From positions 125,230-189,229 of the IMG/VR virus record IMGVR_UViG_3300049009_000874: a stretch of 64,000 nucleotides of DNA; one strand, given 5' to 3'. The DNA is from a virus (Duplodnaviria > Caudoviricetes). Below are positions 1 through 64,000 of the stretch, one piece after another; within the stretch, counting starts at the first letter, position 1, and every line of letters begins with the position of its first letter. Position numbers and translations under genes: made by a program. Below the pieces are notes generated by a model, which saw only the letters and a list, made by a program, of their open reading frames with translations, made no database searches and had not been told where the DNA came from.

Positions 1-612
1 GCCGACAAGGGGTTCGAGTTCCCGAAGGAGTTCGACAGCGGAGTGAGGCTCAAGGATTTCATCGAGAAGGACGTCCCAGCGAAGTACACCATCAATCCAG
101 TCAAGACAGCCAAGTTCCTCGAGAGCATCGACGGGAAAAAGATAGAGGTCGGAGGCATCATGGTTTCGAGGAAGGGCGAGAAGTTCGACCGCGTCACGGA
201 ATGCGCCAACACCCTCATGGCTAGGGACTACAAGGGTTTCGGCAACCAGTCCATGAACGCCGTTCTGGAGTCCATACCGAACGAAATATCCGACAACTCG
301 CTGATACAGCTCGGATGCCTCTCAGGAAGCAACTCGCAGGCGAACAGGGTGTACAGCACGGACGGCGTGTCTGCGACCCTGTGCGGCATCAGCGGGGGAT
401 GGGGAGCGAAGACGGGTCTCTACGTCGAGCAGACCAGGGTCAGGAGGCTTTGCCCCAAGGAATGCTTCAGGCTGATGGGTTTCGACGACGCCGACTACGA
501 GAAGGTCGTAGCCGCCGGCATCGTAAGCGACACCCAGCTGTACAAGCAGGCTGGGAACAGCATCGTCGTCAATGTTCTGGAATGCATATTCAAGAGCATT
601 TTCGGAAATTGA
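1..612 (+). CDS. C5 DNA cytosine methyltransferase, C-terminal part (5' end outside window)
   Basis: Frame is open from base 1. Contains motifs IX/X, RRLCPKECFRLMGF and QLYKQAGNSIVV. Confidence 0.9.
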   Translation, partial: ADKGFEFPKEFDSGVRLKDFIEKDVPAKYTINPVKTAKFLESIDGKKIEVGGIMVSRKGEKFDRVTECANTLMARDYKGFGNQSMNAVLESIPNEISDNSLIQLGCLSGSNSQANRVYSTDGVSATLCGISGGWGAKTGLYVEQTRVRRLCPKECFRLMGFDDADYEKVVAAGIVSDTQLYKQAGNSIVVNVLECIFKSIFGN

Positions 613-648
613 CAAGAGGTTCCAGATCCAAAAAACATACATATGTTC

Positions 649-1362
649 ATGGATTTCAAGCAATTCCTGTATACCGAGTCCTCGAAGCCAGCCATGTTGG
701 GCAAATACCGCATCACGTACATAGACTCCAATAAATTCAGGAAGAAATCACTTCTGAACGTCGAGTTCTGCACCGCCGCGGTCCACGACGATTTCCCCAG
801 ACACATAAAGAAGGACGAGATATGGATTGACGACAGCATCAAGCCGAAGGAGATACCAACCATCCTCAAGGGTTTGTCTGTCAGGCTGTCGGAAATCGAG
901 AATGGCGGGAAGAACCCGTACGAGAAGGGAATCGCCGCGGAGAAAAAAGAAAGGAACGAACACAGGGAAAAGCTGAAGAAGAAGAAGCACATGACCATAA
1001 AGGACTACAGCGGCGAAATCGAAGTGTATCTGGTCAGCGGCAAGGCTGTCAGGGACAACTACAAGACGGATTTCTCGCAGGGGGGTCACGGCTACGTCTA
1101 CGACTGGATACCGAAGAACGAGATATGGATAGAGGACGAGGAGAAGGACGAGATTGCTCCGATCCTTGCCCACGAGTACATCGAGATGGTCCTCATGAAG
1201 GAGAGCGGCTGGAAGTATCCCAAAGCCCACGAGATGGCTTCCGACATAGAGCAGCAACTCAGGAAGAAAAACCTGACGATGAAGGGGATCGACAAGGTTG
1301 TCAAGAACATATCGATACTTGTGCCGGAAGTAAACAAGCCAAGATCCAAGAGAAAAAGCTAA
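649..1362 (+). CDS. Putative zincin-like protein with N-terminal FxxFL..E tag
   Basis: Starts MDFKQFLYTES. Two internal IxKxEIWI[DE] repeats and ILAHEYIE (HExxE). CATACATA motif lies 5 nt upstream. Confidence 0.55.
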   Translation: MDFKQFLYTESSKPAMLGKYRITYIDSNKFRKKSLLNVEFCTAAVHDDFPRHIKKDEIWIDDSIKPKEIPTILKGLSVRLSEIENGGKNPYEKGIAAEKKERNEHREKLKKKKHMTIKDYSGEIEVYLVSGKAVRDNYKTDFSQGGHGYVYDWIPKNEIWIEDEEKDEIAPILAHEYIEMVLMKESGWKYPKAHEMASDIEQQLRKKNLTMKGIDKVVKNISILVPEVNKPRSKRKS

Positions 1363-1364
1363 GC

Positions 1365-2000
1365 CTATCTCGCCACGGACCTCTCCACAGCCTTGTCGAA
1401 AAGGCTGAGGAACTTCGACATCGGCTTCAGTTCTGGGTACGGTATCTCGTAGTTCCTGTGGTTTCCCCTCCTGGCGCAGACTATAGGTCGGGAGACTATC
1501 TTCTCCCTGGTCTGGTATCCGATATACGATATGACCGCTTCCCCCGCAGCCTTGTCCTCGCTCTCGACGTAGGCGAACGCGTATATGTCGGACCCCAACT
1601 CCTGCCTTTTCCCGTATTCGTCTATGCACCTTATCAAAGCGAGACCGTAGTTCCTAGCCGCCGTCTTCACGTCGAGACCATAGGAGAAGACGTCGAAGTC
1701 GGTGACGTTCCCGAACTCCTTGTACCCGAGGTTCACCGGCATCCCAGTCATCATGCCGAAAGCCATCTCCCCCAGTATCCCGACCCTCTCGGTCTTCCTC
1801 GGGTCGGAGGAGCTGTTGAGCATGCCCGGATTCCAGCCGCCTCCCACCTTGTTCTTCGTCCACCACGCGCTCGAAGCCGTCTCGCAAGCCTCGTAGTCCG
1901 AGCCTCTGACGACTATCTTGTGGACGTCCAGCTCCACTCCGTTGAACCATTCCCTGTGCACGTTCGGACCGACCCTCGTCGGGAAATAAAGATCATCCAT
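1365..2000 (-). CDS. Putative PD-(D/E)XK nuclease-fold protein
   Basis: Start reassigned to MDDLYF at 2000, directly after the MTase stop. Pattern GILGEMAF...TDFDV...LDVKT. Confidence 0.5.
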   Translation of the reverse strand: MDDLYFPTRVGPNVHREWFNGVELDVHKIVVRGSDYEACETASSAWWTKNKVGGGWNPGMLNSSSDPRKTERVGILGEMAFGMMTGMPVNLGYKEFGNVTDFDVFSYGLDVKTAARNYGLALIRCIDEYGKRQELGSDIYAFAYVESEDKAAGEAVISYIGYQTREKIVSRPIVCARRGNHRNYEIPYPELKPMSKFLSLFDKAVERSVAR

Positions 2001-2002
2001 TT

Positions 2003-2872
2003 TCACGCCTCGCAGTTGGATATTATGAGTTCGCCCTTTCTGTTGGAAAGCCTTTTCCCGCTGTCCTTGTCCTTGTTCGCGTTGATGCTGTAGTTGACGT
2101 CGATCTCCTTCACGCAAGCCCAGGAGTATATGTCCCTTATCTCCCTGCAGTCGTCGTAGGACAGGACCCACCTGTGGCTCGTCTTCCTGAGCATCTTCGA
2201 CAGGCGGAGGTGGTCGAACGAAGTCATCCCGCACTGGTACAGTTCGTTGCCCTTGATGTAGTACGGAGGGTCTATGTACAAGAGGACGTCCGACCCGCCC
2301 TCGAGCACCAGGGTCTCGAAATCGTGGACCGAGCATGATTCCTTGCGAACCTTGACGCCCGACAAGACATGGTGTATCTTGTCTATCTTCGAGCATATGT
2401 TCTTCGGGTTCCACCTGCACCCGATCTTGTATTCCGAAGCCTGGCTCATTCCGCCTAGCGGACCGCCTGACATGGTCCCGAGACCAGAGTACGAAGTCTG
2501 GTGTATCGCCATCTTCTTGAAGCCGACCGCAACGATCCCGTCGATGACCTCCGGAACGCGGTCGATGGCGGAAAGTTCAGCCTTCATGTCGCAGAACGAT
2601 ACTACGGATGGCGTGAACGAACGAACCATGTCCTTCAGTTGCTCGTGGTGCGATATGACGGAAGTCCACAGGCATGATATGCCGACGTCGCGGTCGTTCA
2701 CCCACAAGTCCCTGACTCCAAGGCTGACCATGTGGAGACCTATGCTGCCTCCTCCGAAGAAAGGCTCTCGGTATTGGACGGATCCCAAGCCGGCGGTTGC
2801 GGATTTCTCCAGTTGTTCCGCGATCACGTCCTTGATTTTCGTCTTCCCGCCCGGATACCTGAAAAAAGACAT
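2003..2872 (-). CDS. Dam-family (D12 class) N6-adenine DNA methyltransferase
   Basis: FRYPGGK, EPFFGGGS, VNDRD and YIDPPY motifs. Confidence 0.92.
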   Translation of the reverse strand: MSFFRYPGGKTKIKDVIAEQLEKSATAGLGSVQYREPFFGGGSIGLHMVSLGVRDLWVNDRDVGISCLWTSVISHHEQLKDMVRSFTPSVVSFCDMKAELSAIDRVPEVIDGIVAVGFKKMAIHQTSYSGLGTMSGGPLGGMSQASEYKIGCRWNPKNICSKIDKIHHVLSGVKVRKESCSVHDFETLVLEGGSDVLLYIDPPYYIKGNELYQCGMTSFDHLRLSKMLRKTSHRWVLSYDDCREIRDIYSWACVKEIDVNYSINANKDKDSGKRLSNRKGELIISNCEA

Positions 2873-2977
2873 ATATGAAAAATCCTCGAAATATATCAGA
2901 ATCCATTCTTCGTTAAATATCTTTTACCACCAACAAGGTATTTTTTCAAGTTGATTGTGCGTGAGCCTACATATATT

Positions 2978-3211
2978 ATGAACGAAAAAGACTACTATCT
3001 GGACGATAAAGGCAATTTTGTTTTCACCGAGGCTTACCATCTCCGCAGGGGGTCGTGCTGCGGCAACGGGTGCCGCCATTGCCCGTGGTCCAATCTTTCC
3101 GGAAAAAAAGATTCGGTAACTCAATTAAACGAAACAGGGGGAAACGAACATGATGTCTTTTTTGAGAAACCTGATGGGTCTGGGAGCGAACCAAAGGACG
3201 GCGAGCCTTGA
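2978..3211 (+). CDS. DUF5522-like small Cys-rich protein
   Basis: VFTEAYHLRRGSCCGNGCRHCPW signature. ATG lies 4 nt after CTACATA. Confidence 0.8.
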   Translation: MNEKDYYLDDKGNFVFTEAYHLRRGSCCGNGCRHCPWSNLSGKKDSVTQLNETGGNEHDVFFEKPDGSGSEPKDGEP

Positions 3212-3485
3212 GATGGAGGTCGAAAGCCTCAACGACCAGATTATCGCGTTGACCGGGGAATTGTCCTTGTGCGAGAAGGAGCGAGACCACCTAGCCGCCG
3301 ACTTAATACATTTCTCGCAAGAAACAAAGAAACTGGCAGCCGACATATCCTCGACGCGAGAGGAGATTGGCAAACTGGAGTCGAGATTCCAGCAATGCAT
3401 GTCTAAAAACTTACTTCTGAAGTCCAAGAACGACAGGCTGAGAGACCTATTCAATTCGGCCATCGCCATAAATGACGAAAATTGA
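3150..3485 (+). CDS. Coiled-coil hypothetical protein
   Basis: Heptad pattern; GGGGG ribosome-binding site (RBS) upstream. Confidence 0.65.
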   Translation: MMSFLRNLMGLGANQRTASLEMEVESLNDQIIALTGELSLCEKERDHLAADLIHFSQETKKLAADISSTREEIGKLESRFQQCMSKNLLLKSKNDRLRDLFNSAIAINDEN

Positions 3486-3550
3486 CTTCTTTCAATTTAT
3501 GATTTCGATTATCATTGTGTCGTTGAAACCACGGACCCGGACGCGTTGCG

Positions 3551-3757
3551 ATGAATGTAGACTTGATACTCCACGAGATATTGGCAGACCACTCAGCCAG
3601 AAACGGCTCGTGGATCATCTACGACGGAAACAGCTACCATATAGACCAGTCCAGGGTCGACCATGTCGTTTACGACAACACCTCAAGCCTCACTTTGAGG
3701 GAAGCGATAGAATCCCTGAAATTGCACGTCAGAAAAAGATTGAACTCAAATATATAG
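3551..3757 (+). CDS. Hypothetical protein
   Basis: 68 aa ORF with protein-like composition and codon usage like its neighbours. Confidence 0.5.
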   Translation: MNVDLILHEILADHSARNGSWIIYDGNSYHIDQSRVDHVVYDNTSSLTLREAIESLKLHVRKRLNSNI

Positions 3758-3862
3758 TTTGTGTTTGATTTGCTTTGTTTTTACTTCTTTTTTCATTCAT
3801 TGAAGAGAATATTTGAAATAAAACATCGTAAATAGATTTGTAATATTTTACGAGGATTTATC

Positions 3863-5566
3863 ATGCGCGCTTATTCTTTTCATGAATTTTTTAATCACAA
3901 AAAACGATCTGACGTTTTTGCATTTCTGGATTCTCGCCACGGGACGATCGACGAATCTGTTCTCCAAGAGCTTTATTTCAATTTCGGCAACGATGATGTC
4001 GTGAATGAAGCTTGGGGAGATTGGCTGAGCAAAGCCAAAGGGATGGCGCAAAACGTGGCGGCTGGAGCGGCGAACGTGGCGGCTGGAGCGGTCAAAGGCG
4101 CGAAAGAGTTCGGAAAAGGGTTCGTGCAAGGGTCGCAGCAAGGCTACAAAGACACAAGGACCGATGCCGGCGTGAAGAAAATCGAAAATATCGCAGCCAG
4201 CATCGGCGAGCTCAGCAAGAAATTCACCCAGAAATACAAGATCGACCCAGTAACGGCAGCCATCATGATTGGCTCCGGCGCGACTGGCGGCTTGGGAACA
4301 ATACCTATGCTCGCGATGGCTGTAGGATTGAGAAAAGGCAGCGCTTGGCTTGCCGGGAAAGGAATGGACGCGGCTTGGAAAAAAGCGACCGGTAAAACGC
4401 CGGCAGAACTGGACCAGATGTGGCAGTCGAAAATCAGCGACACCAAGGCGCCAGCAACAGCAGCCCCAGCGGCGATGGCGAGACCGGCAGCACCGCAACC
4501 AGCCCCAGCGGCGATGGCGAGACCGGCAGCACCGCAACCAGCCCCAGCGGCGATGGCGAGACCGGCAGCCCCCGACTCCGACCAGTTCCATTACGAGACG
4601 TTCAATAGATCGAAAACCTCGTTTGTCGCTTTCTTGGAAAACAAGGACGCCGGTTTGTACCAGAACATAATCGACGAGGGGATGTGGGACAGCGCGAAAG
4701 GATTTTTCACCGGCGCCCTGAACAAAGGCGCAGACGTAGCCAGAGGATACGCAAAAGACATCGAGGATCAAGGATTCGCGAGGGCGACCGGGTCGCTGGT
4801 AGGCAAAGGCGCGGGCAAAGCCGCGGGAACTTTTTCGAACTCGGTTATTGTCTTCGCGAAAAGCCTGCAAAACGCTGGATCGTTCATGGTCAACAACCCA
4901 GTCAAGACGGGAACAATGCTGATGGCTATCGCAGCCGGATCCATGATCGGGAGCTACGGTACTCAAGCAATCAACAGTTTCATCGACAAGCCGTCCGCAG
5001 ACCAAATCCAGGACTTGACCGCCGCCGCAAAACAAGCTGGCGTCCCAGACGGCGAAATACAATCAATGCATCGAGATTCCGGATATTCCGGTAGCGGCGG
5101 CGATTTCGACACGAAAGACACCTCATATTCCGGTGCTGGCGGCGATTTCGGCGATGCTCCGGGTGCAGAAAAATTCTTACCATCAAAAGACATAAAAGGT
5201 TGGAATAGTGATCTTGGTGATTTCACAATAAAAGAACTCCCGAACGGACAACAAGTAGTGCAAACAACTGATGGAAATCTCTATACACACACAAGGGGTA
5301 ATGTTTCTGGTCAAGAAATTTATCAAAAAGTAGATGATGTAACTGGGAAAGCAATTGGAAAACCCACTTATCACCCGATACAGGACAATGGTCCAACTGG
5401 TGCAGATTTCGTTCCGAAAGACCCGAACTACAAAGGTTTGTATTCTGCGACTCCTAAGTTAAACGATCTGGACGGAACAACCATGCCACGGCTTGATGGG
5501 CAAACCTTTGATGGAAAAACTTGGAGTGGCGGAAAGATGTCTATACCAACCCATAGAGGTGGATAG
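3863..5566 (+). CDS. Putative virion internal protein with two hydrophobic modules and an Ala/Pro linker
   Basis: GAGG RBS. Starts MRAYSFHEFF, with an internal SFVAFLENKD...IIDEG. Gly/Ala-rich hydrophobic helices. Confidence 0.7.
   Translation: MRAYSFHEFFNHKKRSDVFAFLDSRHGTIDESVLQELYFNFGNDDVVNEAWGDWLSKAKGMAQNVAAGAANVAAGAVKGAKEFGKGFVQGSQQGYKDTRTDAGVKKIENIAASIGELSKKFTQKYKIDPVTAAIMIGSGATGGLGTIPMLAMAVGLRKGSAWLAGKGMDAAWKKATGKTPAELDQMWQSKISDTKAPATAAPAAMARPAAPQPAPAAMARPAAPQPAPAAMARPAAPDSDQFHYETFNRSKTSFVAFLENKDAGLYQNIIDEGMWDSAKGFFTGALNKGADVARGYAKDIEDQGFARATGSLVGKGAGKAAGTFSNSVIVFAKSLQNAGSFMVNNPVKTGTMLMAIAAGSMIGSYGTQAINSFIDKPSADQIQDLTAAAKQAGVPDGEIQSMHRDSGYSGSGGDFDTKDTSYSGAGGDFGDAPGAEKFLPSKDIKGWNSDLGDFTIKELPNGQQVVQTTDGNLYTHTRGNVSGQEIYQKVDDVTGKAIGKPTYHPIQDNGPTGADFVPKDPNYKGLYSATPKLNDLDGTTMPRLDGQTFDGKTWSGGKMSIPTHRGG
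4461..4571 (+). repeat. About three copies of a 39-bp in-frame tandem repeat (PAAMARPAAPQPA)
   Basis: cagccccagcggcgatggcgagaccggcagcaccgcaac is repeated. Confidence 0.92.
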
Positions 5567-5759
5567 TAACAGCAAAATTCAAAGAATGCTTTAAAAAACA
5601 AATTGCATTCCTTGTGGTTTCTGATGATTTACGACTGATAGTTCCAATTGTCGATAATTGGTGGAAAAAAGCCATGGTAATTGGATCTGATATGCGACCA
5701 TTAAATGTCTAAATTCACAATCATAGCATATATATGAAAGAATCAATCAAGGAGCTTAT

Positions 5760-6341
5760 ATGGCAGACTCTATGTATCATCAAAGAATAGGACTTACCTT
5801 CAAAAACAGGTATCCAGAGATATTTGATTATTGTTCTAAAATGAAGAACGGCGACGTGAAAATAATGTCTTTCGGCTGTTCGATTGGAACCGAATGCTCA
5901 GATCTAAGGACTTATTTTCCAGATGCCACCATAGTTGGCGTGGACATCAACGAAAGACTCTTGGAGATAGCAAAAAAAAGAAACCCAAACGAAAAAACAA
6001 TCTATGACACGAGTACTGAAGCCCATAGCGGTTTCGACTTCATATTCTGCATGACCGTTCTTTGCAGCTACCCAAAAACACGAAACCTGAAAAACTGCGG
6101 AGAAGTATATCCATTCTCGAAATTCGAGGAAACAGTTCTTTCTCTGGTTGGGAAATTGAATGATGGTGGAAGCATCGTAATATGCAATTCGAACTTCAGA
6201 TTCGCAGATGTCAGTTGTGCTTCTTCATTCGAAGCGATATCTGTTGAAAACAAGAAACCAATCATAAATGTTCCTAAATTCGACAATCAAAACAACATAT
6301 GTGAAGAAGACTATCCGTTCTGTATTTTCAAAAAAAATTAA
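5760..6341 (+). CDS. Class I SAM-dependent methyltransferase
   Basis: IMSFGCSIG, IVGVDIN and FDFIFC motifs; AGGAG RBS. Confidence 0.8.
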   Translation: MADSMYHQRIGLTFKNRYPEIFDYCSKMKNGDVKIMSFGCSIGTECSDLRTYFPDATIVGVDINERLLEIAKKRNPNEKTIYDTSTEAHSGFDFIFCMTVLCSYPKTRNLKNCGEVYPFSKFEETVLSLVGKLNDGGSIVICNSNFRFADVSCASSFEAISVENKKPIINVPKFDNQNNICEEDYPFCIFKKN

Positions 6342-6353
6342 GTAGGAGTTAAA

Positions 6354-7844
6354 ATGGCAGACAATCAACTTTGGGCATGGGGAGAGGGAAATGGAGGACA
6401 ATTAGGAGATGGAACGACAGTAAGCAAATCATCTCCAGTTCAAGTCTTGGGTTCCAACTACAACTGGAGAAGCGTTTATAGTGGTACTTTTCATTCCACT
6501 GGCATCAAGAAAAACAACACCCTATGGACTTGGGGTCTCAATTATGCAGGACAATTAGGAAACGGAACGATAATCAACGAATCAGTTCCAATACAAATTG
6601 GAGAGTCCGATTGGAGCCAGTCTTCATGTGGTGGTTTCCATACAATAGCAATAAAGACTGACGGAACGCTATGGTCTTGGGGCGAAGGTTCATTTGGCGA
6701 ACTCGGAGACGAAACAACAACAGATAGATCTTCACCAGTACAAGTCGGCAACCAAACGACTTGGAAAGAAGTTTCGAGTGGTGTTTTCACCGTTTCGGCA
6801 ATAAAGACCAATGGTACGCTATGGGCTTGGGGCGAAGGTCTTTCTGGACAAATTGGAAATGGGGAAACTGGAGTTTGGAGTTCCCCTGTTCAGATCGGAA
6901 ACGAAACGAATTGGAAACAGGTTTCCAATGGCTATTCTCACACCGCAGCAGTAAAGACCGATGGTACGCTATGGGCTTGGGGAGATAATTCTTATGGTCG
7001 ATTGGGAGATGGAACCCAAACAGACACATCGTCTCCGATACAGATTGGAAACGAAACAAACTGGAAGCAAGTGGATTGCGGAGCCTCACATACCGCTGCG
7101 ATAAAAACGAACGGAACTCTTTGGGCTTGGGGCGAAGGTTCGAATGGACAATTGGGCGATGGAAACCAAACACAAACATCATCCCCGATACAAGTCGGAA
7201 ACGGGAGCAATTGGTTAAAGGTTTCCTGCGGATCAGACTTCACCTGTGCTGTCAAGACAGACAAAACCATGTGGACTTGGGGAGATAATTATAAGGGAAA
7301 ATTGGGCGATGGAACCACAGAAGACAAATCATCACCAGTCCAGATAAGTGGCGACAAATATTGGAGCGATGTGGCTTGCGGATTTTTAAACACCCTAGCT
7401 ATAACTGGTAATGCCCCAGTAAGGTTCAATTTCGTACATCCGACCTACACGTTCGAGGTCGTCACATACACGCCAGAAAGCCTGATAGCCCTGGCTCCCT
7501 ACCCGGACTCGTTGGAGCATCTGGTTCTTAACCTGCAGGCTCAGGAAGTCGTCGTCAACAACAGAAATTACAAGCATGGAGACAGGTTCACGGAATTCGG
7601 TTCAAGAGCCATACGACTCAAACAGTTGTATGTTGATTCAAGCGATCCCGTGCTGAAGATAGTCTGTGACGACGGTTACAGATTCGAGAACAACAGATGC
7701 GTTCTTGACTGTTCCGAAGGCGAAACGGCATGCGGTGGCGTTTGTTCCAACCTGCTTACCGACAATGACAATTGCGGGTCGTGCGCCAATGTTTGTCCAG
7801 ATGGATTTTCATGCACAAATGGAGTTTGCGCAACACCAACATAA
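6354..7844 (+). CDS. RCC1-repeat beta-propeller protein with C-terminal Cys-rich (STIG1-like) module
   Basis: About seven GTLWAWGxxxxGQLGxG...SSPxQ repeats. C-terminal CGGVC..LLTDNDNCGSCANVC...C..GVC. Confidence 0.9.
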   Translation: MADNQLWAWGEGNGGQLGDGTTVSKSSPVQVLGSNYNWRSVYSGTFHSTGIKKNNTLWTWGLNYAGQLGNGTIINESVPIQIGESDWSQSSCGGFHTIAIKTDGTLWSWGEGSFGELGDETTTDRSSPVQVGNQTTWKEVSSGVFTVSAIKTNGTLWAWGEGLSGQIGNGETGVWSSPVQIGNETNWKQVSNGYSHTAAVKTDGTLWAWGDNSYGRLGDGTQTDTSSPIQIGNETNWKQVDCGASHTAAIKTNGTLWAWGEGSNGQLGDGNQTQTSSPIQVGNGSNWLKVSCGSDFTCAVKTDKTMWTWGDNYKGKLGDGTTEDKSSPVQISGDKYWSDVACGFLNTLAITGNAPVRFNFVHPTYTFEVVTYTPESLIALAPYPDSLEHLVLNLQAQEVVVNNRNYKHGDRFTEFGSRAIRLKQLYVDSSDPVLKIVCDDGYRFENNRCVLDCSEGETACGGVCSNLLTDNDNCGSCANVCPDGFSCTNGVCATPT

Positions 7845-7881
7845 GCTCGGTTGTGGCAAAATATCGAAACCACTAGAGGCT

Positions 7882-8913
7882 TCAGGGATTTAACTTGACG
7901 AGAGATACGAACTCCTCGAACTTGTAGTCCTTGAAGCCATCCACGTACGTAAGCCTCACGCTTACATTCTCCTTCAGGCACTCCACGACAAAATTCTTCA
8001 GCTTGTCCTCCCTGTCCCCGAGCGGATCTGACACGATCTGGAGTTCGATGTCGTCCAGAGTGTGCTGTATGACCTTGTACCTTTTGATCCCGAAAGAATC
8101 GTGGTAATCCCGGCTCCCGACCAACGGCCATTTCCTGTCGCCGTTCGGGAGAACGAACATGTTCCTGATCCTTCCCTTGATGTTCTTTATGGTTTGCAGG
8201 CTCCTGCCGCATCCGCATTCCCCCAGTTCTATGTGGTCGCCGTTCTTGTACCTCCTGATGTACGGGTTCGTGAGGGTGCTTATGATCATCCCGCCATCGT
8301 GGTCGACCTCGACAATCTGGTTCTCCATGACATGGTGCACGCTAGGGTTGTCGGGGCACTGGATGGATATCGTGCCGCACTCCTCCGAAGAGAACATGGA
8401 TCCCCCCATCTCCCCGGTGCCCTTGTGGTCGATGAAGTTGCTGACCTTGCCCATGTCGAGTTGTTTCCTTATGGACGGCAGGCATTGCAGGTAATGGGGG
8501 TTCTTCTCCTCGACCCATGACTGTATCCTCGATATCGGCTCGAATCCCATGAAGAAGGTGTTACCCTGGACCTTGGCTATCGTCCTCGGGACCCCCCATG
8601 ATTCCTTGTCGTTCATTTTGGCGTCGCCTCTTATCACTGCTATGTTTTTCGACAGGTCCCATTTCCTCCAGAAGAACTCCCTTATGTTCGTGGCGAAGTA
8701 CCATATCTGGTCTCCGTAAGATTTCTCCACGGACACCGGTTCCCCGGTGGAGCCGGACGTCCTGCAGGTGTACAATCCCTTTTCCATTGGCGTGGAGCGA
8801 AGAGCATCCTTGCTCATTATCGGCAAGCCTCTGACCCGGTCGAAGTCGGTCTCGTGAAGCCTCTCGCTGTACCGGAACCCGTCGAAAACCGATTTTATGT
8901 CTGTTTCTCTCAT
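7882..8913 (-). CDS. Phenylacetate-CoA ligase-like (PaaK/CapK family) adenylate-forming enzyme
   Basis: TSGSTGEP, SSEECG, IRRYKNGD and CGCGR...IKGR. Start reassigned to MRETDIK, giving an ATGA overlap with the upstream gene. Confidence 0.8.
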   Translation of the reverse strand: MRETDIKSVFDGFRYSERLHETDFDRVRGLPIMSKDALRSTPMEKGLYTCRTSGSTGEPVSVEKSYGDQIWYFATNIREFFWRKWDLSKNIAVIRGDAKMNDKESWGVPRTIAKVQGNTFFMGFEPISRIQSWVEEKNPHYLQCLPSIRKQLDMGKVSNFIDHKGTGEMGGSMFSSEECGTISIQCPDNPSVHHVMENQIVEVDHDGGMIISTLTNPYIRRYKNGDHIELGECGCGRSLQTIKNIKGRIRNMFVLPNGDRKWPLVGSRDYHDSFGIKRYKVIQHTLDDIELQIVSDPLGDREDKLKNFVVECLKENVSVRLTYVDGFKDYKFEEFVSLVKLNP

Positions 8914-9356
8914 TTCTTGAATTTCCAAATGTAGAATGTGTAGTCCTCTTTCCTGCGGATCTCCTGTGGCTTGATCGAGAACCCGTCCTCGTCCGGGAAA
9001 AACTCGGCGACCATCATCGTCGGAAGCTTCCTGTTGAAGTGCCTGACCACCAGGTTGCTGCAGCACCTGCTGCACATCTCCAGCACCGATTCCGAAAGGG
9101 ATTCGGACAGGTTTAGCACCCCGTCGCCGATGATGTTGGTGTAGAAGTCCTTGTTGTCCGCCCAGTTCCGTATTATGACCGTGTCCCCGTCGTACCAGGG
9201 GTCTATGTCCATCTGCCTGTCGCTCAGCGGGATGATGTTCCTGGTGCATCCCAGCAGAAGCGTCGTCCCAGCCTCCATGCCGCTCTTGTATTCCAGCACG
9301 TCTTCCTCGGAAGGCGATAGAGGGTAGGGTCGGTCTTTCCAGTAGTTCTTGTCCAT
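8910..9356 (-). CDS. Divergent class I methyltransferase-like protein
   Basis: TLLLGCT and IIGDGVLNL patterns; translationally coupled to the ligase. Confidence 0.55.
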   Translation of the reverse strand: MDKNYWKDRPYPLSPSEEDVLEYKSGMEAGTTLLLGCTRNIIPLSDRQMDIDPWYDGDTVIIRNWADNKDFYTNIIGDGVLNLSESLSESVLEMCSRCCSNLVVRHFNRKLPTMMVAEFFPDEDGFSIKPQEIRRKEDYTFYIWKFKK

Positions 9357-9459
9357 GATTTATCTACTTCGGTCGCAAGTTAATTGGAAACATTTATTCG
9401 TCATACTTTAACACCAAAACATAGATAAAGTAAAGGAAAACCATCAGGAGACGCAACCG

Positions 9460-9831
9460 ATGACTAGAATTCTCACATGGATGTGGAACATGTTATTCCC
9501 TCAGAGAATGACAGTTTTTTCGCTTGACCAGGCGATTTCCATATTGTCCATCAGAGACAGTCGCTGGCGCAAGATAAGGGTCAAGCACGTCAAGGAGAAC
9601 CCGAGGTGCGCGGTTTGCGGAAGCGAAAGAAACCTTTCCGTGCACCATATAGTGCCGGTGCATGTCGACAGGTCCAAGGAACTTTGCGAGGAGAACCTTA
9701 TAACCCTGTGCCAGAACAGGACCATGAACTGCCATTTCATATTCGGGCATCTCCTCAACTGGACCAAGAGCAACCCAAGCGTAGTCGAGGACGCGAAGCT
9801 GTGGAGCAAGAAGCTGAGCGAAGCCGCCTAG
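9460..9831 (+). CDS. HNH endonuclease
   Basis: CAVCG...VHHIVP...NLITLC...CH; AGGAG RBS. Confidence 0.88.
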   Translation: MTRILTWMWNMLFPQRMTVFSLDQAISILSIRDSRWRKIRVKHVKENPRCAVCGSERNLSVHHIVPVHVDRSKELCEENLITLCQNRTMNCHFIFGHLLNWTKSNPSVVEDAKLWSKKLSEAA

Positions 9832-9998
9832 CCCTTTTCCATCATGAGCCAGAGGATGATGTAAGCCAGGACGCCGACCCCCAAATGCAGGAACATGACG
9901 ACGAATATCAGCCGTATCCAGAACGGCGAAATGTCGAAATATCTGCCCATGCCGGCGCACACGCCCGCTAGATTAGCCCTTTCCATGTCTCTTTTCAT
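9828..9998 (-). CDS. pspC: PspC-domain small membrane protein (56 aa, absent from ORF track)
   Basis: Hand translation MKRDMERANLAGVCAGMGRYFDISPFWIRLIFVVMFLHLGVGVLAYIILWLMMEKG; GAGGTG RBS. Confidence 0.85.
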   Translation of the reverse strand: MKRDMERANLAGVCAGMGRYFDISPFWIRLIFVVMFLHLGVGVLAYIILWLMMEKG

Positions 9999-10088
9999 TT
10001 TTCACCTCAAAAATTCAACATATATATGTTTAATCGCCGGAGATATAACTCGCTTATTGACAATTTCACTTTTTGGGGGGAAACACCA

Positions 10089-10661
10089 ATGATCGCGGAA
10101 TTCCACGAGATGCTTACGCCAGATGATTGCCAGCTGATAATCGATTACGCGGTCAAGGACCTGAAAGCCCTTACGGTCGTAGGGTCGGACAACAAGGATA
10201 AATTCAGGGTTGGTGACGGAACATGGGTTTACAACCCCATAATGAACTCCGAAGGGATCGACCTGAACCGCAAGATCCAGCTGATGATATCCGAGAAAAC
10301 TGGAATACCGGCGGAAAACCAAGAAAAGATACATATAGTCCATTACGGGGTTGGGGGCGAATACAAGCAGCACCACGATTTCTTCCACGCCAACGTCGAA
10401 GATTACGAGAAACACATATCCAGGGGAGGTCAGAGGTCGTACAGCGCCATTTTCTACCTCAACGATGGCTTCGAGGGTGGCGAAACCAGGTTCGTCAAGA
10501 AGAACATAGACGTGAAGCCTCGCGTCGGGAAGCTGCTTCTCTGGACGAACATGAAGGAAGACAAAACGCCGGACTACGACTCGCTTCACGCCGGTATGCC
10601 AGTTACTTCCGGGGAGAAGTGGATAGCGATCGTGTGGGTAAGGGAGAAAAAGTTCCAGTAG
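10089..10661 (+). CDS. Prolyl 4-hydroxylase-like 2OG-Fe(II) oxygenase
   Basis: HHDFF, FYLND..EGGETRF and SLHAGMPVTSGEKW. Confidence 0.9.
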   Translation: MIAEFHEMLTPDDCQLIIDYAVKDLKALTVVGSDNKDKFRVGDGTWVYNPIMNSEGIDLNRKIQLMISEKTGIPAENQEKIHIVHYGVGGEYKQHHDFFHANVEDYEKHISRGGQRSYSAIFYLNDGFEGGETRFVKKNIDVKPRVGKLLLWTNMKEDKTPDYDSLHAGMPVTSGEKWIAIVWVREKKFQ

Positions 10662-10769
10662 ACCGATTTTGTCAAAAAAAGAAATTTTATTTCCAAAAAA
10701 ACACAGACCTTTTTCCCGGCACGATACATAAATTGCAGTCCAATTTTCACTTTTCACAAGGAGATTATC

Positions 10770-11723
10770 ATGGGAGCAACATCAAACGAAGGTGTCGGAA
10801 TAGGATCGGTAGAGAAATCTTTACCGAAAATCGTAAACGGTGTCGTGAAAAAAGAAAACATACAACAGGGTAAGATTTTCGAAAACTTTACATCGGATGT
10901 AACAATTTCCACAGCAGACGGAACAGTTAATTCTATTGATGCTTCAGACATTACTATCAAAGCTGGTGATGGATATCCATTAGCGGTTGATCCTCCTGAA
11001 GCTGATGCTGATGGTGATGATGCTGATGGTGGTAGTGTTTTCATCTATGCTGGTCACGCTAATGGTGAAGGAGAAGGTGGAGACATTATTATTTCCGCTG
11101 GCAATACTGGCAATGGTCCAGATGCAAATGCTGGAAGTGTAACGATCAGAGGTGGCAATGCAGATGTTGCCGAAAATTCAGATGCAGGAGGTGTAAACAT
11201 CTATGGTGGCGATGGATCAAGTGGTACTACTGACAGCGAGGGTGGCGATATTAATATTGAAGCTGGCAATGCTGGTGGCGATGGGGAGGCTGGTGATGTC
11301 CGTATTTATGCTGGCAATAGTGGTAATGGAGATGGCAGCAATGATGATCCAAAAGCAGGTGACATAGAAATCATTGCTGGTGATTCACTAGCCACTACAG
11401 ATTTAAATGGCGGAGATATTACTATCACTTCAGGCAATGGCACTGTTGATGGTCGTGGTGGCGACTTGAGTTTGACTACCGGCAGTAGTGTTGGCACAGA
11501 TCGTGCTGGCGATATGTTTCTTACTTGTGGCATTAATAGTGGTGCTGGTAGAAATGGTCATATTTACATTCAAAGTATGACAAGAATGCCAGTATATGAT
11601 AATGCTACTGCAAGAGACAATGCTGCTGGTACTCCAACCAACGGTATGTTTTGTTACAACATAGCGACAACCAACATAGAAGTCTATGTTGGCGGTATTT
11701 GGAGAGCAGTTAATGTGACTTAA
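10770..11723 (+). CDS. Gly-rich putative virion fibre/decoration protein
   Basis: Repeated GGD[IV]xIxAG beta-solenoid-like motif. C-terminal GMFCYN.......YVGGIW. AT-rich codon usage. Confidence 0.65.
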   Translation: MGATSNEGVGIGSVEKSLPKIVNGVVKKENIQQGKIFENFTSDVTISTADGTVNSIDASDITIKAGDGYPLAVDPPEADADGDDADGGSVFIYAGHANGEGEGGDIIISAGNTGNGPDANAGSVTIRGGNADVAENSDAGGVNIYGGDGSSGTTDSEGGDINIEAGNAGGDGEAGDVRIYAGNSGNGDGSNDDPKAGDIEIIAGDSLATTDLNGGDITITSGNGTVDGRGGDLSLTTGSSVGTDRAGDMFLTCGINSGAGRNGHIYIQSMTRMPVYDNATARDNAAGTPTNGMFCYNIATTNIEVYVGGIWRAVNVT

Positions 11724-11755
11724 GTTGTTTAGTTTCGAATAAATGATTAAATCAG

Positions 11756-11791
11756 AAACTCTTTTCCATTAATTTGGAGAAGAGTTTTTTT
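11756..11791 (+). terminator. Rho-independent terminator
   Basis: aaactcttttcca-ttaatt-tggagaagagttt hairpin followed by a T tract. Confidence 0.75.
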
Positions 11792-11850
11792 ATTTTAAAA
11801 AAAACATAAATTTTCCCAGAACCATAAATACAGACAAGTCACGGAAGACG

Positions 11851-12093
11851 TCACACGGCGTGCCTTCCCCGCTTGAGTTTTATTCCCGCCTGCTTCGCTA
11901 TCTTGACGAGGGTCGGCATGCTTATCGGAAACCTTGACGGTGGCTTGCCCGGATTAATTTTTATGCCAGTTATGAGGATCTCGTCGCGTGTCGCCGTCAA
12001 ACCGCCAGTCGAACGGATCACGTTGATTATCAGCCTGTTTAGCTCGCCCTCCAAGTAAACCGACTTGTTTTTCGGTCTTCCAATCTTGCTCAT
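11851..12093 (-). CDS. Small basic putative DNA-binding protein
   Basis: GRP and KRGR AT-hook-like ends; GGAG RBS. Confidence 0.55.
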   Translation of the reverse strand: MSKIGRPKNKSVYLEGELNRLIINVIRSTGGLTATRDEILITGIKINPGKPPSRFPISMPTLVKIAKQAGIKLKRGRHAV

Positions 12094-12202
12094 GTTTTTT
12101 CTCCAACCTAAGGAAAATAAAAAGCTTACAACAATATTCTATACATTTTTTTAAAAAAGTAAAGTAGTTCGGTGAAAAAACTACAGAAATCCATAAATAC
12201 AA

Positions 12203-12460
12203 TTGGTTTTAAAAAAAATAAGGTTGCCGATGAAAAAGAAAAGAAACAACAATCTGTTCGACAAAAAGCAAAAGTACATAGTCGACCAGCAGAAGCGCAA
12301 GCTATCGTGCAAGGTCGTTCCCGCGGTCCGCGACACACATGACGATTTCTGGGAGTACGAGGAACAGCTTGGCGATCAGCGTGCCGAGGAAATGTCGATT
12401 TCCTCGGCAAGGACGCTCGGCTTCATGGATTGGCTGAAGAGCCTCATCTTCCGGAAGTGA
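12203..12460 (+). CDS. Hypothetical protein
   Basis: ORF immediately after CATAAATA; C-terminal GFMDWL. Confidence 0.5.
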   Translation: MVLKKIRLPMKKKRNNNLFDKKQKYIVDQQKRKLSCKVVPAVRDTHDDFWEYEEQLGDQRAEEMSISSARTLGFMDWLKSLIFRK

Positions 12461-12733
12461 TCATTTCCTCTGCAGCCCCTTGATCGAGAATATTATCGTC
12501 GGCAATGACACGAACCTGATCACGCTTATCGGCAGGGTTATCCAAAAGACGCCAACTATGAGCGCCAACAGACAAAGCGGCGCGCTCACGTACTTCGGCG
12601 CGAAAAACGTGGACGCGTACGCGAACGGACCTGAAAAAACTGCAAGCAAAAACAAAAAGAACACCATCAGCGCCAAGCTCTCCATGTGACTATGTAGTAT
12701 TTTTTCGATTAAAGAACCGAGGAATCCATTCAT
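12461..12733 (-). CDS. Small membrane protein
   Basis: Two to three hydrophobic segments; ATGA overlap with the upstream gene. Confidence 0.55.
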   Translation of the reverse strand: MNGFLGSLIEKILHSHMESLALMVFFLFLLAVFSGPFAYASTFFAPKYVSAPLCLLALIVGVFWITLPISVIRFVSLPTIIFSIKGLQRK

Positions 12734-13326
12734 GAAAGCATGAGAAGATTTCCTTGCTTGATTATTCGAGCCTGCCCATCTTTGACGTACCTTGGTTTTT
12801 CTGTTTTGTCTGAGAAGAATTCATCAACTGCCTTCGTGACGCCTTCGCAATGGTGATCTAAGTAATCATCTAAAACTATGATTCCACCAATAGTCATCCT
12901 TGTATAGAAGAAAGAAATGCAGTCCATGGTGCATTTGTACATGTCTACGTCCAGATGAACGAGGGAGAATGTTTCTTCGTTGATTTCCTCATGGTTTTGT
13001 TCTGGGAAAATGCCTTTGAAAACATGGATGTTCTTGAAGCTTTCGAATTGTTTTTTGATTTCATCAAAGGAAGAACCCCTGAAGTCGCCCTTGTTGAAAA
13101 AATTGTCATGTTGTGATTTTTCGTAGGGAAGTCCTTCGAAGGTGTCGAACAAGAAGAGGCTTTTCCCGCTTCTCATCGAATTGTTTATTATCTCGGCGCT
13201 TCCGCCCTTGTAAACCCCAACCTCCGCTAAATTCCCCGGCAGTCTGTTGGACATCTCCACGCAATCGCGAAGAGATGATTTTTTTGAATTCGAAAGTAAG
13301 CTTGACATAGATTTCCTCCTTGACAT
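12730..13326 (-). CDS. TylF/MycF-family O-methyltransferase
   Basis: EVGVYKGGS, LFDTFEGLP, LVHLDVDMY and IVLDDY. Confidence 0.92.
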   Translation of the reverse strand: MSRRKSMSSLLSNSKKSSLRDCVEMSNRLPGNLAEVGVYKGGSAEIINNSMRSGKSLFLFDTFEGLPYEKSQHDNFFNKGDFRGSSFDEIKKQFESFKNIHVFKGIFPEQNHEEINEETFSLVHLDVDMYKCTMDCISFFYTRMTIGGIIVLDDYLDHHCEGVTKAVDEFFSDKTEKPRYVKDGQARIIKQGNLLMLS

Positions 13327-13410
13327 CTACTGGTTATATAGCCAAACATGCGCGCTAATTGAAGAATAAAAAACCGCCACGGCGACTAAATAACACAAAG
13401 GGAGAATGTC

Positions 13411-15678
13411 ATGAATTTCAGGGATTACATAGATTGCGCGTGTTTCAGCAGCATGATGCTGAACCTGACCGAGGCTGTAGCGAACATAGACGCCCATCAG
13501 CCGCTGGACGGCTATTGGGACAGCATCACGAAGAGCGGCGGCGTCTACAGGTTCAACGTCCACGGCGACGGATGCGAAGATTCCTCGAGCAACGCGCATG
13601 GACCGCCGGACCCGCGGAGGATGCGGCACCCGTTGAAGCCATGCTCCTGCTATTCCCCCAGAGACGACAGGAACCCTACGTGCTACAAGGTGACCATCTA
13701 CGGAGAGGTAGAAAAAGGCATAGCGTTCTCCAGGGGGGAAGGATCTGGGGTGTACAACGACACGCACATGAACGTGGGAGACGAAGTGTTCAAGGGGGTC
13801 CTCAAGGCGCTGAAGGAATACATCGAAAAACACGAGCCGTACTCCATCTCATGGAGTCCCGTAAGCAAAACATCCTACAGCCCAGCATCGATGTCGGTCA
13901 CAAGGTACGCCGGGAAAGAGACTGATACCCAGAGCGATATAGACCGGGAGAACGAGAGGCTCAAAGACCTCTACATGCAAAAGACACGAAGAGCCAGAGA
14001 GGGCGTTTACGACTCATGGTGCGTCAACAACCTTTTCCCCGAGAGATATGTCGGCATCTCCGAAACCCAATGGGTGAGGAGAGACATATACGACGACAAG
14101 CTCGTGCCGATCGGTTACCCGAAAATACCAAAGAGGGTAGAGACGATGAGGCACTATGTCGACGACCATGGAAATCCGATATCCGACGACAGGCTGCGGC
14201 AACTCAAGGATTCCCACCCGAGCTACAGACCAAAGAGGAAAACCATAGTCTCCCAGTGGGGAGACGAAAGGCGAGACGTCGACCACCTCAGGAACAGCGA
14301 CTACATGCTTGACCTCAAGGGAAATCCGATAGAGCCACACGACTTGAAAATAGACTCCAATTCAGCCGCGAAAACAGCCGTCATCGACGAGATCAGGAAA
14401 AATGGTGACAGCAAAGAAATGAGAGACAAGCTTCGCGCGGTAAAAAACGATCTGCAAGATCAATATGCACGAGAGTCCAGGGCTCAGGCGGACAGGGAAA
14501 GGGAGGAAGCCGCGCAGAGTCTCGTATCCAGCCCTGAACACAACCCGAACGGGCTTCGGGTCGGCGACCATGTCCTCATGTTGAGCAGGTTCGCCAGTTC
14601 AAGCGACCCGACGATGGTCTACAAGATAAAGTCGTTCAGGGCAGACAGGGGCGGCGACCTTCTGATCGTCATGCTGCGCAAGCAGAAAGACCTTGATTCG
14701 GAAGAGTTCGATGAAGACGAGGACAACTTGACGACATCCTACGCGACGAGGCTGGAGAAGGTCGACTCTTTGAGCCGCCACATAGAAAGGCACAAGGAAA
14801 GGCTGAACGGCATGATCGCAGACCGAAACCTCAATCCGAAAGGACTCAATGTCGGCGATGACGTCATCATAACTGGATCGTCGTGGGAGTCGGCGCCGGA
14901 TGTGATATTCGGCAAGATAACAAAGATCGCGATCAAGAGAAACCCTTATTCGAATCAAATGACCCTCGACGCGACCGTGAAGACCGGAGACGTGACTATG
15001 AATCGAACGCTTGACTCGGGAGACATCGAAAAGTCTACCCCGGAGAGAGCCGCGGAACTGAAGAAGAAGAAGCGCGCCGCCGAGGTCGAGAGTTCGATGA
15101 GGAGGAGAGTCAACAGGACACCGAACATCGAAGATCTAGGCGTGCACCTGACCAGTCACCCGACCAACGTAGGCAACCTAGCCCCGGGCGACCACGTCAA
15201 GGGAAGGACTTATGGGGCAAACTGGAGCGGCATTCTCGTCAGACTGATAGAGCCTGCTTACGAAGGAAGTGAAGTTATGGCTGAGGTCAAGATAACTCAC
15301 CAACCCATCGGGACCAAGCTCGCGAGGAGCAGGAAGATCGTGATTCTATTGTCCAGAATGGAAAAGGACACGTCTCCGGAGGCTCAGGAAAGGGCGCAGG
15401 TTTCACAGCGCGAGATAGAGAGGCTTCGGACCATATCCGCCGGGGCGGGAAGCCTTAGGGTAGGAGACCACGTCACGGTGGATGGCGGTCCGCACAGGGG
15501 CAAGATAGGCAGGATCATCGGCTTCATGCAGAACAGGAGCAACGTCAACGCCATCGTGGCGAATCTGGATCCCGAATCGACGCCAAGCCAGTTCAGCACC
15601 AAAACCTCGTTCCTGAGGGTCTCGAGCGGTTTCGCCGAGTGGTTCTCCTTGCGTGTCGCAAGAAGGGTAAAGCGATGA
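13411..15678 (+). CDS. Large tagged protein: array-family domain plus four KOW/SH3-like repeats
   Basis: Starts MNFRDYI...NLTEA. EVFKGVLKALKEYIEKHEP...VYD resembles the 37-46 kb paralogue core. LRVGDHV, LNVGDDV, LAPGDHV and LRVGDHVTVDGGPHRGKIG repeats. Confidence 0.7.
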   Translation: MNFRDYIDCACFSSMMLNLTEAVANIDAHQPLDGYWDSITKSGGVYRFNVHGDGCEDSSSNAHGPPDPRRMRHPLKPCSCYSPRDDRNPTCYKVTIYGEVEKGIAFSRGEGSGVYNDTHMNVGDEVFKGVLKALKEYIEKHEPYSISWSPVSKTSYSPASMSVTRYAGKETDTQSDIDRENERLKDLYMQKTRRAREGVYDSWCVNNLFPERYVGISETQWVRRDIYDDKLVPIGYPKIPKRVETMRHYVDDHGNPISDDRLRQLKDSHPSYRPKRKTIVSQWGDERRDVDHLRNSDYMLDLKGNPIEPHDLKIDSNSAAKTAVIDEIRKNGDSKEMRDKLRAVKNDLQDQYARESRAQADREREEAAQSLVSSPEHNPNGLRVGDHVLMLSRFASSSDPTMVYKIKSFRADRGGDLLIVMLRKQKDLDSEEFDEDEDNLTTSYATRLEKVDSLSRHIERHKERLNGMIADRNLNPKGLNVGDDVIITGSSWESAPDVIFGKITKIAIKRNPYSNQMTLDATVKTGDVTMNRTLDSGDIEKSTPERAAELKKKKRAAEVESSMRRRVNRTPNIEDLGVHLTSHPTNVGNLAPGDHVKGRTYGANWSGILVRLIEPAYEGSEVMAEVKITHQPIGTKLARSRKIVILLSRMEKDTSPEAQERAQVSQREIERLRTISAGAGSLRVGDHVTVDGGPHRGKIGRIIGFMQNRSNVNAIVANLDPESTPSQFSTKTSFLRVSSGFAEWFSLRVARRVKR

Positions 15679-16586
15679 AATTCAAGGAATGGTTTGTAGT
15701 CAATGAACTCCTATCGGTCGACCAGACGCCGATCGATTTCGAGCCGCACGATTATGGCGGCGGCGTGCAGATGGGAAAGGAGTTCGAGACCGAGGACGGC
15801 ACGTTCGTGGTCATCATGAAGGGGAGCGACATTCCCGGAGAATACTCTCGTGTGTTCCCGGACAACAGGAATCTCGGCGAGCACGAGGCTATGGTCGACA
15901 TCATACTCCAGAAGAAAAAAGGACCGGGCATCAGTTACTCGCTCCAGAAGAAGAGCAAGGACCCGTTCAAGGTCTACTCCAAGGTCGCGTCCATAGTCAA
16001 CTCCTACATCGAGCAGTTCAAGCCGATGATGCTGAAGTTCAACGCCTTCGAGCCTGAAATGGAACCGATATACAATATCCTGTACAGGAAGCTCCTTTCG
16101 AAAAAATACAAGCTCGTCCCAGCTTCTGGTGACGACAAGGAATTGAACTACAGGTATTTCATGGTGTCGGACGCTGCGGACAAGGTCGACATTGGCTCAA
16201 GGGCTGAAGCCGAAAGGTCATGGGGGTCGGACATCGAAGGAATCAGGAAGGAAAAGATCAAACAGAATGATTTCAGGAGAATCGTGAAGCCAAATCTGGG
16301 AGACAGATTCATCCTGAATAAAGACTCGAAGCCGACCGATCCAAGGATCGCGCGAAAAATGTTTGGAGCTGAAGCCATCTTCAGGTCAACCTTGGAAAGA
16401 CCAAGCAGGCTTCCAGTAATGAGCATGAATCCAGGGGAAACTTGCGTCATTGAGTTCCTTTCTACTCCCGAACTACCGTCTGTTTTCGTGGCTTTCAAGG
16501 ATATAGTCCACCACAGGATTTCGTCGGAATCCAAGCCCATATACACAAACAAGCCAGACGACCCGGGCAGGGTCGTGGGTGATTAA
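15675..16586 (+). CDS. Tagged protein, distant member of the array family
   Basis: Start MKFKEWFVVNEL (ATGA overlap). PFKVYSKVASIVNSYIEQFKPMMLKFNA...IY core. Confidence 0.7.
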   Translation: MKFKEWFVVNELLSVDQTPIDFEPHDYGGGVQMGKEFETEDGTFVVIMKGSDIPGEYSRVFPDNRNLGEHEAMVDIILQKKKGPGISYSLQKKSKDPFKVYSKVASIVNSYIEQFKPMMLKFNAFEPEMEPIYNILYRKLLSKKYKLVPASGDDKELNYRYFMVSDAADKVDIGSRAEAERSWGSDIEGIRKEKIKQNDFRRIVKPNLGDRFILNKDSKPTDPRIARKMFGAEAIFRSTLERPSRLPVMSMNPGETCVIEFLSTPELPSVFVAFKDIVHHRISSESKPIYTNKPDDPGRVVGD

Positions 16587-16605
16587 GACACAAAAGGAAA
16601 CTAAA

Positions 16606-16872
16606 ATGAGAAGATTCGCCCAATACCTAGAAGAGAGAGACCCGAGATTGCATGGTCGGATCGTCGACGAGGGAATAGCCAAATGGGTCGGGGACAAGGC
16701 TAAAGGGGTTTGGAAGGGTGCCAAGAAGAAATTGCAATCGGCGAAAAACGTCGTTCAATCAGCGAAAGCCCTAGCCGGTGAAGCCGGCGAAGCGCTCAGG
16801 GGAGTGACTGACCGGTGGGCTGCGAAAAAACAAGGCGGATACGAGTATGAGGCAAATCCAGAGAACTGGTGA
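16606..16872 (+). CDS. Small tagged helical protein
   Basis: MRRFAQYLEERDPRL...IVDEG; AAGGA RBS. Confidence 0.65.
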   Translation: MRRFAQYLEERDPRLHGRIVDEGIAKWVGDKAKGVWKGAKKKLQSAKNVVQSAKALAGEAGEALRGVTDRWAAKKQGGYEYEANPENW

Positions 16873-16905
16873 GAACGAATTTGGACCCTGGGCACGCCCG
16901 AGGAG

Positions 16906-17358
16906 CTAGATGTCTTCCTCGAGGCGAACGAGTCCGGAAAGGAAAGCCAAGGTCGTTTCCTCCCTTGAACCGCCATAGTGCTTGCGGAGCACCTCGCCGA
17001 AGACGCCGTCGCCGAAATGGTCGAACAGGGTCATGGAAGCCATGAGCTTCCCGGCGTCTACCTTGCCAAGCATTTCCGTCACGTCTGCGTCGGACTCCGC
17101 CACTACCAGGCTGCACTCCCTCAGCCTTGAGCCGAGGACTGGGTGCGAAAGGTAAGCCTCGGCTTCCTCGAGGCTCGATATGCCGTAGAACCTCGAGGTC
17201 CGGCTGACGCACAAAGGAAGCACCTGGGGGAAAACGTACCACATCCAGTGGCTTTCCTTCTTCCCTCGCCTTAACTCCAGCAGAGCCTCGCGGTAGTTGA
17301 ATTCCTGGGCTTCCAGGAACCTCTCCAGATCGTATTTGTTCGAGACACTCAATGGCAC
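16906..17358 (-). CDS. DUF1810 family protein
   Basis: DLERFLEAQ, SHWMWYVFPQ, EAEAYLSHPVLGSRL and SMTLF. Confidence 0.9.
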   Translation of the reverse strand: MPLSVSNKYDLERFLEAQEFNYREALLELRRGKKESHWMWYVFPQVLPLCVSRTSRFYGISSLEEAEAYLSHPVLGSRLRECSLVVAESDADVTEMLGKVDAGKLMASMTLFDHFGDGVFGEVLRKHYGGSREETTLAFLSGLVRLEEDI

Positions 17359-17392
17359 ATCCTTTCTACATGTTTCAGACTATCATATATTT

Positions 17393-18142
17393 GTGGAAAA
17401 TCAAACGAACCAATCCGAAAACCAGAGACCCAGCTTGAGGCGCGCTCCTAGTTTCGTCATAATGACGCACCCGAGGACGGGAAGCGAGCTTCTCTCGCAG
17501 TCGCTCAACCTGCACCCGGACCTCAAGGTCCTAGGCGAGCCATTGAACCCCAATCGCCGAGAGTTGAGCCTGGCTTCGGAAAGCGTCCCGTACTTCGGAC
17601 CGATGAGGGTCATGCGCTACGTCCAGAGCGAGGAACTGAAGGCGAGCTTCGAATCCATGATGTCGGCGAGCAACGGGATGAAGATAGTCTACGAGCAAAT
17701 AACCGCCTCGTCGCCCGTGACTGGCTGGCTGGCTGGGAACAAGGGCGTGAAGGTGATATTCATGCGGAGAAACCCAGCCCACAGCGCCATGTCCTACTGG
17801 TTCGCCAGGAAGAGCAACGTGTGGCAGAATCGGCACAGGGACGAGCCTGACTTCGTCGACCCTGACTTCGTCGAGGATTTCTGCGAGGCTTCCATGAGGG
17901 ACCACGCCTCGTACTCCAGGGTTTTCCGTGACCACGAGACCTTCGACATGACCTATGATGGCATGGTTTCGGACTGGTCCGGCTCGGTCGGTCGAGTCCT
18001 CGGGTTCATAGGGGCGGAAACGGTCGACCTCCCGAAATACACCACCAAGAGGACAGACCGTCTCGAGAAAATAGTCGTCAACTACGAGGAGTGCATGTGC
18101 AGAGCGAAAAAATACCTGGCAAGATCCATTTTGTTTGGCTAG
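17393..18142 (+). CDS. Stf0-like sulfotransferase
   Basis: FVIMTHPRTGSELL..SLNLHP..GEP and VIFMRRNP. Probable GTG start. Confidence 0.8.
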   Translation: MENQTNQSENQRPSLRRAPSFVIMTHPRTGSELLSQSLNLHPDLKVLGEPLNPNRRELSLASESVPYFGPMRVMRYVQSEELKASFESMMSASNGMKIVYEQITASSPVTGWLAGNKGVKVIFMRRNPAHSAMSYWFARKSNVWQNRHRDEPDFVDPDFVEDFCEASMRDHASYSRVFRDHETFDMTYDGMVSDWSGSVGRVLGFIGAETVDLPKYTTKRTDRLEKIVVNYEECMCRAKKYLARSILFG

Positions 18143-19518
18143 GAAGCAAGATCCCGGAGAAATATGTCGACAACATAAACCATTGCGCCGACCACAACCG
18201 GGGGATGCAGGTCAACCTCTGGACCGACGACATCTCCAGCAACGCCAAGAACGCGACAACCAGGATCGTTAAGACCGAGAACCCAAGATTCCACGAAGAG
18301 ACGAACATGGCTGCCAAGGCTGACGTCTTGAGGTACGAGATAATCAGTTCCGAGGGCGGCATATATTCCGACGTCGACTCGATATACCTAAGGTCCTTTG
18401 ACTCGGACATCATGAAGAAGCCGTTCGTCAGCCACACCTTCGATCCGTGGAACAACCTAACGAACGCGGTGTTCGGATTCCCAGCCGGTCACGAGTTCAT
18501 GGGGTTCGTGGTCGAGTCGCTGCGGCACAGCAGGCTGGAAAGCGACATAACCCGCCGGACCGGACCTGACTTCTTCACGTCGTGCTACCGGAGATACAGG
18601 GGAGACGAATCTTCCGCGTGGAGGAATTTCTGCTCCAGAGACCCATGGTGCGTCCACCAGGACAAGCTCGTGTATCCGAAGCGTTCCGCCGAGGAGAACC
18701 GCAAGGTTTGGTATTCGTTCCACACCAACGACGCCTCTTGGTCAACCAAGAAGCCGATTCCGAGATCCAGACCGAAGGTGTCCTACTGCACGTCCATAAG
18801 GAACAGGCTAGGTTTCCTCAAGGAGACCCTACCCCAGAACCTGATGGACGCCAGGGTTGATTCCGAATTCGTCGTCCTCGACTATGGCTCGTCAGACGGT
18901 CTCTCGGAATGGATAAGACCATACGTCAGCAACGGTCTCGTCCAGTATTTCCAAGCCCACGACCAGAAGTTCTGGCGCAACTCTCACGCCAAGAACGTGG
19001 CTGCCTGGTGCGCCACAGGGGGCATCGTGTGCAACGTGGACGCCGACAACTACATAACAAGGGGCTTCCACGAGCATGTCGTGGGAAACGCCGAAAAAGG
19101 TAGGGCTCTCAGTTCGCCTCCGGGTCTGAGGGGGGTCACGGGAAGGATAGCCTGCCACAAGACCGACTTCCTGGCTTCCGGCGGCTACAACGAGAGATTC
19201 AGTTTCGGCTGGGGTTGCGAGGACATAGACCTCGTGACAAGGCTCAGGTTCATGGGCGTCGACTTCAAGTACATACCGATGGCGTATCTCGAGCACATAG
19301 ACCACGATGACTCGATCAGGTCTTCTGAGTCCGAGGACAGGTCGATCTCGTCGTCGAGGTCGAAGAGCCACAGGATAATGGAGGAGTGTCTGAAAAGATG
19401 CGAGTACGTATCGAACTCCAACCAGCAGAAATGCGGTCATTCGAGGCTCACGAGGAACTATGTCGAGGAGATCCGTTCTGGATGGAACCCTAGGACGGAA
19501 CTCTTAAAACTTCCGTGA
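18091..19518 (+). CDS. Two-domain glycosyltransferase (GT32-like plus GT2/GT7-like)
   Basis: IPGKIHFVW, ADVLRYE..GGIYSDVD; then VVLDYGS, NVDAD and GGYNE..GWGCED. Confidence 0.88.
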   Translation: MHVQSEKIPGKIHFVWLGSKIPEKYVDNINHCADHNRGMQVNLWTDDISSNAKNATTRIVKTENPRFHEETNMAAKADVLRYEIISSEGGIYSDVDSIYLRSFDSDIMKKPFVSHTFDPWNNLTNAVFGFPAGHEFMGFVVESLRHSRLESDITRRTGPDFFTSCYRRYRGDESSAWRNFCSRDPWCVHQDKLVYPKRSAEENRKVWYSFHTNDASWSTKKPIPRSRPKVSYCTSIRNRLGFLKETLPQNLMDARVDSEFVVLDYGSSDGLSEWIRPYVSNGLVQYFQAHDQKFWRNSHAKNVAAWCATGGIVCNVDADNYITRGFHEHVVGNAEKGRALSSPPGLRGVTGRIACHKTDFLASGGYNERFSFGWGCEDIDLVTRLRFMGVDFKYIPMAYLEHIDHDDSIRSSESEDRSISSSRSKSHRIMEECLKRCEYVSNSNQQKCGHSRLTRNYVEEIRSGWNPRTELLKLP

Positions 19519-19560
19519 TATCCTGGGCGAAAACGATACATAGCTTAAAGGGGAAAAACT

Positions 19561-20025
19561 ATGATGATTGGAGCTCCATTCAAGAAACAGACCGCGACGA
19601 GGATAATGAGTTCCCGCCTCGCCGAGAACGACGTTTTCGGCATGGACCTTTTCGGGAAACTGGCAGAGAGGTTCGCCAGGTTCTTCGGGACGCCGACGTT
19701 CCTCATATCCCAGACGATGTTCGTGATCTTGTGGATATCGATAAACTCGTCCATGCTGTCGCCTTTCGACCCTTACCCGTTCATCCTACTAAACCTCCTT
19801 TTCTCCACGCAGTCGGCTTACGCCGCCCCCCTCATACTACTGGCTCAGACAAGGCAGGCTGAGAGGGACAAGGACTGGGAACAGTCGGACTCGCAGCACA
19901 GGGAGGAACTCCACTCGGCTTCGTTGGAACTCCTGAACTCGTCGCTGGACAACTCCAAGAAGATATTGGAACTGACGCAACGTGTCGAGGCTCTGCTCAG
20001 CGAGATACACAGAAAACCGATCTGA
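19561..20025 (+). CDS. DUF1003 family membrane protein
   Basis: FDPYPFILLNLLFSTQSAYAAPLILLAQTRQ signature. Confidence 0.9.
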   Translation: MMIGAPFKKQTATRIMSSRLAENDVFGMDLFGKLAERFARFFGTPTFLISQTMFVILWISINSSMLSPFDPYPFILLNLLFSTQSAYAAPLILLAQTRQAERDKDWEQSDSQHREELHSASLELLNSSLDNSKKILELTQRVEALLSEIHRKPI

Positions 20026-20073
20026 AACCAACTACATATATCATTGATCAAACGCTAACCTAGAGGATTTGAA

Positions 20074-20400
20074 ATGTCCAGAAAGATCAGAGAGAACGTG
20101 TGGGACCCGCTCAGCAAGCGATTCGTCCATGAAATTTCGCCGATTAAAACGGGGGGGGTCAGGGAAAAAATAACCAGATTCCTAGATGAAATCCCATGCG
20201 ATTCCACCGGGGAGGAAGATTGCAAGACAGTCATCGCGCAGGTAAAAGCGGCTGTTCCGCAAAAAAAACCTGAATTCAACCCTACGCAAGTGGTTAAAAT
20301 AGGTTCGGGAGGAAGCATAAGAAGGGAACACAATGGGTTCATGGGATTCCTCGGCGCCAGGGACAGGGAAATGTTCGACATGATTTCGGAAGGAAAGTAA
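20074..20400 (+). CDS. Hypothetical protein with C-terminal tag-like motif
   Basis: GAGG RBS; ends FMGFLGARDREMFDMISEGK. Confidence 0.6.
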   Translation: MSRKIRENVWDPLSKRFVHEISPIKTGGVREKITRFLDEIPCDSTGEEDCKTVIAQVKAAVPQKKPEFNPTQVVKIGSGGSIRREHNGFMGFLGARDREMFDMISEGK

Positions 20401-20415
20401 CTGGAGGAGACCAAA

Positions 20416-21372
20416 GTGTCATTCTACAAAAATCAGATACCCATATCGGAGCAGGATTGGATGGAGAGCTTGATGGAACAGATGTGTCTGTCTCGCAAGC
20501 CGCCAATGCAGGTCGAGATGACCGTGGACGCCAGCAAGGTGACGTCGACTTGGAATGGAAGGACGCTGGAGCACGACTTCAGCGTCGGCGGCAAAGAATT
20601 CAAGGCTTCCGTGACATTGTACGCTTACGACCTCTCGAACCTAAAGCTCGGCATAAACAAGAGTAAAATTGTCCCGCTGGCGGATGTTAGCCTCGAGAAC
20701 GTTGATGGCTATGAGATAACCGGGGAATCTGGCTCCGAAGCCACCGAGGTGTACGGGAACATGATTTCGACCGTCGCGAAGGCTTTCGAGACGAACAACA
20801 GCATAGTCGGCGTGAGATATGTCCCGTGGAGCATGCTCATGGCTCCGCTTTACGACAAGATGGTGTCGAGGTTCCTCGAGACAAAAGGCTATTCCAGGGT
20901 GCACGCCAAGCCAGACATATTTCTGAAGGACTCGCTCATATCGAGCCTCCAAGCCGAATTCCCGGAAATGGCATCGAAATCCGCGGCTCACGTCGAGAAA
21001 AACAACAGATACCTTAAAGCCGTCAAGTGGTGGAAGATACTGCTGAGAAACGTCAGGTCCAGCTGGATAGGAAAGATAGTTTCGTTCGACGGAGTCCCAG
21101 CCATGGTCGAGAAGGTCGGCATCGATCTCAACATCGTGGTCTTGGTGGAGGAAAGATCTTCTGCGATGCCGAAACTAACACGGAAATTCATCGGCATAGA
21201 AAACTACAGTTCCCTGACGGACGGATCCCACTTCGACAGGCGCGACCTGTACGGCATCGTTGACCTAGCCAAAGAGACATCGTCGCTGAAAACCCTTCCG
21301 AACCTAGGTCAGACCATGACACCTCCGCCCTTCCCCCCAGAACTCGGGAAACCCGAGGACCATGAAGAATGA
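20416..21372 (+). CDS. Array-family protein carrying the second N-terminal tag
   Basis: MSFYKNQIPISEQDWMESL; YEITGESGSEATEVYG...LYDK core; IGKIVSF..VPAMV C-terminal module. Confidence 0.75.
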   Translation: MSFYKNQIPISEQDWMESLMEQMCLSRKPPMQVEMTVDASKVTSTWNGRTLEHDFSVGGKEFKASVTLYAYDLSNLKLGINKSKIVPLADVSLENVDGYEITGESGSEATEVYGNMISTVAKAFETNNSIVGVRYVPWSMLMAPLYDKMVSRFLETKGYSRVHAKPDIFLKDSLISSLQAEFPEMASKSAAHVEKNNRYLKAVKWWKILLRNVRSSWIGKIVSFDGVPAMVEKVGIDLNIVVLVEERSSAMPKLTRKFIGIENYSSLTDGSHFDRRDLYGIVDLAKETSSLKTLPNLGQTMTPPPFPPELGKPEDHEE

Positions 21373-21378
21373 AACGAA

Positions 21379-22119
21379 TCAGCTGTTCCTCTCTATGTTC
21401 CCTAATCTGGTCAGGTGCTTGTCCCTCGACTTGTGCAGCGGGTCCATCATGTCCGTGAACTCCTTGTCGGCGTGAACCTTCGAAAGGTCTTGCTTCTGCC
21501 TGAAAGTCCTCACGTGTGGCATGAAGTCCTCTCCCCTTATCCTGCCCGTCCTGTCCATGATTATCAAGGTGACCAGCAGCTTAGGCTTGATCTCGTCCCT
21601 TATCTTGCCTTCCCCGTCGAATATCGAGCCCCAGAGCTTCCTTGGGAATCCTCCGTCCTGCTGCAGCGACATGTGGTTGTCTATGACGAAAAAAAGCACC
21701 TCCCTGTCCTCCCGGGGCAATGAGTCGTATATGTCTTTCAATCCGCCGCTGAGCTTCGATATCTGCGGCATGTAGTGACCGGGGTTCTCGTGCCCGTGGG
21801 CGGTTATCCTTCCCCCGTCGACCTTCGTGGCGGTAGCCTTGCCGATGTCGTGGAACCAGGCAGCCAGCTTCAGTATCTTCATCTCCCTCTTGTCGTAACT
21901 CGTTCCTAAGTTCGAGAATATAGATCCAGGCTTGGAAGCCTCGCGCCTGATGAACTCTATCGCCATCGGAAGCCTGCTTCGAACCATCCTAGTGTGCGTG
22001 AACACGTCGCCCTCGGCGTGGTGCTTGTCGCTCTGGACCACGGGCTTCAGTATGTCGCCGAGCGACGACTCGGAACTCAAGACCACAGACAGATAATCCC
22101 TGAATGTTTTGTTTTCCAT
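21379..22119 (-). CDS. HD-domain phosphohydrolase with N-terminal tag
   Basis: HHAEGDVFTHT and AAWFHDIGK; starts MENKTFRDYL. Confidence 0.85.
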   Translation of the reverse strand: MENKTFRDYLSVVLSSESSLGDILKPVVQSDKHHAEGDVFTHTRMVRSRLPMAIEFIRREASKPGSIFSNLGTSYDKREMKILKLAAWFHDIGKATATKVDGGRITAHGHENPGHYMPQISKLSGGLKDIYDSLPREDREVLFFVIDNHMSLQQDGGFPRKLWGSIFDGEGKIRDEIKPKLLVTLIIMDRTGRIRGEDFMPHVRTFRQKQDLSKVHADKEFTDMMDPLHKSRDKHLTRLGNIERNS

Positions 22120-22133
22120 GTATCTCCAAATGA

Positions 22134-22835
22134 TTAAGCCTTCTCGACTTCACCGTCGTCCCATTCTTCCTCGCCGCTTAGGTGCGGAGGCAGCGGCAAC
22201 CCCCTCTTGGCGTACTTGATCCTCTCGACCGACCTGTCGTCCTTCTCGTTCCTTTTCTGGGCGAGACCGGCGAACTCTGGCATCAGCGAGGAGATCCTTT
22301 CCACAAGATCGGATTTCATGTACACGTTGTAGACCTTCGTGTAGCCGAGCGGCTTCATTATGTCCCTGTAGAAGACGTCGTACATCTTCTGGAGGCTGTC
22401 CGTGGACCCGAGGAACGTTATGCCTTGCGGGCTTTCCATGTCCACGAGCGACTTGAGGGCTCCGAACAGGCGGGTGTACACCGCGAACGGGTTGGTGCTG
22501 TCCTTCGGTCTCAGCGACCCGTTCACCGAAAGCGAAACCTCGTATATCTTTATGCCCATTGGGATATATGGTCTCTCTATCTTCTTCAGGACCATGTAGT
22601 CCACCTTCTGCCTCGTGAAGCCGCTCAGCATCTTTATCAGCTCGTCCACCGAGAGCATCCTCATCTTGACCTTGTATTCGTATTTCCGCGCTTCCTCGCT
22701 TGGCGCCGGCATGCTGAAATTGAGCATGTAAGTGCCTTCCTCGTCCTGCTCGAGATGCTCCGGCGGCGCAGCCGCGTACCTTTCAAGAGCGCCCTCTTCC
22801 AGCATCCTCAGGCACATGTCGTAAAATGAAATCAT
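22134..22835 (-). CDS. Array-family protein (core domain only)
   Basis: Starts MISFYDM like four array genes. FAVYTRLFGALKSLV..ESPQGITFLG...MYD...GYTKV. Confidence 0.75.
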   Translation of the reverse strand: MISFYDMCLRMLEEGALERYAAAPPEHLEQDEEGTYMLNFSMPAPSEEARKYEYKVKMRMLSVDELIKMLSGFTRQKVDYMVLKKIERPYIPMGIKIYEVSLSVNGSLRPKDSTNPFAVYTRLFGALKSLVDMESPQGITFLGSTDSLQKMYDVFYRDIMKPLGYTKVYNVYMKSDLVERISSLMPEFAGLAQKRNEKDDRSVERIKYAKRGLPLPPHLSGEEEWDDGEVEKA

Positions 22836-22945
22836 ACTGTTCCTCCATATGTTATCTATGGGAAATCCAAATGAAAAACAAAAAAACCCATTGAAGACGA
22901 AAGGGAAATCTGGTTAAATCGGAACATCTCGAAAGGAAATCGAAA

Positions 22946-23245
22946 ATGAACTACTTCATAGCCTGTTTCAGCATCATGCTCGGTATTTACTCTCTGCCGC
23001 TGACGCTCGGGGTTTTCAGGCACAAGCACGACCTCGCCGGCAGAAGCCAGACCGACATATTCCTGCACTTCTTCTCCTGCTTCATGTTCGTCACTTTCCC
23101 GCTGGTGAACTTCGCCAGCGCCGCCGAGATGCTCCTGTTCGGCTCCTACAAATGTTCCTACTTAGCCGGAGCGTACGGTCTCATGTTCGTCATATTTCAC
23201 TTCTCCTTCCTCGACGAGGAGAAGAGTGAGGGCGACGCCGTTTAG
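22946..23245 (+). CDS. Three-TM membrane protein
   Basis: Three hydrophobic segments; AAGGA RBS. Confidence 0.6.
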   Translation: MNYFIACFSIMLGIYSLPLTLGVFRHKHDLAGRSQTDIFLHFFSCFMFVTFPLVNFASAAEMLLFGSYKCSYLAGAYGLMFVIFHFSFLDEEKSEGDAV

Positions 23246-23257
23246 ATGGCATAAACC

Positions 23258-24196
23258 ATGAAGGAAAAATACGATAAGTCATGTCGCATCGTAAGCACGT
23301 GTGGAATCGCCATGTCATGCGACCAGCCCCCGATATATGATGGCAACCATTACTCGAGGAACACATGGGACATCAACTCCAATTACGGAGACACCGTCCA
23401 CGTCTCACACCGTGAATTGAAATCTTTCTCGAGAATCATAAGTTCATACAAGAGCCCGGTCTCCGTCGTCATGAACGGCGACGACCACATCATGCCGGAT
23501 GACCACGACGGCGAATGCCTGAGCCTGCTTCTCGAAAACGAAAACACGCTTGTGGTTTTCTCGACCAACGCCAGGAGATTCCACCCCAAGTGCGTTCCGA
23601 TTCCGATAGGAGTCGACTATCACACCTTGCGCCTGTGCAGGGATAACCGCCATGATTGGGGCAATCCCGGAACCTCCTCGAGAGACCAAGACAGAGAACT
23701 GGTGGCGACATCTGCAAGCCTCAAGCCTTTGGGCGAGTGCCTTCCGATCGCGATATCGAATTTCCACCTCGCTATGGATAGACCACCTCGCAGAAAAGCG
23801 ATGAGGCTCCCGATTCACGAGGCGACAAAGGATTGCGACTTCATCCGCCGGACCGGAAAGATGCAGAGGATTTCCTTCTGGAAATCGACAAACGACTTCG
23901 CGTTCGTGATGTGCCCCCCGGGTCAGGGTTACGACACGCACAGGGCTTGGGAGGTTTTGGCGTTGGGGAGAATACCGATAATCCAAAAACTTGAAATCAA
24001 CGAGGTGTATGACGGATTGCCGGTTTGGGAAATAGAAGACTGGGCGGAATTCGGCTCGTTGAAAACAGGAGACTTGGAAAGAAAGCTGGCTTTCTTCGTC
24101 GAAAAATGGAAGTCGTTCGAATTCCAAAAGACAACCCTGTCTTATTGGGTCGGACTGTTGGGGTCGAAAAAGCCGCCGCATAGCCGTGTAATTTGA
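23258..24196 (+). CDS. Exostosin/GT47-like glycosyltransferase
   Basis: PIPIG and FVMCPPGQGYDTHRAWEVLALGRIPII. Confidence 0.75.
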   Translation: MKEKYDKSCRIVSTCGIAMSCDQPPIYDGNHYSRNTWDINSNYGDTVHVSHRELKSFSRIISSYKSPVSVVMNGDDHIMPDDHDGECLSLLLENENTLVVFSTNARRFHPKCVPIPIGVDYHTLRLCRDNRHDWGNPGTSSRDQDRELVATSASLKPLGECLPIAISNFHLAMDRPPRRKAMRLPIHEATKDCDFIRRTGKMQRISFWKSTNDFAFVMCPPGQGYDTHRAWEVLALGRIPIIQKLEINEVYDGLPVWEIEDWAEFGSLKTGDLERKLAFFVEKWKSFEFQKTTLSYWVGLLGSKKPPHSRVI

Positions 24197-25060
24197 TCAC
24201 TTCGACAATCCGGTCAGGACTTCAGCCCATCGCTCGTAGGCTTTCCCCCTGGTGAGGTGCTTCTTCGCGAAATCCATCGCGTTAGCCCTTATGCTTTCCT
24301 CGAGACCCCTATCGCCCTTGACCCTCGCCAGGTTATCCCTGAGGTCCGACATGTCCCTCTTCACGGGCACGTAGTGGACCCAAGGCTTCAAAAGAGGGAA
24401 ATACCATTCCCTGTACGGTCTGTCGTGCAGGAAGACGACCCTGTTCGAAAAGAACAGGAACTTCAGCCTTCCGCTCCAACCGTAAGCCTCGACATCCATG
24501 AGGAACCTCCACCTCCTCGGGTGGTCCGTCAGGCTGACGAAGTTCGGGCACACACGGTTGTCAGGTATGCCTTTGGCGTAATCCCAGTTTATGTAAAGCG
24601 TGTCGAAGTCAATCCCGTCGTGGAACTGCACCAGGAGCCGCCTGTTGATGTGGGTTAGGGCTCCACGCCAGCCAAGGGCGTCCGTCTCGTGGACCCCGTT
24701 GCCGTAAGCCTCTATTATGTTGCACGTCTCGCCGTAGTCGTTTATCCCGACCTCCGGCCACCCGCTGAACGTGTAGTCCGGCACAGCCTGGCTGTAGTCC
24801 TCGTCAGCAGTCGAGAAGCACAGCACCCTGTGTCCGAAAAACGTCTTGTAGAGGTCCATGTCGTCGGTGTTGACCAGAACCCAGTCGAAATCCGGCACCC
24901 CGTGTATCCCGACAGCCTCCGAGATGATCCTCTTCGTGTGCTCGTTCCTCGACTCGTAGTTCCTACCGTCCACGAAGGACAAGGAATCGTCCTTCTTCCT
25001 GACGGCGAAGCCGCTGAACGGCGGGGTGGTTATAGACGGCACGTGTTGGCTCTCTCTCAT
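24197..25060 (-). CDS. GT90/CAP10-like glycosyltransferase
   Basis: WRGA, LMDVEAYGWSGRLKFL and EWYFPLLKPWVHYVPV..D.SDL. Confidence 0.88.
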   Translation of the reverse strand: MRESQHVPSITTPPFSGFAVRKKDDSLSFVDGRNYESRNEHTKRIISEAVGIHGVPDFDWVLVNTDDMDLYKTFFGHRVLCFSTADEDYSQAVPDYTFSGWPEVGINDYGETCNIIEAYGNGVHETDALGWRGALTHINRRLLVQFHDGIDFDTLYINWDYAKGIPDNRVCPNFVSLTDHPRRWRFLMDVEAYGWSGRLKFLFFSNRVVFLHDRPYREWYFPLLKPWVHYVPVKRDMSDLRDNLARVKGDRGLEESIRANAMDFAKKHLTRGKAYERWAEVLTGLSK

Positions 25061-25352
25061 ACGCCATTTTCCTCATGGAAGGTTGGTTCCCAGACAACAT
25101 ATTACCATCAATCTCGGGCAATTCACCGGTCGAACCGTCGATTTTCGCGGTTATCGCGACGAATAAACCGTGAATGATCGATGTGCTTTTTGTTAAGAAG
25201 TCATTTGACGCGTCGAAAAGGCTGTAAAACAAGCGGTTTTCACCTTAACTGTTTCTTCGCGGTTTGCACATCATATCTTTGCCCCAATACCGCTATCCCG
25301 ACAATTAAATACATTCATCATTTACGAGAAATATTTTTCCGGGAGACTTTTT

Positions 25353-26444
25353 ATGCTGAAACGTTTTAATTGCGCGGAAAAGGGGAAGAAAGCCTTCACC
25401 CTCATCGAACTCTTGGTCGTCATAGCTATCATCGCGATCCTCATCGGGCTACTGCTGCCCGCGGTGCAGAAGGTGCGAGAGGCAGCAGCCAGGATCAGCT
25501 GCGGCAACAACCTGAAACAACTTGGCATGGCCATGATGAATTTCGAATCCACCTACAACTGCCTTCCCACGTCGGGCGAAGGGATGTCCCCTGGCACGGC
25601 AACGGCGCCAGGAGGAACTGTCTTTGATGGCATTTCCTTCTTTACCGCCGTTCTTCCTTTTCTCGAACAAGAAGCCGCAGCCAAACAGGTGAATAACAAT
25701 GTGCAGCATTATTCTGCCGACGCCAATCAGGCGGCTTATAAAACCGTGATCAAATCCTTGGTTTGCCCGGGCAACCCAACCGCTTTGGCGTCTGGTGTTG
25801 ACGCTGGAGGTTACGGAACAACCGATTACATGCCAATTGCTTATTCGGATATCGACCCAACTACCGGAGCCCGTGCCAGCACAAGCCTTGTTTACAAGAA
25901 GGCTGGCATGCTCACCGTGACTGGAACGTTCCCGGCAGGACAAAAAGCTTCCACCATTTCTGATGCAGGGAATGCAGTTCCCAAATTGAAGAACGGCAGA
26001 AGAATCACCGGGATCACCGATGGAGGCTCCAACACCATTGGGTTGTTTGAAGACGTGGGTCGCGGCAACGCCGGCTGGGGCACTGAAGTATCAACCAAAT
26101 ACGGGTCACGCAATATCGCTCGCTGGGCAGAGCCAGACGGCGGCAATGGCGTTTCCGGTCCCGCTTTCGACGACGCGGGCGCGCCAAATAGCGGAGCTGC
26201 GACCTCTGTGGTCATTTCGAAGTGGATCAACCAGAATTCCTACCCGACTGGCGGAACCACCACTTGCCCTTGGTCGATCAACAACTGCGGTCCGAACGAC
26301 GAGCCGTTCTCGTTCCACACCGGCGTGGTCGGCGCGGTGTTCGGCGACGGGCACGTGGCTTTCATCTCTGACAAAGTCGGAGTCGTGACGCTCAAGGCGT
26401 TGGTCACGGCGGACGCCGGCGACCAGATCGGAACTGACTATTGA
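25353..26444 (+). CDS. DUF1559 prepilin-type N-terminal cleavage/methylation protein
   Basis: [41 protein letters not shown]; C-terminal H-X9-DG ([15 protein letters not shown]). Confidence 0.95.
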
Positions 26445-26472
26445 GAAATAGCGGTCGGATGAATTTTTCCAG

Positions 26473-26503
26473 AAAGGCGACTGGTAATCCCAGTCGCCTT
26501 TTT
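26473..26503 (+). terminator. Rho-independent terminator
   Basis: aaaggcgactgg-taatc-ccagtcgccttttt. Confidence 0.85.
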
Positions 26504-26518
26504 CGTCAGACTATATCC

Positions 26519-27469
26519 CTAGGAGAACAAGCAATCAAGCGCCGACAACGATTTGTCCTTCAAAAGTTCGCTTTCCGTGGTTTTGCTCCTTTCTATCAAC
26601 TCCATGAGCGACGCGTGATAGTCTTCGTTGTGATAGTCATTGCGGTTGTTTTTGTAGTTGTAGTATATCTTCGGAATATGCCTGCAAGGCTTGAAGCCGC
26701 CAACGTCATTCCTGTCGAATATTAATCCGGTCTTCAAATCCTTCATGTATTTCCTGACGCCCATCGAAACTCCAACCATATGAAAGTAAGAATTGGATGT
26801 TGACGGAATTTCCAGAAATGATGTTTTCTCTCTTCCGGTGAATAACTTGTATGTGAGGAACCCCATGGTCTCCAGCCACAACTCGTTTTTCTCCGTATTC
26901 GCCTTGTCATCTCTTGAATCGGGAGATATGACGAATTTTTTTCCATCGCAACTTGCGAAAACCGACTTGAATGTCGGGAAACCCAAATCCTTCAACATGT
27001 TCATTCTCAAAAAAGAAAGCCAAGGGCATATCCTCCCTATTTTCCTCTTGATGTGGGTGTGAAAAACTTTCTTCAGGGATTCGCTGCCTTCCATCCTCCC
27101 TGCTGTCGAACCAATGACGTCATGCCTTAGCATATGTTTTTTGTACCCTTCGATCACGCCACTTTTCAGGATGAAAAAGTCGCTGTCTATCGTCATCACG
27201 ACATTATGCTTGGCTTTCGGGACCAACATGTCCAATAGTTTACCATGGTCCGGAGAACCGTACCCATGGTCGTTTTTCACTTTGACTATCGTTACGTTTT
27301 TCTCTTTTGACCATAATTCGGAAATGAATTCCAGCATGTCATCCCTCGACGACGATATGCCCAGGATCAACTCGTCCACCTCGTTTTCCCAAAACTTCTT
27401 GTAGCTCTTGTAGAAGGTGAGAGCCAGATACGGATCGCCGACAAAAACGGTTATCGCTGAGATTTTCAT
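26519..27469 (-). CDS. GT-A fold (GT2-like) glycosyltransferase
   Basis: EVDELIL, DHG..LD and MTIDSD DxD motif; AGGAG RBS. Confidence 0.6.
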   Translation of the reverse strand: MKISAITVFVGDPYLALTFYKSYKKFWENEVDELILGISSSRDDMLEFISELWSKEKNVTIVKVKNDHGYGSPDHGKLLDMLVPKAKHNVVMTIDSDFFILKSGVIEGYKKHMLRHDVIGSTAGRMEGSESLKKVFHTHIKRKIGRICPWLSFLRMNMLKDLGFPTFKSVFASCDGKKFVISPDSRDDKANTEKNELWLETMGFLTYKLFTGREKTSFLEIPSTSNSYFHMVGVSMGVRKYMKDLKTGLIFDRNDVGGFKPCRHIPKIYYNYKNNRNDYHNEDYHASLMELIERSKTTESELLKDKSLSALDCLFS

Positions 27470-27549
27470 AACAACTCCTTTTGCTGGTGAAAAAACATCA
27501 AAGACTTCATTTTCCGCGCTATTCCATAACGCTCAAAGATATATATGGC

Positions 27550-29412
27550 ATGAACTTCAAAGAATTTATAGTGCAGGATTGGGTCGAGGATTTGCTGGAA
27601 TCCATGGGAGACCAGGATTACTACATGGACTTCAACTCCCACATCGGCGGACTTCTGGCGAGCGACACTCCGCTACGGCTGGTCGAGTTCGCCATCAGCG
27701 AAGCCAAGAAGGAACAGAAGGTTGCGAACTTCTCCAGCAGGCAGTGGGACCACCATAGGGAGAAGATAAAGAAACTGTTCAGACCGAAGGTCGACAAGCA
27801 CGGCAGGATAGAGAACCCCCACAAGGGCATAAACCTCGTCTCTCCAGGCGACAACAACCCCAAGACGCAGAAGGGATACAACGGGAGCGTCCCGAACCCT
27901 CACACCGGCGAGATGAGACCCATGAAGAACGCGGTCATGCACCTTCTCCCGGCTGGATTCTCCGGATGCAACACCTGCTCGGGGCATACAGCCCAATGCG
28001 CCGCGGCTTGCCTCGACGTCGCGGGGAACCCGGCGTTCATGGGGGTCAAGACCGCCGGCAGGGCGAAGCGAACGTTCATGTTCGCCTACAGCAAGAACGA
28101 CGCCATGAAGAAGCTAGCCAAGGAAATAGAGAAACACCAGTCGGAAGCCCACAAGTTCAACCTCAACTTCGGGATGCGTCTCAACGGCACTTCGGACATA
28201 CCTTGGGAGAGCGAACGCTACAAGTTCGAGTTCGACAGGGAGAACCCGCCGCCGGAATCCGAGAGACCGACCAACTGCCCCAAGGAAGAGAGGAAGAAAA
28301 GCATATTCTGCCACTTCCCCGAAACCCAATTCTACGACTACACAAAACTCCTGCCGAGGGCTATGGCGCACGCCAATGGCAAGATGCCGCCCAACTACCA
28401 CCTCACCTTCAGCTACTCGGAGAACACCAAGCAGGAGGACATGGAGAAGCTCCTGGACGCCGGCGGCAACGTGGCAATGGTCTTCGCCTTCGCCGAGAAG
28501 AACTACGACCCCGAGAAGGCTGAGAAAGCGGAGAAGAGCCGCGGGAAGAAGACTCCTTTCTCGCCGAACCCGAGGGGCAGGGAGGACGCCAGGGAGAGCG
28601 GTCCCTACAAGATACCCAAGGTTTGGCGGGGCGAGAACGGCAAGACATACAAGATCGTCAGCGGCGACACGCATGACCTCCGCTTCATCGACGACATGAA
28701 CAAGGACGGGGGCGACGGGGTCATCGTCGGTCTGGCTGCGAAGGGCGACGCCAAGTTCGTGCGACCAATACCGGGCAAGCAGGTCTTCGTGGTGCAGCCG
28801 GACGACCCTCACCTGAGGGACGAGCCCGAGAACCAGCCGTGGATGAGGTCGGCTACCAAGGCTATGGACCAGAGGCTGCGGAACCACAGGAAATCGATCG
28901 ACAAAAACGAGGAAGCCGCCAACAAGATCATCGACAAGGCGAACTCGATGCCAGAAGGAGAGGAGAAGAGGGAACTGCTGGACAGAGCCCAGAGGATGAA
29001 AGACGGGGTCATCAGCTTCACCGGTCCAGACGCGCAGAGGAAGAGGTCCAACATGATCTACTCCCTGGCGAAGGAGCCGGACAGCCTTTCCCTGCCGCAC
29101 CTGCCCCACAACCCGGAAGGTCTGTCCCCGCTAGAATTATCCAGGAAGGCGTTCAAGGACAAGGCTCTCAAGGACATGAACTCAAGGATAGAGAAGGAGA
29201 TCAAGGGGGCGGAGAAGATGTCCGGCTCCAGGTGGTCCCAGCAGCAGAGGGACGATTACATAGCATCCAAGAGGCTCGAGTACGCGGACGACTACCACGG
29301 GCTCAGCACCTTCAAGCAGAAGGAGGGTCTGCCGCACTGGACAGCCTCCGACAAGCCGCCAGAAAACCAGACATTCAAGATGAACCTTCCTACAAGAACC
29401 ATAAGGAGTTAA
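27550..29412 (+). CDS. GP88-family protein with N-terminal tag and extensions
   Basis: NTCSGHTAQCAAACL, RLNGTSDIPWE, QFYDYTK, NYHLTFSYSE, GDTHDLRF and IVGLAAKG; start MNFKEFI. Confidence 0.8.
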   Translation: MNFKEFIVQDWVEDLLESMGDQDYYMDFNSHIGGLLASDTPLRLVEFAISEAKKEQKVANFSSRQWDHHREKIKKLFRPKVDKHGRIENPHKGINLVSPGDNNPKTQKGYNGSVPNPHTGEMRPMKNAVMHLLPAGFSGCNTCSGHTAQCAAACLDVAGNPAFMGVKTAGRAKRTFMFAYSKNDAMKKLAKEIEKHQSEAHKFNLNFGMRLNGTSDIPWESERYKFEFDRENPPPESERPTNCPKEERKKSIFCHFPETQFYDYTKLLPRAMAHANGKMPPNYHLTFSYSENTKQEDMEKLLDAGGNVAMVFAFAEKNYDPEKAEKAEKSRGKKTPFSPNPRGREDARESGPYKIPKVWRGENGKTYKIVSGDTHDLRFIDDMNKDGGDGVIVGLAAKGDAKFVRPIPGKQVFVVQPDDPHLRDEPENQPWMRSATKAMDQRLRNHRKSIDKNEEAANKIIDKANSMPEGEEKRELLDRAQRMKDGVISFTGPDAQRKRSNMIYSLAKEPDSLSLPHLPHNPEGLSPLELSRKAFKDKALKDMNSRIEKEIKGAEKMSGSRWSQQQRDDYIASKRLEYADDYHGLSTFKQKEGLPHWTASDKPPENQTFKMNLPTRTIRS

Positions 29413-29413
29413 C

Positions 29414-29863
29414 GTGTACTACAGCAACCAGAAGAGAAAATTGTCCGACGAGGAGTGGATGGAGAGCGTCATGAGCCAAATGATCGGCGACACGAAGCCA
29501 ATTGTGGAGCAGGCTGCCGCCGTGCCCAGCAAAACGACAACGGAATTTCTCGGAGCCATCAACGCGATAAACGCTATGTTTTTAAAGAACAAAAACGCGA
29601 TGCCTGTTGATACCAATGAGGTTAAAGCTTTACAAGATAGCCTGGGAACTCTTGGGAAATCAATTCCAGCTTTGCAAGGTGAAATGCAAGCTGCTGCAAA
29701 AGCACAAGCTGCCGTCGCGAAACCACCCGCGCAAGCGCAAGCACAACCGCAAACTCCAGGGGCAGCACAAGCCAAAGCCCCAGTTCCGGGCGCGCCAGCA
29801 CCAGCAGCGCCTGCGCAAGGACAACCGCAGGCTGCGCAAGCGCCAGCAGCGCCAGCACGGTAA
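29414..29863 (+). CDS. Second-tag protein with Ala/Pro/Gln tail
   Basis: GTG start with AGGAG RBS; MYYSNQKRKLSDEEWMESV. Confidence 0.75.
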   Translation: MYYSNQKRKLSDEEWMESVMSQMIGDTKPIVEQAAAVPSKTTTEFLGAINAINAMFLKNKNAMPVDTNEVKALQDSLGTLGKSIPALQGEMQAAAKAQAAVAKPPAQAQAQPQTPGAAQAKAPVPGAPAPAAPAQGQPQAAQAPAAPAR

Positions 29864-29909
29864 TAGAATTGCCAGATTAAACTTCCGACAACAACCATAA
29901 GGAATCAAT

Positions 29910-30374
29910 ATGTACTACAGCAACCAGAAGAGGAAATTGTCTGACGAGGAGTGGATGGAGAGCGTCACCGGTCAAATCGGTTTGAAAGTCAACGAGGGAT
30001 ACGGCGAAGACGCAATGGATGCAAAAATGTATTTCCACGACAAATTGAAAGAGGTACTCGCCCAAGCAGCGGGCGCGTTCGAATTACAAGGAAAACATGA
30101 CGCCAACGAATTGAATCCCGTCAATGAGTTTCTGGGAAAACTCATCACAATTCTGCCAGCCAACGCAGGCTCTATTAAGGGTGGTATAGGAAAATTAAGG
30201 AAGGAAATTTTCGACAAATTAAAAGAACAGCAACAACCACAGCAACCACAGCAACCACAGCAACAACAGCAACAACAGCAACAACAAGCCAATGGTCAAA
30301 TGGATACGCCGCCTCCGCTGCCGGCAGGATACGGTCAAGCGGCGCCTGGAAAGTGGTCGCCAAATTATAGATGA
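29910..30374 (+). CDS. Second-tag protein with poly-Gln tract
   Basis: First 19 aa identical to the previous gene; CAA/CAG repeats near 30228-30287. Confidence 0.75.
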   Translation: MYYSNQKRKLSDEEWMESVTGQIGLKVNEGYGEDAMDAKMYFHDKLKEVLAQAAGAFELQGKHDANELNPVNEFLGKLITILPANAGSIKGGIGKLRKEIFDKLKEQQQPQQPQQPQQQQQQQQQQANGQMDTPPPLPAGYGQAAPGKWSPNYR

Positions 30375-30430
30375 CAGTGACAATGCAGATATGGACTAAC
30401 TGATTGACATTAACATTTAGAAGGATGAAC

Positions 30431-31087
30431 ATGAGTTACTTGTTAGCCAATATTCCGCCGATAGAGGTTTTCGTGAGAAAAGAGTTCTTGTACGATTTCC
30501 AAAAAGACAAAAACAATGAACTTCTTGGCAAGGGAGAATATGAGTCTGCCCATTGGATAACCACAAAATCAATTCCGAATCAGGCTTTGTATTTCGAATC
30601 ATTCATGCACGACTATGGCGCTTTGTTCGACAAACTGCCAATTCACGCCTTTGTTTGGAAAACAGATATTCCCGAAAAGACATACCCTCTGGATTGGCTG
30701 CAGCTGTGGGACTGTTTTTCTTATAATATATCTGTCATCAAAAAACAACGATTGAGAAACGCCCGATGCGAGGTGTTGATGAAAGACAAGTCCAGAGCGC
30801 CGGGATACTACATGTTCACCATAGATTCGTGTTCCTCAAACCCGGATGAAGTTGACGTGTCTTGGTCAGAAACGCCGAACGAACACAAGTCATTTAACAT
30901 AATCAAATTGGACAACGGTCAATTCGCGGCTCAACCCAACAACAGGATATTGTGGAAACACCAGTCGCAAACACCGTCGACCGATTTGAAAGTCCCATAT
31001 TTTAAATTTTCAACCAAAACGTGGATATGTGAAAACCAAGACAGGTGGTCGGCATCCGAAGCCACAAAATTTAATTATGAATCGTAG
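30431..31087 (+). CDS. Conserved phage hypothetical protein
   Basis: YLLANIP..EVFVRKEFLYD, LQLWDCFSY and EHK...LDNGQFAAQPNNR pattern, recalled from phage genomes. Confidence 0.75.
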   Translation: MSYLLANIPPIEVFVRKEFLYDFQKDKNNELLGKGEYESAHWITTKSIPNQALYFESFMHDYGALFDKLPIHAFVWKTDIPEKTYPLDWLQLWDCFSYNISVIKKQRLRNARCEVLMKDKSRAPGYYMFTIDSCSSNPDEVDVSWSETPNEHKSFNIIKLDNGQFAAQPNNRILWKHQSQTPSTDLKVPYFKFSTKTWICENQDRWSASEATKFNYES

Positions 31088-31138
31088 AAAATACCTAGTT
31101 TCAAACCTGGACATCCTTTGTTTGGAGATAGACGTGTT

Positions 31139-31519
31139 ATGTTTTGTATCGAAACCTACTTGAAAAAAACAGAAGATCGAGGGATTGGTGTTTTTTCGAA
31201 AAACCTTGTTGAAAAAGGAACTGTTATTTGGCAGTTCAAGGAAGGATTTGATTTGAAAGTCCATAAGGACAAACTGCTTGATTTAAATGGCGTACAAAAA
31301 GAATTTGTCGACAAACACTTTTACAGGCATGATGACTACTACTACTCGTCTTGTGATCATTCGATTTTTCAAAATCATAGCAACACACCCAATTCGGTCG
31401 ATTTGGACACAGATAAAATGGTAGCAGCCAGAGATATATTGCCCGATGAAGAAATACTTGTGAACTACAGTGATTTCGATGAAGATTTCAAATCATATGA
31501 GAACACGCTTTTCAATTAG
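31139..31519 (+). CDS. SET-domain protein methyltransferase
   Basis: GIGVF, NHSNTPN and AARDI..DEEI.VNY. Confidence 0.88.
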   Translation: MFCIETYLKKTEDRGIGVFSKNLVEKGTVIWQFKEGFDLKVHKDKLLDLNGVQKEFVDKHFYRHDDYYYSSCDHSIFQNHSNTPNSVDLDTDKMVAARDILPDEEILVNYSDFDEDFKSYENTLFN

Positions 31520-31565
31520 ATGTGGCTCATCGTTGAATGGTCAAAACCTGAAGACACGGGTCCGT

Positions 31566-32018
31566 TTAGGTCTTGACCATGTACACGGAATCCGAGCCGT
31601 GATGGTCTACGGTCTTCTGGCTTTGGAAACCGAATTTCTTCCAGAAACCCTCGGATACGAGACTGGACACCAGAACCTTCGGATTCGACTTTATTCTCAA
31701 GACCGCATCAGCCAAAGCAATCCCGTGACCCTTCCCGCGATGCATCTTCTCAACGCAAAGATCGTGGATGTAGTGGCAGTCTGGATCTTCGACCTTCCTG
31801 TAATTCTCGTTTATGGGGAAATATTCCCACAAGGTGTAGGGGAAAGAAATGACGTAACCCACCACTTCCTTGTCGATCTCGCACACGAAACACCCTTCCG
31901 GGTATCCCAGTATCTTGGATCGAAAGGATTCGCTTCCCTCGTAGTGGTCGGCGGGATAGCTGCTTGTTCCGATCTGGTCGATGAAATCGAAATCTTCTGG
32001 TTTTGCGTGTCTTATCAT
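31566..32018 (-). CDS. GNAT acetyltransferase
   Basis: MIRHA..ED, YIHDLCV...HRGKGHG and FWKKFGF. Confidence 0.9.
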   Translation of the reverse strand: MIRHAKPEDFDFIDQIGTSSYPADHYEGSESFRSKILGYPEGCFVCEIDKEVVGYVISFPYTLWEYFPINENYRKVEDPDCHYIHDLCVEKMHRGKGHGIALADAVLRIKSNPKVLVSSLVSEGFWKKFGFQSQKTVDHHGSDSVYMVKT

Positions 32019-32131
32019 GAATTCATCATAGTAATGTGGTCAGAAAACCCTACTTTTGTCCACAAAAATTTTTAAAAATTAATATATATGAAGACGACAA
32101 AAAATTTATAAAAAAAAACTAAGGAGTTGTC

Positions 32132-32992
32132 ATGGCAGATTTTAATGTAGATTTAAGTCCAAATTTGGTGAACTTAGGAACTGAAGGAAGCTTGGACACT
32201 AGCGTTCAAAACGGCAACTCTCTTCAGAGAAAGTTGACTGGTGTAATGGTTGAATTTTGTGGTAATAGAAAAATAGTTGGTCGCATTGACGATGGAGGAC
32301 AGTTCAACGAAACTATTGAGAGAGTAAAAGACTATGCAGGAATTACCAAGACCATTGGTGATAACTACATATTCGTCAATAACAACTTTGTTGACTACAA
32401 TGAAGGGGGAACCAGTACTTCCGATGAAGCAAACAATTTGATTGCCATGTTTGATGAATCTGGAATTGTCTACAAAAAATTCACAGACATTGATGGCAGA
32501 ACATTTTCATCTCTTGACAACATGGATAAGCTCATTATTCCAGAACTAGATGAAGGCGATCTTCTTCCATCATTGACCTCTGATGCTAGAAATGCAATCA
32601 CCGATTTTGTCGATGGTGGCGGAACTCTCATCATGTTTGAACCAGATAGTGGCGATGTATTAAATGTCTTGAATGAGCTATTCGGGTGGGAGCTTGAAAC
32701 AAATGGAGTGTCTGAGCCTATTGATATTACTGAGGCTGGAGCCATTCTTTTCCCAGATGAAAGTTCTGACCTTCCTGATTTGAGTGCTACTGATTCACTT
32801 GACACAACTACCCTTCCAGTTAATTCTGTAAGCATCTATACTGGCGATGGATCTAATCAAACAGTTGTAGCCAAGATGCCATATGGTGATGGCTTTGTTT
32901 ATGTTCTTGGTTGGGATTGGTATAACGCACAGCCTGTTGGTGACGAAGATGGCGGCTGGAATCACCTTCTGAGATCTATTTTAAATTCTTAA
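32132..32992 (+). CDS. Acidic protein with class I glutamine amidotransferase-like (Rossmann) domain, possibly virion-associated
   Basis: LIIPE, ITDFVDGGGTLI and YGDGFVYVLGWD; AT-rich codon usage. Confidence 0.6.
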   Translation: MADFNVDLSPNLVNLGTEGSLDTSVQNGNSLQRKLTGVMVEFCGNRKIVGRIDDGGQFNETIERVKDYAGITKTIGDNYIFVNNNFVDYNEGGTSTSDEANNLIAMFDESGIVYKKFTDIDGRTFSSLDNMDKLIIPELDEGDLLPSLTSDARNAITDFVDGGGTLIMFEPDSGDVLNVLNELFGWELETNGVSEPIDITEAGAILFPDESSDLPDLSATDSLDTTTLPVNSVSIYTGDGSNQTVVAKMPYGDGFVYVLGWDWYNAQPVGDEDGGWNHLLRSILNS

Positions 32993-33007
32993 TTCAAGGA
33001 GAAAACA

Positions 33008-33184
33008 ATGTTTACACTAGATGTACCAACCAGCAAGGTTGATCAATTTGATGTTCTTTTAGACGATATCAATGTCACTTACAGGGTATCTGGCAAAAAT
33101 GAAGACGGATCTATCACAAAACTCAGCTTCAAGAAACAAGCCTTGCTTGAAAAGGCTACTGAAGAACTGAAAAAACTTTCTTAG
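33008..33184 (+). CDS. Small hypothetical protein (58 aa, absent from ORF track)
   Basis: AGGAG RBS; MFTLDVPTSKVDQF...EELKKLS, followed by a terminator. Confidence 0.65.
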   Translation: MFTLDVPTSKVDQFDVLLDDINVTYRVSGKNEDGSITKLSFKKQALLEKATEELKKLS

Positions 33185-33193
33185 TCAATTATC

Positions 33194-33230
33194 AAAAGTC
33201 TTGAATGTCTATTAGCATTCAAGACTTTTT
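33194..33230. terminator. Bidirectional rho-independent terminator
   Basis: aaaagtcttgaatg...cattcaagacttttt. Confidence 0.85.
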
Positions 33231-33232
33231 CA

Positions 33233-33301
33233 TTATTTCACCATATAAACCGCATTCAAACCATGGTAATCAAAATCTTCTGGTTTTGCGTGTCTAATCA
33301 T
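33233..33301 (-). pseudogene. Internally deleted copy of the GNAT gene
   Basis: Encodes MIRHAKPEDFDYHGLNAVYMVK, i.e. the GNAT N-terminus (MIRHAKPEDFD) joined to its C-terminus (HHGSDSVYMVK). Confidence 0.8.
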
Positions 33302-33333
33302 AAATTTATTATAGCTTGTTTATATATATTGAT

Positions 33334-33660
33334 ATGCAAAACTTTAAAGAATGGCTAAACAATCGTGATCCAGAAATGTTGAATGAAAGCAAAAAACCAT
33401 TTAAAAACTTTGATAAAAAAAAGAACCATCCAGAAGGTGGGCTTAAACCATCTTATGCCAAAAAATTAGGCATTCGTGCGGGTATTGAAACTAAGCGTGA
33501 AGCCGAAAAAAAAGGTGGCGTTCATAAAATGTCCGATAAAACAAAGGCAAGAAGAAAATCATTCTGTGCCAGAATGTGTAAAGCAGGAACAGCCAAAAGC
33601 AGAAATGATCCCAAAAGCAAACAAAGAGCAGCTTTAAGGGTTTGGAAATGTAGATGCTAA
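33334..33660 (+). CDS. Basic tagged phage protein (DUF6321-like)
   Basis: MQNFKEWLNNRDPEMLNES; RRKSFCARM...ALRVWKC. Confidence 0.7.
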   Translation: MQNFKEWLNNRDPEMLNESKKPFKNFDKKKNHPEGGLKPSYAKKLGIRAGIETKREAEKKGGVHKMSDKTKARRKSFCARMCKAGTAKSRNDPKSKQRAALRVWKCRC

Positions 33661-34130
33661 CACAATTAAAATGCAGTCATTGCAAAAATCTTAAAGATTC
33701 TAAATGCTTCCCTTTAAATTCTAAAAAAAATAATGGTTTCGATTCGTGGTGCAAAGAATGCAGAAAACAAAGCAAATATACAAGATGTTCTACTATTGAT
33801 GGTTTTTTAAATGATATGGGAAGATGGAGAAAAAATTGCAGATATCAAAGAAAATTTGATATTCAATACGAACTTACATTTGAACAAAAGAAAGAACTAT
33901 GGGATAAACAAAAAGGTTTGTGTGCTTTGACTGGATTGCCTATGACGCACAGCAGAGGAAACGGAAGAATACAAACAAATGCTTCTATAGATAGAATAGA
34001 TTCTAGTATTGGATATGAAATTTTTAATGTGCAATTAGTTATGTGGTGTGTCAATAGAGCAAAAGGGGAAATGCAACTTAATGAATTTGTCGCTATGTGT
34101 AAAGCAGTTGTAAAAAATCAAAAATGCTAA
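33654..34130 (+). CDS. His-Me finger homing endonuclease-like protein
   Basis: CxxC...CKEC zinc ribbon; CALTG...SIDRIDS..GY...NV.LV...N..K. Very AT-rich. Confidence 0.8.
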   Translation: MLTQLKCSHCKNLKDSKCFPLNSKKNNGFDSWCKECRKQSKYTRCSTIDGFLNDMGRWRKNCRYQRKFDIQYELTFEQKKELWDKQKGLCALTGLPMTHSRGNGRIQTNASIDRIDSSIGYEIFNVQLVMWCVNRAKGEMQLNEFVAMCKAVVKNQKC

Positions 34131-34705
34131 CTTTTGTAGGCGTAAACAGTTAAATCATTCGGCAAGTAATCGTCCCTTATCACATATTTCCCAGTTACCG
34201 ATCGCATCAGAAGTGACACGTCGCCCGCCGTGCAGTGCCTCATGTCGACATCTTTGTTCTCGCAAGAATCGGAAAGCAAGTTGAACGCCATTCCCTTCTT
34301 GCAGAGCGAGAACATCCTCTCGACCGTCTTCCGCGTCGTCTCCTCCCAATTGTCCTTCAACGCGAAAGCCCCAGACGCGAAACACCAGTCGAATTCCCCC
34401 TCGGTTTCGAACACCGATTGATTCAGGAAATTACTTTGAAACAAGCCCTTCCATTTGTCTTCATATTTTTGTCTAGCGGTAATGATGGCGGAATTCCTCA
34501 AGTCGATTCCAAGGTAATCGTCGAAATGATGGCTCAAGTCGCCGTGACCGCAACCGACATCCAGGACGCTATCCGTAATTTCCAACCCGGATATCTCCAT
34601 CAATACCCTGAACCTTACTTTCTGGGTGTGTTCGCTGCCCCATCCCAGCGACCTTACGCCGGTCTCTTTGCCGAACTTTTCTTGGTATGTTTTTTCCAAA
34701 TCCAC
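34127..34705 (-). CDS. Class I SAM-dependent methyltransferase
   Basis: SLGWGS..TQ..RF, SVLDVGCGHG and YLGID. Probable GTG start after GGGGA. Confidence 0.85.
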   Translation of the reverse strand: MDLEKTYQEKFGKETGVRSLGWGSEHTQKVRFRVLMEISGLEITDSVLDVGCGHGDLSHHFDDYLGIDLRNSAIITARQKYEDKWKGLFQSNFLNQSVFETEGEFDWCFASGAFALKDNWEETTRKTVERMFSLCKKGMAFNLLSDSCENKDVDMRHCTAGDVSLLMRSVTGKYVIRDDYLPNDLTVYAYKS

Positions 34706-34726
34706 TATGTTTCCCCATGAATCATG

Positions 34727-34761
34727 ACGAACTACTAATTTAAAAAAAATTAGTAGTTCGT
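34727..34761. repeat. 14-bp perfect inverted repeat
   Basis: acgaactactaatt-taaaaaa-aattagtagttcgt. Confidence 0.8.
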
Positions 34762-34840
34762 TAGCAGTTCGTCTCATTATATGATTGGGGCAAGTACCCC
34801 AGCGGGAGGTCGAAGCATTGTAAGCGAAAAACAATTTTTC

Positions 34841-36409
34841 TCACAGCAATATCGTCCTGCCAGACGAAGGGTTGATCTCGACGACCATTTCTTCGTCAAT
34901 TTTGCCGATCGCGTAATTGTTGTTTATTATTTTATCAATTACGAACGAGCCGCTTTTCAATTGGATCTTCTCGAAATACTTGTTTTCCTCTGGCAACTTG
35001 TCAATTATGTTTTTGTTTTTTTCATGCCACTGTATGAATTTTCTGTAGCTGACAAAATTGCTTATTCCGAATTTGAATTCGATTTCGTAACCTTCCCAAC
35101 TCGCGTTTATTTCCTTCAATATGTGTTTTTTGCACATCATGAACCTATCGGAGATGGAAGGCATTTGCATTTTTTCGTTTTCGCACGTGAGTTCCGTGGC
35201 TTTACTCCTTCGCCAACAGACAATCGCCAAATTGTCATTTGAGAAGAAATCATCCATATGCTTTCCCCAGTCTCCCTCTGCGATTTTCACCGTGTCATCT
35301 AGGAACGCGTAAGATTCGCTTTTGCACATCAACGCAAGTTGGTCTTTTATTATCGATGATTTCGTTCTGTTGGACGTCCGAATGAAAGAGATCGGTGTGG
35401 TTGAGCAATTTTTTTTGATTTCTTGTGCGATTTCCTGTTTTCGGTTCAACACATCGTCATCATTCCCGTGAATTCCGATGATTATTTCCCCCAGATATTC
35501 GTTTGGGAAATTTTTCAAGACAGAAGCGACGCAAGTTTCAAAATCACACGAGGATGACAGATAAGATGATTCGATCAAAAACGATACCTTTCTTCGGCTT
35601 GAAGTTCTCTTTTCGCATTCGCCGATGGAAAGTAGGGTCTCAATCTTGCCAGACACGTTTTCCAAGCTTTGAATTGGCTTGAATTGTTCTTCGTAAACAT
35701 CCCAATATTCTTTCCAAGAGCCAAGCCAATGGCAATCCCACATCCAATCGAGGAACGAAGTCCAATGCTGATAATCAGAAGAATCTATGTTGGCTCCATG
35801 GGCTAATTCGAATCTGTATCCCAATTTTATCACTTGCTCAAGTATGTTGCTTCCTTCGTGCCACTCGAATGCAAATCCGCAATTTTCCTTGTGTGTTTCT
35901 GGATCTGGCAGCTCGAGCTTGTCGGTTATTTCTCTTTTCGTGGCATAGGCTAAGGTTCTCACGTGTGACGGATAAGTACCTTGTTTTGGTTCGTAGCATT
36001 GGGCTACGAGACCGACATCTGGCTTCGCAATCTTCTCGACGAAAGGACGGAGGAACGTCCTCCTCATCGGCAACATATCGTCGGCAAACCAGAAAAGGTG
36101 TTCCCAGTTCGGAAGATCCGTGAGATTCCTCAGAACCATCACGAGCGGTCCGAAATCTCTTAATATGCTGTTGTGGGCTGGGATGTAATACGTCGGCTTG
36201 TATTGAAGGATGTTTTCCATCTCGTCCTGTTGCGGCTTGTCGCCTTCGAACGTGTGGATCACAGCCAGCTTGACGCCATAATGCTCCGCGTTGTTCCAGG
36301 CTCTCAGCCATTTGGACACGAATTCCTTGCGGTTGTACGTGACGACGACGGCAAGCTTCTCGCATGGACCTTGTGGTATTATGGCAAGCTCTTTGATGTA
36401 CGTGAACAT
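34841..36409 (-). CDS. Two-domain glycosyltransferase-like protein
   Basis: VVVTYNR and FWFADD; second degenerate GT2 domain (CVASVL, EIIIG, AFLDD). Confidence 0.65.
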   Translation of the reverse strand: MFTYIKELAIIPQGPCEKLAVVVTYNRKEFVSKWLRAWNNAEHYGVKLAVIHTFEGDKPQQDEMENILQYKPTYYIPAHNSILRDFGPLVMVLRNLTDLPNWEHLFWFADDMLPMRRTFLRPFVEKIAKPDVGLVAQCYEPKQGTYPSHVRTLAYATKREITDKLELPDPETHKENCGFAFEWHEGSNILEQVIKLGYRFELAHGANIDSSDYQHWTSFLDWMWDCHWLGSWKEYWDVYEEQFKPIQSLENVSGKIETLLSIGECEKRTSSRRKVSFLIESSYLSSSCDFETCVASVLKNFPNEYLGEIIIGIHGNDDDVLNRKQEIAQEIKKNCSTTPISFIRTSNRTKSSIIKDQLALMCKSESYAFLDDTVKIAEGDWGKHMDDFFSNDNLAIVCWRRSKATELTCENEKMQMPSISDRFMMCKKHILKEINASWEGYEIEFKFGISNFVSYRKFIQWHEKNKNIIDKLPEENKYFEKIQLKSGSFVIDKIINNNYAIGKIDEEMVVEINPSSGRTILL

Positions 36410-36491
36410 ATTTCTCTCAATTTTTGTTGTGTTTTCATAGAGTTATATTCACTGAATTTTCATATGCTTCTTCAATTCGCCTATGTGTTCT

Positions 36492-36528
36492 CGCCAGCGT
36501 CTTTGGGAACGAAGGCGTCGGTGGTCGA
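36492..36528. repeat. 37-bp direct repeat, copy A (copy B at 37474-37510)
   Basis: cgccagcgtctttggg(a/c)acgaaggcgtcggtggtcga, one mismatch. Confidence 0.9.
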
Positions 36529-36588
36529 ATAGAGTGCGATACCGGATTCTTTAAAGCTTTCTCAAATGCTATAATCCTACTGAAAATA

Positions 36589-37416
36589 CTAAGCGATCTT
36601 ATCGTTACCGCCACGATATGCAATTTTTTCAGTTGATCCCCACATGTTATATCCAAACCGTTCTGGGGTTATATTTTCAATTATTTTTCTCATGTATTTT
36701 GGGTGTTTGTCAATGGGAAGATGAATATGTGGGTGTGATAATCTACCAAGCTGTTGTCTCATAAAAACTTTAAGAGCTGCTTCTTCGCTCTCGTATCCCC
36801 AATTCTTGTCTGGCCAAAACATGTTGCAAGCTTTTGCCATCCTATGCAGTTCTCTGGACGCAACATCTTTTGTCTTGAAGCAATAATCATAATTATAAAA
36901 AGATATGTTTGATTTCAATGATTTTTCAATTGTTTTCCCCATATAGCTTGGCTGGCACAAATCCCCCCCGCTGTCGAATTTGATTTCCCCTCCATATTTT
37001 TCTCTGTTTACAGCGAGTACCATTTTAGACTTTTGTCTACACCTGTCAACCAACAGGAACTGAAGCTTATGGAACGTTATGGATAGCTCGTTTTTGTTTT
37101 TTTCTATAAAGCAACGCAATTGATCCATTGTATTCTCATGGAATATGAAATCGAGGTCGGCATGAATAACCCAATCGCCAGTACATGCTTGCCAAGCTCG
37201 GTTGAACTGTTGCCCTATGAATGGCCAGTTGAAATCCCAAGGCCACTCATGGTGGAGATGAACCACCTTTCCATTATATGTATCTTCGTCAAGTGGTTTA
37301 CATCCCCACATTACAACAACTTCATCGGCTAGGTCAACATAGCTGCTGAGAGCTTCTCTATATGGGTCTTGCCTTTCGAGGAAATTACTTGCGGTTGTAA
37401 AAATGCTAAGTTTCAT
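36589..37416 (-). CDS. GT2-family glycosyltransferase
   Basis: ADEVVV and CTGDWVIHADLD; AT-rich. Confidence 0.8.
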   Translation of the reverse strand: MKLSIFTTASNFLERQDPYREALSSYVDLADEVVVMWGCKPLDEDTYNGKVVHLHHEWPWDFNWPFIGQQFNRAWQACTGDWVIHADLDFIFHENTMDQLRCFIEKNKNELSITFHKLQFLLVDRCRQKSKMVLAVNREKYGGEIKFDSGGDLCQPSYMGKTIEKSLKSNISFYNYDYCFKTKDVASRELHRMAKACNMFWPDKNWGYESEEAALKVFMRQQLGRLSHPHIHLPIDKHPKYMRKIIENITPERFGYNMWGSTEKIAYRGGNDKIA

Positions 37417-37450
37417 GTGTCTCTCTATTATAATTTTAAGATTACTGGTA

Positions 37451-38731
37451 TCAAAAAGTTGCGGATGTCTCCGCGCCAGCGTCTTTGGGCACGAAGGCGT
37501 CGGTGGTCGAGCCGTCGAGCCTGGTTATGCCGCGCGAGTGCAGCAGCGTTTTCAGGTACGAATGCCATTCCTTCTGGTTGGGGTCTTCTATCTCGGGAAG
37601 GTTGTAGAACCCCACCATGCCCTCGACCAGCCCGTGCGGTATCGTCTTGGGGTCGACCAGACGACTCAACAGATTGCGCAGATCGATAAGCAACTCGAAG
37701 ACGATCTTCCTTTTGTCGTCGCACACCAGAATGTTCACTCCATCGACGCCCACGTTGGTCACCACCGCCGGCAAAACCCCCAAGTTGCTGGAGTATCCGA
37801 CCACCTTTCCGACAATCTGGGGCTTCATTGACATAGCCTTGCGCATCAATATCTTGACCGACTTGATCCTCTCGATGTTCTTCTCCTGTTCAAAAGTCGC
37901 CTTGCCCGACTTGACCAGGAGTCTACTGTCCCTGTCGACCATCTCGTCCCTCATGTATATGTTGTCGCCGACAGGCGTGAAACCGCCGAACGTCCTCATG
38001 AACCTGTCGTACATGATGTCCATGTAGGCGTGAGCCCCGGTGAATTCCAGACCCTCCACCTTCTCGGTCTCCAGCAGCTTCTTCACCGCAGCCAACACCT
38101 TACCGTATACGGCGGTGCCGCCGGACCCGCTGGACCCGGTCAGACCGTATCCGCCCCCCTTCGAGAACGAGACGCCCCATATGCCGTCGTATTCCTTGCC
38201 CTCTATTTCCCGTTCTTCCCTTTCGAAGGAAACATGGTACTCTTCGCCGCCGTACTCGAAAGTGTGCCCGTAAGCGGTCGCGCTGCTGACCCACGCCTCT
38301 TTTTTATCCGACACGCATCTTTCCACCTCGGACTTCACGGCTTCTCGACTCCTCTCCTCCATCTCCTGCTCCCAGATCTCGACCTCTTTCTTGTACCAGA
38401 AATCCACTCGCTTCCTCTCGTCCTTCCAGTCCGAATGTGCGTCTCTCCAGTCATCCTCGCTCTCGTAGGACTCGGACTCCGGCTCCGGGTTTTCCTCCTC
38501 CCAGGCTTCGACGTCGACGCCGGAGAAGTCCGGGTCGTCCTTGGCGTCCTCGTAGTGAGCCCCGTGGCTTTCGTAGTCGATAGTCCTAGGGTCGACCTGC
38601 TCCTCGCACTGACTCTTTGCCGTCGCGTAGTTGAAACTGGAGGAAGATGTCCTCTCGAGCTCCACCCCAGAACTGTCTATCTGCGACATGCTTGTCAGCT
38701 CGTCGATCCTCAGCCACTCTGTGAACCTCAT
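37451..38731 (-). CDS. Tandem array paralogue 9 (long acidic insert)
   Basis: MRFTEWLRIDELTSMSQIDSSGVEL; shared LTGxSGSGGTAVYGK core; DGST end. Confidence 0.9.
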   Translation of the reverse strand: MRFTEWLRIDELTSMSQIDSSGVELERTSSSSFNYATAKSQCEEQVDPRTIDYESHGAHYEDAKDDPDFSGVDVEAWEEENPEPESESYESEDDWRDAHSDWKDERKRVDFWYKKEVEIWEQEMEERSREAVKSEVERCVSDKKEAWVSSATAYGHTFEYGGEEYHVSFEREEREIEGKEYDGIWGVSFSKGGGYGLTGSSGSGGTAVYGKVLAAVKKLLETEKVEGLEFTGAHAYMDIMYDRFMRTFGGFTPVGDNIYMRDEMVDRDSRLLVKSGKATFEQEKNIERIKSVKILMRKAMSMKPQIVGKVVGYSSNLGVLPAVVTNVGVDGVNILVCDDKRKIVFELLIDLRNLLSRLVDPKTIPHGLVEGMVGFYNLPEIEDPNQKEWHSYLKTLLHSRGITRLDGSTTDAFVPKDAGAETSATF

Positions 38732-38741
38732 GCCGTCTCCT

Positions 38742-39899
38742 TTAAAAATTCAAGTTCAAGTCGCCTATACGGCTTTTCAAGTCATAGGTTGATCCGTCGA
38801 AATTGGATATTCCTCGTGACGAAAGTTCTTGTTTTATAGTCACCTCTCCGCCGATGTAACTTTGAACCATATCTTCGACGAACCCTGGCGCGATCTTTTC
38901 CGGGCTTTCAATGTTTGCGAGCATTCTTGGGTTGAAGGAAAATTCGATTGGAAATTTGTGGTCCCATCTCTGCCCAGTAGTGTCTGATCCGAATGCCAGC
39001 AGCTTGATTCCCTGATTGCTTATGTCTGTCAATACTGCAGGAATAATGTGCCTGCCCGATTGCAAGCCCGTGACCTTCCCGACTATCTTGGACTTGTCCG
39101 CCATAAGGTTTCGCAACTTTTCTTTTGCCATCTTGATCCTACCTATCCTGTCGTCATGCTCCTTCCCGAAATCCTTGTGGCTCTCGACATCTTTCAGCAG
39201 GTCCTTGCGGACGAACAGGTCGTTACCTTGGAATCCAGACTGATAATTGGTGTGAACGGGAACAAAGTTGCCTAGCGCCTTGAGGAACTTGTCGTACATT
39301 ATGTCCATGAAAGGATGCGCCCCATAGAACTTGAAACCCTTCACGTCCTCTATCTCCGTCAGCTTCTTGATCGCAGCCAACATCTTCGAGTAGACCTTGA
39401 CCGCGCCACCGCCGGAAGTGCCGGTCAGGGCGGTTCTCCCGTTCCTCGTGAAGATCACTTCCCAAACATCAATGTCATTTCCTTCAACGACACCCGAATG
39501 CCTTGAGAAGCTGACTTCGTAAACGTCCCTGTCGTCAACGGTGAACTTGTATTCGTACTCCATCGCCGGCTTGCCTTTTTGGTCTCGCTCCCACTCCTCC
39601 TCTTTCTCGTCCACGCACTGTCTTATCATATACTCACGCGCCTCATCACGCTTTCTCTCTTGTTCCTCCCGCTTCCGCTTCCGCAAGACATAAGAATCCT
39701 CTTCATCTTCATCTTCATCTTCATCCTCATCATCTTCTTCGTCCCAATCTATGTCTCCATCATTCATGTTTCGGGCGCATTCGCCATACGCCTCATCCTC
39801 GTCGAAGTCGTCTCCAATCCTCTTCAGCTCGACCCCCGAGCTGTCCAACTGCGACAACTTCGTAATCTCGTCGATCCTCAGCCACTCCATGAACCTCAT
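38742..39899 (-). CDS. Tandem array paralogue 8 (poly-acidic insert)
   Basis: MRFMEWLRIDEI; DEEDDEDEDEDEDEED tract; shared core. Confidence 0.9.
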   Translation of the reverse strand: MRFMEWLRIDEITKLSQLDSSGVELKRIGDDFDEDEAYGECARNMNDGDIDWDEEDDEDEDEDEDEEDSYVLRKRKREEQERKRDEAREYMIRQCVDEKEEEWERDQKGKPAMEYEYKFTVDDRDVYEVSFSRHSGVVEGNDIDVWEVIFTRNGRTALTGTSGGGAVKVYSKMLAAIKKLTEIEDVKGFKFYGAHPFMDIMYDKFLKALGNFVPVHTNYQSGFQGNDLFVRKDLLKDVESHKDFGKEHDDRIGRIKMAKEKLRNLMADKSKIVGKVTGLQSGRHIIPAVLTDISNQGIKLLAFGSDTTGQRWDHKFPIEFSFNPRMLANIESPEKIAPGFVEDMVQSYIGGEVTIKQELSSRGISNFDGSTYDLKSRIGDLNLNF

Positions 39900-40531
39900 G
39901 GCACCCCCCCGTCAAACCCTTCAGGTTCGCCTGTTGGGTTTTTCAACATGTCCTTGGCTTTCGCCATTGAAGCCCTCTTTTCCGCCCTCTGCTCATCCTT
40001 ATTAGCCTTGAGACTGGCTATCCACTTGTCGTTGATTTTCTCCATTTCCTCAGCCTTGTCCTTGAGACCGCCAGACAGCAGTTCGGTCCTCATGTATGTC
40101 TCGTTGCCGACCGGCTTGAAGCCTCCCAACATTTTTATGAACTTGTCGTACATTATGTCCATGGATCTCTCTTGCCCAGAGAAAGTAAGACCGTCCACCT
40201 TGTCGATCTCCGTAAGCTTCTTGATCGACCCCAACAACTTCGAGTACACCCCGACCGCCCCGCCTCCCGAAGTCCCCGTCAGACTCATTCCACGCTTGCC
40301 CTTGAAATAAATCGACCAAACGGAGAAGTCCTTGCCGCTCAAATTGTTTACCTTTCTAGATGCATCCGCGTCGAGGTACGCCTCGACACGGAAATCCTCG
40401 CCGTCATGCTTGAAGCTGAAATAGTGATAACTCCCGGGACCAGACCTGTCCAATACTATGTTGGAACTGTCTATCTTCGAAATGTCCGTCAGTTCGTCCA
40501 GCCTAAGCCACATATCGTAAAACGAAATCAT
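39896..40531 (-). CDS. Tandem array paralogue 7 (lacks C-terminal domain)
   Basis: MISFYDMWLRLDEL; core present; ends FDGGVP. Confidence 0.9.
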   Translation of the reverse strand: MISFYDMWLRLDELTDISKIDSSNIVLDRSGPGSYHYFSFKHDGEDFRVEAYLDADASRKVNNLSGKDFSVWSIYFKGKRGMSLTGTSGGGAVGVYSKLLGSIKKLTEIDKVDGLTFSGQERSMDIMYDKFIKMLGGFKPVGNETYMRTELLSGGLKDKAEEMEKINDKWIASLKANKDEQRAEKRASMAKAKDMLKNPTGEPEGFDGGVP

Positions 40532-40542
40532 GCCGTCTCCTT

Positions 40543-41550
40543 TTAAAAACCGAAATCGTAAGTGGAACCGTCGAAAGGGATGCCGAGACGAGAAAGTTCC
40601 GCGTTCAGCTTAGATCCCGGGGTCTTGAAGAAATTAACCATGTCCGTCACGTCCTTCGGAGCAAGAACTTTCGGGCTCTTGATCTGAGAGAGATCTTCCA
40701 GGTCGACGGTCTCCCACCGGTAGTAGCCCTCGGGAGACTTCGTGATCAGGCTTATCTCTCCCTGCTTGATGTCCCTCACGATCGCAGGAACGACCTTCCC
40801 TCCGTACTCGAAGGACGACAGACCAGTTACCTTGCCGATTATGGATTTCTTCGATGACACCAAATCCCTGAACTTGAGCTTCGATGACTTGAGGGTCTTT
40901 ATCCTGTCGTCATGCTCCTTGCCGGCGACATTCGTGACGTAGTCCGCGTGGACTGGCTCGAGATCCTTCACCAGCTCGTCCCTGATGTAGACGCCGCTGC
41001 CGACTGGCTTGAAGCCGCCGAACGTCTTGAGGAACCTGTCGTACATGATGTCCATGTACACGTGAGCCCCGGTGAACGTCAGACCGTCCACCTTCTCGGT
41101 GTCCAGCAGCTTCTTGACGGCGGACAGAACCTTTCCGTATATCGCCATCCCGCTGGAACCGGAAGTCCCGGTAAGGCTCATGGAATCGTTCTTCGAGAAG
41201 GATACGTCCCACACGTCCTCCCACGTCCTGCCGAACGCCGTGACCGGGCTTTTCTTCATCTCGACATCGAACCTGTCGAAGTCGTGCTCGAACTCGTAGG
41301 TGTATATGTCGGACTTCATAGACTCCCATTTCTTCTTCCTGCTGTTCACGCACAGGTTGATCTTCTTGTAGTCCTTGCTGTCGAGATGACCGCCGCCCTT
41401 GCTCATGAACACCTTCTCGGCGCACTCGTCTCTAGCCTCGACTTCGTCGAATTCCCTGCGGTGCGACTTGAGCTCCACGCCAGAGCTGTCTATCTGCGAC
41501 ACCTTCGTAAGCTCGTCGATCCTCAGCCACATGTCGTAAAAAGAAATCAT
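40543..41550 (-). CDS. Tandem array paralogue 6 (short basic insert)
   Basis: MISFYDMWLRIDEL; ends FDGSTYDFGF. Confidence 0.9.
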   Translation of the reverse strand: MISFYDMWLRIDELTKVSQIDSSGVELKSHRREFDEVEARDECAEKVFMSKGGGHLDSKDYKKINLCVNSRKKKWESMKSDIYTYEFEHDFDRFDVEMKKSPVTAFGRTWEDVWDVSFSKNDSMSLTGTSGSSGMAIYGKVLSAVKKLLDTEKVDGLTFTGAHVYMDIMYDRFLKTFGGFKPVGSGVYIRDELVKDLEPVHADYVTNVAGKEHDDRIKTLKSSKLKFRDLVSSKKSIIGKVTGLSSFEYGGKVVPAIVRDIKQGEISLITKSPEGYYRWETVDLEDLSQIKSPKVLAPKDVTDMVNFFKTPGSKLNAELSRLGIPFDGSTYDFGF

Positions 41551-42392
41551 GCCGTCTCCTTTTTGAAACCGAAATCGTATGTTGACCCGTCGACCTTCAA
41601 GCCTAACGTCTTCAAATATTTACTCAGATCAGAATCGTCTTTCTGGATTTCGCCCATGAGCGACGAGATGAGGCTCTGGTCGATAGAACTCGGGCTCGTG
41701 GAATATTCCAATTCACCCGAGTCAATGTATTTCTTGCTGAAACCGTGCCCGTCCCAAACGAGCAAGGTCAAACCGAATGAATTGATGCCCCAGATGATGG
41801 CTGGCAACACCTTCCCGGAATCGCTGTCGCTGTAACCAGTTATCTTCCCGGTCAAGCCCTTGTTCCTAGACGCGGCTTTCGCGACCTTCAGGTTGTGCAA
41901 TTTTCTTTCCCTCCTTTCGCCGACACCCTTGTATTGTTTCAAATCCTCCTCGGAAGCGTTAGCCTTGATCACTTCGTCTTTAAGGTAGACGTTGCCGCCG
42001 ACTGGCGTAAAACCTCCCAATGTCTTCAAAAACTTGTCGTACATGATGTCCTGCCTAGAATCAAACCCGGAGAAATACAGACCGTTGACCTCCTCGATCT
42101 CCGTCAGTTTCTTGATCGCAGCCAGTATCTTCCCGTACACGGCGGTTCCGCCGCTTCCGGAATCCCCGGTGAGTTCGTAGCTGTTGTTTTTCGAGAACAT
42201 AACGCTCCATATCCCGTCCACCATCTTGTCGCCGACCTGCTTCGCGGAATAGGGGCTAAGCGACACACTGATCTGGTCGAACTCGTAGCTGTATCCCCTC
42301 GGCCAGTCTCTTTTCTTCAGTTCCACCCCGGAACTGTCTATCTGCGACATGCTCGACAGTTCATCGATCCTCAGCCATTCTATAAATCTCAT
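41547..42392 (-). CDS. Tandem array paralogue 5
   Basis: MRFIEWLRIDEL; ends DGSTYDFGFKKETA. Confidence 0.9.
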   Translation of the reverse strand: MRFIEWLRIDELSSMSQIDSSGVELKKRDWPRGYSYEFDQISVSLSPYSAKQVGDKMVDGIWSVMFSKNNSYELTGDSGSGGTAVYGKILAAIKKLTEIEEVNGLYFSGFDSRQDIMYDKFLKTLGGFTPVGGNVYLKDEVIKANASEEDLKQYKGVGERRERKLHNLKVAKAASRNKGLTGKITGYSDSDSGKVLPAIIWGINSFGLTLLVWDGHGFSKKYIDSGELEYSTSPSSIDQSLISSLMGEIQKDDSDLSKYLKTLGLKVDGSTYDFGFKKETA

Positions 42393-43240
42393 GCCGTCTC
42401 CTTTTTGAAACCGAAATCGTATGTTGACCCGTCGACCTTCAAGCCTAACGTCTTCAACATGCGACTCAGATCAGAATCGTCTTTCTGGATTTCACCCATG
42501 AGCGACGAGATGAGGCTCGGGTCGATCAAACTGGGGCTCGTGATAACATATTCCAATTCATCCGAATCAATGTTTTTCTTGCTGACGCCGCTACCGTCCC
42601 AAACGAGCAAAGCCAAAGCGGATGAATTGATGTTCAATATGATGGCTGGGGCATTCTGAATGGGTGAGTTGCTGTAACCCGTTATCTTCCCGATCAAGCC
42701 CTTGTTCCTCGACGCGGCTTTCGCGACCTTCAGGTTGTATATTTGATTGTCCCTCTTTTCGCCGGCTTTCTTGTAGAGTTCCAAGTCCTCTCCCGAAGCG
42801 TTAGCCTTTATGTACTCGTCCTTCAAGTAGATGTTGCTGCCTACCGGCGTGAAACCTCCCAACGCCTTCAGGAACCTGTCGTACATGATGTCCTGCCTAG
42901 AATCAAAACCGGAGAACTTCAGACCGTTCACCTCCTCGACCTCCATCAGTTTCTTGACCGCAGCCAGAACCTTGCCGTACACGGCAGTGCCGCCGCTGCC
43001 GGAAGCCCCGGTGAGCGCGTAGCTGGTGCCCCTCTTGAAACTCACTCCCCATATCCCGTCCACCACCATCTTGTCTCCGACCTTCCTGCTCGGAACACGA
43101 TAAAGCATCACGGTGAAATCGTCGAACTTGTACTCGTATGATCCGCCGAAGACCTTCTCGAGCTCCACCACGGAACTGTCCACCTGAGACATGCTCGACA
43201 GTTCGTCCAGCCTAAGCCACATGTCGTAAAAAGAAATCAT
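42389..43240 (-). CDS. Tandem array paralogue 4
   Basis: MISFYDMWLRLDEL; ends DGSTYDFGFKKETA. Confidence 0.9.
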   Translation of the reverse strand: MISFYDMWLRLDELSSMSQVDSSVVELEKVFGGSYEYKFDDFTVMLYRVPSRKVGDKMVVDGIWGVSFKRGTSYALTGASGSGGTAVYGKVLAAVKKLMEVEEVNGLKFSGFDSRQDIMYDRFLKALGGFTPVGSNIYLKDEYIKANASGEDLELYKKAGEKRDNQIYNLKVAKAASRNKGLIGKITGYSNSPIQNAPAIILNINSSALALLVWDGSGVSKKNIDSDELEYVITSPSLIDPSLISSLMGEIQKDDSDLSRMLKTLGLKVDGSTYDFGFKKETA

Positions 43241-44085
43241 GCCGTCTCCTTTTTGAAACCGAAATCGTAAGTTGACCCGTCGACGCTCAAGCCTGACGTC
43301 TTCAATTTTTCGCTCAAACTGGAATCGTCTTTCTGGATTTCGACCATGAGCGACGACATGATACTCTGGTCGATCATGCTGGGGCTCACAAAATTTCCCA
43401 AGTCATAGGATGGCACTGTTACAATTTCTGCCCTTGCCCCGTCCCAGACTATAGTTTTAACATATATCGACACATCTATGCGCAATATGATGGCTGGCAA
43501 TATCATCCCAGAATCGCTATCGCTGTAACCAGTTATCTTCCCGATCAAGCCCTTGTTCCTCGACGCGACTTTCGCGACCTTCATGTTGTATATGCCGTTC
43601 TCCCTCTTTTCGCTGACTCCCTTGTAGTACTCCAAGTCTTCTCCCGAAGCGTTAGCTTTGATCACCTCGTCCCTCATGTAAATGTCGTTGCCTACATGCG
43701 TGAATCCTCCCAGAGTCTTCAGGAACTTGTCGTACATGATGTCCTGCCTAGGATCAGCCCCGATAAACTTGAGACCGTTGACATCCTCGACCTCCGTCAG
43801 TTTTTTGACCGCGCCTAGTATCTTGCCGTACACGGCGGTGCCGCCGCTGCCAGAAGTGCCGGTGAGCGCGTAACTTTTGCCCCGCGTGAAATCTACTGAC
43901 CATATGCCGTCAACCATCTTGCCGCCGACCTTCTTCCCGTGCCAGTGATCGAGACTGACGACGAAATCGTCGAACTTGTACTCGTATCCTTCCTCAGATT
44001 TCTCCAATTCCACGCCCGAACTGTCCACCTGAGACATGCTCGACAGCTCGTCGATCCTCAGCCACATGTCGTAAAATGAAATCAT
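43237..44085 (-). CDS. Tandem array paralogue 3
   Basis: MISFYDMWLRIDEL; ends DGSTYDFGFKKETA. Confidence 0.9.
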   Translation of the reverse strand: MISFYDMWLRIDELSSMSQVDSSGVELEKSEEGYEYKFDDFVVSLDHWHGKKVGGKMVDGIWSVDFTRGKSYALTGTSGSGGTAVYGKILGAVKKLTEVEDVNGLKFIGADPRQDIMYDKFLKTLGGFTHVGNDIYMRDEVIKANASGEDLEYYKGVSEKRENGIYNMKVAKVASRNKGLIGKITGYSDSDSGMILPAIILRIDVSIYVKTIVWDGARAEIVTVPSYDLGNFVSPSMIDQSIMSSLMVEIQKDDSSLSEKLKTSGLSVDGSTYDFGFKKETA

Positions 44086-44942
44086 GCCGTCTCCTTTTTG
44101 AAACCGAAATCGTGAGTGGAACCGTCGACATCCGGCAGATCGGCATCTTTCCAGGCTTGATCACCGGATTTGGCGAAATCCATGAGCGAAGAAAGCAAAA
44201 TGGGATTGATCAGGCTTGGGCTTACGACATTTCGTAATTCATCCGAGGGATTGTACAAGGAAGAATACACGTCTTGACGCAAAAGCCTTGCCCCGTCCCA
44301 GACCATAAACTTAAAATGGAGCGACGCGTCTATGCCAACTATGATCGCAGGCAATACATTGCCATAAGAATCACTGTCGCTATAACCCGTTATCTTCCCG
44401 ATCAAGCCCTTGTTCCTCGACGCGGCTTTGGCGACCTTAAGGTTGTATATTTGATTGTCCCTCTTTTCGCCTGCTCCCTTGTAGTATTCCAAGTCATTTC
44501 CCGATGCGTTAGCCTTGACTATCTCGTCCCTGATATAGACGTTGCCGCCTACCGGCGTGAAGCCGCCCAACGCCTTGAGGAACTTGTCGTACATTATGTC
44601 CTGCCTAGCCTCAGCCCCGGAGAAAGACAGACCGTTGACCTTCTCGACCTCCATCAGCTTCTTGACCGCAGCCAGAACCTTCCCATATACAGCAGTTCCG
44701 TCGCTGCCGGATTTCCCGGTCAAAGTCCATCTCCCGTCTCGCATGAAATCGACTATCCATATGCCGTCCACCATCTTGTCGCCTACCTTCTTGCCGAAAT
44801 CACGATTGAGACTGACGAGGAAATCGTCGAATCTGTACCTGTAATTGTTCCCCGACTTCTGCAGCTCGACCCCCGAACTGTCTATCTGCGACATGCTCGT
44901 GAGCTCGTCGATCCTCAGCCACTCGTTGAATTTCATGTTCAT
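44082..44942 (-). CDS. Tandem array paralogue 2
   Basis: MNMKFNEWLRIDEL; ends DGSTHDFGFKKETA. Confidence 0.9.
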   Translation of the reverse strand: MNMKFNEWLRIDELTSMSQIDSSGVELQKSGNNYRYRFDDFLVSLNRDFGKKVGDKMVDGIWIVDFMRDGRWTLTGKSGSDGTAVYGKVLAAVKKLMEVEKVNGLSFSGAEARQDIMYDKFLKALGGFTPVGGNVYIRDEIVKANASGNDLEYYKGAGEKRDNQIYNLKVAKAASRNKGLIGKITGYSDSDSYGNVLPAIIVGIDASLHFKFMVWDGARLLRQDVYSSLYNPSDELRNVVSPSLINPILLSSLMDFAKSGDQAWKDADLPDVDGSTHDFGFKKETA

Positions 44943-44948
44943 TCCTTT

Positions 44949-45956
44949 TTAATGTAGATCGACAAAAGTCGGAGCCTTTTCTAAACCTAGGTCGTATGTA
45001 GATCCATCGAATCTAGCTGGAAGCATAATGTCGTTGATGGAAGTAGAGGAGTCTTCCGGAGAAATTGACTGTATTGTCCCAGGCAGATTTGGGCGACCAT
45101 ATAATCTACGGCTCGTTGACTTTTTGATTATTTCCATCATGTCTCTCATCGTGCTTGCGTCGATCTTTCTCGGACTCACAATCAAGTCTTTGTAAGTTCC
45201 GGATGGGTCGTATAGATCGTTTACTATGCTTAAGTTTAATTTCATGATTTCTGTAGGACTAAAATATACTATAAGTGTGAATTTTTCATCATCGATGTCC
45301 ACTACTATCGCGGGATGAACTATGTTGGATTTTCCATCTGGATTATAACCTACCACCTTTCCGATAATCGCATTTTTGTTCGATAGCGCGTTTCTGAATG
45401 CAATCTTCATCCTCTTAATTTCCTTGATTCTTTTGTTGTGGACTATCAAATTCAAATCAACGTCATCTGATGTCGACCCATCGACATCAGATGACTTCTC
45501 TCTATCCAGTATTTCTTTTTTCACGAACACAGACTGTCCAACCGGCACGAAGCCGAACGCCTTTGCGAATCTGTCGTACATGATATCCATGTTAGGATGT
45601 GCCCCAGCGAACAACAGACCGCCCACATCCTCGATTTCCGTCAATTTCTTGATCGCAGCCATAAGCTTGCCGTACACTGCCGTGCCGCCGCTGCCAGAAT
45701 CGCCAGTAAGACGGGTGCTCCCATTTTTCTTGAATATTATCTCCCATATTTTTTTGTACAAGATCTTCCCTACCAGTCGAGGACCAACATCTCGCATAAT
45801 CACTTCAAATGGGCGACCGCCTCTGCCTTCGACGTCGGAAGGGTCAGCGAAGAAATAACCATAATTGTTCCCCGACTTCAGCAGCTCGACCCCAGAACTG
45901 TCTATCTGCGACATGCTCGTGAGCTCGTCGATCCTCAGCCACTCTATGAATTTCAT
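44949..45956 (-). CDS. Tandem array paralogue 1
   Basis: MKFIEWLRIDEL; GGGGG RBS; FDGSTYDLG near the end. Confidence 0.9.
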   Translation of the reverse strand: MKFIEWLRIDELTSMSQIDSSGVELLKSGNNYGYFFADPSDVEGRGGRPFEVIMRDVGPRLVGKILYKKIWEIIFKKNGSTRLTGDSGSGGTAVYGKLMAAIKKLTEIEDVGGLLFAGAHPNMDIMYDRFAKAFGFVPVGQSVFVKKEILDREKSSDVDGSTSDDVDLNLIVHNKRIKEIKRMKIAFRNALSNKNAIIGKVVGYNPDGKSNIVHPAIVVDIDDEKFTLIVYFSPTEIMKLNLSIVNDLYDPSGTYKDLIVSPRKIDASTMRDMMEIIKKSTSRRLYGRPNLPGTIQSISPEDSSTSINDIMLPARFDGSTYDLGLEKAPTFVDLH

Positions 45957-45981
45957 GAAACCCCCGTTAAATCACATGAAC

Positions 45982-45989
45982 TATATATC
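45982..45989 (-). promoter_or_regulatory. Putative late-type promoter (GATATATA) driving the paralogue array
   Basis: Matches the recurrent intergenic TAnATA motif and lies upstream of the first array gene. Confidence 0.45.
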
Positions 45990-46052
45990 TTGCAAATCGC
46001 CGATAAATCCGAACATACCGATAAAAAACGAGGCTCTTTCCTATATTAATGA

Positions 46053-46748
46053 ATGCTGAAACACTCGAGTATGTCCGGCGTCTCCTCCAAGTCGACCTTC
46101 ACCATAAGGTCGGGCGAATCTGGCAGACAAACCAGGAAAATCAAGTTCGGCGTCATCGCAGTCGACTACGAGCGCCACGTCCCTAGGAACGGAGCGAAAG
46201 AAGGTCTCCTCTCCGTCCTCAAGCAGACCCACGGGAACTACCAGGTGTTCCTGTGCCACGACGGTCCCAAGGAGACTCCCTACGAGAAGGAATTCGACCT
46301 CAAGCCGTTCGGAGACAGGATCACGACCCTCCAGACCGACAGGAGAAGGGCGGACTGGGGGCACTCCTCCAGGGACTTCGCCATGAGGCACGCCCACAAG
46401 CACTCCGACTGCGACTACTACATCCAGTTCAACGTCGACAACCTGTTCCTCCCCTTCGCCTTCGAGGCTATCAACCACGAAATAAACGAGTCCAATTCCG
46501 GCGTCGTCATATTCTCCGTCGAACACAACAAGCTCAAAAAGGGATTCGGACACCCCAAGAAGTTCTCCGGCGTACCCCCGCACAAGTTCAACATCGACTG
46601 CATGCAGCTTGTGGCTCACAAGGAGATATGGAACAGGTACGGGTTCTGGTACGACAGGCACGAGCAGTCGGACGGAGCCATATACCAGAGGATTTGCGCG
46701 GAGAACGACTGGACGAACATCGACGACGTCCTCGGCGTCAACCGGTGA
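46053..46748 (+). CDS. GT2-family glycosyltransferase
   Basis: SVLKQTHGNY..LCHDG, DWGHSSR, QFNVDN and IDCMQLV. Confidence 0.8.
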   Translation: MLKHSSMSGVSSKSTFTIRSGESGRQTRKIKFGVIAVDYERHVPRNGAKEGLLSVLKQTHGNYQVFLCHDGPKETPYEKEFDLKPFGDRITTLQTDRRRADWGHSSRDFAMRHAHKHSDCDYYIQFNVDNLFLPFAFEAINHEINESNSGVVIFSVEHNKLKKGFGHPKKFSGVPPHKFNIDCMQLVAHKEIWNRYGFWYDRHEQSDGAIYQRICAENDWTNIDDVLGVNR

Positions 46749-46798
46749 GAAAAAAGGGCTAGGAAGGATATATAAAGCAACACAGTCAAGGAGGACAC

Positions 46799-47593
46799 AT
46801 GGGGCAAAGGACAGCCGTAGTCTGCATCGCCAGGAACGAGGACAGGACCGTAAGGGAATGGATCGACTACCACCTCAAGCTAGGGTTCGACAGGATATTC
46901 ATGTACCAGAACGACTGGACCTGCGAAGTCGAGCACGAACGACTCACTAAATTAAGATTCGACGGACGGGCAGTCCAAGTCCAATCCTACAACCACTGGC
47001 TTGGCTCGGAACACCGCAAAGACTTCGACCACGCGGCGTTCATCGACTGCGACGAGTTCATCGTCCTCCACAAGCACAAGACCATATCCGACTTCCTCTC
47101 CGAGTTCGACCACCCGGTCGGCGTGTCCCCGAACTGGGTCGTGTTCAGCGGCGGCGGGCAGGAATCACCGTACCCGAACCCCGAGAGCCTAATCAAGAGG
47201 TTCACCTTCAGGGGAGAAAAACCCGACAAGCACGTCAAGACCATACTCAACCTGAGAAGCGACGCAGTCATGCATACGCCTCATTCCCCGAACAGACCGA
47301 CCACCGACACCAGGCGCAACCATATCCAAGGTCCGTTCAACCCGGACGGTCCGACCGACGTCATACAGCTGAACCACTACTACTTCAAGTCCAAGCTGGA
47401 GTGGTCCGAACGAGTCGCCAGAGGAAAAATATCAATGCACGGCACACGCCCTGTGGAGGAATGGGACCAAAAATCCCCCAATCTCCACGACGTCCAGGAC
47501 TTTGCAGCCCTAGAATTCCTCTACGGCGACCAGAAGGCAGGATGCACAAGATCCTCTGAGAAAACAGGCGCGGAAACGATACATAAAACATGA
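46799..47593 (+). CDS. GT92/GT2-like glycosyltransferase
   Basis: CIARNE..EWIDYHLKLGFD, FIDCDEFI, HVKTI and QLNHYY.KS. Confidence 0.88.
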   Translation: MGQRTAVVCIARNEDRTVREWIDYHLKLGFDRIFMYQNDWTCEVEHERLTKLRFDGRAVQVQSYNHWLGSEHRKDFDHAAFIDCDEFIVLHKHKTISDFLSEFDHPVGVSPNWVVFSGGGQESPYPNPESLIKRFTFRGEKPDKHVKTILNLRSDAVMHTPHSPNRPTTDTRRNHIQGPFNPDGPTDVIQLNHYYFKSKLEWSERVARGKISMHGTRPVEEWDQKSPNLHDVQDFAALEFLYGDQKAGCTRSSEKTGAETIHKT

Positions 47594-47594
47594 G
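47545..47594. repeat. 50-bp direct repeat, copy A (copy B at 48364-48413), containing a putative promoter and ATG
   Basis: cacaagNtcctctgaNaaaacaggcgcggaaacNataNataaaacatgag, four mismatches. Confidence 0.88.
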
Positions 47595-48378
47595 CGAGAA
47601 AAACAAGAAGGTCCCGGTCATCAGGATATCAACGGAATATGGGGAGATGCTGGTCTTGGACAAAGACACTTACCAGTCCGATTCGCTCAAGAACTCCGGG
47701 AAAGCCTGCTCCTGGGGAGAGGTGGATTTGCTCAGGGACATCGTTCGTGAGATAGACAAACCAGTATTCTTCGACGTCGGGGCGAACCTCGGATCGTTCA
47801 CCATGGGTCTTGCGAAAACCATCAAGGAAAATGGCGGTCTCATCTACGCATTCGAGCCACAGAGGGTAGTGTTCAACTGCCTTTGCGGGAGCGTGATCAT
47901 GAACGGGTACGACAACATATTCGTCGACCACAACGCCATGGGCGACGGCAAACAGGAATTCATAGAGACACCCCGGTTCGACTACTCCGAGACATGCAGC
48001 TTCGGGTCCGTAGAGTTCGGCGACAGGCAGAACGAGAGACTCCACCAGGAAAGGAGGGAAGACGGTCAAAAAGACTTCGTCAAGATCGTAACCCTCGACT
48101 CGTTCATCGACAAGGTGGAAAAGGTCGACTTGATAAAGATAGATGTCGAGGGCATGGAGGAAAGCGTCTTGGATGGAGCCAAAGCCATGATAGGGAAACA
48201 CAAGCCAGTCCTGTTCATAGAGCACCTGAAGAGCGACAAGTCGAAAATGAGGAAAACCATAGAGGACCTCGGCTACGACGACATAATAGAAGTCGGGTTA
48301 AACTTCCTCTGCAGGCAGTCGAACCGGGTCGCCACGACAAACCCCCGTCTCCCCGACCGCAACCACAAGCTCCTCTGA
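47590..48378 (+). CDS. FkbM-family methyltransferase
   Basis: FDVGANLG, YAFEPQ and LIKIDVEGME..VL.GA. Confidence 0.92.
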   Translation: MSEKNKKVPVIRISTEYGEMLVLDKDTYQSDSLKNSGKACSWGEVDLLRDIVREIDKPVFFDVGANLGSFTMGLAKTIKENGGLIYAFEPQRVVFNCLCGSVIMNGYDNIFVDHNAMGDGKQEFIETPRFDYSETCSFGSVEFGDRQNERLHQERREDGQKDFVKIVTLDSFIDKVEKVDLIKIDVEGMEESVLDGAKAMIGKHKPVLFIEHLKSDKSKMRKTIEDLGYDDIIEVGLNFLCRQSNRVATTNPRLPDRNHKLL

Positions 48379-48408
48379 AAAAACAGGCGCGGAAACCATA
48401 GATAAAAC

Positions 48409-49191
48409 ATGAGATTCAAGAACTGGCTTGCGAACGAAGCTTGGGCTCCGCAAACTTCGCAGAAAAACCGACTTTCTGGCTACCTGTCGAACCCGAAGCA
48501 CTCCGTCCTGGACGTCTGGCACCATTTCACCTCTTGGAACAGGGCGCAGGACATAACCCATGAACTTGGCTTGAGCCTGCAAGACCTGCGGAACGATGAC
48601 CTGATGTACGACAACGCCGAAAAGATCGACTCCTACATGGACGAACACCCGGAACTGTGGGACCGACTGCACAGCTACGTCACGGCAAGGGAACCAAGCG
48701 AAGCCCCGACCCTAACGCACGTCAGCCCGGCGAAGCAGCTTCCCAGGAACACCTGGCTGGTCCACTTCTCCGACCATGCCCCGGACATAAGCTCCGGCGG
48801 GTTCAGGCTCGGCGAGCCAGACGTCACGAGACTCGGTATCACATGGTCTCGGAAACCAACCATGCCGGGATACAACTTCGCCTTCGTCGCCGGGTCCAGA
48901 TATTCGAGAGATGCCGCCGAGTCCAGCAAGTACGGCTCGGACGCCGTCATGTTCATGGCTCCGGCGCACCTCGTCCATCACCACGGCGACGAGGAGGATC
49001 AGGCTATATTCGACGGCGAGAGCGTCAGACCGAAGGACATCGTGCTCCTCACGAAAGACGGGGAGAACTCCTGGACGGTGAACAGCAAAAAGAGGGGCGT
49101 CCGCGACCCGTTCAGATCCGACGACTTCGAAAAGGCTGAAGCGTGGGTTATGGACAACTGGGAACAATACAAGAAAATCATCATGTCCTGA
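48409..49191 (+). CDS. Tagged protein, possible ADP-ribosyltransferase-like fold
   Basis: MRFKNWLANEA; WLVHFS....I..GGF...GYNFAF...KYG...EEDQ pattern. Confidence 0.5.
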   Translation: MRFKNWLANEAWAPQTSQKNRLSGYLSNPKHSVLDVWHHFTSWNRAQDITHELGLSLQDLRNDDLMYDNAEKIDSYMDEHPELWDRLHSYVTAREPSEAPTLTHVSPAKQLPRNTWLVHFSDHAPDISSGGFRLGEPDVTRLGITWSRKPTMPGYNFAFVAGSRYSRDAAESSKYGSDAVMFMAPAHLVHHHGDEEDQAIFDGESVRPKDIVLLTKDGENSWTVNSKKRGVRDPFRSDDFEKAEAWVMDNWEQYKKIIMS

Positions 49192-49243
49192 CGTAACTAC
49201 GGCGGAACCAAAAATTGATCCACAAACAAAAACAAGAGACAAC

Positions 49244-49759
49244 ATGAAATACAGCTTCAGGCAGTTCCAGTCCACGAGAGACGCAATCATCCAAGACGAG
49301 ACAGAGGAAGAAGCCCAAGAACCCCACAAGCAAGACTCCCCCCAGCAGCCAAACCCTACGGCGGAGTCATCGCAGGTGGTCGACGCCAACGGCGACGGCG
49401 TCGTGGACCAGGAAGACCTCTCTTCGAGCGGCGACACGAGGAAGGAACTGTCGGACCTCAAAAATGACCTCCTCGACGTCCCAAGCCCCTCCAGCGACCC
49501 CAAGGGATTCTCGGGGAGGATGCGCGAGATCGCGAACGGCGTCTTCGACATGCTGAAGAGGAAAAGGAAGAACATGAGGGAGGAGTTCATCTTCAAGGAC
49601 CTGTTCGACAAGATATACGACATCTCGAAGGCAAACGCCGAGAAGCCAGAAAGCCAGGATGCGGCGAGGGAAGGCGTCCGCTCGATCCTTAAGGACGTCG
49701 AACACCACCTCGGAAGGTTCCGCAAGGGATACTTCACCGGCAACTATTCCTACAGGTAG
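49244..49759 (+). CDS. Tagged acidic protein with EF-hand-like loop
   Basis: MKYSFRQF; DANGDGVVDQED. Confidence 0.6.
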   Translation: MKYSFRQFQSTRDAIIQDETEEEAQEPHKQDSPQQPNPTAESSQVVDANGDGVVDQEDLSSSGDTRKELSDLKNDLLDVPSPSSDPKGFSGRMREIANGVFDMLKRKRKNMREEFIFKDLFDKIYDISKANAEKPESQDAAREGVRSILKDVEHHLGRFRKGYFTGNYSYR

Positions 49760-49803
49760 ACGCATACATATGATATCATTTGGTTCAATCAAGAGGTTTC
49801 GAA

Positions 49804-50142
49804 ATGAAGACATTCAGCGAGTACATCACGTACCGAGAGGGCGACGGCGAGTCGGATTTCAGCGCGCAAAATCAAGCGGAATCGAAACTGCCCCACCGTC
49901 CAGTAGTTGCCCACAAAATATCATTAGTAGATCCATCCGCGGAAAAAACGGCAGTGTCTGTGATACAAGCTATCCGTAAACTTGACAAAAAAATTCCAAA
50001 AGAGCTCACGCCAGAACAACAAGAATTTTTGAGTTCATATAAAAGTATTTTTCCTAAAGGACTCAACATTCCTTTGAATCCTGACCAATTCAGGAGCCTC
50101 ATGAAATTTAAAAAGTCTTTTCCCGACATGTTTAAAAGTTAA
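49804..50142 (+). CDS. Small tagged protein
   Basis: MKTFSEYITYREG; GAGG RBS. Confidence 0.7.
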   Translation: MKTFSEYITYREGDGESDFSAQNQAESKLPHRPVVAHKISLVDPSAEKTAVSVIQAIRKLDKKIPKELTPEQQEFLSSYKSIFPKGLNIPLNPDQFRSLMKFKKSFPDMFKS

Positions 50143-50191
50143 AGTCATAAAGACGTCGAGTTACATCACCGCATTCAACAGACGAGGGACC

Positions 50192-50530
50192 ATGGCTCAC
50201 TACACCGAAAAAAACCCAATCAGCGAGCAAGCCTGGATGGACAGCGTTCTCAAGCAGATAAGGCTCAAGAACCCATCGAGACTCAATGAGTCGGACCACG
50301 ACGAGGTCCTGGAAAGACACAAGGGAATGTACAAGAAAGCCACGGAATTCATGGACGACGCGGAAACCCCGGACGGGAAAAAGGAAGGGGAAAGAAAGCA
50401 GCACGACGTGATCCAAAGCCTAGCGGACAGCCTGGGCGTGGACTATTTCGACGCCTACGACATGCTGGAAAAAGAAAACGACGAGGCTGGACTCACCCCG
50501 GGCTACGAACCGCCAAAACAGAAACCGTAG
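50192..50530 (+). CDS. Second-tag small protein
   Basis: MAHYTEKNPISEQAWMDSV...LNES. Confidence 0.7.
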   Translation: MAHYTEKNPISEQAWMDSVLKQIRLKNPSRLNESDHDEVLERHKGMYKKATEFMDDAETPDGKKEGERKQHDVIQSLADSLGVDYFDAYDMLEKENDEAGLTPGYEPPKQKP

Positions 50531-50537
50531 GGAAACC

Positions 50538-51479
50538 ATGAACTTTAAAAAATGGCTACTGTCTGAATCTATGGCAATCTCCGATGCTCTTCGAATCTGG
50601 CTGATCTACGAGGAACACAGGTATCCGTCCGTGGCGAAGGGACCGTTCAAGCTGTACCACGGCACCTCCACAGGCAAAAACAACGAGAACGTCGAGGAGT
50701 TCAGGCGTGGCGGAGCCAAGCCAGTCGGACGCGGTTGGGGGCAGGGCGGCGGATTCTACGCGTGGACCAGCCTGTCCCAGGCGCAGAGCCACGCCGAGGG
50801 AGCGCTGAGGGGCGGTTTCTCCACCGGCGCCGAACACGGCGGCAAACCAATGGTCGTGGTCTTACAGATTCCGGAGATCGACTTCGAGGACTGGGACATC
50901 GACTTAGAAACCCACGGCAACGACCTCATAGCGTTCGCGTCGAGGAACATAAAGAGCCTGCAGAAGCTCGGCACGATACCGATAGGCAGGAGCTTGGACT
51001 ACCTCAAGGCGGACGCGGAAAGGGGCGTCCCCGCAAACAGTGTCCAGGGCGGTCGAGACAATTGGCACTCCGTCGACTTCTCCAAGTTCGGTATTGATCA
51101 TGGCGGGAACAAACCAACAGCAATTCCACTTTTACGCGTGCCGATGCAGGTCGGAACGGACGGAGGCGATGGCGAATCCGGGGTGGTCGGGAAGACCATG
51201 GGCTACACCGACCCGAACTACACGAGACAAAGGAAGCATATCTGGGGAGACATGGGCGAGAAACCAAATTTATTGTCAAGCCCAGAAGCCCTCGAATTCG
51301 CAAGGTCATACTACACCTTCAAGGACAACTTCCCGGAGAAGCACAAGAGGCTCGAGGCTCTCTGGTTCAACAGCGAGTGGAAGAAAAATAAGACTCTGGC
51401 ACTCAAGTACACGGGGTCCAACACGCTGCCGGTAAAGGAGATATACGTGCTGGAAGGCGACAATTGGGTCGAGGCTTAG
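50538..51479 (+). CDS. Tagged ADP-ribosyltransferase-like protein
   Basis: MNFKKWLLSES; KLYHGTS...GQGGGFYAWTSLSQAQSHA. Confidence 0.65.
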   Translation: MNFKKWLLSESMAISDALRIWLIYEEHRYPSVAKGPFKLYHGTSTGKNNENVEEFRRGGAKPVGRGWGQGGGFYAWTSLSQAQSHAEGALRGGFSTGAEHGGKPMVVVLQIPEIDFEDWDIDLETHGNDLIAFASRNIKSLQKLGTIPIGRSLDYLKADAERGVPANSVQGGRDNWHSVDFSKFGIDHGGNKPTAIPLLRVPMQVGTDGGDGESGVVGKTMGYTDPNYTRQRKHIWGDMGEKPNLLSSPEALEFARSYYTFKDNFPEKHKRLEALWFNSEWKKNKTLALKYTGSNTLPVKEIYVLEGDNWVEA

Positions 51480-51501
51480 CCGTCACACAGGACATGTCTC
51501 A

Positions 51502-52029
51502 TCATAGGTCTTCGACGGAGTAAGGCTTGTAGTCCCGAAACATCTTGTAGATGCTCTCGGGCTTGACGCCGTGCAGGTTCTTCCCCCCCAAGGCGTCCGA
51601 CCACCGCCGCAGCGCCGCGTCGTTGCCAACCTTGTCCTTGAGAAGAGGCTCGATCTCCCTCCACCACTCGGAGTTCGGCTCGCGTATCTCCGTCCTGTAG
51701 CCGTGTCGGCTCGCGATGTCGAAGTAAGGTCTGGCGAGAGAAGCCTTGAGGTGGGTCTCGTCCGCCACCACAGGAGTGACACCCTTGCTGACCGCGTCCT
51801 CGACCCTTGCGTAGTTCCACCTGCGCGCGGCGCGAAGACCGATGATGCTCTCCGGCACCTCGTACTCGCCGCCGACGCCGAAGTAGTCGTCCACCGAGAA
51901 CACCTTGGACTCGTCGCCGCCGGCAAGGCGCAACGCCTCCGTGGACTTGCCGGACCCGGGGACACCGCGCATCACGTAAAGAACCCTGTCGGCTCCCTCC
52001 AGCCCCTCAAGCCACGCCTTGTACCTCAC
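51502..52029 (-). CDS. P-loop kinase (AAA_33 / polynucleotide kinase, N4BP2-like)
   Basis: LYVMRGVPGSGKST, FSVDDYF, VVADETH and NLHGV; starts MRYKAWLEGLEG. Confidence 0.85.
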   Translation of the reverse strand: MRYKAWLEGLEGADRVLYVMRGVPGSGKSTEALRLAGGDESKVFSVDDYFGVGGEYEVPESIIGLRAARRWNYARVEDAVSKGVTPVVADETHLKASLARPYFDIASRHGYRTEIREPNSEWWREIEPLLKDKVGNDAALRRWSDALGGKNLHGVKPESIYKMFRDYKPYSVEDL

Positions 52030-53189
52030 GCGCCCCCCGAGTTCAGACCCGACAGCACGCGGTCGACCCCGTCGTCCCTCGACTCCTTCCCGGCGTGGTG
52101 GTCGGGCGTGATCCTGTACCTCGTGTCGTACGGCTCCGACATGTCCCTCGCGTCGATGCCGTGGAACTTCTCCGAGCCGGCGCGGACCTTGTGGGCGGGC
52201 ACCGGCGTCGTGCTCCCGTACAGCGGTCGGTAGTGGTATATGACCTTGCCCACCGCGTTCCTCAGGGCTGCCGCTATCTCAGCCTGGATCAGCAGCGACT
52301 TGCCGCGCAGGAACTCCTCCGAAAGCTTCGATGGCTTCAGCTCAGGAGCCACGTAAGAGCCTAGCTGGTGCATCGCCCTGCCGCCCGGGAGATGCTCCCC
52401 GGCGAACCTCGCGTCGTTGGTCAGCCTCACCTTGCCCGTCATGATGTACTGGGAAACCAGCTCGTAGACCATCTCGTTCAGCGACGATATCCCCCTCTTC
52501 GAAATCGCCATCCGCGACCTCTCGTCCCTACCATCCACCTTCCACCTGTGCGAGCTCTCCCCGGACTTGTGCGGGAAGTACCGCGACGCCACCTGCATCA
52601 CGTGGAACCGGTTCCCCTCCGGCTCCTCGCCGTGGCTCTCCTTGTGCGCCGCGAATATGTCGTACAGCACCCTCATGATGCCATCCTTGTGGACCGCGTT
52701 CTCCTCCCACGTGCCCGAAGGCTTGTCGAACAGAGCGTGACCCACGTTGTGGAACAGTATCCACTTGCTCACGCCGTCGCCGGAAGACCTGTTCTTCACG
52801 AAGGTTATGTGACCGTCGCGAGACAGACCGTGCTCCCTCATGTAGCCCTCGACCGCCTCCTCGTACTTGCCGAAACGCGATTCCGAAGGGTCGAGCTCCA
52901 GGAATATGATGTTCCACTTGTAGCCACCGCCCTCCGAGCCTACGTCGAAACCCTCGGGCGTCCGACCTAGGGTCTTCCCGACCGACGAGAAATAACCGGG
53001 ATCCCTTATTTCCCTTCGGTCACGCCTGTTGAACGGCGAGTAGTAGAACGGCTTGCCCTTCTTGGGGTCGGAGTCGCGGACCCCCATCGAAGCCTCGTAG
53101 TCCGCCGGATCGTCGCTGCGGAAACTGTGACCGCCGTGCGAGAGCTGCTCCTGCAAGCCAAGCCAATCCCTGAAAGATTCCGTATTCAT
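52026..53189 (-). CDS. Tagged hypothetical protein with degenerate zincin motif
   Basis: MNTESFRDWLGLQE; WILFHNVGHALF...NEMVYEL. Confidence 0.6.
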   Translation of the reverse strand: MNTESFRDWLGLQEQLSHGGHSFRSDDPADYEASMGVRDSDPKKGKPFYYSPFNRRDRREIRDPGYFSSVGKTLGRTPEGFDVGSEGGGYKWNIIFLELDPSESRFGKYEEAVEGYMREHGLSRDGHITFVKNRSSGDGVSKWILFHNVGHALFDKPSGTWEENAVHKDGIMRVLYDIFAAHKESHGEEPEGNRFHVMQVASRYFPHKSGESSHRWKVDGRDERSRMAISKRGISSLNEMVYELVSQYIMTGKVRLTNDARFAGEHLPGGRAMHQLGSYVAPELKPSKLSEEFLRGKSLLIQAEIAAALRNAVGKVIYHYRPLYGSTTPVPAHKVRAGSEKFHGIDARDMSEPYDTRYRITPDHHAGKESRDDGVDRVLSGLNSGGA

Positions 53190-53227
53190 GAAAAACCCCT
53201 ATGATGTTGATGCCCGAAATTCAGCTG

Positions 53228-55264
53228 TCAGACCTCTCCCCGGAGGTGGCGTTTCAGCCATTCTTGGCGGGCGACTAGCAGATAGTCCTTGATCTCTTGC
53301 GTCCTTGCGTTGTCGATGTCATGCTGCTCCACTTTCGCGCCTTTCTCGCACAGGTATTTTATGAGGTCGAGATCGTTGCTGTTGCTCGTCACGTTGAATA
53401 TGGTGCTATCGGCAATCTTCCCAGGGGCTTTCCCCTTGGGCAGTTTCAGCACATCGCCTAGCTTGCCGGCGACTTCATCCCCGAGTAGGTATTTCACGAC
53501 ATCGATATGCCCGCTCACTGCCGCGACCGACACGGCGCCATCACCTATCCTCCCGCCTTTCTCCACCAGGTGCCTCACGATGTCGAGACGACCCGAGCGC
53601 GCCGCGGAGCCTATGGCGTAATTGCCTATCTTCTCGTTCCCGCCTTTCTCCACCAGGTATTCCACGACATCGAGATGCCCATTTCCCGCCGCCGTGGAAA
53701 TAACAGAATCGCCTATGCGCCCACGCTCCCCGACCAGGTATTTCACGATGTCGAGACGACCCATCTTCGCCGCGCCCTCGACAGCGTTGCCTATAGCCCT
53801 CTGCCCTCCTTGCTCGACCAGGTATTTCACGATATCGAAATGCCCCGACGTCGCTGCGAGCTCCACTCCATCGCCCATGTCCGCGCCTTTGCCCATCAGG
53901 TATTTCACGATTTCAATATTTCCATTTCTTATCGAAGTATCGAAGCCATCACCTATTTCCTCGCCCTTATCGACAAGTTCTTTCACCATTTCAAGTTCAT
54001 CGAGGTTGATCGCCTTGGTCACCTTTGAATGTTTGGTGTTGTTCCACACCTCGCCCTTTTGCTTGGGATTCAGCAACGCGTATTCCTGCTTCGACAAATC
54101 ATTTGACGTGCTGTCCCTTAGCACCCTGTTGTGCAGGTAGTAGTCTTTCAGATCCCTCTTGGCGGTTATCTTCGCGAGCTGGTGGTCGTTCACCTTCAGA
54201 CCGGTCTTCGCGTACTGCGTCATGAGCGAGGCGAAATTCTCGTAGACGTAATCGAACTGCTCGTCCGACAGGGCATGACCCCTGCCGACGTACTTTGACT
54301 TCTCGTCGGGCGACAGCGACCTGAACCAGCCAAGGTCTCCGTTGTTCTTCCCAAGCTTCGCCTGCTCCGCGTCCTCCTCCGGCGATTTCGGTATGTTCCT
54401 GAATATGCCCGCGTCGATGCCTCTCTCCCGCAAGTACCTGAAGTAAAGCTCCGGGTCCGAATCTATCCTCTTCTTCTCCGTCGGCGAAAAAGGGTCCTGC
54501 ATGGTTTTCGCAGTATGGTTGGCTCGGTCGGTCAGCTCGATCCTGTCCCGCGTCGCGTCGACCACGACTATAGCCAGGTCGTCGGTCCTCGTGCTGTCGT
54601 AAACGAAGTGGAAGGTCGACACCTTGTCGTCCCTGTAGGACTGGAACATGGTGTTAGCCGGCTGCGAGATGCAGAAACTCTCGCCTTTCCCCAGTATGAT
54701 GCATTGGTTGGCAGAGTTCGCCTTGTAGACCTTTATCTTGCCGTCCGCCGACTGCGCCATCAGCTCCTGGTCGCTCACGTCGCCCTGCACCGGCGCGTTG
54801 CGTACCCTGTCCTCGTACTTCTTGCCGTGGAGGACCTCCGTCCAGCCGAGGTGGCTCGACATGTGGGGGTTGTCCACCTTGAGGTCGTCGCCCACGGACA
54901 GAACCGGCATCTTGCTGTCATTGACCAGCTTCGCGTAGTCGGCGATGTCCGTCCTGAGCGAGTTCAGGTCCTTCACCCTCATGTCCGCGTAGTAGAAAGC
55001 CGCCAGGGCGACTATCTTCCCCTGCAGCTTCGTCGGCACCTTGGCGGGAAGAATCCCCTGGATCTGATTCAGCAACGACTCGTCTCCGCCGAGTATCTCC
55101 CTCGCTATGTCTGCCGCCTTCCTCGCCTCCGCCAGCAGCAGCCATTCCCTGAAGGAATCCATCGTGGGGAGACCGCCCCGGACCGCGTCCCTGCCCTCGC
55201 CCACCTGAACCGAAAACCCGTAAAAGCTCCTCATCGAATTGATTCTCCAGTTTGTTGCCATCAC
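53228..55264 (-). CDS. Ankyrin-repeat protein with N-terminal tag (alternative start 55162)
   Basis: About eight AAxxGHxDIVKYLVEKG repeats; MDSFREWLLLAEA; middle GKGESFCIS...FQSY domain. Confidence 0.88.
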   Translation of the reverse strand: MMATNWRINSMRSFYGFSVQVGEGRDAVRGGLPTMDSFREWLLLAEARKAADIAREILGGDESLLNQIQGILPAKVPTKLQGKIVALAAFYYADMRVKDLNSLRTDIADYAKLVNDSKMPVLSVGDDLKVDNPHMSSHLGWTEVLHGKKYEDRVRNAPVQGDVSDQELMAQSADGKIKVYKANSANQCIILGKGESFCISQPANTMFQSYRDDKVSTFHFVYDSTRTDDLAIVVVDATRDRIELTDRANHTAKTMQDPFSPTEKKRIDSDPELYFRYLRERGIDAGIFRNIPKSPEEDAEQAKLGKNNGDLGWFRSLSPDEKSKYVGRGHALSDEQFDYVYENFASLMTQYAKTGLKVNDHQLAKITAKRDLKDYYLHNRVLRDSTSNDLSKQEYALLNPKQKGEVWNNTKHSKVTKAINLDELEMVKELVDKGEEIGDGFDTSIRNGNIEIVKYLMGKGADMGDGVELAATSGHFDIVKYLVEQGGQRAIGNAVEGAAKMGRLDIVKYLVGERGRIGDSVISTAAGNGHLDVVEYLVEKGGNEKIGNYAIGSAARSGRLDIVRHLVEKGGRIGDGAVSVAAVSGHIDVVKYLLGDEVAGKLGDVLKLPKGKAPGKIADSTIFNVTSNSNDLDLIKYLCEKGAKVEQHDIDNARTQEIKDYLLVARQEWLKRHLRGEV

Positions 55265-55890
55265 ACCCCCAGCGCCTGCGGCACCGCAACCCCCAGCCTC
55301 TCCAGCTGGCGGTCCACCGCGTCCCTGATCTCGTCGGTCGGTATCGTGTGACCACCGCCAAGCAGCACCAGCTCCAGACCGTAATCCACCTCCAGCTCCA
55401 TGCTGTCCGAAGCCGGCACGCTGAGATCCCTCCTCCCGTGCACCACTATCGTGTCCCTAGGCAACGACGAGGGGTCGGCTCCGAAAACCTTCCAAGCCGG
55501 CGCGCCGAGCACGAACTTCGCCCCCGGATAACGACCAGCCACCTCCATGGCGACGGCGCCGCCCTGGCTCGTGCCCACCACCACGTCCGGCACGAACGAG
55601 CCCATCTCGCCGTCGTGCTTCCTGACGTTCGCAGCCAGGTGGTCCCCGGCGACCCTCTCTATACCCGCGTGGACACCGACTGGCAGGTGCCGCTTAACCC
55701 TGCCGAGGTACGCCGCGAAACGGCTCGTCGTCGTCCCAACCTGCTTCACCTCGTAACCCATCGCAGCCAGCTCCCGCGGTCCGACGCCGCTGCTACCCAT
55801 TCCCGTTATCCAAAGCACGCGCGGGCTCCTGCCCTCCCCCTCAAGGGAAGACTCGAGCCACGCGCGGAATCCGGACATCGTTTCAGCCAT
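55261..55890 (-). CDS. Alpha/beta-hydrolase with N-terminal tag
   Basis: VVGTSQGG nucleophile elbow, VHGRRD..VP and GGH; MSGFRAWLE. Confidence 0.85.
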   Translation of the reverse strand: MAETMSGFRAWLESSLEGEGRSPRVLWITGMGSSGVGPRELAAMGYEVKQVGTTTSRFAAYLGRVKRHLPVGVHAGIERVAGDHLAANVRKHDGEMGSFVPDVVVGTSQGGAVAMEVAGRYPGAKFVLGAPAWKVFGADPSSLPRDTIVVHGRRDLSVPASDSMELEVDYGLELVLLGGGHTIPTDEIRDAVDRQLERLGVAVPQALGV

Positions 55891-55965
55891 GAATGTAGGT
55901 ATGATTCCCTCTTCCGAAAAAACGGGAACTATGTTAACATCTCCCGCGAACCACGGAGAAGACGA

Positions 55966-56709
55966 ATGAGATACTTCCAAGGCATACCCGAAGACTTCCT
56001 CAGAAAATCTTTCGAATACGACCCGGAAAGCCCGTCTGGTCTCGTAAAATTGCGTACATTCCAAGAACAGAGAGATAAAGCCAACCATGTCTGTAAACCA
56101 AAGGGACAAACCAGGTTCTTAGCGCATATCCACATCGACGGTAAAAACCACCAGAAATCGTTCCCATTCGGCAAAAACGGCAAATCGGAACTACAAGCCG
56201 AATCGGAAGCACACGCATTCATCGAGAAAACCAAAAACGAAAACCCAGAATCCATCAAGACAGTAGGATATAAAAGAAAAGACGGATACTGGGACAATAT
56301 AGTCATGTACAACGGCAAAAGAATTAACGTCTTAGTCCACCGACTCGTCTTCTTCCTCTGTAACAAGAAGATCGACATCGAAAAAAAGAAGATCGACCAC
56401 ATAGACAACAACCGCTCCAACAACAGAAAAGAAAACCTCCAGATAGCAACATCCTCCCAGAACAGCCACAACGCGAAACTTTCGAAAAGGAACAATACAG
56501 GCACAAAGGGGCTTTCTGACTACGTAGAGAGACACTATTTCTACGCACAAGTTATGAACAAAAGGAAATCACACTACAAACTATTCCCCTACGGCAAAAC
56601 CCCGACCGAAGAACACAAGGAAAAAATCAGAGCTACTGCCGTCATCTGGCTCAGGGAAACCAGGCAACGTCTCCACGGAGAATTCGCGAACCACGGAGAT
56701 ACAGAATGA
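55966..56709 (+). CDS. HNH/AP2-like endonuclease, copy 1
   Basis: Start reassigned to MRYFQG. VHRLVF, IDHIDNNRSNNRKENL and C-terminal LHGEFANHG. Confidence 0.9.
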   Translation: MRYFQGIPEDFLRKSFEYDPESPSGLVKLRTFQEQRDKANHVCKPKGQTRFLAHIHIDGKNHQKSFPFGKNGKSELQAESEAHAFIEKTKNENPESIKTVGYKRKDGYWDNIVMYNGKRINVLVHRLVFFLCNKKIDIEKKKIDHIDNNRSNNRKENLQIATSSQNSHNAKLSKRNNTGTKGLSDYVERHYFYAQVMNKRKSHYKLFPYGKTPTEEHKEKIRATAVIWLRETRQRLHGEFANHGDTE

Positions 56710-57443
56710 GATACTTCAAAGGTATACCAGAGGACTTCCTCAGAGAGTCGTTCCAATACGACCCGGACAGCCAGTCTGGTCTCGTAAAATTGCGTTCACG
56801 CCTAGAAATTACAGAGAATGCAAGCCACATCTCTAAACAAAAAACCAGTCTCCAAGCGCGGATCACGATCGACGGGAAAAAATACCGCAAACATTTCTCT
56901 TTCGGAGCAAATGGCAAATCGGAACGACAAGCCGAATCGGAAGCACACGCATTCATCGAGAAAACCAAAAAAGAAAACCCGGAAACCATCAAGACTGCAG
57001 GCTATATAAACAAATACGGATACTGGCGTAATGGAATCAACTACAAGGGCAAAAGAATAAACTTCGCAGTCCACAGACTTGTCTTCTTCCTCTGCAACGA
57101 AAACGTCGACATCGAAAAAAAGAATATCGACCACAAGGACAACAACCCCTCCAACAACAGAAAAGAAAACCTCCGAACCGGCACAAAAGAACAAAACCAA
57201 CACAACAAGAAACTGTCGAAGAACAACACGTCAGGCACAAAGGGGCTTCATGACGACGTAAATTGGCATCGTTTCCACGCGCAGGTCAGAATCAACCGAA
57301 AAAATCACCAGAAATACTTCCCCTACGGCGAAAACCCAACCGAAGAACACAAGGAAAAAATCAGAGCAATAGCCATCATCTGGCTCAGGGAAACAAGGGA
57401 AAGACTCCACGGAGACTTTACGAACCACGGAGAAGACGAATGA
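56706..57443 (+). CDS. HNH/AP2-like endonuclease, copy 2
   Basis: Same architecture; ATGA overlap. Confidence 0.9.
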   Translation: MRYFKGIPEDFLRESFQYDPDSQSGLVKLRSRLEITENASHISKQKTSLQARITIDGKKYRKHFSFGANGKSERQAESEAHAFIEKTKKENPETIKTAGYINKYGYWRNGINYKGKRINFAVHRLVFFLCNENVDIEKKNIDHKDNNPSNNRKENLRTGTKEQNQHNKKLSKNNTSGTKGLHDDVNWHRFHAQVRINRKNHQKYFPYGENPTEEHKEKIRAIAIIWLRETRERLHGDFTNHGEDE

Positions 57444-58183
57444 GATACTTCAAAGGCGTACCGGAATACTTCCTCAGAGAAACATTCGAATACGACCCAA
57501 ACAGCCCCTCAGGTCTACTACGACTTCGCACACACTCAGAACGGAGAGAGAAAGCCAACCATGTTCGTAAACAAAAAGGAGTAAATTCCCTTCGAGCGCA
57601 GATCATGATCGACGGAAAAAAATACCAGAAATGTTTCCCCTTCGGCATGAACGGCAAATCGGAACGACAAGCCGAATCGGAAGCACATGCCTTCATCGAG
57701 AACACACAAAACGAAAACCTACAAACCATCAAGACGGCAGGACATAAAAGCACAGGCGGATACTGGGAGGCGAAAATCACGTACAACGGCAAAAGAATTA
57801 ACTTCTCAGTCCACAGACTCGTCTTCTTCTTCCACAACAATGACATAGACATAGAAGGAATGGAAATCGATCACATAGACAACAACCGCTCCAACAACAA
57901 AAAAGAAAACCTCCGAGACGGCACAAGGTCACAAAACCAACACAACAGTAAAATCAACAAGAACAACACGTCAGGCACAAAGGGGCTTCATGACGACGTA
58001 AATTGGCACCGTTTCCACGCGCAGGTCAAGTGCAATGGAAAACTCCACCAGAAATACTTCCCCTACGGAAAAACCCCGACCAAAAAACACAAAGCCAAAA
58101 TCAAAGCCATCGCCGTCAAGTGGCTCAGGAAGACAAGGGAAAAACTCCACGGAGACTTTTTCAACCACGGAGAAGACGAATGA
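57440..58183 (+). CDS. HNH/AP2-like endonuclease, copy 3
   Basis: Same architecture; ATGA overlap. Confidence 0.9.
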   Translation: MRYFKGVPEYFLRETFEYDPNSPSGLLRLRTHSERREKANHVRKQKGVNSLRAQIMIDGKKYQKCFPFGMNGKSERQAESEAHAFIENTQNENLQTIKTAGHKSTGGYWEAKITYNGKRINFSVHRLVFFFHNNDIDIEGMEIDHIDNNRSNNKKENLRDGTRSQNQHNSKINKNNTSGTKGLHDDVNWHRFHAQVKCNGKLHQKYFPYGKTPTKKHKAKIKAIAVKWLRKTREKLHGDFFNHGEDE

Positions 58184-58923
58184 GATACTTCAAAGGCGTA
58201 CCCGAGGACTTCCTCAGAAAGTCGTTCGAATACGACCCGGACAGCCCCTCGTGTCTCGTGCGACTTCGCTCATACTCAGAACGGAAAGATAATGCCAACC
58301 ACGTTCGTAAACGAAAAGGAGTAAACGGTTTTCGAGCGCAGATCGTGATCGACGGTAAATGCCACCAAAAATACTTCTCCTTCGGCGCAAACGGCAAATC
58401 GGAGCGACAAGCCGAATCGGAAGCACATGCCTTCATCGAGAAAACCAAAAAAGAAAACCCGGAAACCGTCAAGACGGCAGGACGTAAAGACAAACGCGGA
58501 TACTGGACGTCGGCAATAGCGTACAACGGCAAAATCATCAAATTGCTCGTCCACCGACTCGTCTTCTTCCTCTGCAACGAAAACGTCTACATCGAAGGAA
58601 TGGAGATCGACCACATAGACAACAACCCGTCCAACAACAGAAAAGAAAACCTCCGAGACGGCACAAAAGAACAAAACCAACACAACACGAAACTGTCGAA
58701 GAGTAACAAGTCAGGAACAAAGGGGTTTCGTGACAACGTAAAAACCAAAACGTTTCAGGCGAGCGTAAGGTGCAACGGAAAACAACACCATAAATACTTC
58801 CCCTACGGCAAAACCCCGACCGAAGAACACAAGGAAAAAATCAGAGCCATTGCCATCATTTGGCTCAGGGAAACAAGGCAACGTCTCCACGGAGAATTCG
58901 CGAACCACGGAGATACAGAATGA
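58180..58923 (+). CDS. HNH/AP2-like endonuclease, copy 4
   Basis: Same architecture; ATGA overlap. Confidence 0.9.
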   Translation: MRYFKGVPEDFLRKSFEYDPDSPSCLVRLRSYSERKDNANHVRKRKGVNGFRAQIVIDGKCHQKYFSFGANGKSERQAESEAHAFIEKTKKENPETVKTAGRKDKRGYWTSAIAYNGKIIKLLVHRLVFFLCNENVYIEGMEIDHIDNNPSNNRKENLRDGTKEQNQHNTKLSKSNKSGTKGFRDNVKTKTFQASVRCNGKQHHKYFPYGKTPTEEHKEKIRAIAIIWLRETRQRLHGEFANHGDTE

Positions 58924-59663
58924 GATACTTCCAGAATATACCCGAGGACTTCCTCAGAGATGCGTTCCAATACGACCCGGACAGCCCGTCTGGTCTCGTA
59001 AGATTGCGCTCACAATCAGAAAATAGAGATAAAGCCAGCCACGTCCGTAAACGAAAGGGAGTAAACGGTTTTCACGCGCAGATCATGATCGAAGGGAAAC
59101 GCCACCAGAAATACTTCCCATTCGGTAGGAACGGCAAATCGGAGCGACAAGCCGAATCGGAAGCGCACGCATTCATCGAGAAAACAAAAACGGAAAATCT
59201 TCAAACCATCAAGACGGCAGGATATAAAACCAATCGAGGATACTGGAGGAATTGCATCAGGTACAAGGGCAAGCCCATTAACTTCCTTGTCCACAGACTC
59301 GTATTCTTCCTCTGCAACGAAAACGTCGACATCGAAAAAAAGACGATCGACCACGATGACAACAACCCGTCCAACAACAGAAAAGAAAACCTCCAGATAG
59401 CAACATCCTCCCAGAACAGCCACAACGCGAAACTGTCGAAGAGAAACAAGTTGGGCACAAAGGGGCTTTTCGACAACGTAAAGAGACACTATTTCCAAGC
59501 GCAGGTCATGATCGACGGGAAACGCCACCAGAAAACCTTCCCCTACGGCAAAACCCCGACCAAAAAGCACAAAGCCAAAATCAGAGCCATTGCCATCATC
59601 TGGCTCAGGGAAACCAGACAACGTCTCCACGGAGACTTTACGAACCACGGAGACGACGAATGA
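58920..59663 (+). CDS. HNH/AP2-like endonuclease, copy 5
   Basis: Same architecture; ATGA overlap. Confidence 0.9.
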   Translation: MRYFQNIPEDFLRDAFQYDPDSPSGLVRLRSQSENRDKASHVRKRKGVNGFHAQIMIEGKRHQKYFPFGRNGKSERQAESEAHAFIEKTKTENLQTIKTAGYKTNRGYWRNCIRYKGKPINFLVHRLVFFLCNENVDIEKKTIDHDDNNPSNNRKENLQIATSSQNSHNAKLSKRNKLGTKGLFDNVKRHYFQAQVMIDGKRHQKTFPYGKTPTKKHKAKIRAIAIIWLRETRQRLHGDFTNHGDDE

Positions 59664-60394
59664 GATACTTCCAAGGTATACCAGAAAGCTTCCTCAGAAA
59701 ATCTTTCGAATACGACCCGGAAAGCCCGTCTGGTCTCGTAAAATTGCGTACATTCCAAGAACAGAGAGATAAAGCCAGCCACGTCCATAAACGAAAAGGA
59801 CAAAACGGTTTTCAAGCGCAGATCATGATCGACGGAAAAAACCATCGGAAATCGTTCCCCTTCGGCAGGAACGGCAAATCGGAGCAACAAGCCGAATCGG
59901 AAGCACACGCCTTCATCGAGAAAATACAAAACGAAAACCCGGAAATTACCAAGACGGCAGGATGTAAAAGAAAAGACGGATACTGGATAGATGCAATCAC
60001 GTGCAACGGCAAAAAAATTTACTTCCTTGTCCACCGACTCGTCTTCTTTTTCTGCAACAAGAAGATCGACATCGAAAAAAAGAAGATCGACCACAAGGAC
60101 AACAACCGCTCCAACAACAGAAAAGAAAACCTCCGAACCGGCACAACCTCTCAAAATGCCTGCAACGCGAAACTGTCGAAAAGGAACACCTCAGGCACAA
60201 AGGGGCTTTTCGACAACGTAAAGAGACACCGTTTCCAAGCGCAGGTCAGAATCAACCGAAAAAACCACCAGAAAGTCTTCCACTACGGCAAAACCCCGAC
60301 CAAAAAGCACAAAGCCAAAATCAGAGCCATCGCCGAAGCATGGCTCAGGGAAACAAGGCAACGACTCCACAAAGACTTTTTCAACCACGGATAA
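59660..60394 (+). CDS. HNH/AP2-like endonuclease, copy 6
   Basis: Same architecture; ends FFNHG. Confidence 0.9.
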   Translation: MRYFQGIPESFLRKSFEYDPESPSGLVKLRTFQEQRDKASHVHKRKGQNGFQAQIMIDGKNHRKSFPFGRNGKSEQQAESEAHAFIEKIQNENPEITKTAGCKRKDGYWIDAITCNGKKIYFLVHRLVFFFCNKKIDIEKKKIDHKDNNRSNNRKENLRTGTTSQNACNAKLSKRNTSGTKGLFDNVKRHRFQAQVRINRKNHQKVFHYGKTPTKKHKAKIRAIAEAWLRETRQRLHKDFFNHG

Positions 60395-60455
60395 GAGACG
60401 AAGATACGCGCAAGACAAATCGGACGCCCAGCCCCCTACATACACAAGGGGGCAA

Positions 60456-60995
60456 ATGACGACTTTCACAGAATACGCCAGAAGACGGGACGGACAATCC
60501 GGAAACCAAACACCAGACGGCAACGACATGATGTCCGAGGAATGGCTCGGTAAGGTGTGGGGCTTCCTCGCCCGCATAGCCACCACCGCATCCGCGGCTG
60601 CGGGAGCCGTATCCCTCGGGCAGGTCGCCGGCGTCGACATCGACCAGATGGACCAGATGGGCATAGGCGTAGAGCAGATCGCCGATTTCATCAAGAGGGC
60701 GAAACTCACCGCCGAACAGATCAAGATCCTCGACTCCCTCAGGGAGGAGATGACGCGCCGACTCCGGGACAAGTGCCACGCCGACCTCGATAGGTTCAGG
60801 GGCTCCGCCGACTGGCTCAAGGAGAAACGGGACAGCGCCGAAGCCTGCGACAAATACTGCAAGCTCAAGAAGGACCCAAAAGCCTGCGGCAAATCCGGCA
60901 AGATTGTTTACGACTTCGGCAGGTACAAGAGAGTCGCCAGGAACCCCTTCCCCAAGAAATCCAGAACCACAAACCACATGGAGCGCCAGGCATGA
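60456..60995 (+). CDS. Tagged hypothetical protein
   Basis: MTTFTEY...MMSEEW; hydrophobic segment; CTACATA and GGGGG upstream. Confidence 0.65.
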   Translation: MTTFTEYARRRDGQSGNQTPDGNDMMSEEWLGKVWGFLARIATTASAAAGAVSLGQVAGVDIDQMDQMGIGVEQIADFIKRAKLTAEQIKILDSLREEMTRRLRDKCHADLDRFRGSADWLKEKRDSAEACDKYCKLKKDPKACGKSGKIVYDFGRYKRVARNPFPKKSRTTNHMERQA

Positions 60996-61573
60996 GAAAC
61001 ATATACATCGACCTCGGATCCTACGACGGAGACACCCTCAGGCTTTTCACGGAAAAGTACCCGGACGCGGCGTCCTACAAGGCGTACTGCTTCGAGCCGA
61101 ACAAGATGTTCGACCACCACTACAAGAACCTAGCCTGCGAACACGTCAAGGCTGCAGCCTGGACCCGCGACGGCAACATAAGGTTCTACGTCTCCGAGAA
61201 ACAAACCAGAAGAAGCCACCTTGGCAACACCGTCATGCCGATGTTCGCGAGCGTACTTGCGAAAAACGACAAAACAGGGCTTCCCTTGATCCCCTGCGTC
61301 GACTTCAGCTCCTGGCTGAGGAAAAACGTCACACGGGAAGATTTCGTCGTATGCAAGATGGACATAGAGGGAGCCGAGTACGAAGTCCTCGAGAAAATCA
61401 TCGGGGACGGAAACCTCGACCTCATAAAGAAACTCTACGTCGAATGGCACAACACGAGACTCGAGGGCTTCGACAACTCGAGGCACGACAAACTCGTCGA
61501 GACACTCGCCGCCCACGGGTGCTACGACCCGAAGAAGATATTGTGCGGCTGCAAAAAGGTGCTAGATGTCTAG
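60992..61573 (+). CDS. FkbM-family methyltransferase
   Basis: YIDLGSYDG, YCFEPN, KMDIEGAEYEVL and VEWH. Confidence 0.88.
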   Translation: MRNIYIDLGSYDGDTLRLFTEKYPDAASYKAYCFEPNKMFDHHYKNLACEHVKAAAWTRDGNIRFYVSEKQTRRSHLGNTVMPMFASVLAKNDKTGLPLIPCVDFSSWLRKNVTREDFVVCKMDIEGAEYEVLEKIIGDGNLDLIKKLYVEWHNTRLEGFDNSRHDKLVETLAAHGCYDPKKILCGCKKVLDV

Positions 61574-62100
61574 ACCGGCTTCCGGAACGTCACGATGAAA
61601 CCCGTGTTGTCGTGGCAGTGACCCTTCGCGCACCTCATCCCGTCCTCGGAGTAGTACTTGACCAGAGACCCGGTCTTAGCCTTCCTCTCCCTGACCCCGA
61701 CGACCTCCAGACCAGCGCGGGCAGCCAGCCTCCTCACCCCCGTCACCGTGTACCTGAGGCTGTCCAGCTCGACCTCGTTGTGCAGCGGGTAGACGAAAGG
61801 GAAACTCACCACCGCCGTACCCCCGGGTCTAAGCATGTCGCAGATGTTCCCCATCGCCACCGTCGGCACCAGCAGGTACTCGAAAACCTCCAGGCAGAAC
61901 GCCATGTCGCACTTCTCCGCGTGCTCGTTCCTGACGTCTAGGTCGTACCCCGGCATGTCCATCACCACATACCTCCCGACCTCCCACGTCGCCGTCCTGC
62001 CCTTCACGGGCTTCTGACCGCCGCCGACGTCGAACACGGTGCCGCACCCAACGCGGACCGTCCTGAGGTAAGACTCCAGCTGATCCCTGTAAAAGCTCAT
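61570..62100 (-). CDS. Class I SAM-dependent methyltransferase
   Basis: VFDVGGG, CLEVFEY, LRPGG and PF.YPLH...D..RYT. Start reassigned to MSFYRD. Confidence 0.85.
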   Translation of the reverse strand: MSFYRDQLESYLRTVRVGCGTVFDVGGGQKPVKGRTATWEVGRYVVMDMPGYDLDVRNEHAEKCDMAFCLEVFEYLLVPTVAMGNICDMLRPGGTAVVSFPFVYPLHNEVELDSLRYTVTGVRRLAARAGLEVVGVRERKAKTGSLVKYYSEDGMRCAKGHCHDNTGFIVTFRKPV

Positions 62101-62726
62101 GACTTCAACTCCTTCAGAAAAGATTCCAGGTTCCCCCACTCGCCCTCCCTGTCGATCTCCCATGAGTGACCGAACATGTGGAACACGGGGTCGACCATGC
62201 CCCCCGCCACCCGGACCATCGACCTGGCGTACTCCAGCCACGACAGACCCCCGTACTCAGCCCTCCCGATCCCGACGTGCACGGTCGTGCTCCGGTAATA
62301 CGGGTCGTCGCCACCGTCGAGGCTGCCAACGCCCACACCCCTGGCGCTGCTGTAGCCGGCGAGCCTCACCATCTCCTTGTACTCCAAATCGAACCTCCCC
62401 CTCGGATAACAGAACGTGTCCACGACCTGCCCGGTCTCGTCCTGCCAGAACTTCCTCGACTCGAATATCTCGAAGCGAGCCTCCGAACTGGACAGAACAT
62501 CCTTCTTCAGGTGCGAGTGGCTGTAGGAGTGCGACCCGACGGTGAACGTCTTCGCGATCTCCTTGCACTCCTTCAAACTGAGGAACTCCTTCACGCCCTT
62601 CAGGTTCTTGCTTTTCTTCAAGGCGCACGGCCAGTAGAAGACCGTCGGCACCTCGTGCCTAGCCATCAACTCCGCGACCCTCAAATCCTGGACCGCCGCG
62701 TCATCCCAAGTCGCTATTAACCTCAC
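62097..62726 (-). CDS. Polysaccharide deacetylase (NodB/CE4)
   Basis: TWDD, GSHSYSH, FCYPRG and HMFGHSWE. Confidence 0.88.
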   Translation of the reverse strand: MRLIATWDDAAVQDLRVAELMARHEVPTVFYWPCALKKSKNLKGVKEFLSLKECKEIAKTFTVGSHSYSHSHLKKDVLSSSEARFEIFESRKFWQDETGQVVDTFCYPRGRFDLEYKEMVRLAGYSSARGVGVGSLDGGDDPYYRSTTVHVGIGRAEYGGLSWLEYARSMVRVAGGMVDPVFHMFGHSWEIDREGEWGNLESFLKELKS

Positions 62727-62806
62727 TGTGAACCTCCAGACACATGCGTGAACCTTTCGGTATGTATGTCATCCCAAAGCCTTTTACCTCGAAACCAAAA
62801 CCACAA

Positions 62807-63009
62807 CGTGAACGACCGCGTGAACCCCCAGCCACGTGAAACCATACGTGAACGACCGCGTGAACCCCCAGCCACGTGAAGCCATACGTGAAGCCATACG
62901 TGAAGCCAAACGTGAACGACCGCGTGAAGCCATACGTGAAGCAGTACGTGAACGACCGCGTGAAGCCGCCTCCCCGACGTGAAGCAGTACGTGAACGACC
63001 GCGTGAAGC
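62807..63009 (+). repeat. Sixteen co-oriented CGTGAA-core repeats, mostly 12-bp period
   Basis: Units cgtgaacgaccg, cgtgaagccata, cgtgaagcagta and cgtgaacccccagcca. Confidence 0.92.
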
Positions 63010-63294
63010 AAACAGCCTTCACACGGAGGGCGACCCGCTGGACTTGTGAAGCCGACCAGCATGGCTTGTGAAGCCCACGCCGCGTCGGGCGCGTGAAGCC
63101 GACCGCGAACCTGTGAAGCCCAGGACGGCGCATAACGGCGCATAACGGCGTATAAACGACTCATAACCCATAGACCCGTGAAGCCAATCCCATCGCCGTG
63201 GACTTGTGATACCGACTGGCGGGGAACGACCGAGGCTTTTTAACACTATAAGGGAACAACATGACACGACACGAGCCACGGCTGGCGGAAACCG

Positions 63295-63500
63295 CGTGAA
63301 AGCGGACGGGAAGCCACATGTTCGTGCGTACACTTAACCTTTCCGTGCGATTCAGCCATCCACAAGGACGTGAAAGCGGACGAGAAGCCACATGCCAGCC
63401 CTCGCAACCGAACTTTCCGGGCGATTCAGCCATCCAGAAGGACCCGAAAGTGGACGGGAAGCCACATGTTCGTGCGTACACTTAACCTTTCCGCGCGATT
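63295..63500 (+). repeat. Three degenerate ~74-bp tandem units
   Basis: gaaagYggacgRgaagccacatg...ctttccgNgcgatt at about 63295, 63369 and 63443. Confidence 0.85.
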
Positions 63501-63704
63501 TGTTTCGACGTCGCCGCGGGGGTGTCGTGTGAAAAGCGGCAAGGGGGGGGTCTAGCCGCACCCCTTTCCCGCGCCTCCCTTCCCCCAGCCGACGCAAAGG
63601 ATTCGGCTCCCGCGGACCTTTCACGCCCGTAAAAAGCCAATTCGGAGACCATTCCAGCCGAGTGAAAGGTCCGCGACGTGAACCCCATCGAGGCAAATCA
63701 AAGA

Positions 63705-63875
63705 CAAACCAGGTCTTTAATTGACGTGAAGAGACGATATCCAAATAAAATACAAACCAGGTCTTGAATTGATGTGAAGACCCAGACGACAACACGCAAA
63801 CCGGGTCTCTTGTCGACGTGAAGCCCCTCCCGGGAGGACAATTAAGGATAAACCAGGTCTTTGATTGACGTGAAG
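63705..63875 (+). repeat. Four ~27-bp iteron-like direct repeats
   Basis: AAACCAGGTCTTNNATTGACGTGAAG-like units at 63705, 63753, 63797 and 63849. Confidence 0.85.
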
Positions 63876-64000
63876 GTCGGTTTCCTGTCAGAAAAACGAG
63901 TACGGTTTCCCGACGCTGGGCTTGGAGGTGGCGGTTCGGGTGAAGGGGGTGGGGAAAATCCCCCGCCCCGCCTTGGGGGAAATGCCCCCCCCCCCTGTTT

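Follow-up and report, generated by a model that had tools for sequence, protein, structure and literature searches.

A shared N-terminal tag on diverse proteins of an uncultivated huge phage, probably a T4-type capsid-targeting sequence

Internal proteins of phage T4 bear a capsid-targeting sequence (CTS), which reads MKTYQEFIAE in the T4 record for IPII and IPIII, and MKTFKEF...ITE for IPI. Mutagenesis assigned targeting to its residues 4 and 7, and processing to residues 8 and 10 (reviewed in PMC9026906). T4 Alt, an ADP-ribosyltransferase (ART) of 682 residues that is packaged in the capsid and injected, is also loaded via an N-terminal propeptide. In phages phiKZ, 201phi2-1 and SPN3US, inner-body or ejection proteins have N-terminal propeptides that are cut by the S77-family proteases gp175/gp245.

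In this report, we analyzed a window of 64 kb (the whole stretch of DNA examined here) within a 189-kb contig of an uncultivated huge phage, estimated by CheckV to be 39% complete. Our main finding is a short N-terminal tag, shared by many different proteins, that is probably a T4-type CTS serving a much larger cargo set.

The tag and described head-loading signals

The tag occupies the first 10 to 15 residues, with the consensus M-(K)-(T/S/N)-F-(K/R)-(E/Q/D)-(W/F/Y)-(L/F/V/I/M)-x(0-3)-E. Like the T4 CTS, it is an extreme N-terminal element of 10 to 20 residues with aromatic positions 4 and 7, an aliphatic position 8 and a Glu soon after, fused to otherwise unrelated, fast-evolving proteins. 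These four elements coincide with CTS residues 4, 7, 8 and 10, so that the likeness to MKTYQEFIAE-type signals proposed in a preliminary description extends to the functional positions. Where T4 IPI starts MKTFKEF, tags of a 595-kb relative start MKTFKEF, MKTFKDW or MKTFNQW, and T4 and this clade both have a gp20/gp21/gp23-type head module and late-type TATAAATA-like promoters.

The two systems also differ. The second aromatic is most often Trp here, unlike in the CTS, and the Glu lies at a variable distance (+5 to +8 from Phe) whereas it is fixed at residue 10 in T4. T4 loads three internal proteins, Alt and core proteins; we count approximately 35 to 40 tagged genes in the 189-kb fragment, 27 of them within the 64 kb, and at least 50 in the 595-kb relative. 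Unlike in T4, large enzyme-like proteins, repeat proteins and a family of 12 members are part of the cargo here, and some bodies are large (644 to 755 aa) or strongly acidic, with net charges of -25 to -30, in contrast to the small basic T4 internal proteins; yet Alt too is large. The T4 late genes alt, 22, 24 and inh have leaders of about 20 to 25 nt with Shine-Dalgarno motifs, whereas the promoter-like box here usually abuts the ATG. Finally, the signal was defined experimentally in T4 and is predicted here from sequence.

The other systems are less similar. Many head-internal proteins of phiKZ-like phages are processed after Glu by a gp21-related protease, their propeptides are inferred to direct proteins into the prohead, and paralogue families with conserved N-termini occur; however, these propeptides mostly span 80 to 160 residues, lack a short common motif and are cut at S/A/G-x-Glu, whereas the present tag is short, uniform and T4-like, and the major capsid protein (MCP) of the clade is gp23-type. 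As for Alt, its propeptide (MELITELFDE) belongs to a different sequence class; one tagged body (50538-51479) has leads to an ART fold, but these come from a language model only and point to families of another ART clade than Alt (DUF3990, ExoA and Arr clusters, 0.87-0.91).

Occurrence of the tag and nature of its carriers

All 27 window open reading frames described beforehand as starting with M-x(1-4)-[FY]-x-x-[WFYM] were located at the stated positions. Gene starts were called blind to the motif. The loose pattern matched 32 of the 235 called starts of the contig, against 11.1 +/- 3.1 (maximum 19) when residues 2-30 were shuffled; given this expectation of about 11 in 235, approximately 3 to 4 of the 27 window matches may be due to chance. 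A tighter core, M.{0,4}[FY][KRST..][EDQ..][WFYM][LIMFVA], written after examples had been seen, occurred near the start of 28/235 contig genes versus 5/1334 internal ATGs (18/73 versus 1/388 within the window). Applied unaltered to the 595-kb relative as an independent check, it was found in 39/895 genes versus 16/3027 internal ATGs. When every gapped pair of residues within the N-terminal 12 was scored without bias, F..W ranked highest in this relative (34 seen, 8.5 expected, p = 4e-11), and five related genomes or fragments display N-terminal enrichment of the tag.

Residue use was tallied on 63 non-redundant tags from two genomes, the nine tandem paralogues being counted once. Phe is present in 62 of them, W/F/Y at +3 in 60 and L/F/V/I/M at +4 in 59. 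The first Glu past the aromatic pair lies at +5 to +8 in 46 tags, including 18 at +5 where P3 would be aromatic, a mismatch to L/I-x-E; no nearby Glu was found in the window tags of the genes starting at 3863, 13411, 49244 and 60456. The tag's neutral to acidic charge and its lack of both a hydrophobic core and a twin-arginine motif rule out a Sec, Tat or membrane signal.

Table 1. Genes of the window bearing the tag or the second leader
Coordinates	Strand	N terminus	Length (aa)	Features
649-1362	+	MDFKQFLYTE	237	No Pfam or PHROG match
3863-5566	+	MRAYSFHEFF	567	Weak tag; first hydrophobic-x-Glu at residue 31; G001 orthologue starts MNTFSEFF
13411-15678	+	MNFRDYID...NLTE	755	
15675-16586	+	MKFKEWFVVNE	303	Distant paralogue-family member, HMM E = 2e-4; G001 homologue starts MRFKNWIIINE
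16606-16872	+	MRRFAQYLEE	88	
20416-21372	+	MSFYKNQIPISEQDWMESLMEQ		Second leader on paralogue-family body, HMM E = 3e-18
21379-22119	-	MENKTFRDYL	246	phrog_6931; E = 0.17 to a poly(A) polymerase
22134-22835	-	MISFYDMCLRMLE	233	Tenth paralogue-family member, HMM E = 6e-41
27550-29412	+	MNFKEFIVQDWVEDLLE	620	GP88 domain at residues 116-337, PF17338, 115 bits
29414-30374	+	YYSNQKRKLSDEEWMESV		Second leader; two tandem genes (29414-29863, 29910-30374)
33334-33660	+	MQNFKEWLNNRDPEMLNE	108	Very basic, net charge +21; tag preserved in G001 orthologue, 84% identical
37451-45956	-			Nine tandem tagged paralogues
37451-38731, 38742-39899, 39896-40531	-			Three of the nine paralogues
40543-41550, 41547-42392, 42389-43240	-			Three of the nine paralogues
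43237-44085, 44082-44942, 44949-45956	-			Three of the nine paralogues
48409-49191	+	MRFKNWLANE	260	CATAGATA box 4 nt before ATG
49244-49759	+	MKYSFRQFQ	171	Weak tag
49804-50142	+	MKTFSEYITYRE	112	
50192-50530	+	MAHYTEKNPISEQAWMDSV		Second leader
50538-51479	+	MNFKKWLLSE	313	No Pfam match; possible ART fold
51502-52029	-	MRYKAWLEGLE	175	GTG start; AAA_33 P-loop kinase, E = 2.5e-10
52026-53189	-	MNTESFRDWLGLQE	387	
53228-55162	-	MDSFREWLLLAE	644	Ankyrin repeats, Ank_2, E = 1.7e-32
55261-55878	-	MSGFRAWLESSLE	205	Weak alpha/beta-hydrolase signal, E ~2e-3, under Pfam cut-offs
60456-60995	+	MTTFTEYARRRD	179	Weak tag

The carriers are diverse (Table 1). Pfam bears out the kinase, ankyrin and GP88 labels given in the preliminary description. 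Its other labels are tentative: the 'HD hydrolase' (21379-22119) has no match at Pfam thresholds, the hydrolase signal of the 'esterase' (55261-55878) falls short of them, and the 'ART-like' protein keeps its language-model lead but has no counterpart in Pfam. A peptidase lead for the 52026-53189 body is unsupported, the HExxH motif being absent. The glycosyltransferases, the FkbM methyltransferase and the HNH_3 gene that were tested lack the tag, in agreement with what had been stated for these classes.

The nine starts described as MxFxEWLRIDE or MISFYDMWLRxDE are those of the tandem paralogues, in which a leader M..F..WLR[IL]DE[LI]..S.[IVL]DSSGVELE is followed by a variable insert and then the body; the alignment of the family places these inserts, 0 to about 170 residues long, directly behind the leader. 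The AF2 model (pLDDT 84) has a well-folded body and a disordered tag, with low confidence at residues 1-20; its fold matches, to GNAT/Mom-like and Tudor-like structures, are weak (Z < 6.1). The family, announced as 13-member, has 12 members by HMM. A second leader, unrelated to the tag, is present on four window genes.

The tag is selected at the protein level and is portable over approximately 66 unrelated bodies. Indeed, 73 tagged proteins fall into 66 body families, one of which bears two distinct leaders, and the GP88 and kinase bodies have homologues elsewhere without the tag (for the kinase, in W01). Phage homologues of the GP88 protein align only from about residue 85-127 onwards, which identifies its tag and linker as an add-on. 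Protein-level conservation follows from varied synonymous codons and from persistence of the tag across relatives of 33% to 50% GC: Phe is encoded by TTC in the phage of 50% GC and by TTT in the relative of 42% GC, all six Leu codons occur, and the paralogue leaders, 80% identical in DNA, use different codons for 35% of the residues that are identical. Genes that lie inside operons and have Shine-Dalgarno sites carry the tag as well, and orthologues in relatives preserve both the tag and a Glu with hydrophobic P3 (for example, LLQE|G, KINE|G and IIQE|G).

Head genes of relatives and late-promoter-like boxes

Neither the contig, at 39% completeness, nor the closest fragments contain an S77 protease, gp23 or portal gene, and the head type of the lineage was therefore taken from relatives with DnaE 44-55% identical, which point to a T4-type head. 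Of the gp21-like protease and gp22-like scaffold that the preliminary description proposed to seek, the closest complete relative (LR756511.1, 595 kb; DnaE 49% identical, 84/235 proteins in common) has the protease and a candidate for the scaffold. This genome encodes a gp20-like portal, an S77 protease (96 bits), a gp23 MCP (291 bits) whose propeptide spans about 68 residues, and an ORF at the scaffold position in the 99.5th percentile of [LIVM]xE density. Among the best 80 of 388 related IMG/VR contigs, the MCP is 78-92% conserved at loci of 35-58% GC; one related contig also has a DnaE 55% identical to that of the window phage.

The 40 nt upstream of the start contain a TA[ATG]ATA box in 31/39 tagged versus 105/856 untagged genes of the relative (p = 4e-20), and in 11/28 versus 20/207 genes of the contig (p = 2e-4). 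In most tagged genes of the relative, 4 to 8 nt separate the end of this box from the ATG, and Shine-Dalgarno motifs are less frequent among the tagged genes than among the untagged (12/39 versus 416/856); no such box close to the ATG was found at the relative's core head genes. Being T4-late-like, the box would fit late expression of tagged genes.

Alternative readings and biological meaning

Could the pattern be functionless, a product of chance and of the shared ancestry of a few paralogues? Chance alone would yield the loose pattern at some 11 of 235 starts and twelve tagged or leader-bearing window genes form one family, but this reading, to which we give hardly any credence, is already disfavoured by the 63 tags left once the tandem paralogues are collapsed, by the number of body families, by the pair test in an independent genome and by orthologues that keep the tag despite the GC shift. 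It is also very improbable that what is conserved at the start serves the mRNA or its translation in leaderless late transcripts and not the protein. The short distance from box to ATG and the scarcity of Shine-Dalgarno motifs in the relative would suit such transcripts; however, codons at conserved residues vary freely and track genome GC while residue classes are held, substitutions are chemically conservative (W/F/Y; L/I/V/M/F), and the nine operon-internal paralogues are tagged despite strong Shine-Dalgarno sites.

A recognition peptide for a non-capsid target is unlikely but deserves more weight; candidates are a leader for a modifying enzyme or chaperone, an in-cell localisation signal, or a stability or degradation signal. 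The presence of tagged proteins in virions is a prediction, and with a second leader present, the phage may have two or more sorting or recognition systems. Against this, no radical-SAM gene is present in the contig, the conserved positions match the T4 determinants residue for residue, export and membrane signals do not fit, and the tag is found together with late-type promoters and a head module of T4 type (protease, scaffold and MCP). Somewhat less probable still is that the tagged proteins, once inside the prohead, act mainly as core, scaffold or DNA-condensing components and are not injected effectors. T4 IPII and IPIII have no known effector role, IPIII affects head morphogenesis, a small tagged gene is conserved throughout the MCP clade as a neighbour of the portal and protease genes, and some of the cargo proteins, such as that of 33334-33660, are small and very basic. 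Yet many bodies are enzyme-like or interaction modules (AAA_33 kinase, ankyrin repeats and GP88, to which the rest of the contig adds a PLA2 and the relative a NADAR protein), and the set is specific to the lineage, with homologues in the 595-kb relative for only 6 of the 73 genes called in the window, a pattern of arms-race cargo and not of conserved structure.

Every check that was run favoured the capsid-targeting reading, and the portable T4-type tag of the preliminary description is upheld by the CTS residues, portability, retention in orthologues, protein-level selection, the head module and the promoter box. We infer the following course from scaffold docking to effector action. Phe, the second aromatic and the aliphatic residue could share one helix face (i, i+3, i+4 spacing), in a segment that is modelled without a confident helix. 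Late in infection, the tag would dock the protein on the scaffolding core of the growing prohead, a gp21-type (Peptidase_S77) prohead protease would cut after the nearby hydrophobic-x-Glu and release the body, and the freed body would remain in the head with the DNA and enter the next host, where it may act as an effector. With a near-T4 head-loading tag on approximately 27 proteins of the 64 kb, most of them unrelated to one another, the phage probably carries in its head, and hands over to its host, an unusually large set of proteins, one that is predictable from sequence.

A shared N-terminal signal at gene starts

All 27 window ORFs that the preliminary description had listed as tagged do begin with M-x(1-4)-[FY]-x-x-[WFYM], and an enrichment check of the kind it had proposed shows this tag to be commoner at gene starts than in either shuffled or internal controls. 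The window is the final third of a linear IMG/VR virus record of 189,229 bp; because CheckV gives this contig a completeness of 39%, it is part of a huge phage genome of roughly 480 kb. A codon-usage caller blind to the motif found 235 contig genes. Of these, 73 lie in the window, where the 27 tagged genes cover 25.4 of the 64 kb. The loose pattern stands at 32 of the 235 motif-blind starts, against 11.1 +/- 3.1 in shuffles of residues 2-30, so that three or four of the 27 window tags may be chance matches. A tighter core pattern lies near the start of 28 contig genes, compared with 5 of 1334 internal ATGs. Since it had been composed after examples had been seen, we applied it unchanged to other genomes. 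It marks 39 of 895 genes, versus 16 of 3027 internal ATGs, in LR756511.1, a related 595-kb GenBank phage genome, as well as 27 of 201, 11 of 161 and 8 of 94 genes in three related fragments (G001, G004 and G003, respectively). When all gapped residue pairs within residues 1-12 of the proteins of the 595-kb phage were ranked without bias, F..W came out on top (34 against 8.5 expected, p = 4e-11), with K.F, T..E and F.E in the next places. Some matches of the regular expression were rejected as false, namely an internal Met of PrkA (contig 33788), those at contig 89821 and 135318, and the Dam methylase start MSFFRYPGGK.

That chance or pure paralogy explains the tag is contradicted both by these statistics and by the bodies that lie under it, as the 73 tagged proteins of the two genomes fall into 66 body families (blastp, 1e-5). 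The kinase body has a homologue without tag in the relative, and one member of the paralogue family, which includes nine tandem tagged genes, bears a different leader. The GP88 domain begins near residue 116 of its protein, and the alignment with its phage homologues does not begin until about residue 85-127. Paralogues, when aligned, carry inserts of 0 to about 170 residues directly after a 27-residue leader, and in an AlphaFold2 model of one of them the body has a mean pLDDT of 84 while residues 1-20 are of low confidence. The tag and its Glu are kept in orthologues across phages of 33% and 50% GC, in one set as LLQE-GKTSGK, KINE-GKTSGK and IIQE-GQTSGK, and in a second as KMRE-SSP, KVKE-SSS and KIRE-SSP.

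A conserved gene start might also act on translation or as an mRNA signal. This reading is contradicted by the codon data, and it is disfavoured because codons at the conserved residues vary: the tag is a signal at the protein level. Phe codons at conserved residues follow genome GC (22 TTC and 6 TTT in the contig; 29 TTT and 9 TTC in the relative's tags), and all Leu codons are in use at the Leu residues. The nine paralogue leaders share 80% DNA identity, with a different codon at 35% of identical residues, and EWLRIDE is written with other codons in a different gene. The tandem paralogues, which are internal to an operon and have AAGGAG sites, still carry the tag.

Anatomy of the tag and its likeness to the T4 capsid-targeting sequence

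We aligned 63 non-redundant tags anchored on Phe. Position 0 is F in 62 of the 63, +1 is K or R in 51%, and +2 is E or D in 65%, with a further 14 Q. An aromatic residue occupies +3 in 60 of 63 tags (W 31, F 18, Y 11), and +4 is L (31), F (10), V (7), I (6) or M (5) in 59 of 63. The first Glu falls at +5 to +8 in 46 of the 63. With Glu at +8, Leu is the commonest residue at +6 (P3); with Glu at +5, an aromatic residue takes the P3 place; and some tags have no Glu close by. Predicted sites of the processing type (LLQE, IIQE and KIKE) are kept in orthologues.

These features resemble the T4-type capsid-targeting sequence (CTS), a stretch of 10-20 residues at the N-terminus with an L/I-x-Glu processing site for gp21. 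The motif begins at Met1, the extreme N-terminus of the precursor, as a T4-type CTS requires. In the T4 record, IPII and IPIII begin MKTYQEFIAE and IPI begins MKTFKEFTST...ITE. Some of the relative's tags, for example MKTFKEFAALKE, nearly reproduce the IPI start. According to a review (PMC9026906), capsid targeting was assigned to residues 4 and 7 of the IPIII CTS, and processing to residues 8 and 10, by amber-suppressor mutagenesis. These coincide exactly with the Phe, second aromatic, aliphatic and Glu positions of the tag. When frame starts in 68 kb of T4 were screened with the core pattern, the matches were IPII, IPIII and a single further ORF. The tag is probably a T4-type capsid-targeting system in a clade of huge phages, with a predicted cargo much larger and more varied than that of T4. 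Such a system would be of a known kind, and the CTS has been suggested to let T4-like phages take in various proteins (PMC9026906). None of the 21 papers found to use the term 'capsid targeting sequence' deals with metagenomic huge phages.

Head genes in relatives and a late-promoter-like box

The preliminary description had suggested looking for a gp21-like protease and a gp22-like scaffold. Neither Peptidase_S77 nor gp23 matched in the contig, nor were they found in seven fragments retrieved by their DnaE, which is 67-69% identical in four close fragments and 21-26% in three distant ones; because the contig and the fragments are all partial, these misses do not show absence. As the fragment had no head genes, complete relatives were sought via the phage DnaE. 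The closest complete one, LR756511.1 (595,163 bp; DnaE 49% identical), shares 84 of the 235 contig proteins and does carry the protease. One cluster holds, in this order, the gene for the S77 protease (525953-526621; 96 bits, with 35% identity to gp21), an ORF of 310 aa and a gp23-type capsid gene (291 bits, about 68 N-terminal residues ahead of the domain); the genome further encodes a gp20-like portal and a homologue of gp4. A tblastn search of the relative with T4 gp22, gp67 and gp68 found no match. The 310-aa ORF, whose [LIVM]xE density is at the 99.5th percentile of the proteome, is a putative protease-degraded scaffold, an assignment based solely on where it lies and on its composition. 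Immediately downstream of its capsid gene the relative has two or three tagged genes, one of them with a NADAR domain. NADAR enzymes reverse DNA ADP-ribosylation, and this protein is therefore a plausible packaged counter-defence enzyme.

The capsid protein of LR756511.1 is 78-92% conserved in the best 80 of 388 related IMG/VR contigs, with capsid loci of 35-58% GC, and tagged genes are common beside the capsid gene. One 343-kb contig combines the same capsid protein with a DnaE 55% identical to that of the phage studied here. As the head module is seen in relatives of a contig that itself has no head genes, we strongly infer that the contig's own lineage has the same module. In a series of these loci (L084-L114), a small tagged gene (110-135 aa: MKTFQDYVSLKE, MKTFSDFISLKE and similar) lies about 3.7 kb upstream of the capsid gene on the opposite strand. 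It is conserved beside the portal and protease genes in many contigs of the capsid-defined clade, and may be a core component in a position comparable to that of T4 gp67/gp68.

In the relative, a TA[ATG]ATA box is present in the 40 nt upstream for 31 of 39 tagged genes and 105 of 856 untagged ones (p = 4e-20); in the contig the counts are 11 of 28 and 20 of 207 (p = 2e-4). It resembles the T4 late promoter, TATAAATA. The other box-bearing genes of the relative include at least 14 further tag variants missed by the regular expression and large ORFs of unannotated function; its core head genes have no close box. The box mostly ends 4-8 nt ahead of the ATG, and tagged genes less often have a Shine-Dalgarno motif, which suggests that late mRNAs of the clade may be leaderless or nearly so. 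The T4 late genes inspected (alt, 22, 24 and inh), by contrast, have leaders of 20-25 nt. A gp55-like 'sigma-2-only' protein of the contig had no Pfam match and is therefore not used as evidence for T4-type late transcription.

Predicted cargo, leaders and their meaning

The labels given to the cargo in the preliminary description fared unevenly. An AAA_33 kinase, ankyrin repeats and a GP88 domain were recovered as named, the HD hydrolase was not, and the esterase is reduced to a tentative alpha/beta hydrolase signal below cut-off. The ART-like label keeps tentative Atlas leads, and the paralogue family exists, with 12 members by HMM in place of the 13 proposed. The expectation of a cargo far beyond that of T4 agrees with the predicted set, which is much larger and more varied.

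Coordinates of features in the window, the contig and the 595-kb relative
Position	Strand	Feature	Remarks
window 6354-7844	+	496-aa protein	seven RCC1 repeats and a C-terminal STIG1-like cysteine module, which also makes up a 2198-aa giant protein elsewhere in the contig
window 18091-19518	+	two-domain glycosyltransferase, untagged	N-terminal DXD sugar-binding region (Gly_transf_sug, TcdA_TcdB-type GT fold, E about 1e-12) and GT2 domain
window 20416-21372	+	second-leader gene	shared N-terminus
window 25353-26444	+	DUF1559 protein	PF07596, E = 9e-40; prepilin-type N-methylation motif
window 29414-29863	+	second-leader gene	shared N-terminus
window 29910-30374	+	second-leader gene	shared N-terminus
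window 32001-36000		GC-poor stretch	39%
window 48396-48408		box example	CATAGATAAAAC followed by ATG; the box is also found throughout LR756511.1
window 50192-50530	+	second-leader gene	shared N-terminus
window 50538-51479		candidate ART-fold cargo	tentative; Atlas 0.87-0.91
window 52026-53189		zinc-peptidase lead, rejected	Atlas score only 0.87; no HExxH motif
window 52001-56000		GC-rich stretch	60%
window 56706-60394	+	array of four to five paralogous HNH_3 genes	overlapping long alternative frames; all begin MRYF(K/Q)G(I/V)PE.FLR
contig 7895-8458		gp55-like protein	
LR756511.1 521964-522461 (L045:1964-2461)	-	tagged NADAR protein	MLTWTEFLEARQ; PF08719, E = 2e-19; just downstream of the capsid gene

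Most tagged proteins received no function from Pfam, ten received none from PHROGs, and PDB sequence searches with three gave no significant match. Only 6 of the 73 window genes have any homologue in the 595-kb relative, and the window cargo set is thus lineage-specific, as are the variable internal-protein loci of T-even phages. For the paralogue family, neither peptide patterns in IMG/VR nor tblastn against GenBank phages found any relatives, no viral contig matched a DNA pattern encoding M-x-F-x-EWLRIDE, and its protein clusters number only 34, all from close relatives. The paralogue model had no Foldseek match in the PDB at E <= 0.001; VIA-align gave only Z <= 6.0, below the level dividing real from common arrangements, with weak resemblances to GNAT/Mom-like proteins (residues 18-218) and to a Tudor/MBT-like barrel (residues 225-335).

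Many window glycosyltransferases (GT90, GT92-like, GT2) are without the tag. The contig is of 50% GC compared with 33-34% in its closest relatives, and orthologous proteins are nonetheless 45-89% identical. The DUF1559 family is typical of Planctomycetota and their relatives, and its member in the window is therefore a possible hint of such a host.

Four window genes share a second leader, M.(Y)..(N/K)(Q/N)...(I/L)S(E/D)(Q/E).WM(E/D)S(V/L)..Q, of which none was found in the 595-kb relative. One of the four has the body family of the CTS-tagged paralogues, and the GP88 protein carries a similar stretch, QDWVEDLLES, after its CTS.

The tag might possibly be a recognition leader for a partner other than the capsid; it is not Sec-, Tat- or membrane-like, and we found nothing in positive support of such a partner. 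Recognition of the RiPP-like, radical-SAM kind is opposed by the lack of a Radical_SAM (PF04055) match in the contig, against matches in 14 of 14 control genomes, an absence that counts for little because the contig is only a fragment. Even with loading into the capsid, the loaded proteins could be structural and not effectors.

If the tag does in these phages what the capsid-targeting sequence does in T4, sequence alone would suffice to predict which proteins uncultivated huge phages package and inject. In the phage studied here the predicted cargo amounts to dozens of proteins, including the kinase, ankyrin repeats, the protein with the GP88 domain, the expanded family of 12, a possible ADP-ribosyltransferase and, from elsewhere in the contig, a phospholipase A2; the relative has the NADAR protein tagged next to its capsid gene. 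Under the same condition, the list of tagged genes would supply concrete candidates for counter-defence and host-takeover functions acting before phage gene expression, and would help to explain what purpose some of the 'dark' accessory genes of huge phages serve. It would also suggest that the packaging mechanism of the T4 CTS, already in use for T4 engineering, is old and widespread among phages with a gp21/gp23 head module, and the box abutting the ATG may point to leaderless late mRNAs in the clade. A bolder and rather unlikely proposal is that more than 15% of accessory-region genes in this clade would encode capsid-loaded, protease-released and injected proteins, readable from the T4-type tag and a late promoter fused to the start codon of leaderless late mRNAs, and that at least two leader classes (the CTS and Y..NQ..ISEQxWMxS, on the same body family) would sort cargo to different fates or capsid sub-compartments. 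If true, these phages would carry a pre-loaded arsenal of effectors that far exceeds, in size and variety, that of any phage studied so far.

Follow-up and report, generated by a model that had tools for sequence, protein, structure and literature searches.

Nearly all knowledge of huge phages (genomes of 300–700 kb) comes from metagenomes, and a role has yet to be assigned to most of their genes. Described phages nevertheless offer close points of comparison for the locus analysed here. The internal proteins of T4 are highly basic and highly diverse, sharing only a capsid-targeting sequence (CTS), the 10-residue peptide MKTYQEFIAE, which is cut once at its end (PMC8442874). In the giant phage SPN3US, head and ejection proteins form paralogue families: family B has 20 members, while the diverged proteins of family A (gp53/gp54) carry an identical 15-residue N-terminal propeptide. 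This propeptide contains protease motifs, and the numbers of head paralogues differ among related phages (PMC5694885).

The locus that we describe lies in a window of 64,000 nucleotides at the end of a 189-kb contig, about 39% complete, which covers part of the genome of an uncultivated huge phage from freshwater. Here, as in T4, several adjacent genes encode the same short amphipathic N-terminal peptide, of the form aromatic-x-E-aromatic-aliphatic and ending in [IL]-x-E at about residues 10–13 (MKTYQEFIAE in T4 and M-R-F-I-E-W-L-R-I-D-E here), and the pattern is shared by otherwise unrelated proteins of the genome, in the manner of a CTS. In contrast to the T4 internal proteins, the array proteins (211–426 aa) are mutually homologous and have two domains. 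With SPN3US and phiKZ the array has in common a large paralogue family (up to 20 members in those phages), a varying member number and possibly a shared N-terminal propeptide. Packaging and cleavage are proven for the T4 proteins and the virion location of the SPN3US and phiKZ families was established by mass spectrometry, whereas for the array proteins both are predictions. Neither the gp21 protease (PF03420) nor the gp23 capsid protein (PF07068) found a match on the contig; the control genomes were also without matches and, since the contig is only ~39% complete, this absence is uninformative rather than negative.

The array and its family

Nine co-oriented, intact and homologous ORFs occupy positions 37451–45956 on the minus strand. 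ATGA overlaps of 4 nt join genes 2/3, 3/4, 4/5, 5/6 and 7/8, and the remaining three junctions are gaps of 6, 11 and 10 nt, as the earlier note had read them. Gene 1 (44949–45956, 335 aa) starts with MKFIEWLRIDE and is distinguished by a long C-terminal region and an additional VDGSTSD motif in its interior; its orthologues in two relatives have 336 aa. Gene 2 (44082–44942, 286 aa) represents the ~282-aa type, with the N-terminal tag, GNAT-like core, helix and barrel followed by a DGSTHDFGFKKETA tail. Genes 4 (42389–43240, 283 aa) and 5 (41547–42392, 281 aa) are of this type as well, and gene 3 (43237–44085, 282 aa), a mosaic, was the copy used for the structure model. Gene 6 (40543–41550, 335 aa) is a long form in which an FDE..A..EC...C...W insert follows the tag, while gene 7 (39896–40531, 211 aa) consists only of tag, core and helix, lacking both the barrel domain and the DGST tail. 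The other long forms, gene 8 (38742–39899, 385 aa) and gene 9 (37451–38731, 426 aa), contain a very acidic insert and the largest acidic insert, respectively (pI 4.8 in both), and computed pI values over the array are neutral to acidic (4.8–6.9). The nine genes are probably one operon of old paralogues. A GATATATAG motif on the minus strand at 45981–45989, some 25 nt before gene 1 begins, is a candidate for the promoter of the entire array, and a weak terminator-like hairpin (37461–37474) overlaps the 3' end of gene 9. TATATA-type motifs like GATATATAG precede many of the contig's genes.

The alignment agrees with the earlier description of constant ends around a common core: the N-terminal W-L-R-x-D-E...S..D-S-S...L is invariant in all nine copies, the core LTGxSG...Y.K...KKL...DIMYD.F is common to them, and DGST[YHT]D is found near the C-terminus in eight, the exception being the 211-aa copy without the C-terminal domain. 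The other copies are 39–45% identical to the first, and the four ~282-aa copies are mutually 67–71% identical. Within-genome E-values of 1e-32 to 1e-116 show that this is homology and not chance. The family in the window is larger than nine, as three more diverged copies lie outside the array, at 15675–16586 (plus strand, starting with MKFKEWFVVNE, E 1e-23), at 20416–21372 (plus strand, 318 aa, with core and barrel and without the canonical tag) and at 22134–22835 (minus strand, 233 aa, starting with MISFYDMCLRMLEE).

In metagenomes the family comprises 390 clusters at 50% identity, and both the family and its tandem arrays also turn up in distant phages, but no Pfam, PHROG or NCBIfam entry matches it (Pfam was scanned with 21 members at E up to 10 and with 136 representatives at E up to 0.01). 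This is a large, undescribed family from huge phages. An assembly artefact, which the earlier note had kept in mind, is ruled out, because the same locus was seen in independent assemblies and in metagenomes of nine studies. The nine proteins do not match the phiKZ inner-body profile PF12699 or other Pfam profiles at E up to 1, nor do they resemble any known structural protein family.

We also considered DUF6934 (PF22028), a family of small ~150-aa phage proteins that includes EST35_0349 of phage PA5oct; these have a single domain and no barrel, unlike the array proteins. DUF6934 makes up a minority (11–26% of members) of the nearest ESM Atlas clusters, a link made by sequence features and structure only, and uncharacterised phage proteins of ~150 aa match in BFVD at E of about 2e-3 to 8e-3. 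Two distant relatives of the array do connect to this family: P0133, with five tandem cores, matches DUF6934 (3.7e-25, 89 bits) and the PA5oct protein, and P0059 matches PF22028 at 21 bits. Membership was rejected for the array proteins, none of which reaches the PF22028 model (no match for the 21 members scanned at E up to 10). When the core profile was compared with the whole PA5oct genome, the only match was EST35_0349, annotated as 'structural protein, ESI-MS/MS' (E 0.011, hhalign probability 19%), so that this link to a virion protein is a weak and marginal lead.

The N-terminal tag and a possible head cargo

The tag reads aromatic-x-E/D-aromatic-aliphatic, then [LIVM]xE near residue 11, and resembles the T4 CTS, with its gp21-type [LI]-x-E site, as a pattern match only. 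W-L-R-[IL]-D-E is found at residues 6–13 in 9/9 array proteins. Over the first 30 codons the paralogues differ with dN 0.115 and dS 0.93, and dN/dS in the tag region is about 0.17; the tag is under purifying selection at the protein level and is not kept by recent gene conversion. Among 136 diverse representatives Glu13 is at least 90% conserved and an aromatic pair is found within the first 16 residues in 110, of which 58% have [LIVM]xE no more than 10 residues behind the pair (compared to 9% of control windows), with the Glu mostly at residue 11. The pattern also opens 36 of the contig's 231 ORFs, compared with a rate of 2.5% at internal Met positions, and one of these ORFs is an unrelated 102-aa protein that starts with MIGFAEWLRIDE. 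In the distant phage L022 the tag is present both on that phage's own array and on a neighbouring ORF, which by eye looks related to an ORF of the window. These sequence comparisons support a peptide that behaves like a portable tag, in line with the earlier view of the array products as tagged proteins.

By analogy with the head paralogue families of giant phages, we tentatively read the array proteins as cargo packaged in the head, a reading that we place ahead of the others at somewhat less than even chances. We infer that the N-terminal peptide would act like the T4 CTS, docking the protein on the prohead core, that a gp21-type prohead protease would cut it after the conserved Glu, and that the proteins packed in the head would then be delivered into the host alongside the DNA. 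There, the conserved core may provide either an activity shared by all copies, which could depend on acyl-CoA or a nucleotide, or a shared scaffold, while the divergent barrel would direct each paralogue to its own target. Several observations speak against head cargo. The tag is conserved along the family across very distant phages and stays, now internally, in the fused two-module proteins of L022, as might also be expected of an N-terminal helix integral to the domain; outside the family just 6 of 26 tagged ORFs show [LIVM]xE close behind the tag; the proteins are not basic as the T4 internal proteins are; and the fold matches behind the GNAT assignment stay below Z 8 and above a Foldseek E of 0.01, with no GNAT Pfam match.

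If the peptide is a packaging address, then sequence alone would be enough to predict, from a single short motif, which proteins a whole clade of uncultivated phages injects, and the array would be an example of cargo that diversifies through module swaps between paralogues. In its widest form, which we consider unlikely, M-x-F-[KR]-[ED]-[WF]-[LI]...E would be a general capsid-address code of a wide uncultivated huge-phage clade, loading dozens of different proteins for injection, with the array as the largest cargo class and recombination of barrel modules re-aiming it at host targets. Apart from the GNAT-like/barrel array, the proteins named as cargo under such a code are an AAA_33 P-loop (kinase-like) protein, a GP88-family protein and many unknowns.

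The GNAT-like core, the barrel and other possible roles

The structure prediction that had been proposed as a check yielded AlphaFold models (pLDDT 83 for the whole gene 3 protein and 85 for the core only) with four parts. These are a flexible N-terminal helix, formed by the 12–25-residue peptide M-x-F-x-E/D-W-L-R-[IL]-D-E...; a minimal alpha/beta core in which a T-G-x-S-G-x-G-G loop is conserved and two tyrosines, Tyr86 and Tyr118, do not vary within the family; a long helix; and a variable Tudor/SH3-like barrel ending with DGSTxD, which matches Tudor/MBT domains at Z of about 5. GNAT-fold proteins fill about 45 of the top 50 VIA rows and practically all of the leading Foldseek rows, so the earlier description of the paralogues as enzyme-like fits the predicted fold. 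No single fold match is significant alone: the best Z for the core-only model is 7.5 (3dns_B, rmsd 3.7, 100 of 126 residues aligned) and the best Foldseek E is 0.034 (probability 0.92). GNATs are built on a mixed beta-sheet with helices 3 and 4 and a cofactor site at a beta-bulge, and their motif A, Q/R-x-x-G-x-G/A, binds the pyrophosphate of acetyl-CoA. The core has the GNAT order of strands and helices (beta-sheet, loop, helix 3, strand 5, helix 4, strands 6–7), the glycine-rich loop before helix 3 at the place of motif A as judged by model and alignment (the family consensus being only L-T-G-x-x-G-x-x-A), and a conserved Tyr on helix 4. It differs from GNATs in having beta-hairpins in place of helices alpha1–alpha2, in the apparent lack, by eye, of the canonical Q/R-x-x-G-x-G/A motif, in TM values of about 0.5 or lower, and in sequence profiles, since Pfam Acetyltransf_* models matched none of the 21 members (E up to 10) or 136 representatives (E up to 0.01). 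The models suggest a GNAT-like fold that may bind a cofactor, and should the peptide prove not to be an address, the combination with a Tudor/SH3-like barrel is still a new architecture.

The same fold raises the possibility, which we hold to be rather doubtful, that the proteins act outside the virion as host-takeover or modifying enzymes, GNAT-like acyltransferases whose barrel would select protein or nucleic-acid targets and whose N-terminus would be a part of the fold, or a binding motif for one shared phage or host partner, and not a packaging signal. The tRNA-acetylating toxins AtaT, TacT and KacT and phage Mu Mom are among the fold matches, and the glycine-rich loop, the invariant tyrosines and the tag's conservation and internal position in double modules are all compatible with such enzymes, as is the location of the array among glycosyltransferase and methyltransferase genes rather than structural ones. 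However, the missing profile matches and helices and the apparently missing motif weigh against an acyltransferase, a phage metabolic function would not usually involve nine or more paralogues of a single enzyme, and the N-terminal pattern on unrelated ORFs would be left unexplained.

Non-enzymatic structural parts of the virion, as in an inner-body-like or scaffold-like assembly or a surface decoration, appear quite improbable. Here the paralogues would co-assemble via their conserved terminal peptides and might be glycosylated by the flanking glycosyltransferases. Constant ends with variable interiors would suit this, as would the well-modelled DGST[YT]D tail (residues 271–280, pLDDT about 88), the conserved Ser/Thr-rich motifs (DSS, DGST) beside four adjoining GT2-type genes and one FkbM methyltransferase gene, the existence of enzymatically inactive GNAT-like folds (antizyme is among the matches) and the inclusion of inner-body proteins in the SPN3US and phiKZ head families. 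Against it, no similarity to known structural families was detected, one member lacks the entire C-terminal half, and C-terminal conservation is partly explained at the DNA level, since the codons for KKETA double as the Shine-Dalgarno (AAGGAG) and ATGA overlap of the gene that follows.

Copy number, selection and recombination

The array is a stable mosaic multigene family and not a recent "accordion", as the earlier note had called it. Related phages carry the same locus with 9 or 10 genes, differing by a handful of gained, lost or reshuffled genes instead of large copy-number swings, and the paralogues persist across them as separate orthologue lineages, each its own clade. With paralogue identities of 39–71% and dS of 0.3–1.2, we rejected a genomic accordion of the poxvirus type, in which duplicates are recent and near-identical and copy number changes fast. 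Host-driven positive selection was not supported either: gene-wide dN/dS is 0.05–0.63, and no 30-codon window exceeds about 1. Gene 6 is the most conserved member (0.05–0.08), gene 9 has 0.10–0.21, and several members have gene-wide values of 0.3–0.6. Values of about 0.9–1.0 are reached only in the barrel, which bears out the variability previously noted for the C-terminal beta domain.

That the array arose almost neutrally from recombination-prone repeats, its ends conserved only by translational coupling and gene conversion and its paralogues without functions of their own, is highly improbable: the last ~45 nt are nearly identical in four genes and contain the ribosome-binding site of the next gene, mosaic exchange is frequent and dN/dS is relaxed in several members, but every copy is intact in all assemblies seen, each lineage is kept across related phages, genes 6 and 9 and the tag region are constrained, and the family and its arrays are found again in distant phages. 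Recombination among the copies, which had been put forward for checking, is evident, as gene order is shuffled between relatives and segments are exchanged among paralogues. Gene 3 is itself a mosaic, whose core segment has its nearest relatives in another orthologue lineage (A4/C3).

The array and its protein family

Nine minus-strand ORFs occupy positions 37451-45956 of the window, from gene 1 (44949-45956) to gene 9 (37451-38731), exactly where the earlier note, made from the sequence alone, had placed an array of paralogous tagged proteins. In agreement with that note, five of the junctions are ATGA overlaps, while 6, 11 and 10 nt separate the genes at the remaining three; eight of the nine copies end in DGST[YHT]D, and one lacks the C-terminal domain. 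This copy, of 211 aa, ends after the long helix. Alignment of the nine proteins gives 44 invariant columns, including W-L-R-x-D-E, S..DSS...L, L-T-G-x-S-G, Y.K, KKL and D-I-M-Y-D-x-F. This bears out the observation. Outside the array the family has three further, diverged members, at 15675-16586 (+), 20416-21372 (+) and 22134-22835 (-).

The family is large yet undescribed. When 1.84 billion representatives were searched with a profile, 390 clusters matched at E ≤0.001 and 233 at E ≤1e-10. Neither Pfam nor PHROGs nor NCBIfam has a match to the nine array proteins; scanning 21 and 136 family members with Pfam likewise gave none, and a profile search against PDB sequences found nothing below E 1. 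Megablast of the array matched no cultured phage, nor did tblastn of gene 3 and three further protein queries (P0079, P0156 and P0132) against 50,697 phage records; the sole tblastn query to reach a cultured phage was P0133, a distant relative with five tandem cores, which led to PA5oct. Scanning IMG/VR with the family alignments yielded no usable long relatives. Two tyrosines, Tyr86 and Tyr118, do not vary in a set of 136 diverse representatives, and Glu13, Phe38, Phe107 and Phe121 are conserved in at least 90% of them.

Directly upstream of the diverged member at 15675-16586 lies a 755-aa ORF starting MNFRDYI (13411-15678, +), which matches the family HMM marginally in four stretches (E 0.005) and may contain degenerate core repeats.

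The N-terminal tag

In the array the conserved N-terminal peptide, or tag, reads M-x-F-x-[ED]-W-L-R-[IL]-D-E, and in the wider family M-N-F-K-E-W-L-x-x-E-[IM]-x-D-I...D-T-S-x-I-x-L. An aromatic pair is found within the first 16 residues of 110 of the 136 representatives, and in 58% of those 110 it is followed within 10 residues by [LIVM]-x-E, as compared to 9% of control windows, with the glutamate most common at residue 11. The capsid-targeting sequence of T4 is a peptide of about 10 residues, MKTYQEFIAE, at the end of which the prohead protease cuts once (PMC8442874); it brings any fused protein into the head. The likeness of the tag to such a signal, which had been part of the original interpretation, is therefore upheld as far as sequence patterns go. 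By this analogy we tentatively favour, at somewhat below even chances, a reading in which the array proteins would be head-packaged cargo addressed by the tag.

The tag is also found beyond the family. The pattern M-x(0-4)-[FY]-x-x-[WFYM]-[LIMFV] begins 36 of the 231 ORFs on the contig, some of them plainly hydrophobic false positives, as against 2.5% of internal Met positions. Clear tagged starts include MIGFAEWLRIDE, MKFKEWFVVNE, MQNFKEWL, MNFKKWLLSE, MNTESFRDWLGLQE and MRNISFKDWMLLQE. The 102-aa ORF starting MIGFAEWLRIDE carries the same tag as the array (L010:13874-14182, +; contig positions 31874-32182, outside the window), while its remainder is unrelated to the family and gives no match to the family HMM. 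In the distant phage L022 the tag stands at the start of another family array, of four genes (365, 220, 592 and 609 aa; L022:8262-13598, +) with overlaps of about 11 nt, in which the 592- and 609-aa genes each consist of two complete modules fused via a proline-rich linker and carry an internal copy of the tag. A 272-aa ORF of L022 (MRFRKWFEMSS...) is tagged as well and resembles, by eye, the tagged ORF at window positions 21379-22119, which has no Pfam match.

Other aspects of the tag cut the other way: the internal copy is kept in the two fused L022 proteins, [LIVM]xE closely follows the tag in only 6 of the 26 tagged ORFs that do not belong to the family, and the tag is inherited along the family across large distances.

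Predicted fold and possible link to virion proteins

In the AlphaFold2 model of gene 3 (pLDDT 83, pTM 0.75) a low-confidence N-terminal helix (4-12) precedes an alpha/beta core (about 21-143), which a long helix (148-175) connects to a beta-barrel (about 180-225); short helices and a tail complete the chain. A model of the core only has pLDDT 85. In an exhaustive structural comparison of the core about 45 of the best 50 matches had the GNAT fold (best Z 7.5, 100 of 126 residues aligned), including the RimI N-terminal domain, Elp3, the acetyl-CoA domain of ICL2/Rv1916, AAC enzymes, Eis, Naa enzymes, Gcn5, TacT and phage Mu Mom. The top Foldseek matches were also GNAT-fold proteins, namely the toxins AtaT, KacT, GmvT and TacT and again the Rv1916/ICL2 domain (best E 0.034, probability 0.92). 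Since no individual match is significant, we term the predicted fold of the core only GNAT-like. In the whole-protein model the barrel resembles Tudor, MBT and similar barrels (Z about 5). In the ESM Atlas the nearest clusters consist of viral proteins about 144-179 aa long; in three of these clusters 11-26% of members carry DUF6934, and P0133 itself matches DUF6934 (E 3.7e-25). BFVD contains similar uncharacterised phage proteins (E about 2e-3 to 8e-3).

A reading of the array proteins as GNAT-like enzymes acting in the cytoplasm has this predicted fold on its side and the sharing of the tag pattern by unrelated ORFs against it; we consider it somewhat less likely than the cargo reading.

Weak matches to ABC-transporter models (E 0.02-0.07) prompted a Walker-A reading of GxSGSGG, which was rejected because the invariant lysine is absent, the family consensus is merely TGxxG and the predicted sheet is GNAT-like. 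Matches to T4 Alt-like ADP-ribosyltransferases in BFVD (rmsd >25 Å, probability about 0.4) are noise.

The sole link to a virion that we found is a weak one, from the family to PA5oct EST35_0349, a 141-aa protein annotated as 'structural protein, ESI-MS/MS', which is matched by P0133. It is the only match of the core profile in the whole PA5oct genome, with E 0.011 and an hhalign probability of 19%. By mass spectrometry PA5oct has 93 virion-associated proteins (PMC7318152). A further reading of the array proteins, as non-enzymatic structural subunits, appears improbable to us.

The closest known behaviour to that of the array is shown by the head paralogue families of the giant phage SPN3US. 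SPN3US has about 50 head proteins, including those of paralogue family A, in which gp53 and gp54 are diverged and yet have identical first 15 residues with protease motifs; all 20 members of family B are head proteins, and the numbers of such paralogues vary widely among related phages (PMC5694885).

Evolution of the array and its genomic surroundings

In independent assemblies of related phages the array lies between the same neighbour genes. The nine genes in the window encode, in gene order, proteins of 335, 286, 282, 283, 281, 335, 211, 385 and 426 aa; a related 101.8-kb contig (L016) has nine genes (282, 286, 282, 281, 286, 336, 297, 385 and 422 aa), a 57-kb contig (L017) ten (336, 289, 282, 290, 335, 211, 184, 284, 387 and 426 aa) and a 39-kb contig also ten (336, 295, 278, 286, 283, 335, 186, 284, 388 and 424 aa). 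In a 35-member tree from a quick maximum-likelihood search, in which very long branches carry the two most diverged copies, every paralogue clusters with its counterparts from other phages; most end branches within groups are short (0.004-0.2), and the groups themselves are set apart by longer ones (about 0.1-2). Therefore the duplications are old and the lineages have been maintained, with the order of the ~282-aa units varying among related phages and with gains or losses of a few members.

By the pairwise Nei-Gojobori method, orthologues of gene 6 give a dN/dS of 0.05-0.08 and those of gene 9 one of 0.10-0.21, while the other genes give 0.15-0.63. When the ~282-aa group is scanned in 30-codon windows, the tag has a ratio of about 0.17 and the core 0.25-0.4; values of 0.8-1.0 are confined to two parts of the C-terminal domain. 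Next to these ratios, a reading of the array as neutral repeats is very improbable; whatever likelihood is left falls to explanations outside the cargo, enzyme, structural-subunit and neutral-repeat readings.

The closest relative of a gene switches between segments. The core of gene 3 is nearest the A4/C3 lineage and its barrel nearest its own orthologues, the last segment of gene 4 is nearest the gene 5 lineage, and two N-terminal flavours, MISFYDMWLR and M[RK]FxEWLR, interchange among orthologues. The lineage-defining part is the barrel segment (alignment columns 196-260), where lineages are separated by a nucleotide distance of at least 0.27-0.31. The array is a stable, mosaic multigene family. 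The earlier note's picture of a diversifying effector accordion stands in part: the analogy drawn for the tag holds, as does the variability of the C-terminal domain, which has the highest window dN/dS, while recent expansion in copy number is not borne out by old, maintained lineages in relatives with nine or ten genes, nor is positive selection by the ratios found.

The two constant ends differ. The final codons, for F-K-K-E-T-A-stop (TTC AAA AAG GAG ACG GCA TGA), hold a Shine-Dalgarno sequence (AAGGAG) and the ATGA start overlap of the next gene, and the last ~45 nt are nearly identical across four array genes. Some of the constancy at the C-terminus is therefore that of a coupling cassette in the DNA, and this cassette may double as a recombination handle. 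In contrast, among paralogues within one genome the N-terminal peptide combines a high dS (0.93) with a dN of 0.115; selection on the protein maintains it.

Metagenome contigs aligned to the array break inside it. An estuary contig (run X2, depth 10.7) joins 42174 to 43880, skipping 1705 nt or about two array units; 12 letters at the junction are unmatched. This hints at a strain whose array is two units shorter. Gene 1 contains an inverted repeat (45462-45495) with perfect 15-bp arms around a loop of 4 nt. It encodes SSDVDGSTSDDVD, in which the DGST motif, elsewhere a mark of the C-terminus, recurs internally; the repeat may be a scar of recombination or form a hairpin in the RNA.

The window comprises bases 125230-189229 of the 189,229-bp IMG/VR record (completeness 39% by CheckV), and elsewhere the contig encodes proteins of phage replication (helicases, a DnaB-like helicase, a UvsX-like recombinase and a split DNA polymerase). 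Array DNA occurs in freshwater, lake, estuary and runoff metagenomes from nine studies, with no RNA run among the listed runs containing it. The array is flanked by genes for GT2-type glycosyltransferases, an FkbM methyltransferase and an ankyrin-repeat protein. The window holds no tRNA genes and at least five glycosyltransferase genes, one of them encoding a 475-aa protein (18091-19518, +) with a DXD sugar-binding domain (Gly_transf_sug/TcdA_TcdB-type catalytic domain, E 1e-12) and a GT2 domain. Eukaryote-like repeat proteins are encoded at 6354-7844 (+; seven RCC1 repeats, then a STIG1-like cysteine-rich tail) and 53228-55264 (-; 678 aa, ankyrin repeats). A DUF1559 (SBP_bac_10) protein with an N-terminal methylation motif (25353-26444, +) belongs to a pilin-like family typical of Planctomycetota and hints at a host in that phylum.

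Throughout the contig, many starts are preceded at 10-60 nt by an [AG]TATATA[GT]-type motif (for example at 45981-45989, -), with TATATA occurring only 31 times in the 189 kb. This palindromic motif, a candidate phage promoter, is modestly commoner before tagged genes (11 of 28) than before untagged ones (32 of 195; p 0.009).

Follow-up and report, generated by a model that had tools for sequence, protein, structure and literature searches.

A tandem array of predicted I-HmuI-type HNH endonuclease genes with variable copy number in a huge freshwater phage

The genome of an uncultivated huge freshwater phage contains an array of six head-to-tail paralogous genes, each predicted to encode an HNH endonuclease of the homing type, which was identified in a 64,000-nucleotide stretch of DNA (hereafter the window). 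At a probability of roughly 55%, we interpret this array as an operon, variable in copy number, that encodes homing-type nickases whose recognition surfaces have diversified and which are probably directed against competing phage or host DNA. The array would grow and shrink by unequal homologous recombination between units and would be reshuffled by gene conversion or by exchange between co-infecting phages. Each enzyme would bind a different long DNA site and nick there, as do I-HmuI, MobA, and MobE. The DNA nicked would be foreign, most likely that of related phages co-infecting the cell and possibly that of the host; in phage genomes, the outcome would be marker exclusion or a homing-like spread of the locus. 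An advantage to the locus, and perhaps to the phage, would keep all copies intact.

The array occupies positions 55966-60394 of the window with a period of 740 bp, in agreement with the initial annotation, which had described six head-to-tail copies of ~740 bp; the count of six was obtained from a single contig of one short-read assembly. One repeat unit corresponds to precisely one gene, and successive starts lie 740 bp apart, with the single exception of copies 2 and 3 (734 bp). The six genes are all encoded on the plus strand, i.e. paralogues 1 (55966..56709; 247 aa; 41.5 bits for the Pfam domain HNH_3), 2 (56706..57443; 245 aa; 38.8 bits), 3 (57440..58183; 247 aa; 44.4 bits), 4 (58180..58923; 247 aa; 43.1 bits), 5 (58920..59663; 247 aa; 33.1 bits), and 6 (59660..60394; 244 aa; 39.5 bits). 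Each junction in the array has the form AACCACGGAGA-N6-ATGA, which comprises a GGAG Shine-Dalgarno site and an ATGA stop/start overlap (e.g. between copies 1 and 2), and the NHGD[DT]E codons at the 3' end of each copy contain the ribosome site for the next copy. Paralogue 6, the terminal copy, ends with NHG and a stop codon, as does the last copy in every relative. This layout suggests a single operon in which six paralogues of an I-HmuI-type HNH (H-N-N) endonuclease are translationally coupled.

Copy 1 is preceded by a divergent intergenic region of 74 bp (55892..55965, plus strand), which carries CGCGAACCACGGAGA-N6-ATGA, like the internal junctions, and whose final ~21 nt correspond to the RBS-bearing sequence seen at every copy junction. 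This region is almost invariant in five aligned relatives (L003, L004, L008, L009, and L010). A search of the region for a sigma-70-like promoter found none, and a conserved CTATGTTA element did not recur as a genome-wide motif in the promoter search. The left border of the locus is formed by a conserved gene on the minus strand (55261..55890), encoding a 209-aa alpha/beta-hydrolase-like protein with weak hydrolase Pfam matches and the N-terminal tag of this genome, which is syntenic in the relatives. The conserved right border is a gene for a 179-aa protein with no assigned function (60456..60995, plus strand), which is syntenic 3' of the array in all relatives and has more distant homologues that occur without any HNH array. 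The array is thus located at a fixed intergenic position, free-standing between two conserved genes in the manner of homing genes.

All six proteins match Pfam HNH_3 (PF13392) at 33.1-44.4 bits, against a gathering cut-off of 24.8, and paralogue 1 also matches phrog_99 (E 2e-29). The DHxDxNxxNN site, which had been described as intact throughout, is kept in six of six copies as DH.DNN.SNN...NL...QN. All six window copies have D144, H145, N153, N157, and N166, residues that are almost invariant over 118 homologues; this set, comprising the catalytic Asp-His, the structural Asn, and the metal-binding Asn, aligns with the DH...NN...NL...N motif of I-HmuI. The family profile matches I-HmuI (1u3e) with an E of 2e-13, and the same structure was the best match among 48,161 chains for the fold model of copy 1 (pLDDT 93.5; Z 8.2, rmsd 3.0, 96 residues). 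As modelled, the protein is composed of an I-HmuI-like N-terminal sheet, a beta-beta-alpha-metal core, a C-terminal AP2 module, and a second AP2-like module (residues ~40-96), an internal duplicate inserted into the N-terminal sheet. The earlier proposal of two AP2-like modules is backed both by the fold and by the match between the N-module and C-module profiles (hhalign probability 97.4%, E 1e-11). The C-module fold matches the AP2 domains of AtERF1, WRINKLED1, and TEM1 with modest scores (2gcc, Z 5.5; 7wq5, Z 5.4; 7et4, Z 4.7), Z values of 5-7 being close to the background of the tool, and the tandem-AP2 proteins 6sy0 and 9hqv span both modules in the fold comparison. The Pfam AP2 threshold (PF00847, cut-off 33.3) was not reached, the best match being 13.1 bits (E 0.12) at residues 186-225. 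Homologues that align to residues 120-244 score as true Pfam AP2, as do P0074 and P0054 (E 1.6e-13 and 1.9e-19, respectively; aligned to residues ~116-245). Foldseek with the whole model gave weak matches only, and the C-module profile alone had no useful match among PDB sequences.

The array proteins share the N-terminal beta-sheet and the H-N-N beta-beta-alpha-metal core with I-HmuI and I-HmuII of Bacillus phages SPO1 and SP82 (PDB 1u3e), and by analogy they probably act as I-HmuI does, as monomeric site-specific nickases. I-HmuI is, however, intron-encoded and single-copy and has a helix-turn-helix C-terminal domain, whereas the array genes are free-standing and tandem and have an AP2 module at the C-terminus and a second AP2-like module in the N-terminal sheet. 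The HNH_3 + AP2 architecture is also that of free-standing HNN-AP2 endonucleases (Xp10/OP1/Xop411, T5 heg genes, and RB16/RB43); as found in residues ~100-245, it is common to about 16,000 database clusters, and the 95-residue N-terminal extension occurs in only a handful. Similar to the array genes, HNN-AP2 genes are intergenic between conserved genes, polycistronic, and present in multiple copies per genome (PMC2248197, PMC2988022). Those of other phages are dispersed, vary in position between relatives, and are often truncated, whereas the array consists of 2-6 head-to-tail copies at one fixed locus that are mosaic, with none seen decayed. The T4 mob genes provide a functional model for the array enzymes; free-standing HNH endonucleases nick DNA, lie in polycistronic messages, and cause marker exclusion (PMC2988022). 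Two or three tandem HNH_3 units (with AP2 or NUMOD4) were also found in the metagenome proteins P0048, P0074, and P0123, indicating that tandem duplication of the HNH_3 unit recurs, although in these proteins the units are fused in one polypeptide rather than encoded by separate genes.

Close relatives of the phage hold 2, 3, 4, or 6 copies at the same syntenic locus. No close relative with fewer than two copies or with an empty site was found, and the array is absent only in distant relatives. L010 was considered as a broken array and rejected, its intact third copy being followed by a scaffold gap. In viral gene accordions and terminal multigene families, e.g. the amplification of poxvirus K3L, unequal recombination alters copy number. 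The present array resembles them in that copy number shifts at one locus between close relatives, but gene accordions are recent identical amplifications, whereas the array copies are old and diverged (dS about 0.4) and encode nucleases. The copies do not cluster by genome in a tree; the nearest relatives of paralogues 3 and 5 are copies 1 and 2 of L003, with 91 and 86.5% nucleotide identity, respectively. Between the window and L009, the flanking genes show dS values of 0.06-0.20 and the nearest array counterparts 0.30-0.43. The synonymous divergence of the copies, 3-6 times that of the flanking genes between relatives, shows them to be far older than the surrounding genome is between these phages.

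Full-length homologues at greater distance occur as single genes on small phage-like contigs. At a looser threshold, 282 of the 284 GenBank phage records with a match contain a single matching place, in most cases a distant HNH gene with a homing endonuclease annotation next to polymerase or primase genes; no close relative was found in GenBank phages by DNA or protein search. Scans of viral contigs with copy 1 and both flanking proteins found no relatives, and L003 was the sole contig recovered by a metagenome scan. The G+C content of the HNH gene is below that of its surroundings in every context, singletons included, and low G+C was therefore rejected as a mark of recent transfer.

The six copies share 64-76% protein identity and 76-83% DNA identity, and the longest identical stretch between copies is 89 nt. 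Each of the shared segments listed in the initial annotation was found in the copies named, and the shuffling that it proposed also holds: the patchwork exceeds chance (PHI 0.38 compared with 0.481 +/- 0.012 in permuted alignments, 0 of 2000 being as low), with p<0.0005 in the window and a z of -4.4 across the family. The closest paralogue shifts along the gene, copy 1 being nearest to copy 6, then 2, then 5, and then 4. This statistical signal demonstrates that segments have been exchanged between copies. The DNA-reading blocks are mostly unique rather than shuffled, with only about three independent block reassortments.

Pairwise dN/dS between the window copies is 0.35-0.55 at a dS of about 0.4-0.5, and the family-wide value is 0.47 (bootstrap 0.39-0.57), with 58 significantly conserved codons. 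The frame is open in all 43 sampled copies (13 assemblies, 29 distinct DNA sequences), the neutral probability of remaining stop-free being 0.009-0.021 per copy. No decayed copy was seen among these 43; in L002, both the ATG and the GGAG of one junction have been lost, indicating that some decay does occur. At the codon level, these data demonstrate purifying selection on the scaffold and catalytic residues and maintenance of the copies by selection.

The variation clusters on strands belonging to the three sheet modules, much as the earlier prediction of variable DNA-contacting strands had it. Six beta strands, distributed over the three DNA-reading modules, carry the variable positions on one of their faces; these positions are equivalent between the two AP2 modules and form a face that is nearly unique in every copy. 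The most variable residues map to the faces of the sheets with which AP2 domains and I-HmuI read DNA. Together with the presence of 2-6 copies at the same spot in relatives, these copy-specific, probable reading surfaces give the locus the appearance of a small arsenal of nucleases with different targets. Omega is 1.00 on the variable face, 0.23 on the opposite face, and 0.40 elsewhere, for a strand face chosen after the variability had been seen. Site-wise positive selection was not demonstrated: three codons reached a nominal p<0.05 and none would survive correction. The copies are kept by selection (family-wide dN/dS 0.47), and omega on the variable face is 1.0 and not >1. On these codon data the variable face is unconstrained and not demonstrably positively selected, and neutral drift of an unconstrained surface accounts for the variation equally well. 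A diversity-generating retroelement target was rejected; the contig has no RVT_1 match, and A sites are no more variable than other bases.

A more far-reaching and less probable reading is that the array is a maintained combinatorial nuclease repertoire, in which three exchangeable modules (N-AP2, hairpin, and C-AP2) read a long site. New target combinations would arise by gene conversion, both among the tandem copies and among co-infecting phages, and frequency-dependent selection in phage-versus-phage conflict would retain old alleles. If true, the array would be the phage equivalent of variable immune-type gene families. The initial annotation had similarly proposed a recombination-driven specificity library for phage-phage competition; recombination, selection, and variable reading faces speak for such a library, whereas the omega of 1.0 on the reading face and the predominance of unique, unshuffled reading blocks speak against it.

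The array could also be purely selfish, i.e. a tandem-duplicated homing endonuclease gene that persists by its own homing, neither benefiting the phage nor dividing targets among the copies in any meaningful way. We regard this as unlikely, although the family belongs to the homing type, single-copy genes are found in unrelated phage-like contigs, the gene always has a lower G+C content than its surroundings, and no adaptive account is required for an omega of 1.0 on the reading face. The HNN-AP2 genes of other phages are dispersed and often degenerate (PMC2248197), whereas here the locus is fixed, no close relative has fewer than two copies, and 43 of 43 sampled copies are intact despite a dS of about 0.4 between copies.

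That the enzymes serve in host takeover, nicking or degrading the host chromosome (or plasmids or prophages) with variants that widen the range of host sequences, appears improbable. All copies are predicted to be intact nucleases in one operon, and the locus lies among putative effector-type genes, as such a role would have it, but the closest characterized relatives are site-specific nickases that act on phage genomes.

A domesticated role at the neighbouring CGTGAA repeats (62.7-64.0 kb), e.g. origin or packaging-site nicking, was the alternative raised by the initial annotation and is very improbable. In all relatives the array lies next to the repeat region, with just one gene between them in L004-type genomes. 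However, every relative retains the motif and its 12-bp spacing irrespective of how many HNH copies it has and of which kind, whereas nuclease copy number and reading surfaces differ widely; a conserved repeat site would demand conserved contact residues, and the varying reading surfaces therefore count against this role. CGTGAA is not enriched inside the array, and the repeats lie in the interior of the genome rather than at one of its ends. Mis-assembly of metagenome strain variants as the source of the copy number or mosaic is hardly credible: the window's array does lie on a single contig and metagenomes contain many strain variants, but the copies diverge by about 20% and share no identical run longer than 89 nt, identical copies are found again in arrays from at least five independent samples (L004-L008) and from L009-L012, and period, frame, and junctions are perfectly regular.

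Phage homing-type endonucleases are commonly viewed as solitary, scattered, and short-lived. In the phage described here, a family of this type makes up what is probably one operon, with different numbers of copies in near-identical phages; no copy was found decayed, and the differences between copies lie chiefly on their probable DNA-reading faces. If the targets differ, the array would be a natural case in which duplication and segment exchange diversify nuclease specificity, would supply about two dozen closely related scaffolds with different reading surfaces for studying or borrowing AP2-guided nickase specificity, and would show how huge phages may compete with their relatives.

The window comprises the final 64 kb of a 189,229-bp contig, and the completeness of the virus record is estimated at 39%. 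The six intact, head-to-tail HNH genes described at 55966-60394 in the initial annotation were confirmed by their ORFs, a 740-bp period, Pfam HNH_3 matches, and catalytic residues. These + strand ORFs start at 55966, 56706, 57440, 58180, 58920, and 59660; a repeat finder, which recognized six copies, gave a start-to-start spacing of 740 bp (734 bp from copy 2 to copy 3). Consecutive copies overlap by an ATGA stop/start, and GGAG is present eight bases 5' of the next start, within the codons that specify the C-terminal NHGD[DT]E. The 21 bases upstream of copy 1 are those found at the internal junctions, and copy 6 terminates early (NHG-stop). One repeat unit thus corresponds exactly to one gene and its ribosome site, and the overlaps and GGAG sites indicate translational coupling of the six genes in a single operon. 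The copies share 64-76% protein and 76-83% DNA identity, and all of the shared segments previously assigned to particular copies were found to be correct. The 74-bp upstream region is near-invariant in an alignment of five relatives; a 28-bp tandem duplication of GGAAACTATGTTAACATC lies within the conserved intergenic region upstream in two related metagenome contigs, L009 (about 5870-5910) and L010 (about 655-695). The array is also overlapped by many long ORFs (≤306 aa), antisense or in the other sense-strand frames (55929-60901), but these were rejected as genes and regarded as compositional artefacts, because the very T-poor sense strand (~13% T; AT skew, +0.4 to +0.48) removes stops in all frames.

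Close homologues (63-76% identity) were identified on other metagenome contigs. In those long enough to show the flanks, the locus is fixed: a tagged hydrolase-like gene, which adjoins an ankyrin gene, is followed by the array and a gene of 170-179 aa. The copy number is two in L003, three in L004-L008, at least three in L010 (before a scaffold gap), four in L009 and L012, and six in L002. In L002, one junction has lost ATG and GGAG, and the hydrolase-like gene is separated from the first HNH copy by an additional gene (811-1890; 359 aa, without a Pfam match) that overlaps the start of this copy by ATGA. An assembly artefact is argued against by the repeated occurrence of identical arrays in independent samples and by the window copies being identical to one another over no more than 89 nt at a stretch. 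The array is absent from distant phages in which the downstream gene has a homologue, and full-length homologues of 44-53% identity occur as single genes on small phage-like contigs. Among GenBank phages, 286 matching places were found in 284 records; coverage of the query stayed below 80% in all of them, and the majority carry a homing endonuclease annotation and adjoin replication genes.

The tree is star-like, and copies from one genome do not cluster together in it; six changes, the maximum possible, are required by the six window copies. The flanks of the window and L009 are 92-100% identical (dS 0.06-0.20), whereas the nearest L009 counterpart of any window copy shows a dS of 0.30-0.43 and a dN of 0.12-0.20; the copies are therefore much older than the divergence of their carrier genomes, although part of this excess may reflect mosaic averaging. 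Closely related phages thus carry different copy sets. Identity to L009 falls from 97-100% to 92-95% in ~750 bp on the left (55097-55846) and ~250 bp on the right (60395-60644), a gradient that would be predicted for older alleles or co-conversion tracts reaching from the array into the flanks.

All six copies passed the Pfam HNH_3 threshold, matched PHROG HNH families, and retain D144, H145, N153, N157, and N166. A profile of 118 homologues matched the 1u3e (I-HmuI) sequence (E 2e-13), and a search of 48,161 chains with an AlphaFold model built on the same alignment (mean pLDDT 93.5) ranked I-HmuI first by structure (Z 8.2; 96 residues, within model residues 7-171). The C-terminal module (residues 177-247) resembles plant AP2 structures (2gcc, Z 5.5; 7wq5, Z 5.4; 7et4, Z 4.7), and the tandem-AP2 proteins 6sy0 and 9hqv span both residues 40-96 and this module. 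The C-terminal module missed the Pfam AP2 threshold (13 bits versus a cut-off of 33.3), which was passed by homologues aligning to it, and the profiles of the two modules matched each other (97.4% probability, E 1e-11). The proposed presence of two AP2-like modules per protein is therefore backed by model fold and profile match, and the predicted architecture combines an I-HmuI-like sheet and H-N-N nuclease core with an AP2 module at the C-terminus and another AP2-like one, the product of an internal duplication, placed inside the N-terminal sheet. The HNH-AP2 core of ~150 residues is widespread (16,032 clusters), but only a few clusters contain the full-length form with the extra module. HNH_3 units, two or three per polypeptide, are also known in fused form; the metagenome database proteins P0048, P0074, and P0123 are single polypeptides with three HNH_3 units and AP2 or NUMOD4 motifs, fused counterparts of a tandem HNH array.

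All 43 sampled copies have an intact open reading frame. When differences from the family consensus were placed at random in the number observed, the chance of a copy staying stop-free was 0.9-2.1%, indicating that the genes are kept by selection. Pairwise dN/dS among the copies is 0.35-0.55 (at dS of about 0.4-0.5), and the global value, from substitutions counted on local trees of 29 distinct sequences, is 0.47 (bootstrap 0.39-0.57). This counting identified 58 significantly conserved codons and just three nominally significant for positive selection, which is thus not shown. The reported shuffling of segments was borne out by PHI, which is strongly significant in the window (0.38 versus 0.481 ± 0.012) and in the family (z -4.4), and by the nearest paralogue, which changes repeatedly along every gene.

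Variable and conserved columns alternate in six strands (50-57, 60-67, 109-115, 118-123, 191-198, and 201-208). On the variable face, which was chosen after the data were seen, pooled omega is 1.00 (S 78.5, N 312.5), compared with 0.23 on the opposite face and 0.40 in the rest of the protein, in agreement with the suggested concentration of variation in predicted DNA-contacting strands; this omega of 1 is an absence of constraint, not positive selection. The variable positions sit at equivalent columns of the two modules, and the conserved face bears hydrophobic residues expected to pack against the helix. In a Pfam-guided register, the variable positions 195/197 and 206/208 would correspond to the base-contacting positions of AtERF1 in its published DNA complex. 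Almost every copy has its own version of the reading blocks 31-49, 50-67, 100-123, and 184-206 (about 24 sequences gave 21-24 types), while other blocks fall into 5-18 shared types. In approximately three independent cases, one reading block is shared and another is very different.

A second hypervariable spot near the array is the ankyrin-repeat part (53100-54600) of the ankyrin gene (53228-55264, - strand), which shares only 38-58% DNA identity with L004 and L003, versus 92-99% on both sides, and is 83-100% identical to L009. Similar-sized, tightly coupled ORF runs at 40543-45956 (- strand; 281-335 aa) and 46799-49191 (+ strand; 260-264 aa) indicate that the genome holds several tandem families. 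Downstream, genes for an FkbM-type methyltransferase, a second methyltransferase, and a polysaccharide deacetylase (60992-62726) are also present in L009, L010, and L012; L003 retains only the latter two, and L004-L008 lack all three, their 171-aa gene directly adjoining the repeat region.

In the gene-free CGTGAA repeat region (window 62727-64000; L003 12463-14108; L004 12790-14475; L009 11198-12840), the window has 25 copies on one strand, for the most part spaced 12 bp apart, and identity to L009 is only 49-62% in the central part (62.9-63.4 kb). A domesticated role of the array at these repeats, the second proposal of the initial annotation, is unlikely, since the region is kept in all relatives irrespective of the array and, being internal to their contigs, is not a genome terminus. 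A diversity-generating retroelement was excluded as far as the contig extends.

Our data show a tandem family of variable copy number whose members are kept by selection and have been reshuffled by recombination, and whose variability is greatest on the probable DNA-reading faces. I-HmuI, MobA, and MobE nick a single strand at sites distant from their genes, are expressed from polycistronic messages, and cause marker exclusion in mixed infection (PMC2988022). By analogy, each of the six proteins would be a site-specific nickase with a different site, and their targets would be the genomes of competing phages and possibly host DNA; unequal recombination between 740-bp units would expand and contract the array. 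A specificity library for phage competition is a plausible and the best explanation, to which we assign a probability of roughly 0.55; of the original proposal, the recombination-driven nature is supported. Known HNN-AP2 genes are dispersed and often degenerate (PMC2248197), whereas those of the window are tandem and open. Literature searches revealed no account of such a tandem operon. Free-standing HNH-AP2 homing-type endonucleases are known; what is new here is that they carry a duplicated AP2 module and form a polymorphic operon of tandem genes.
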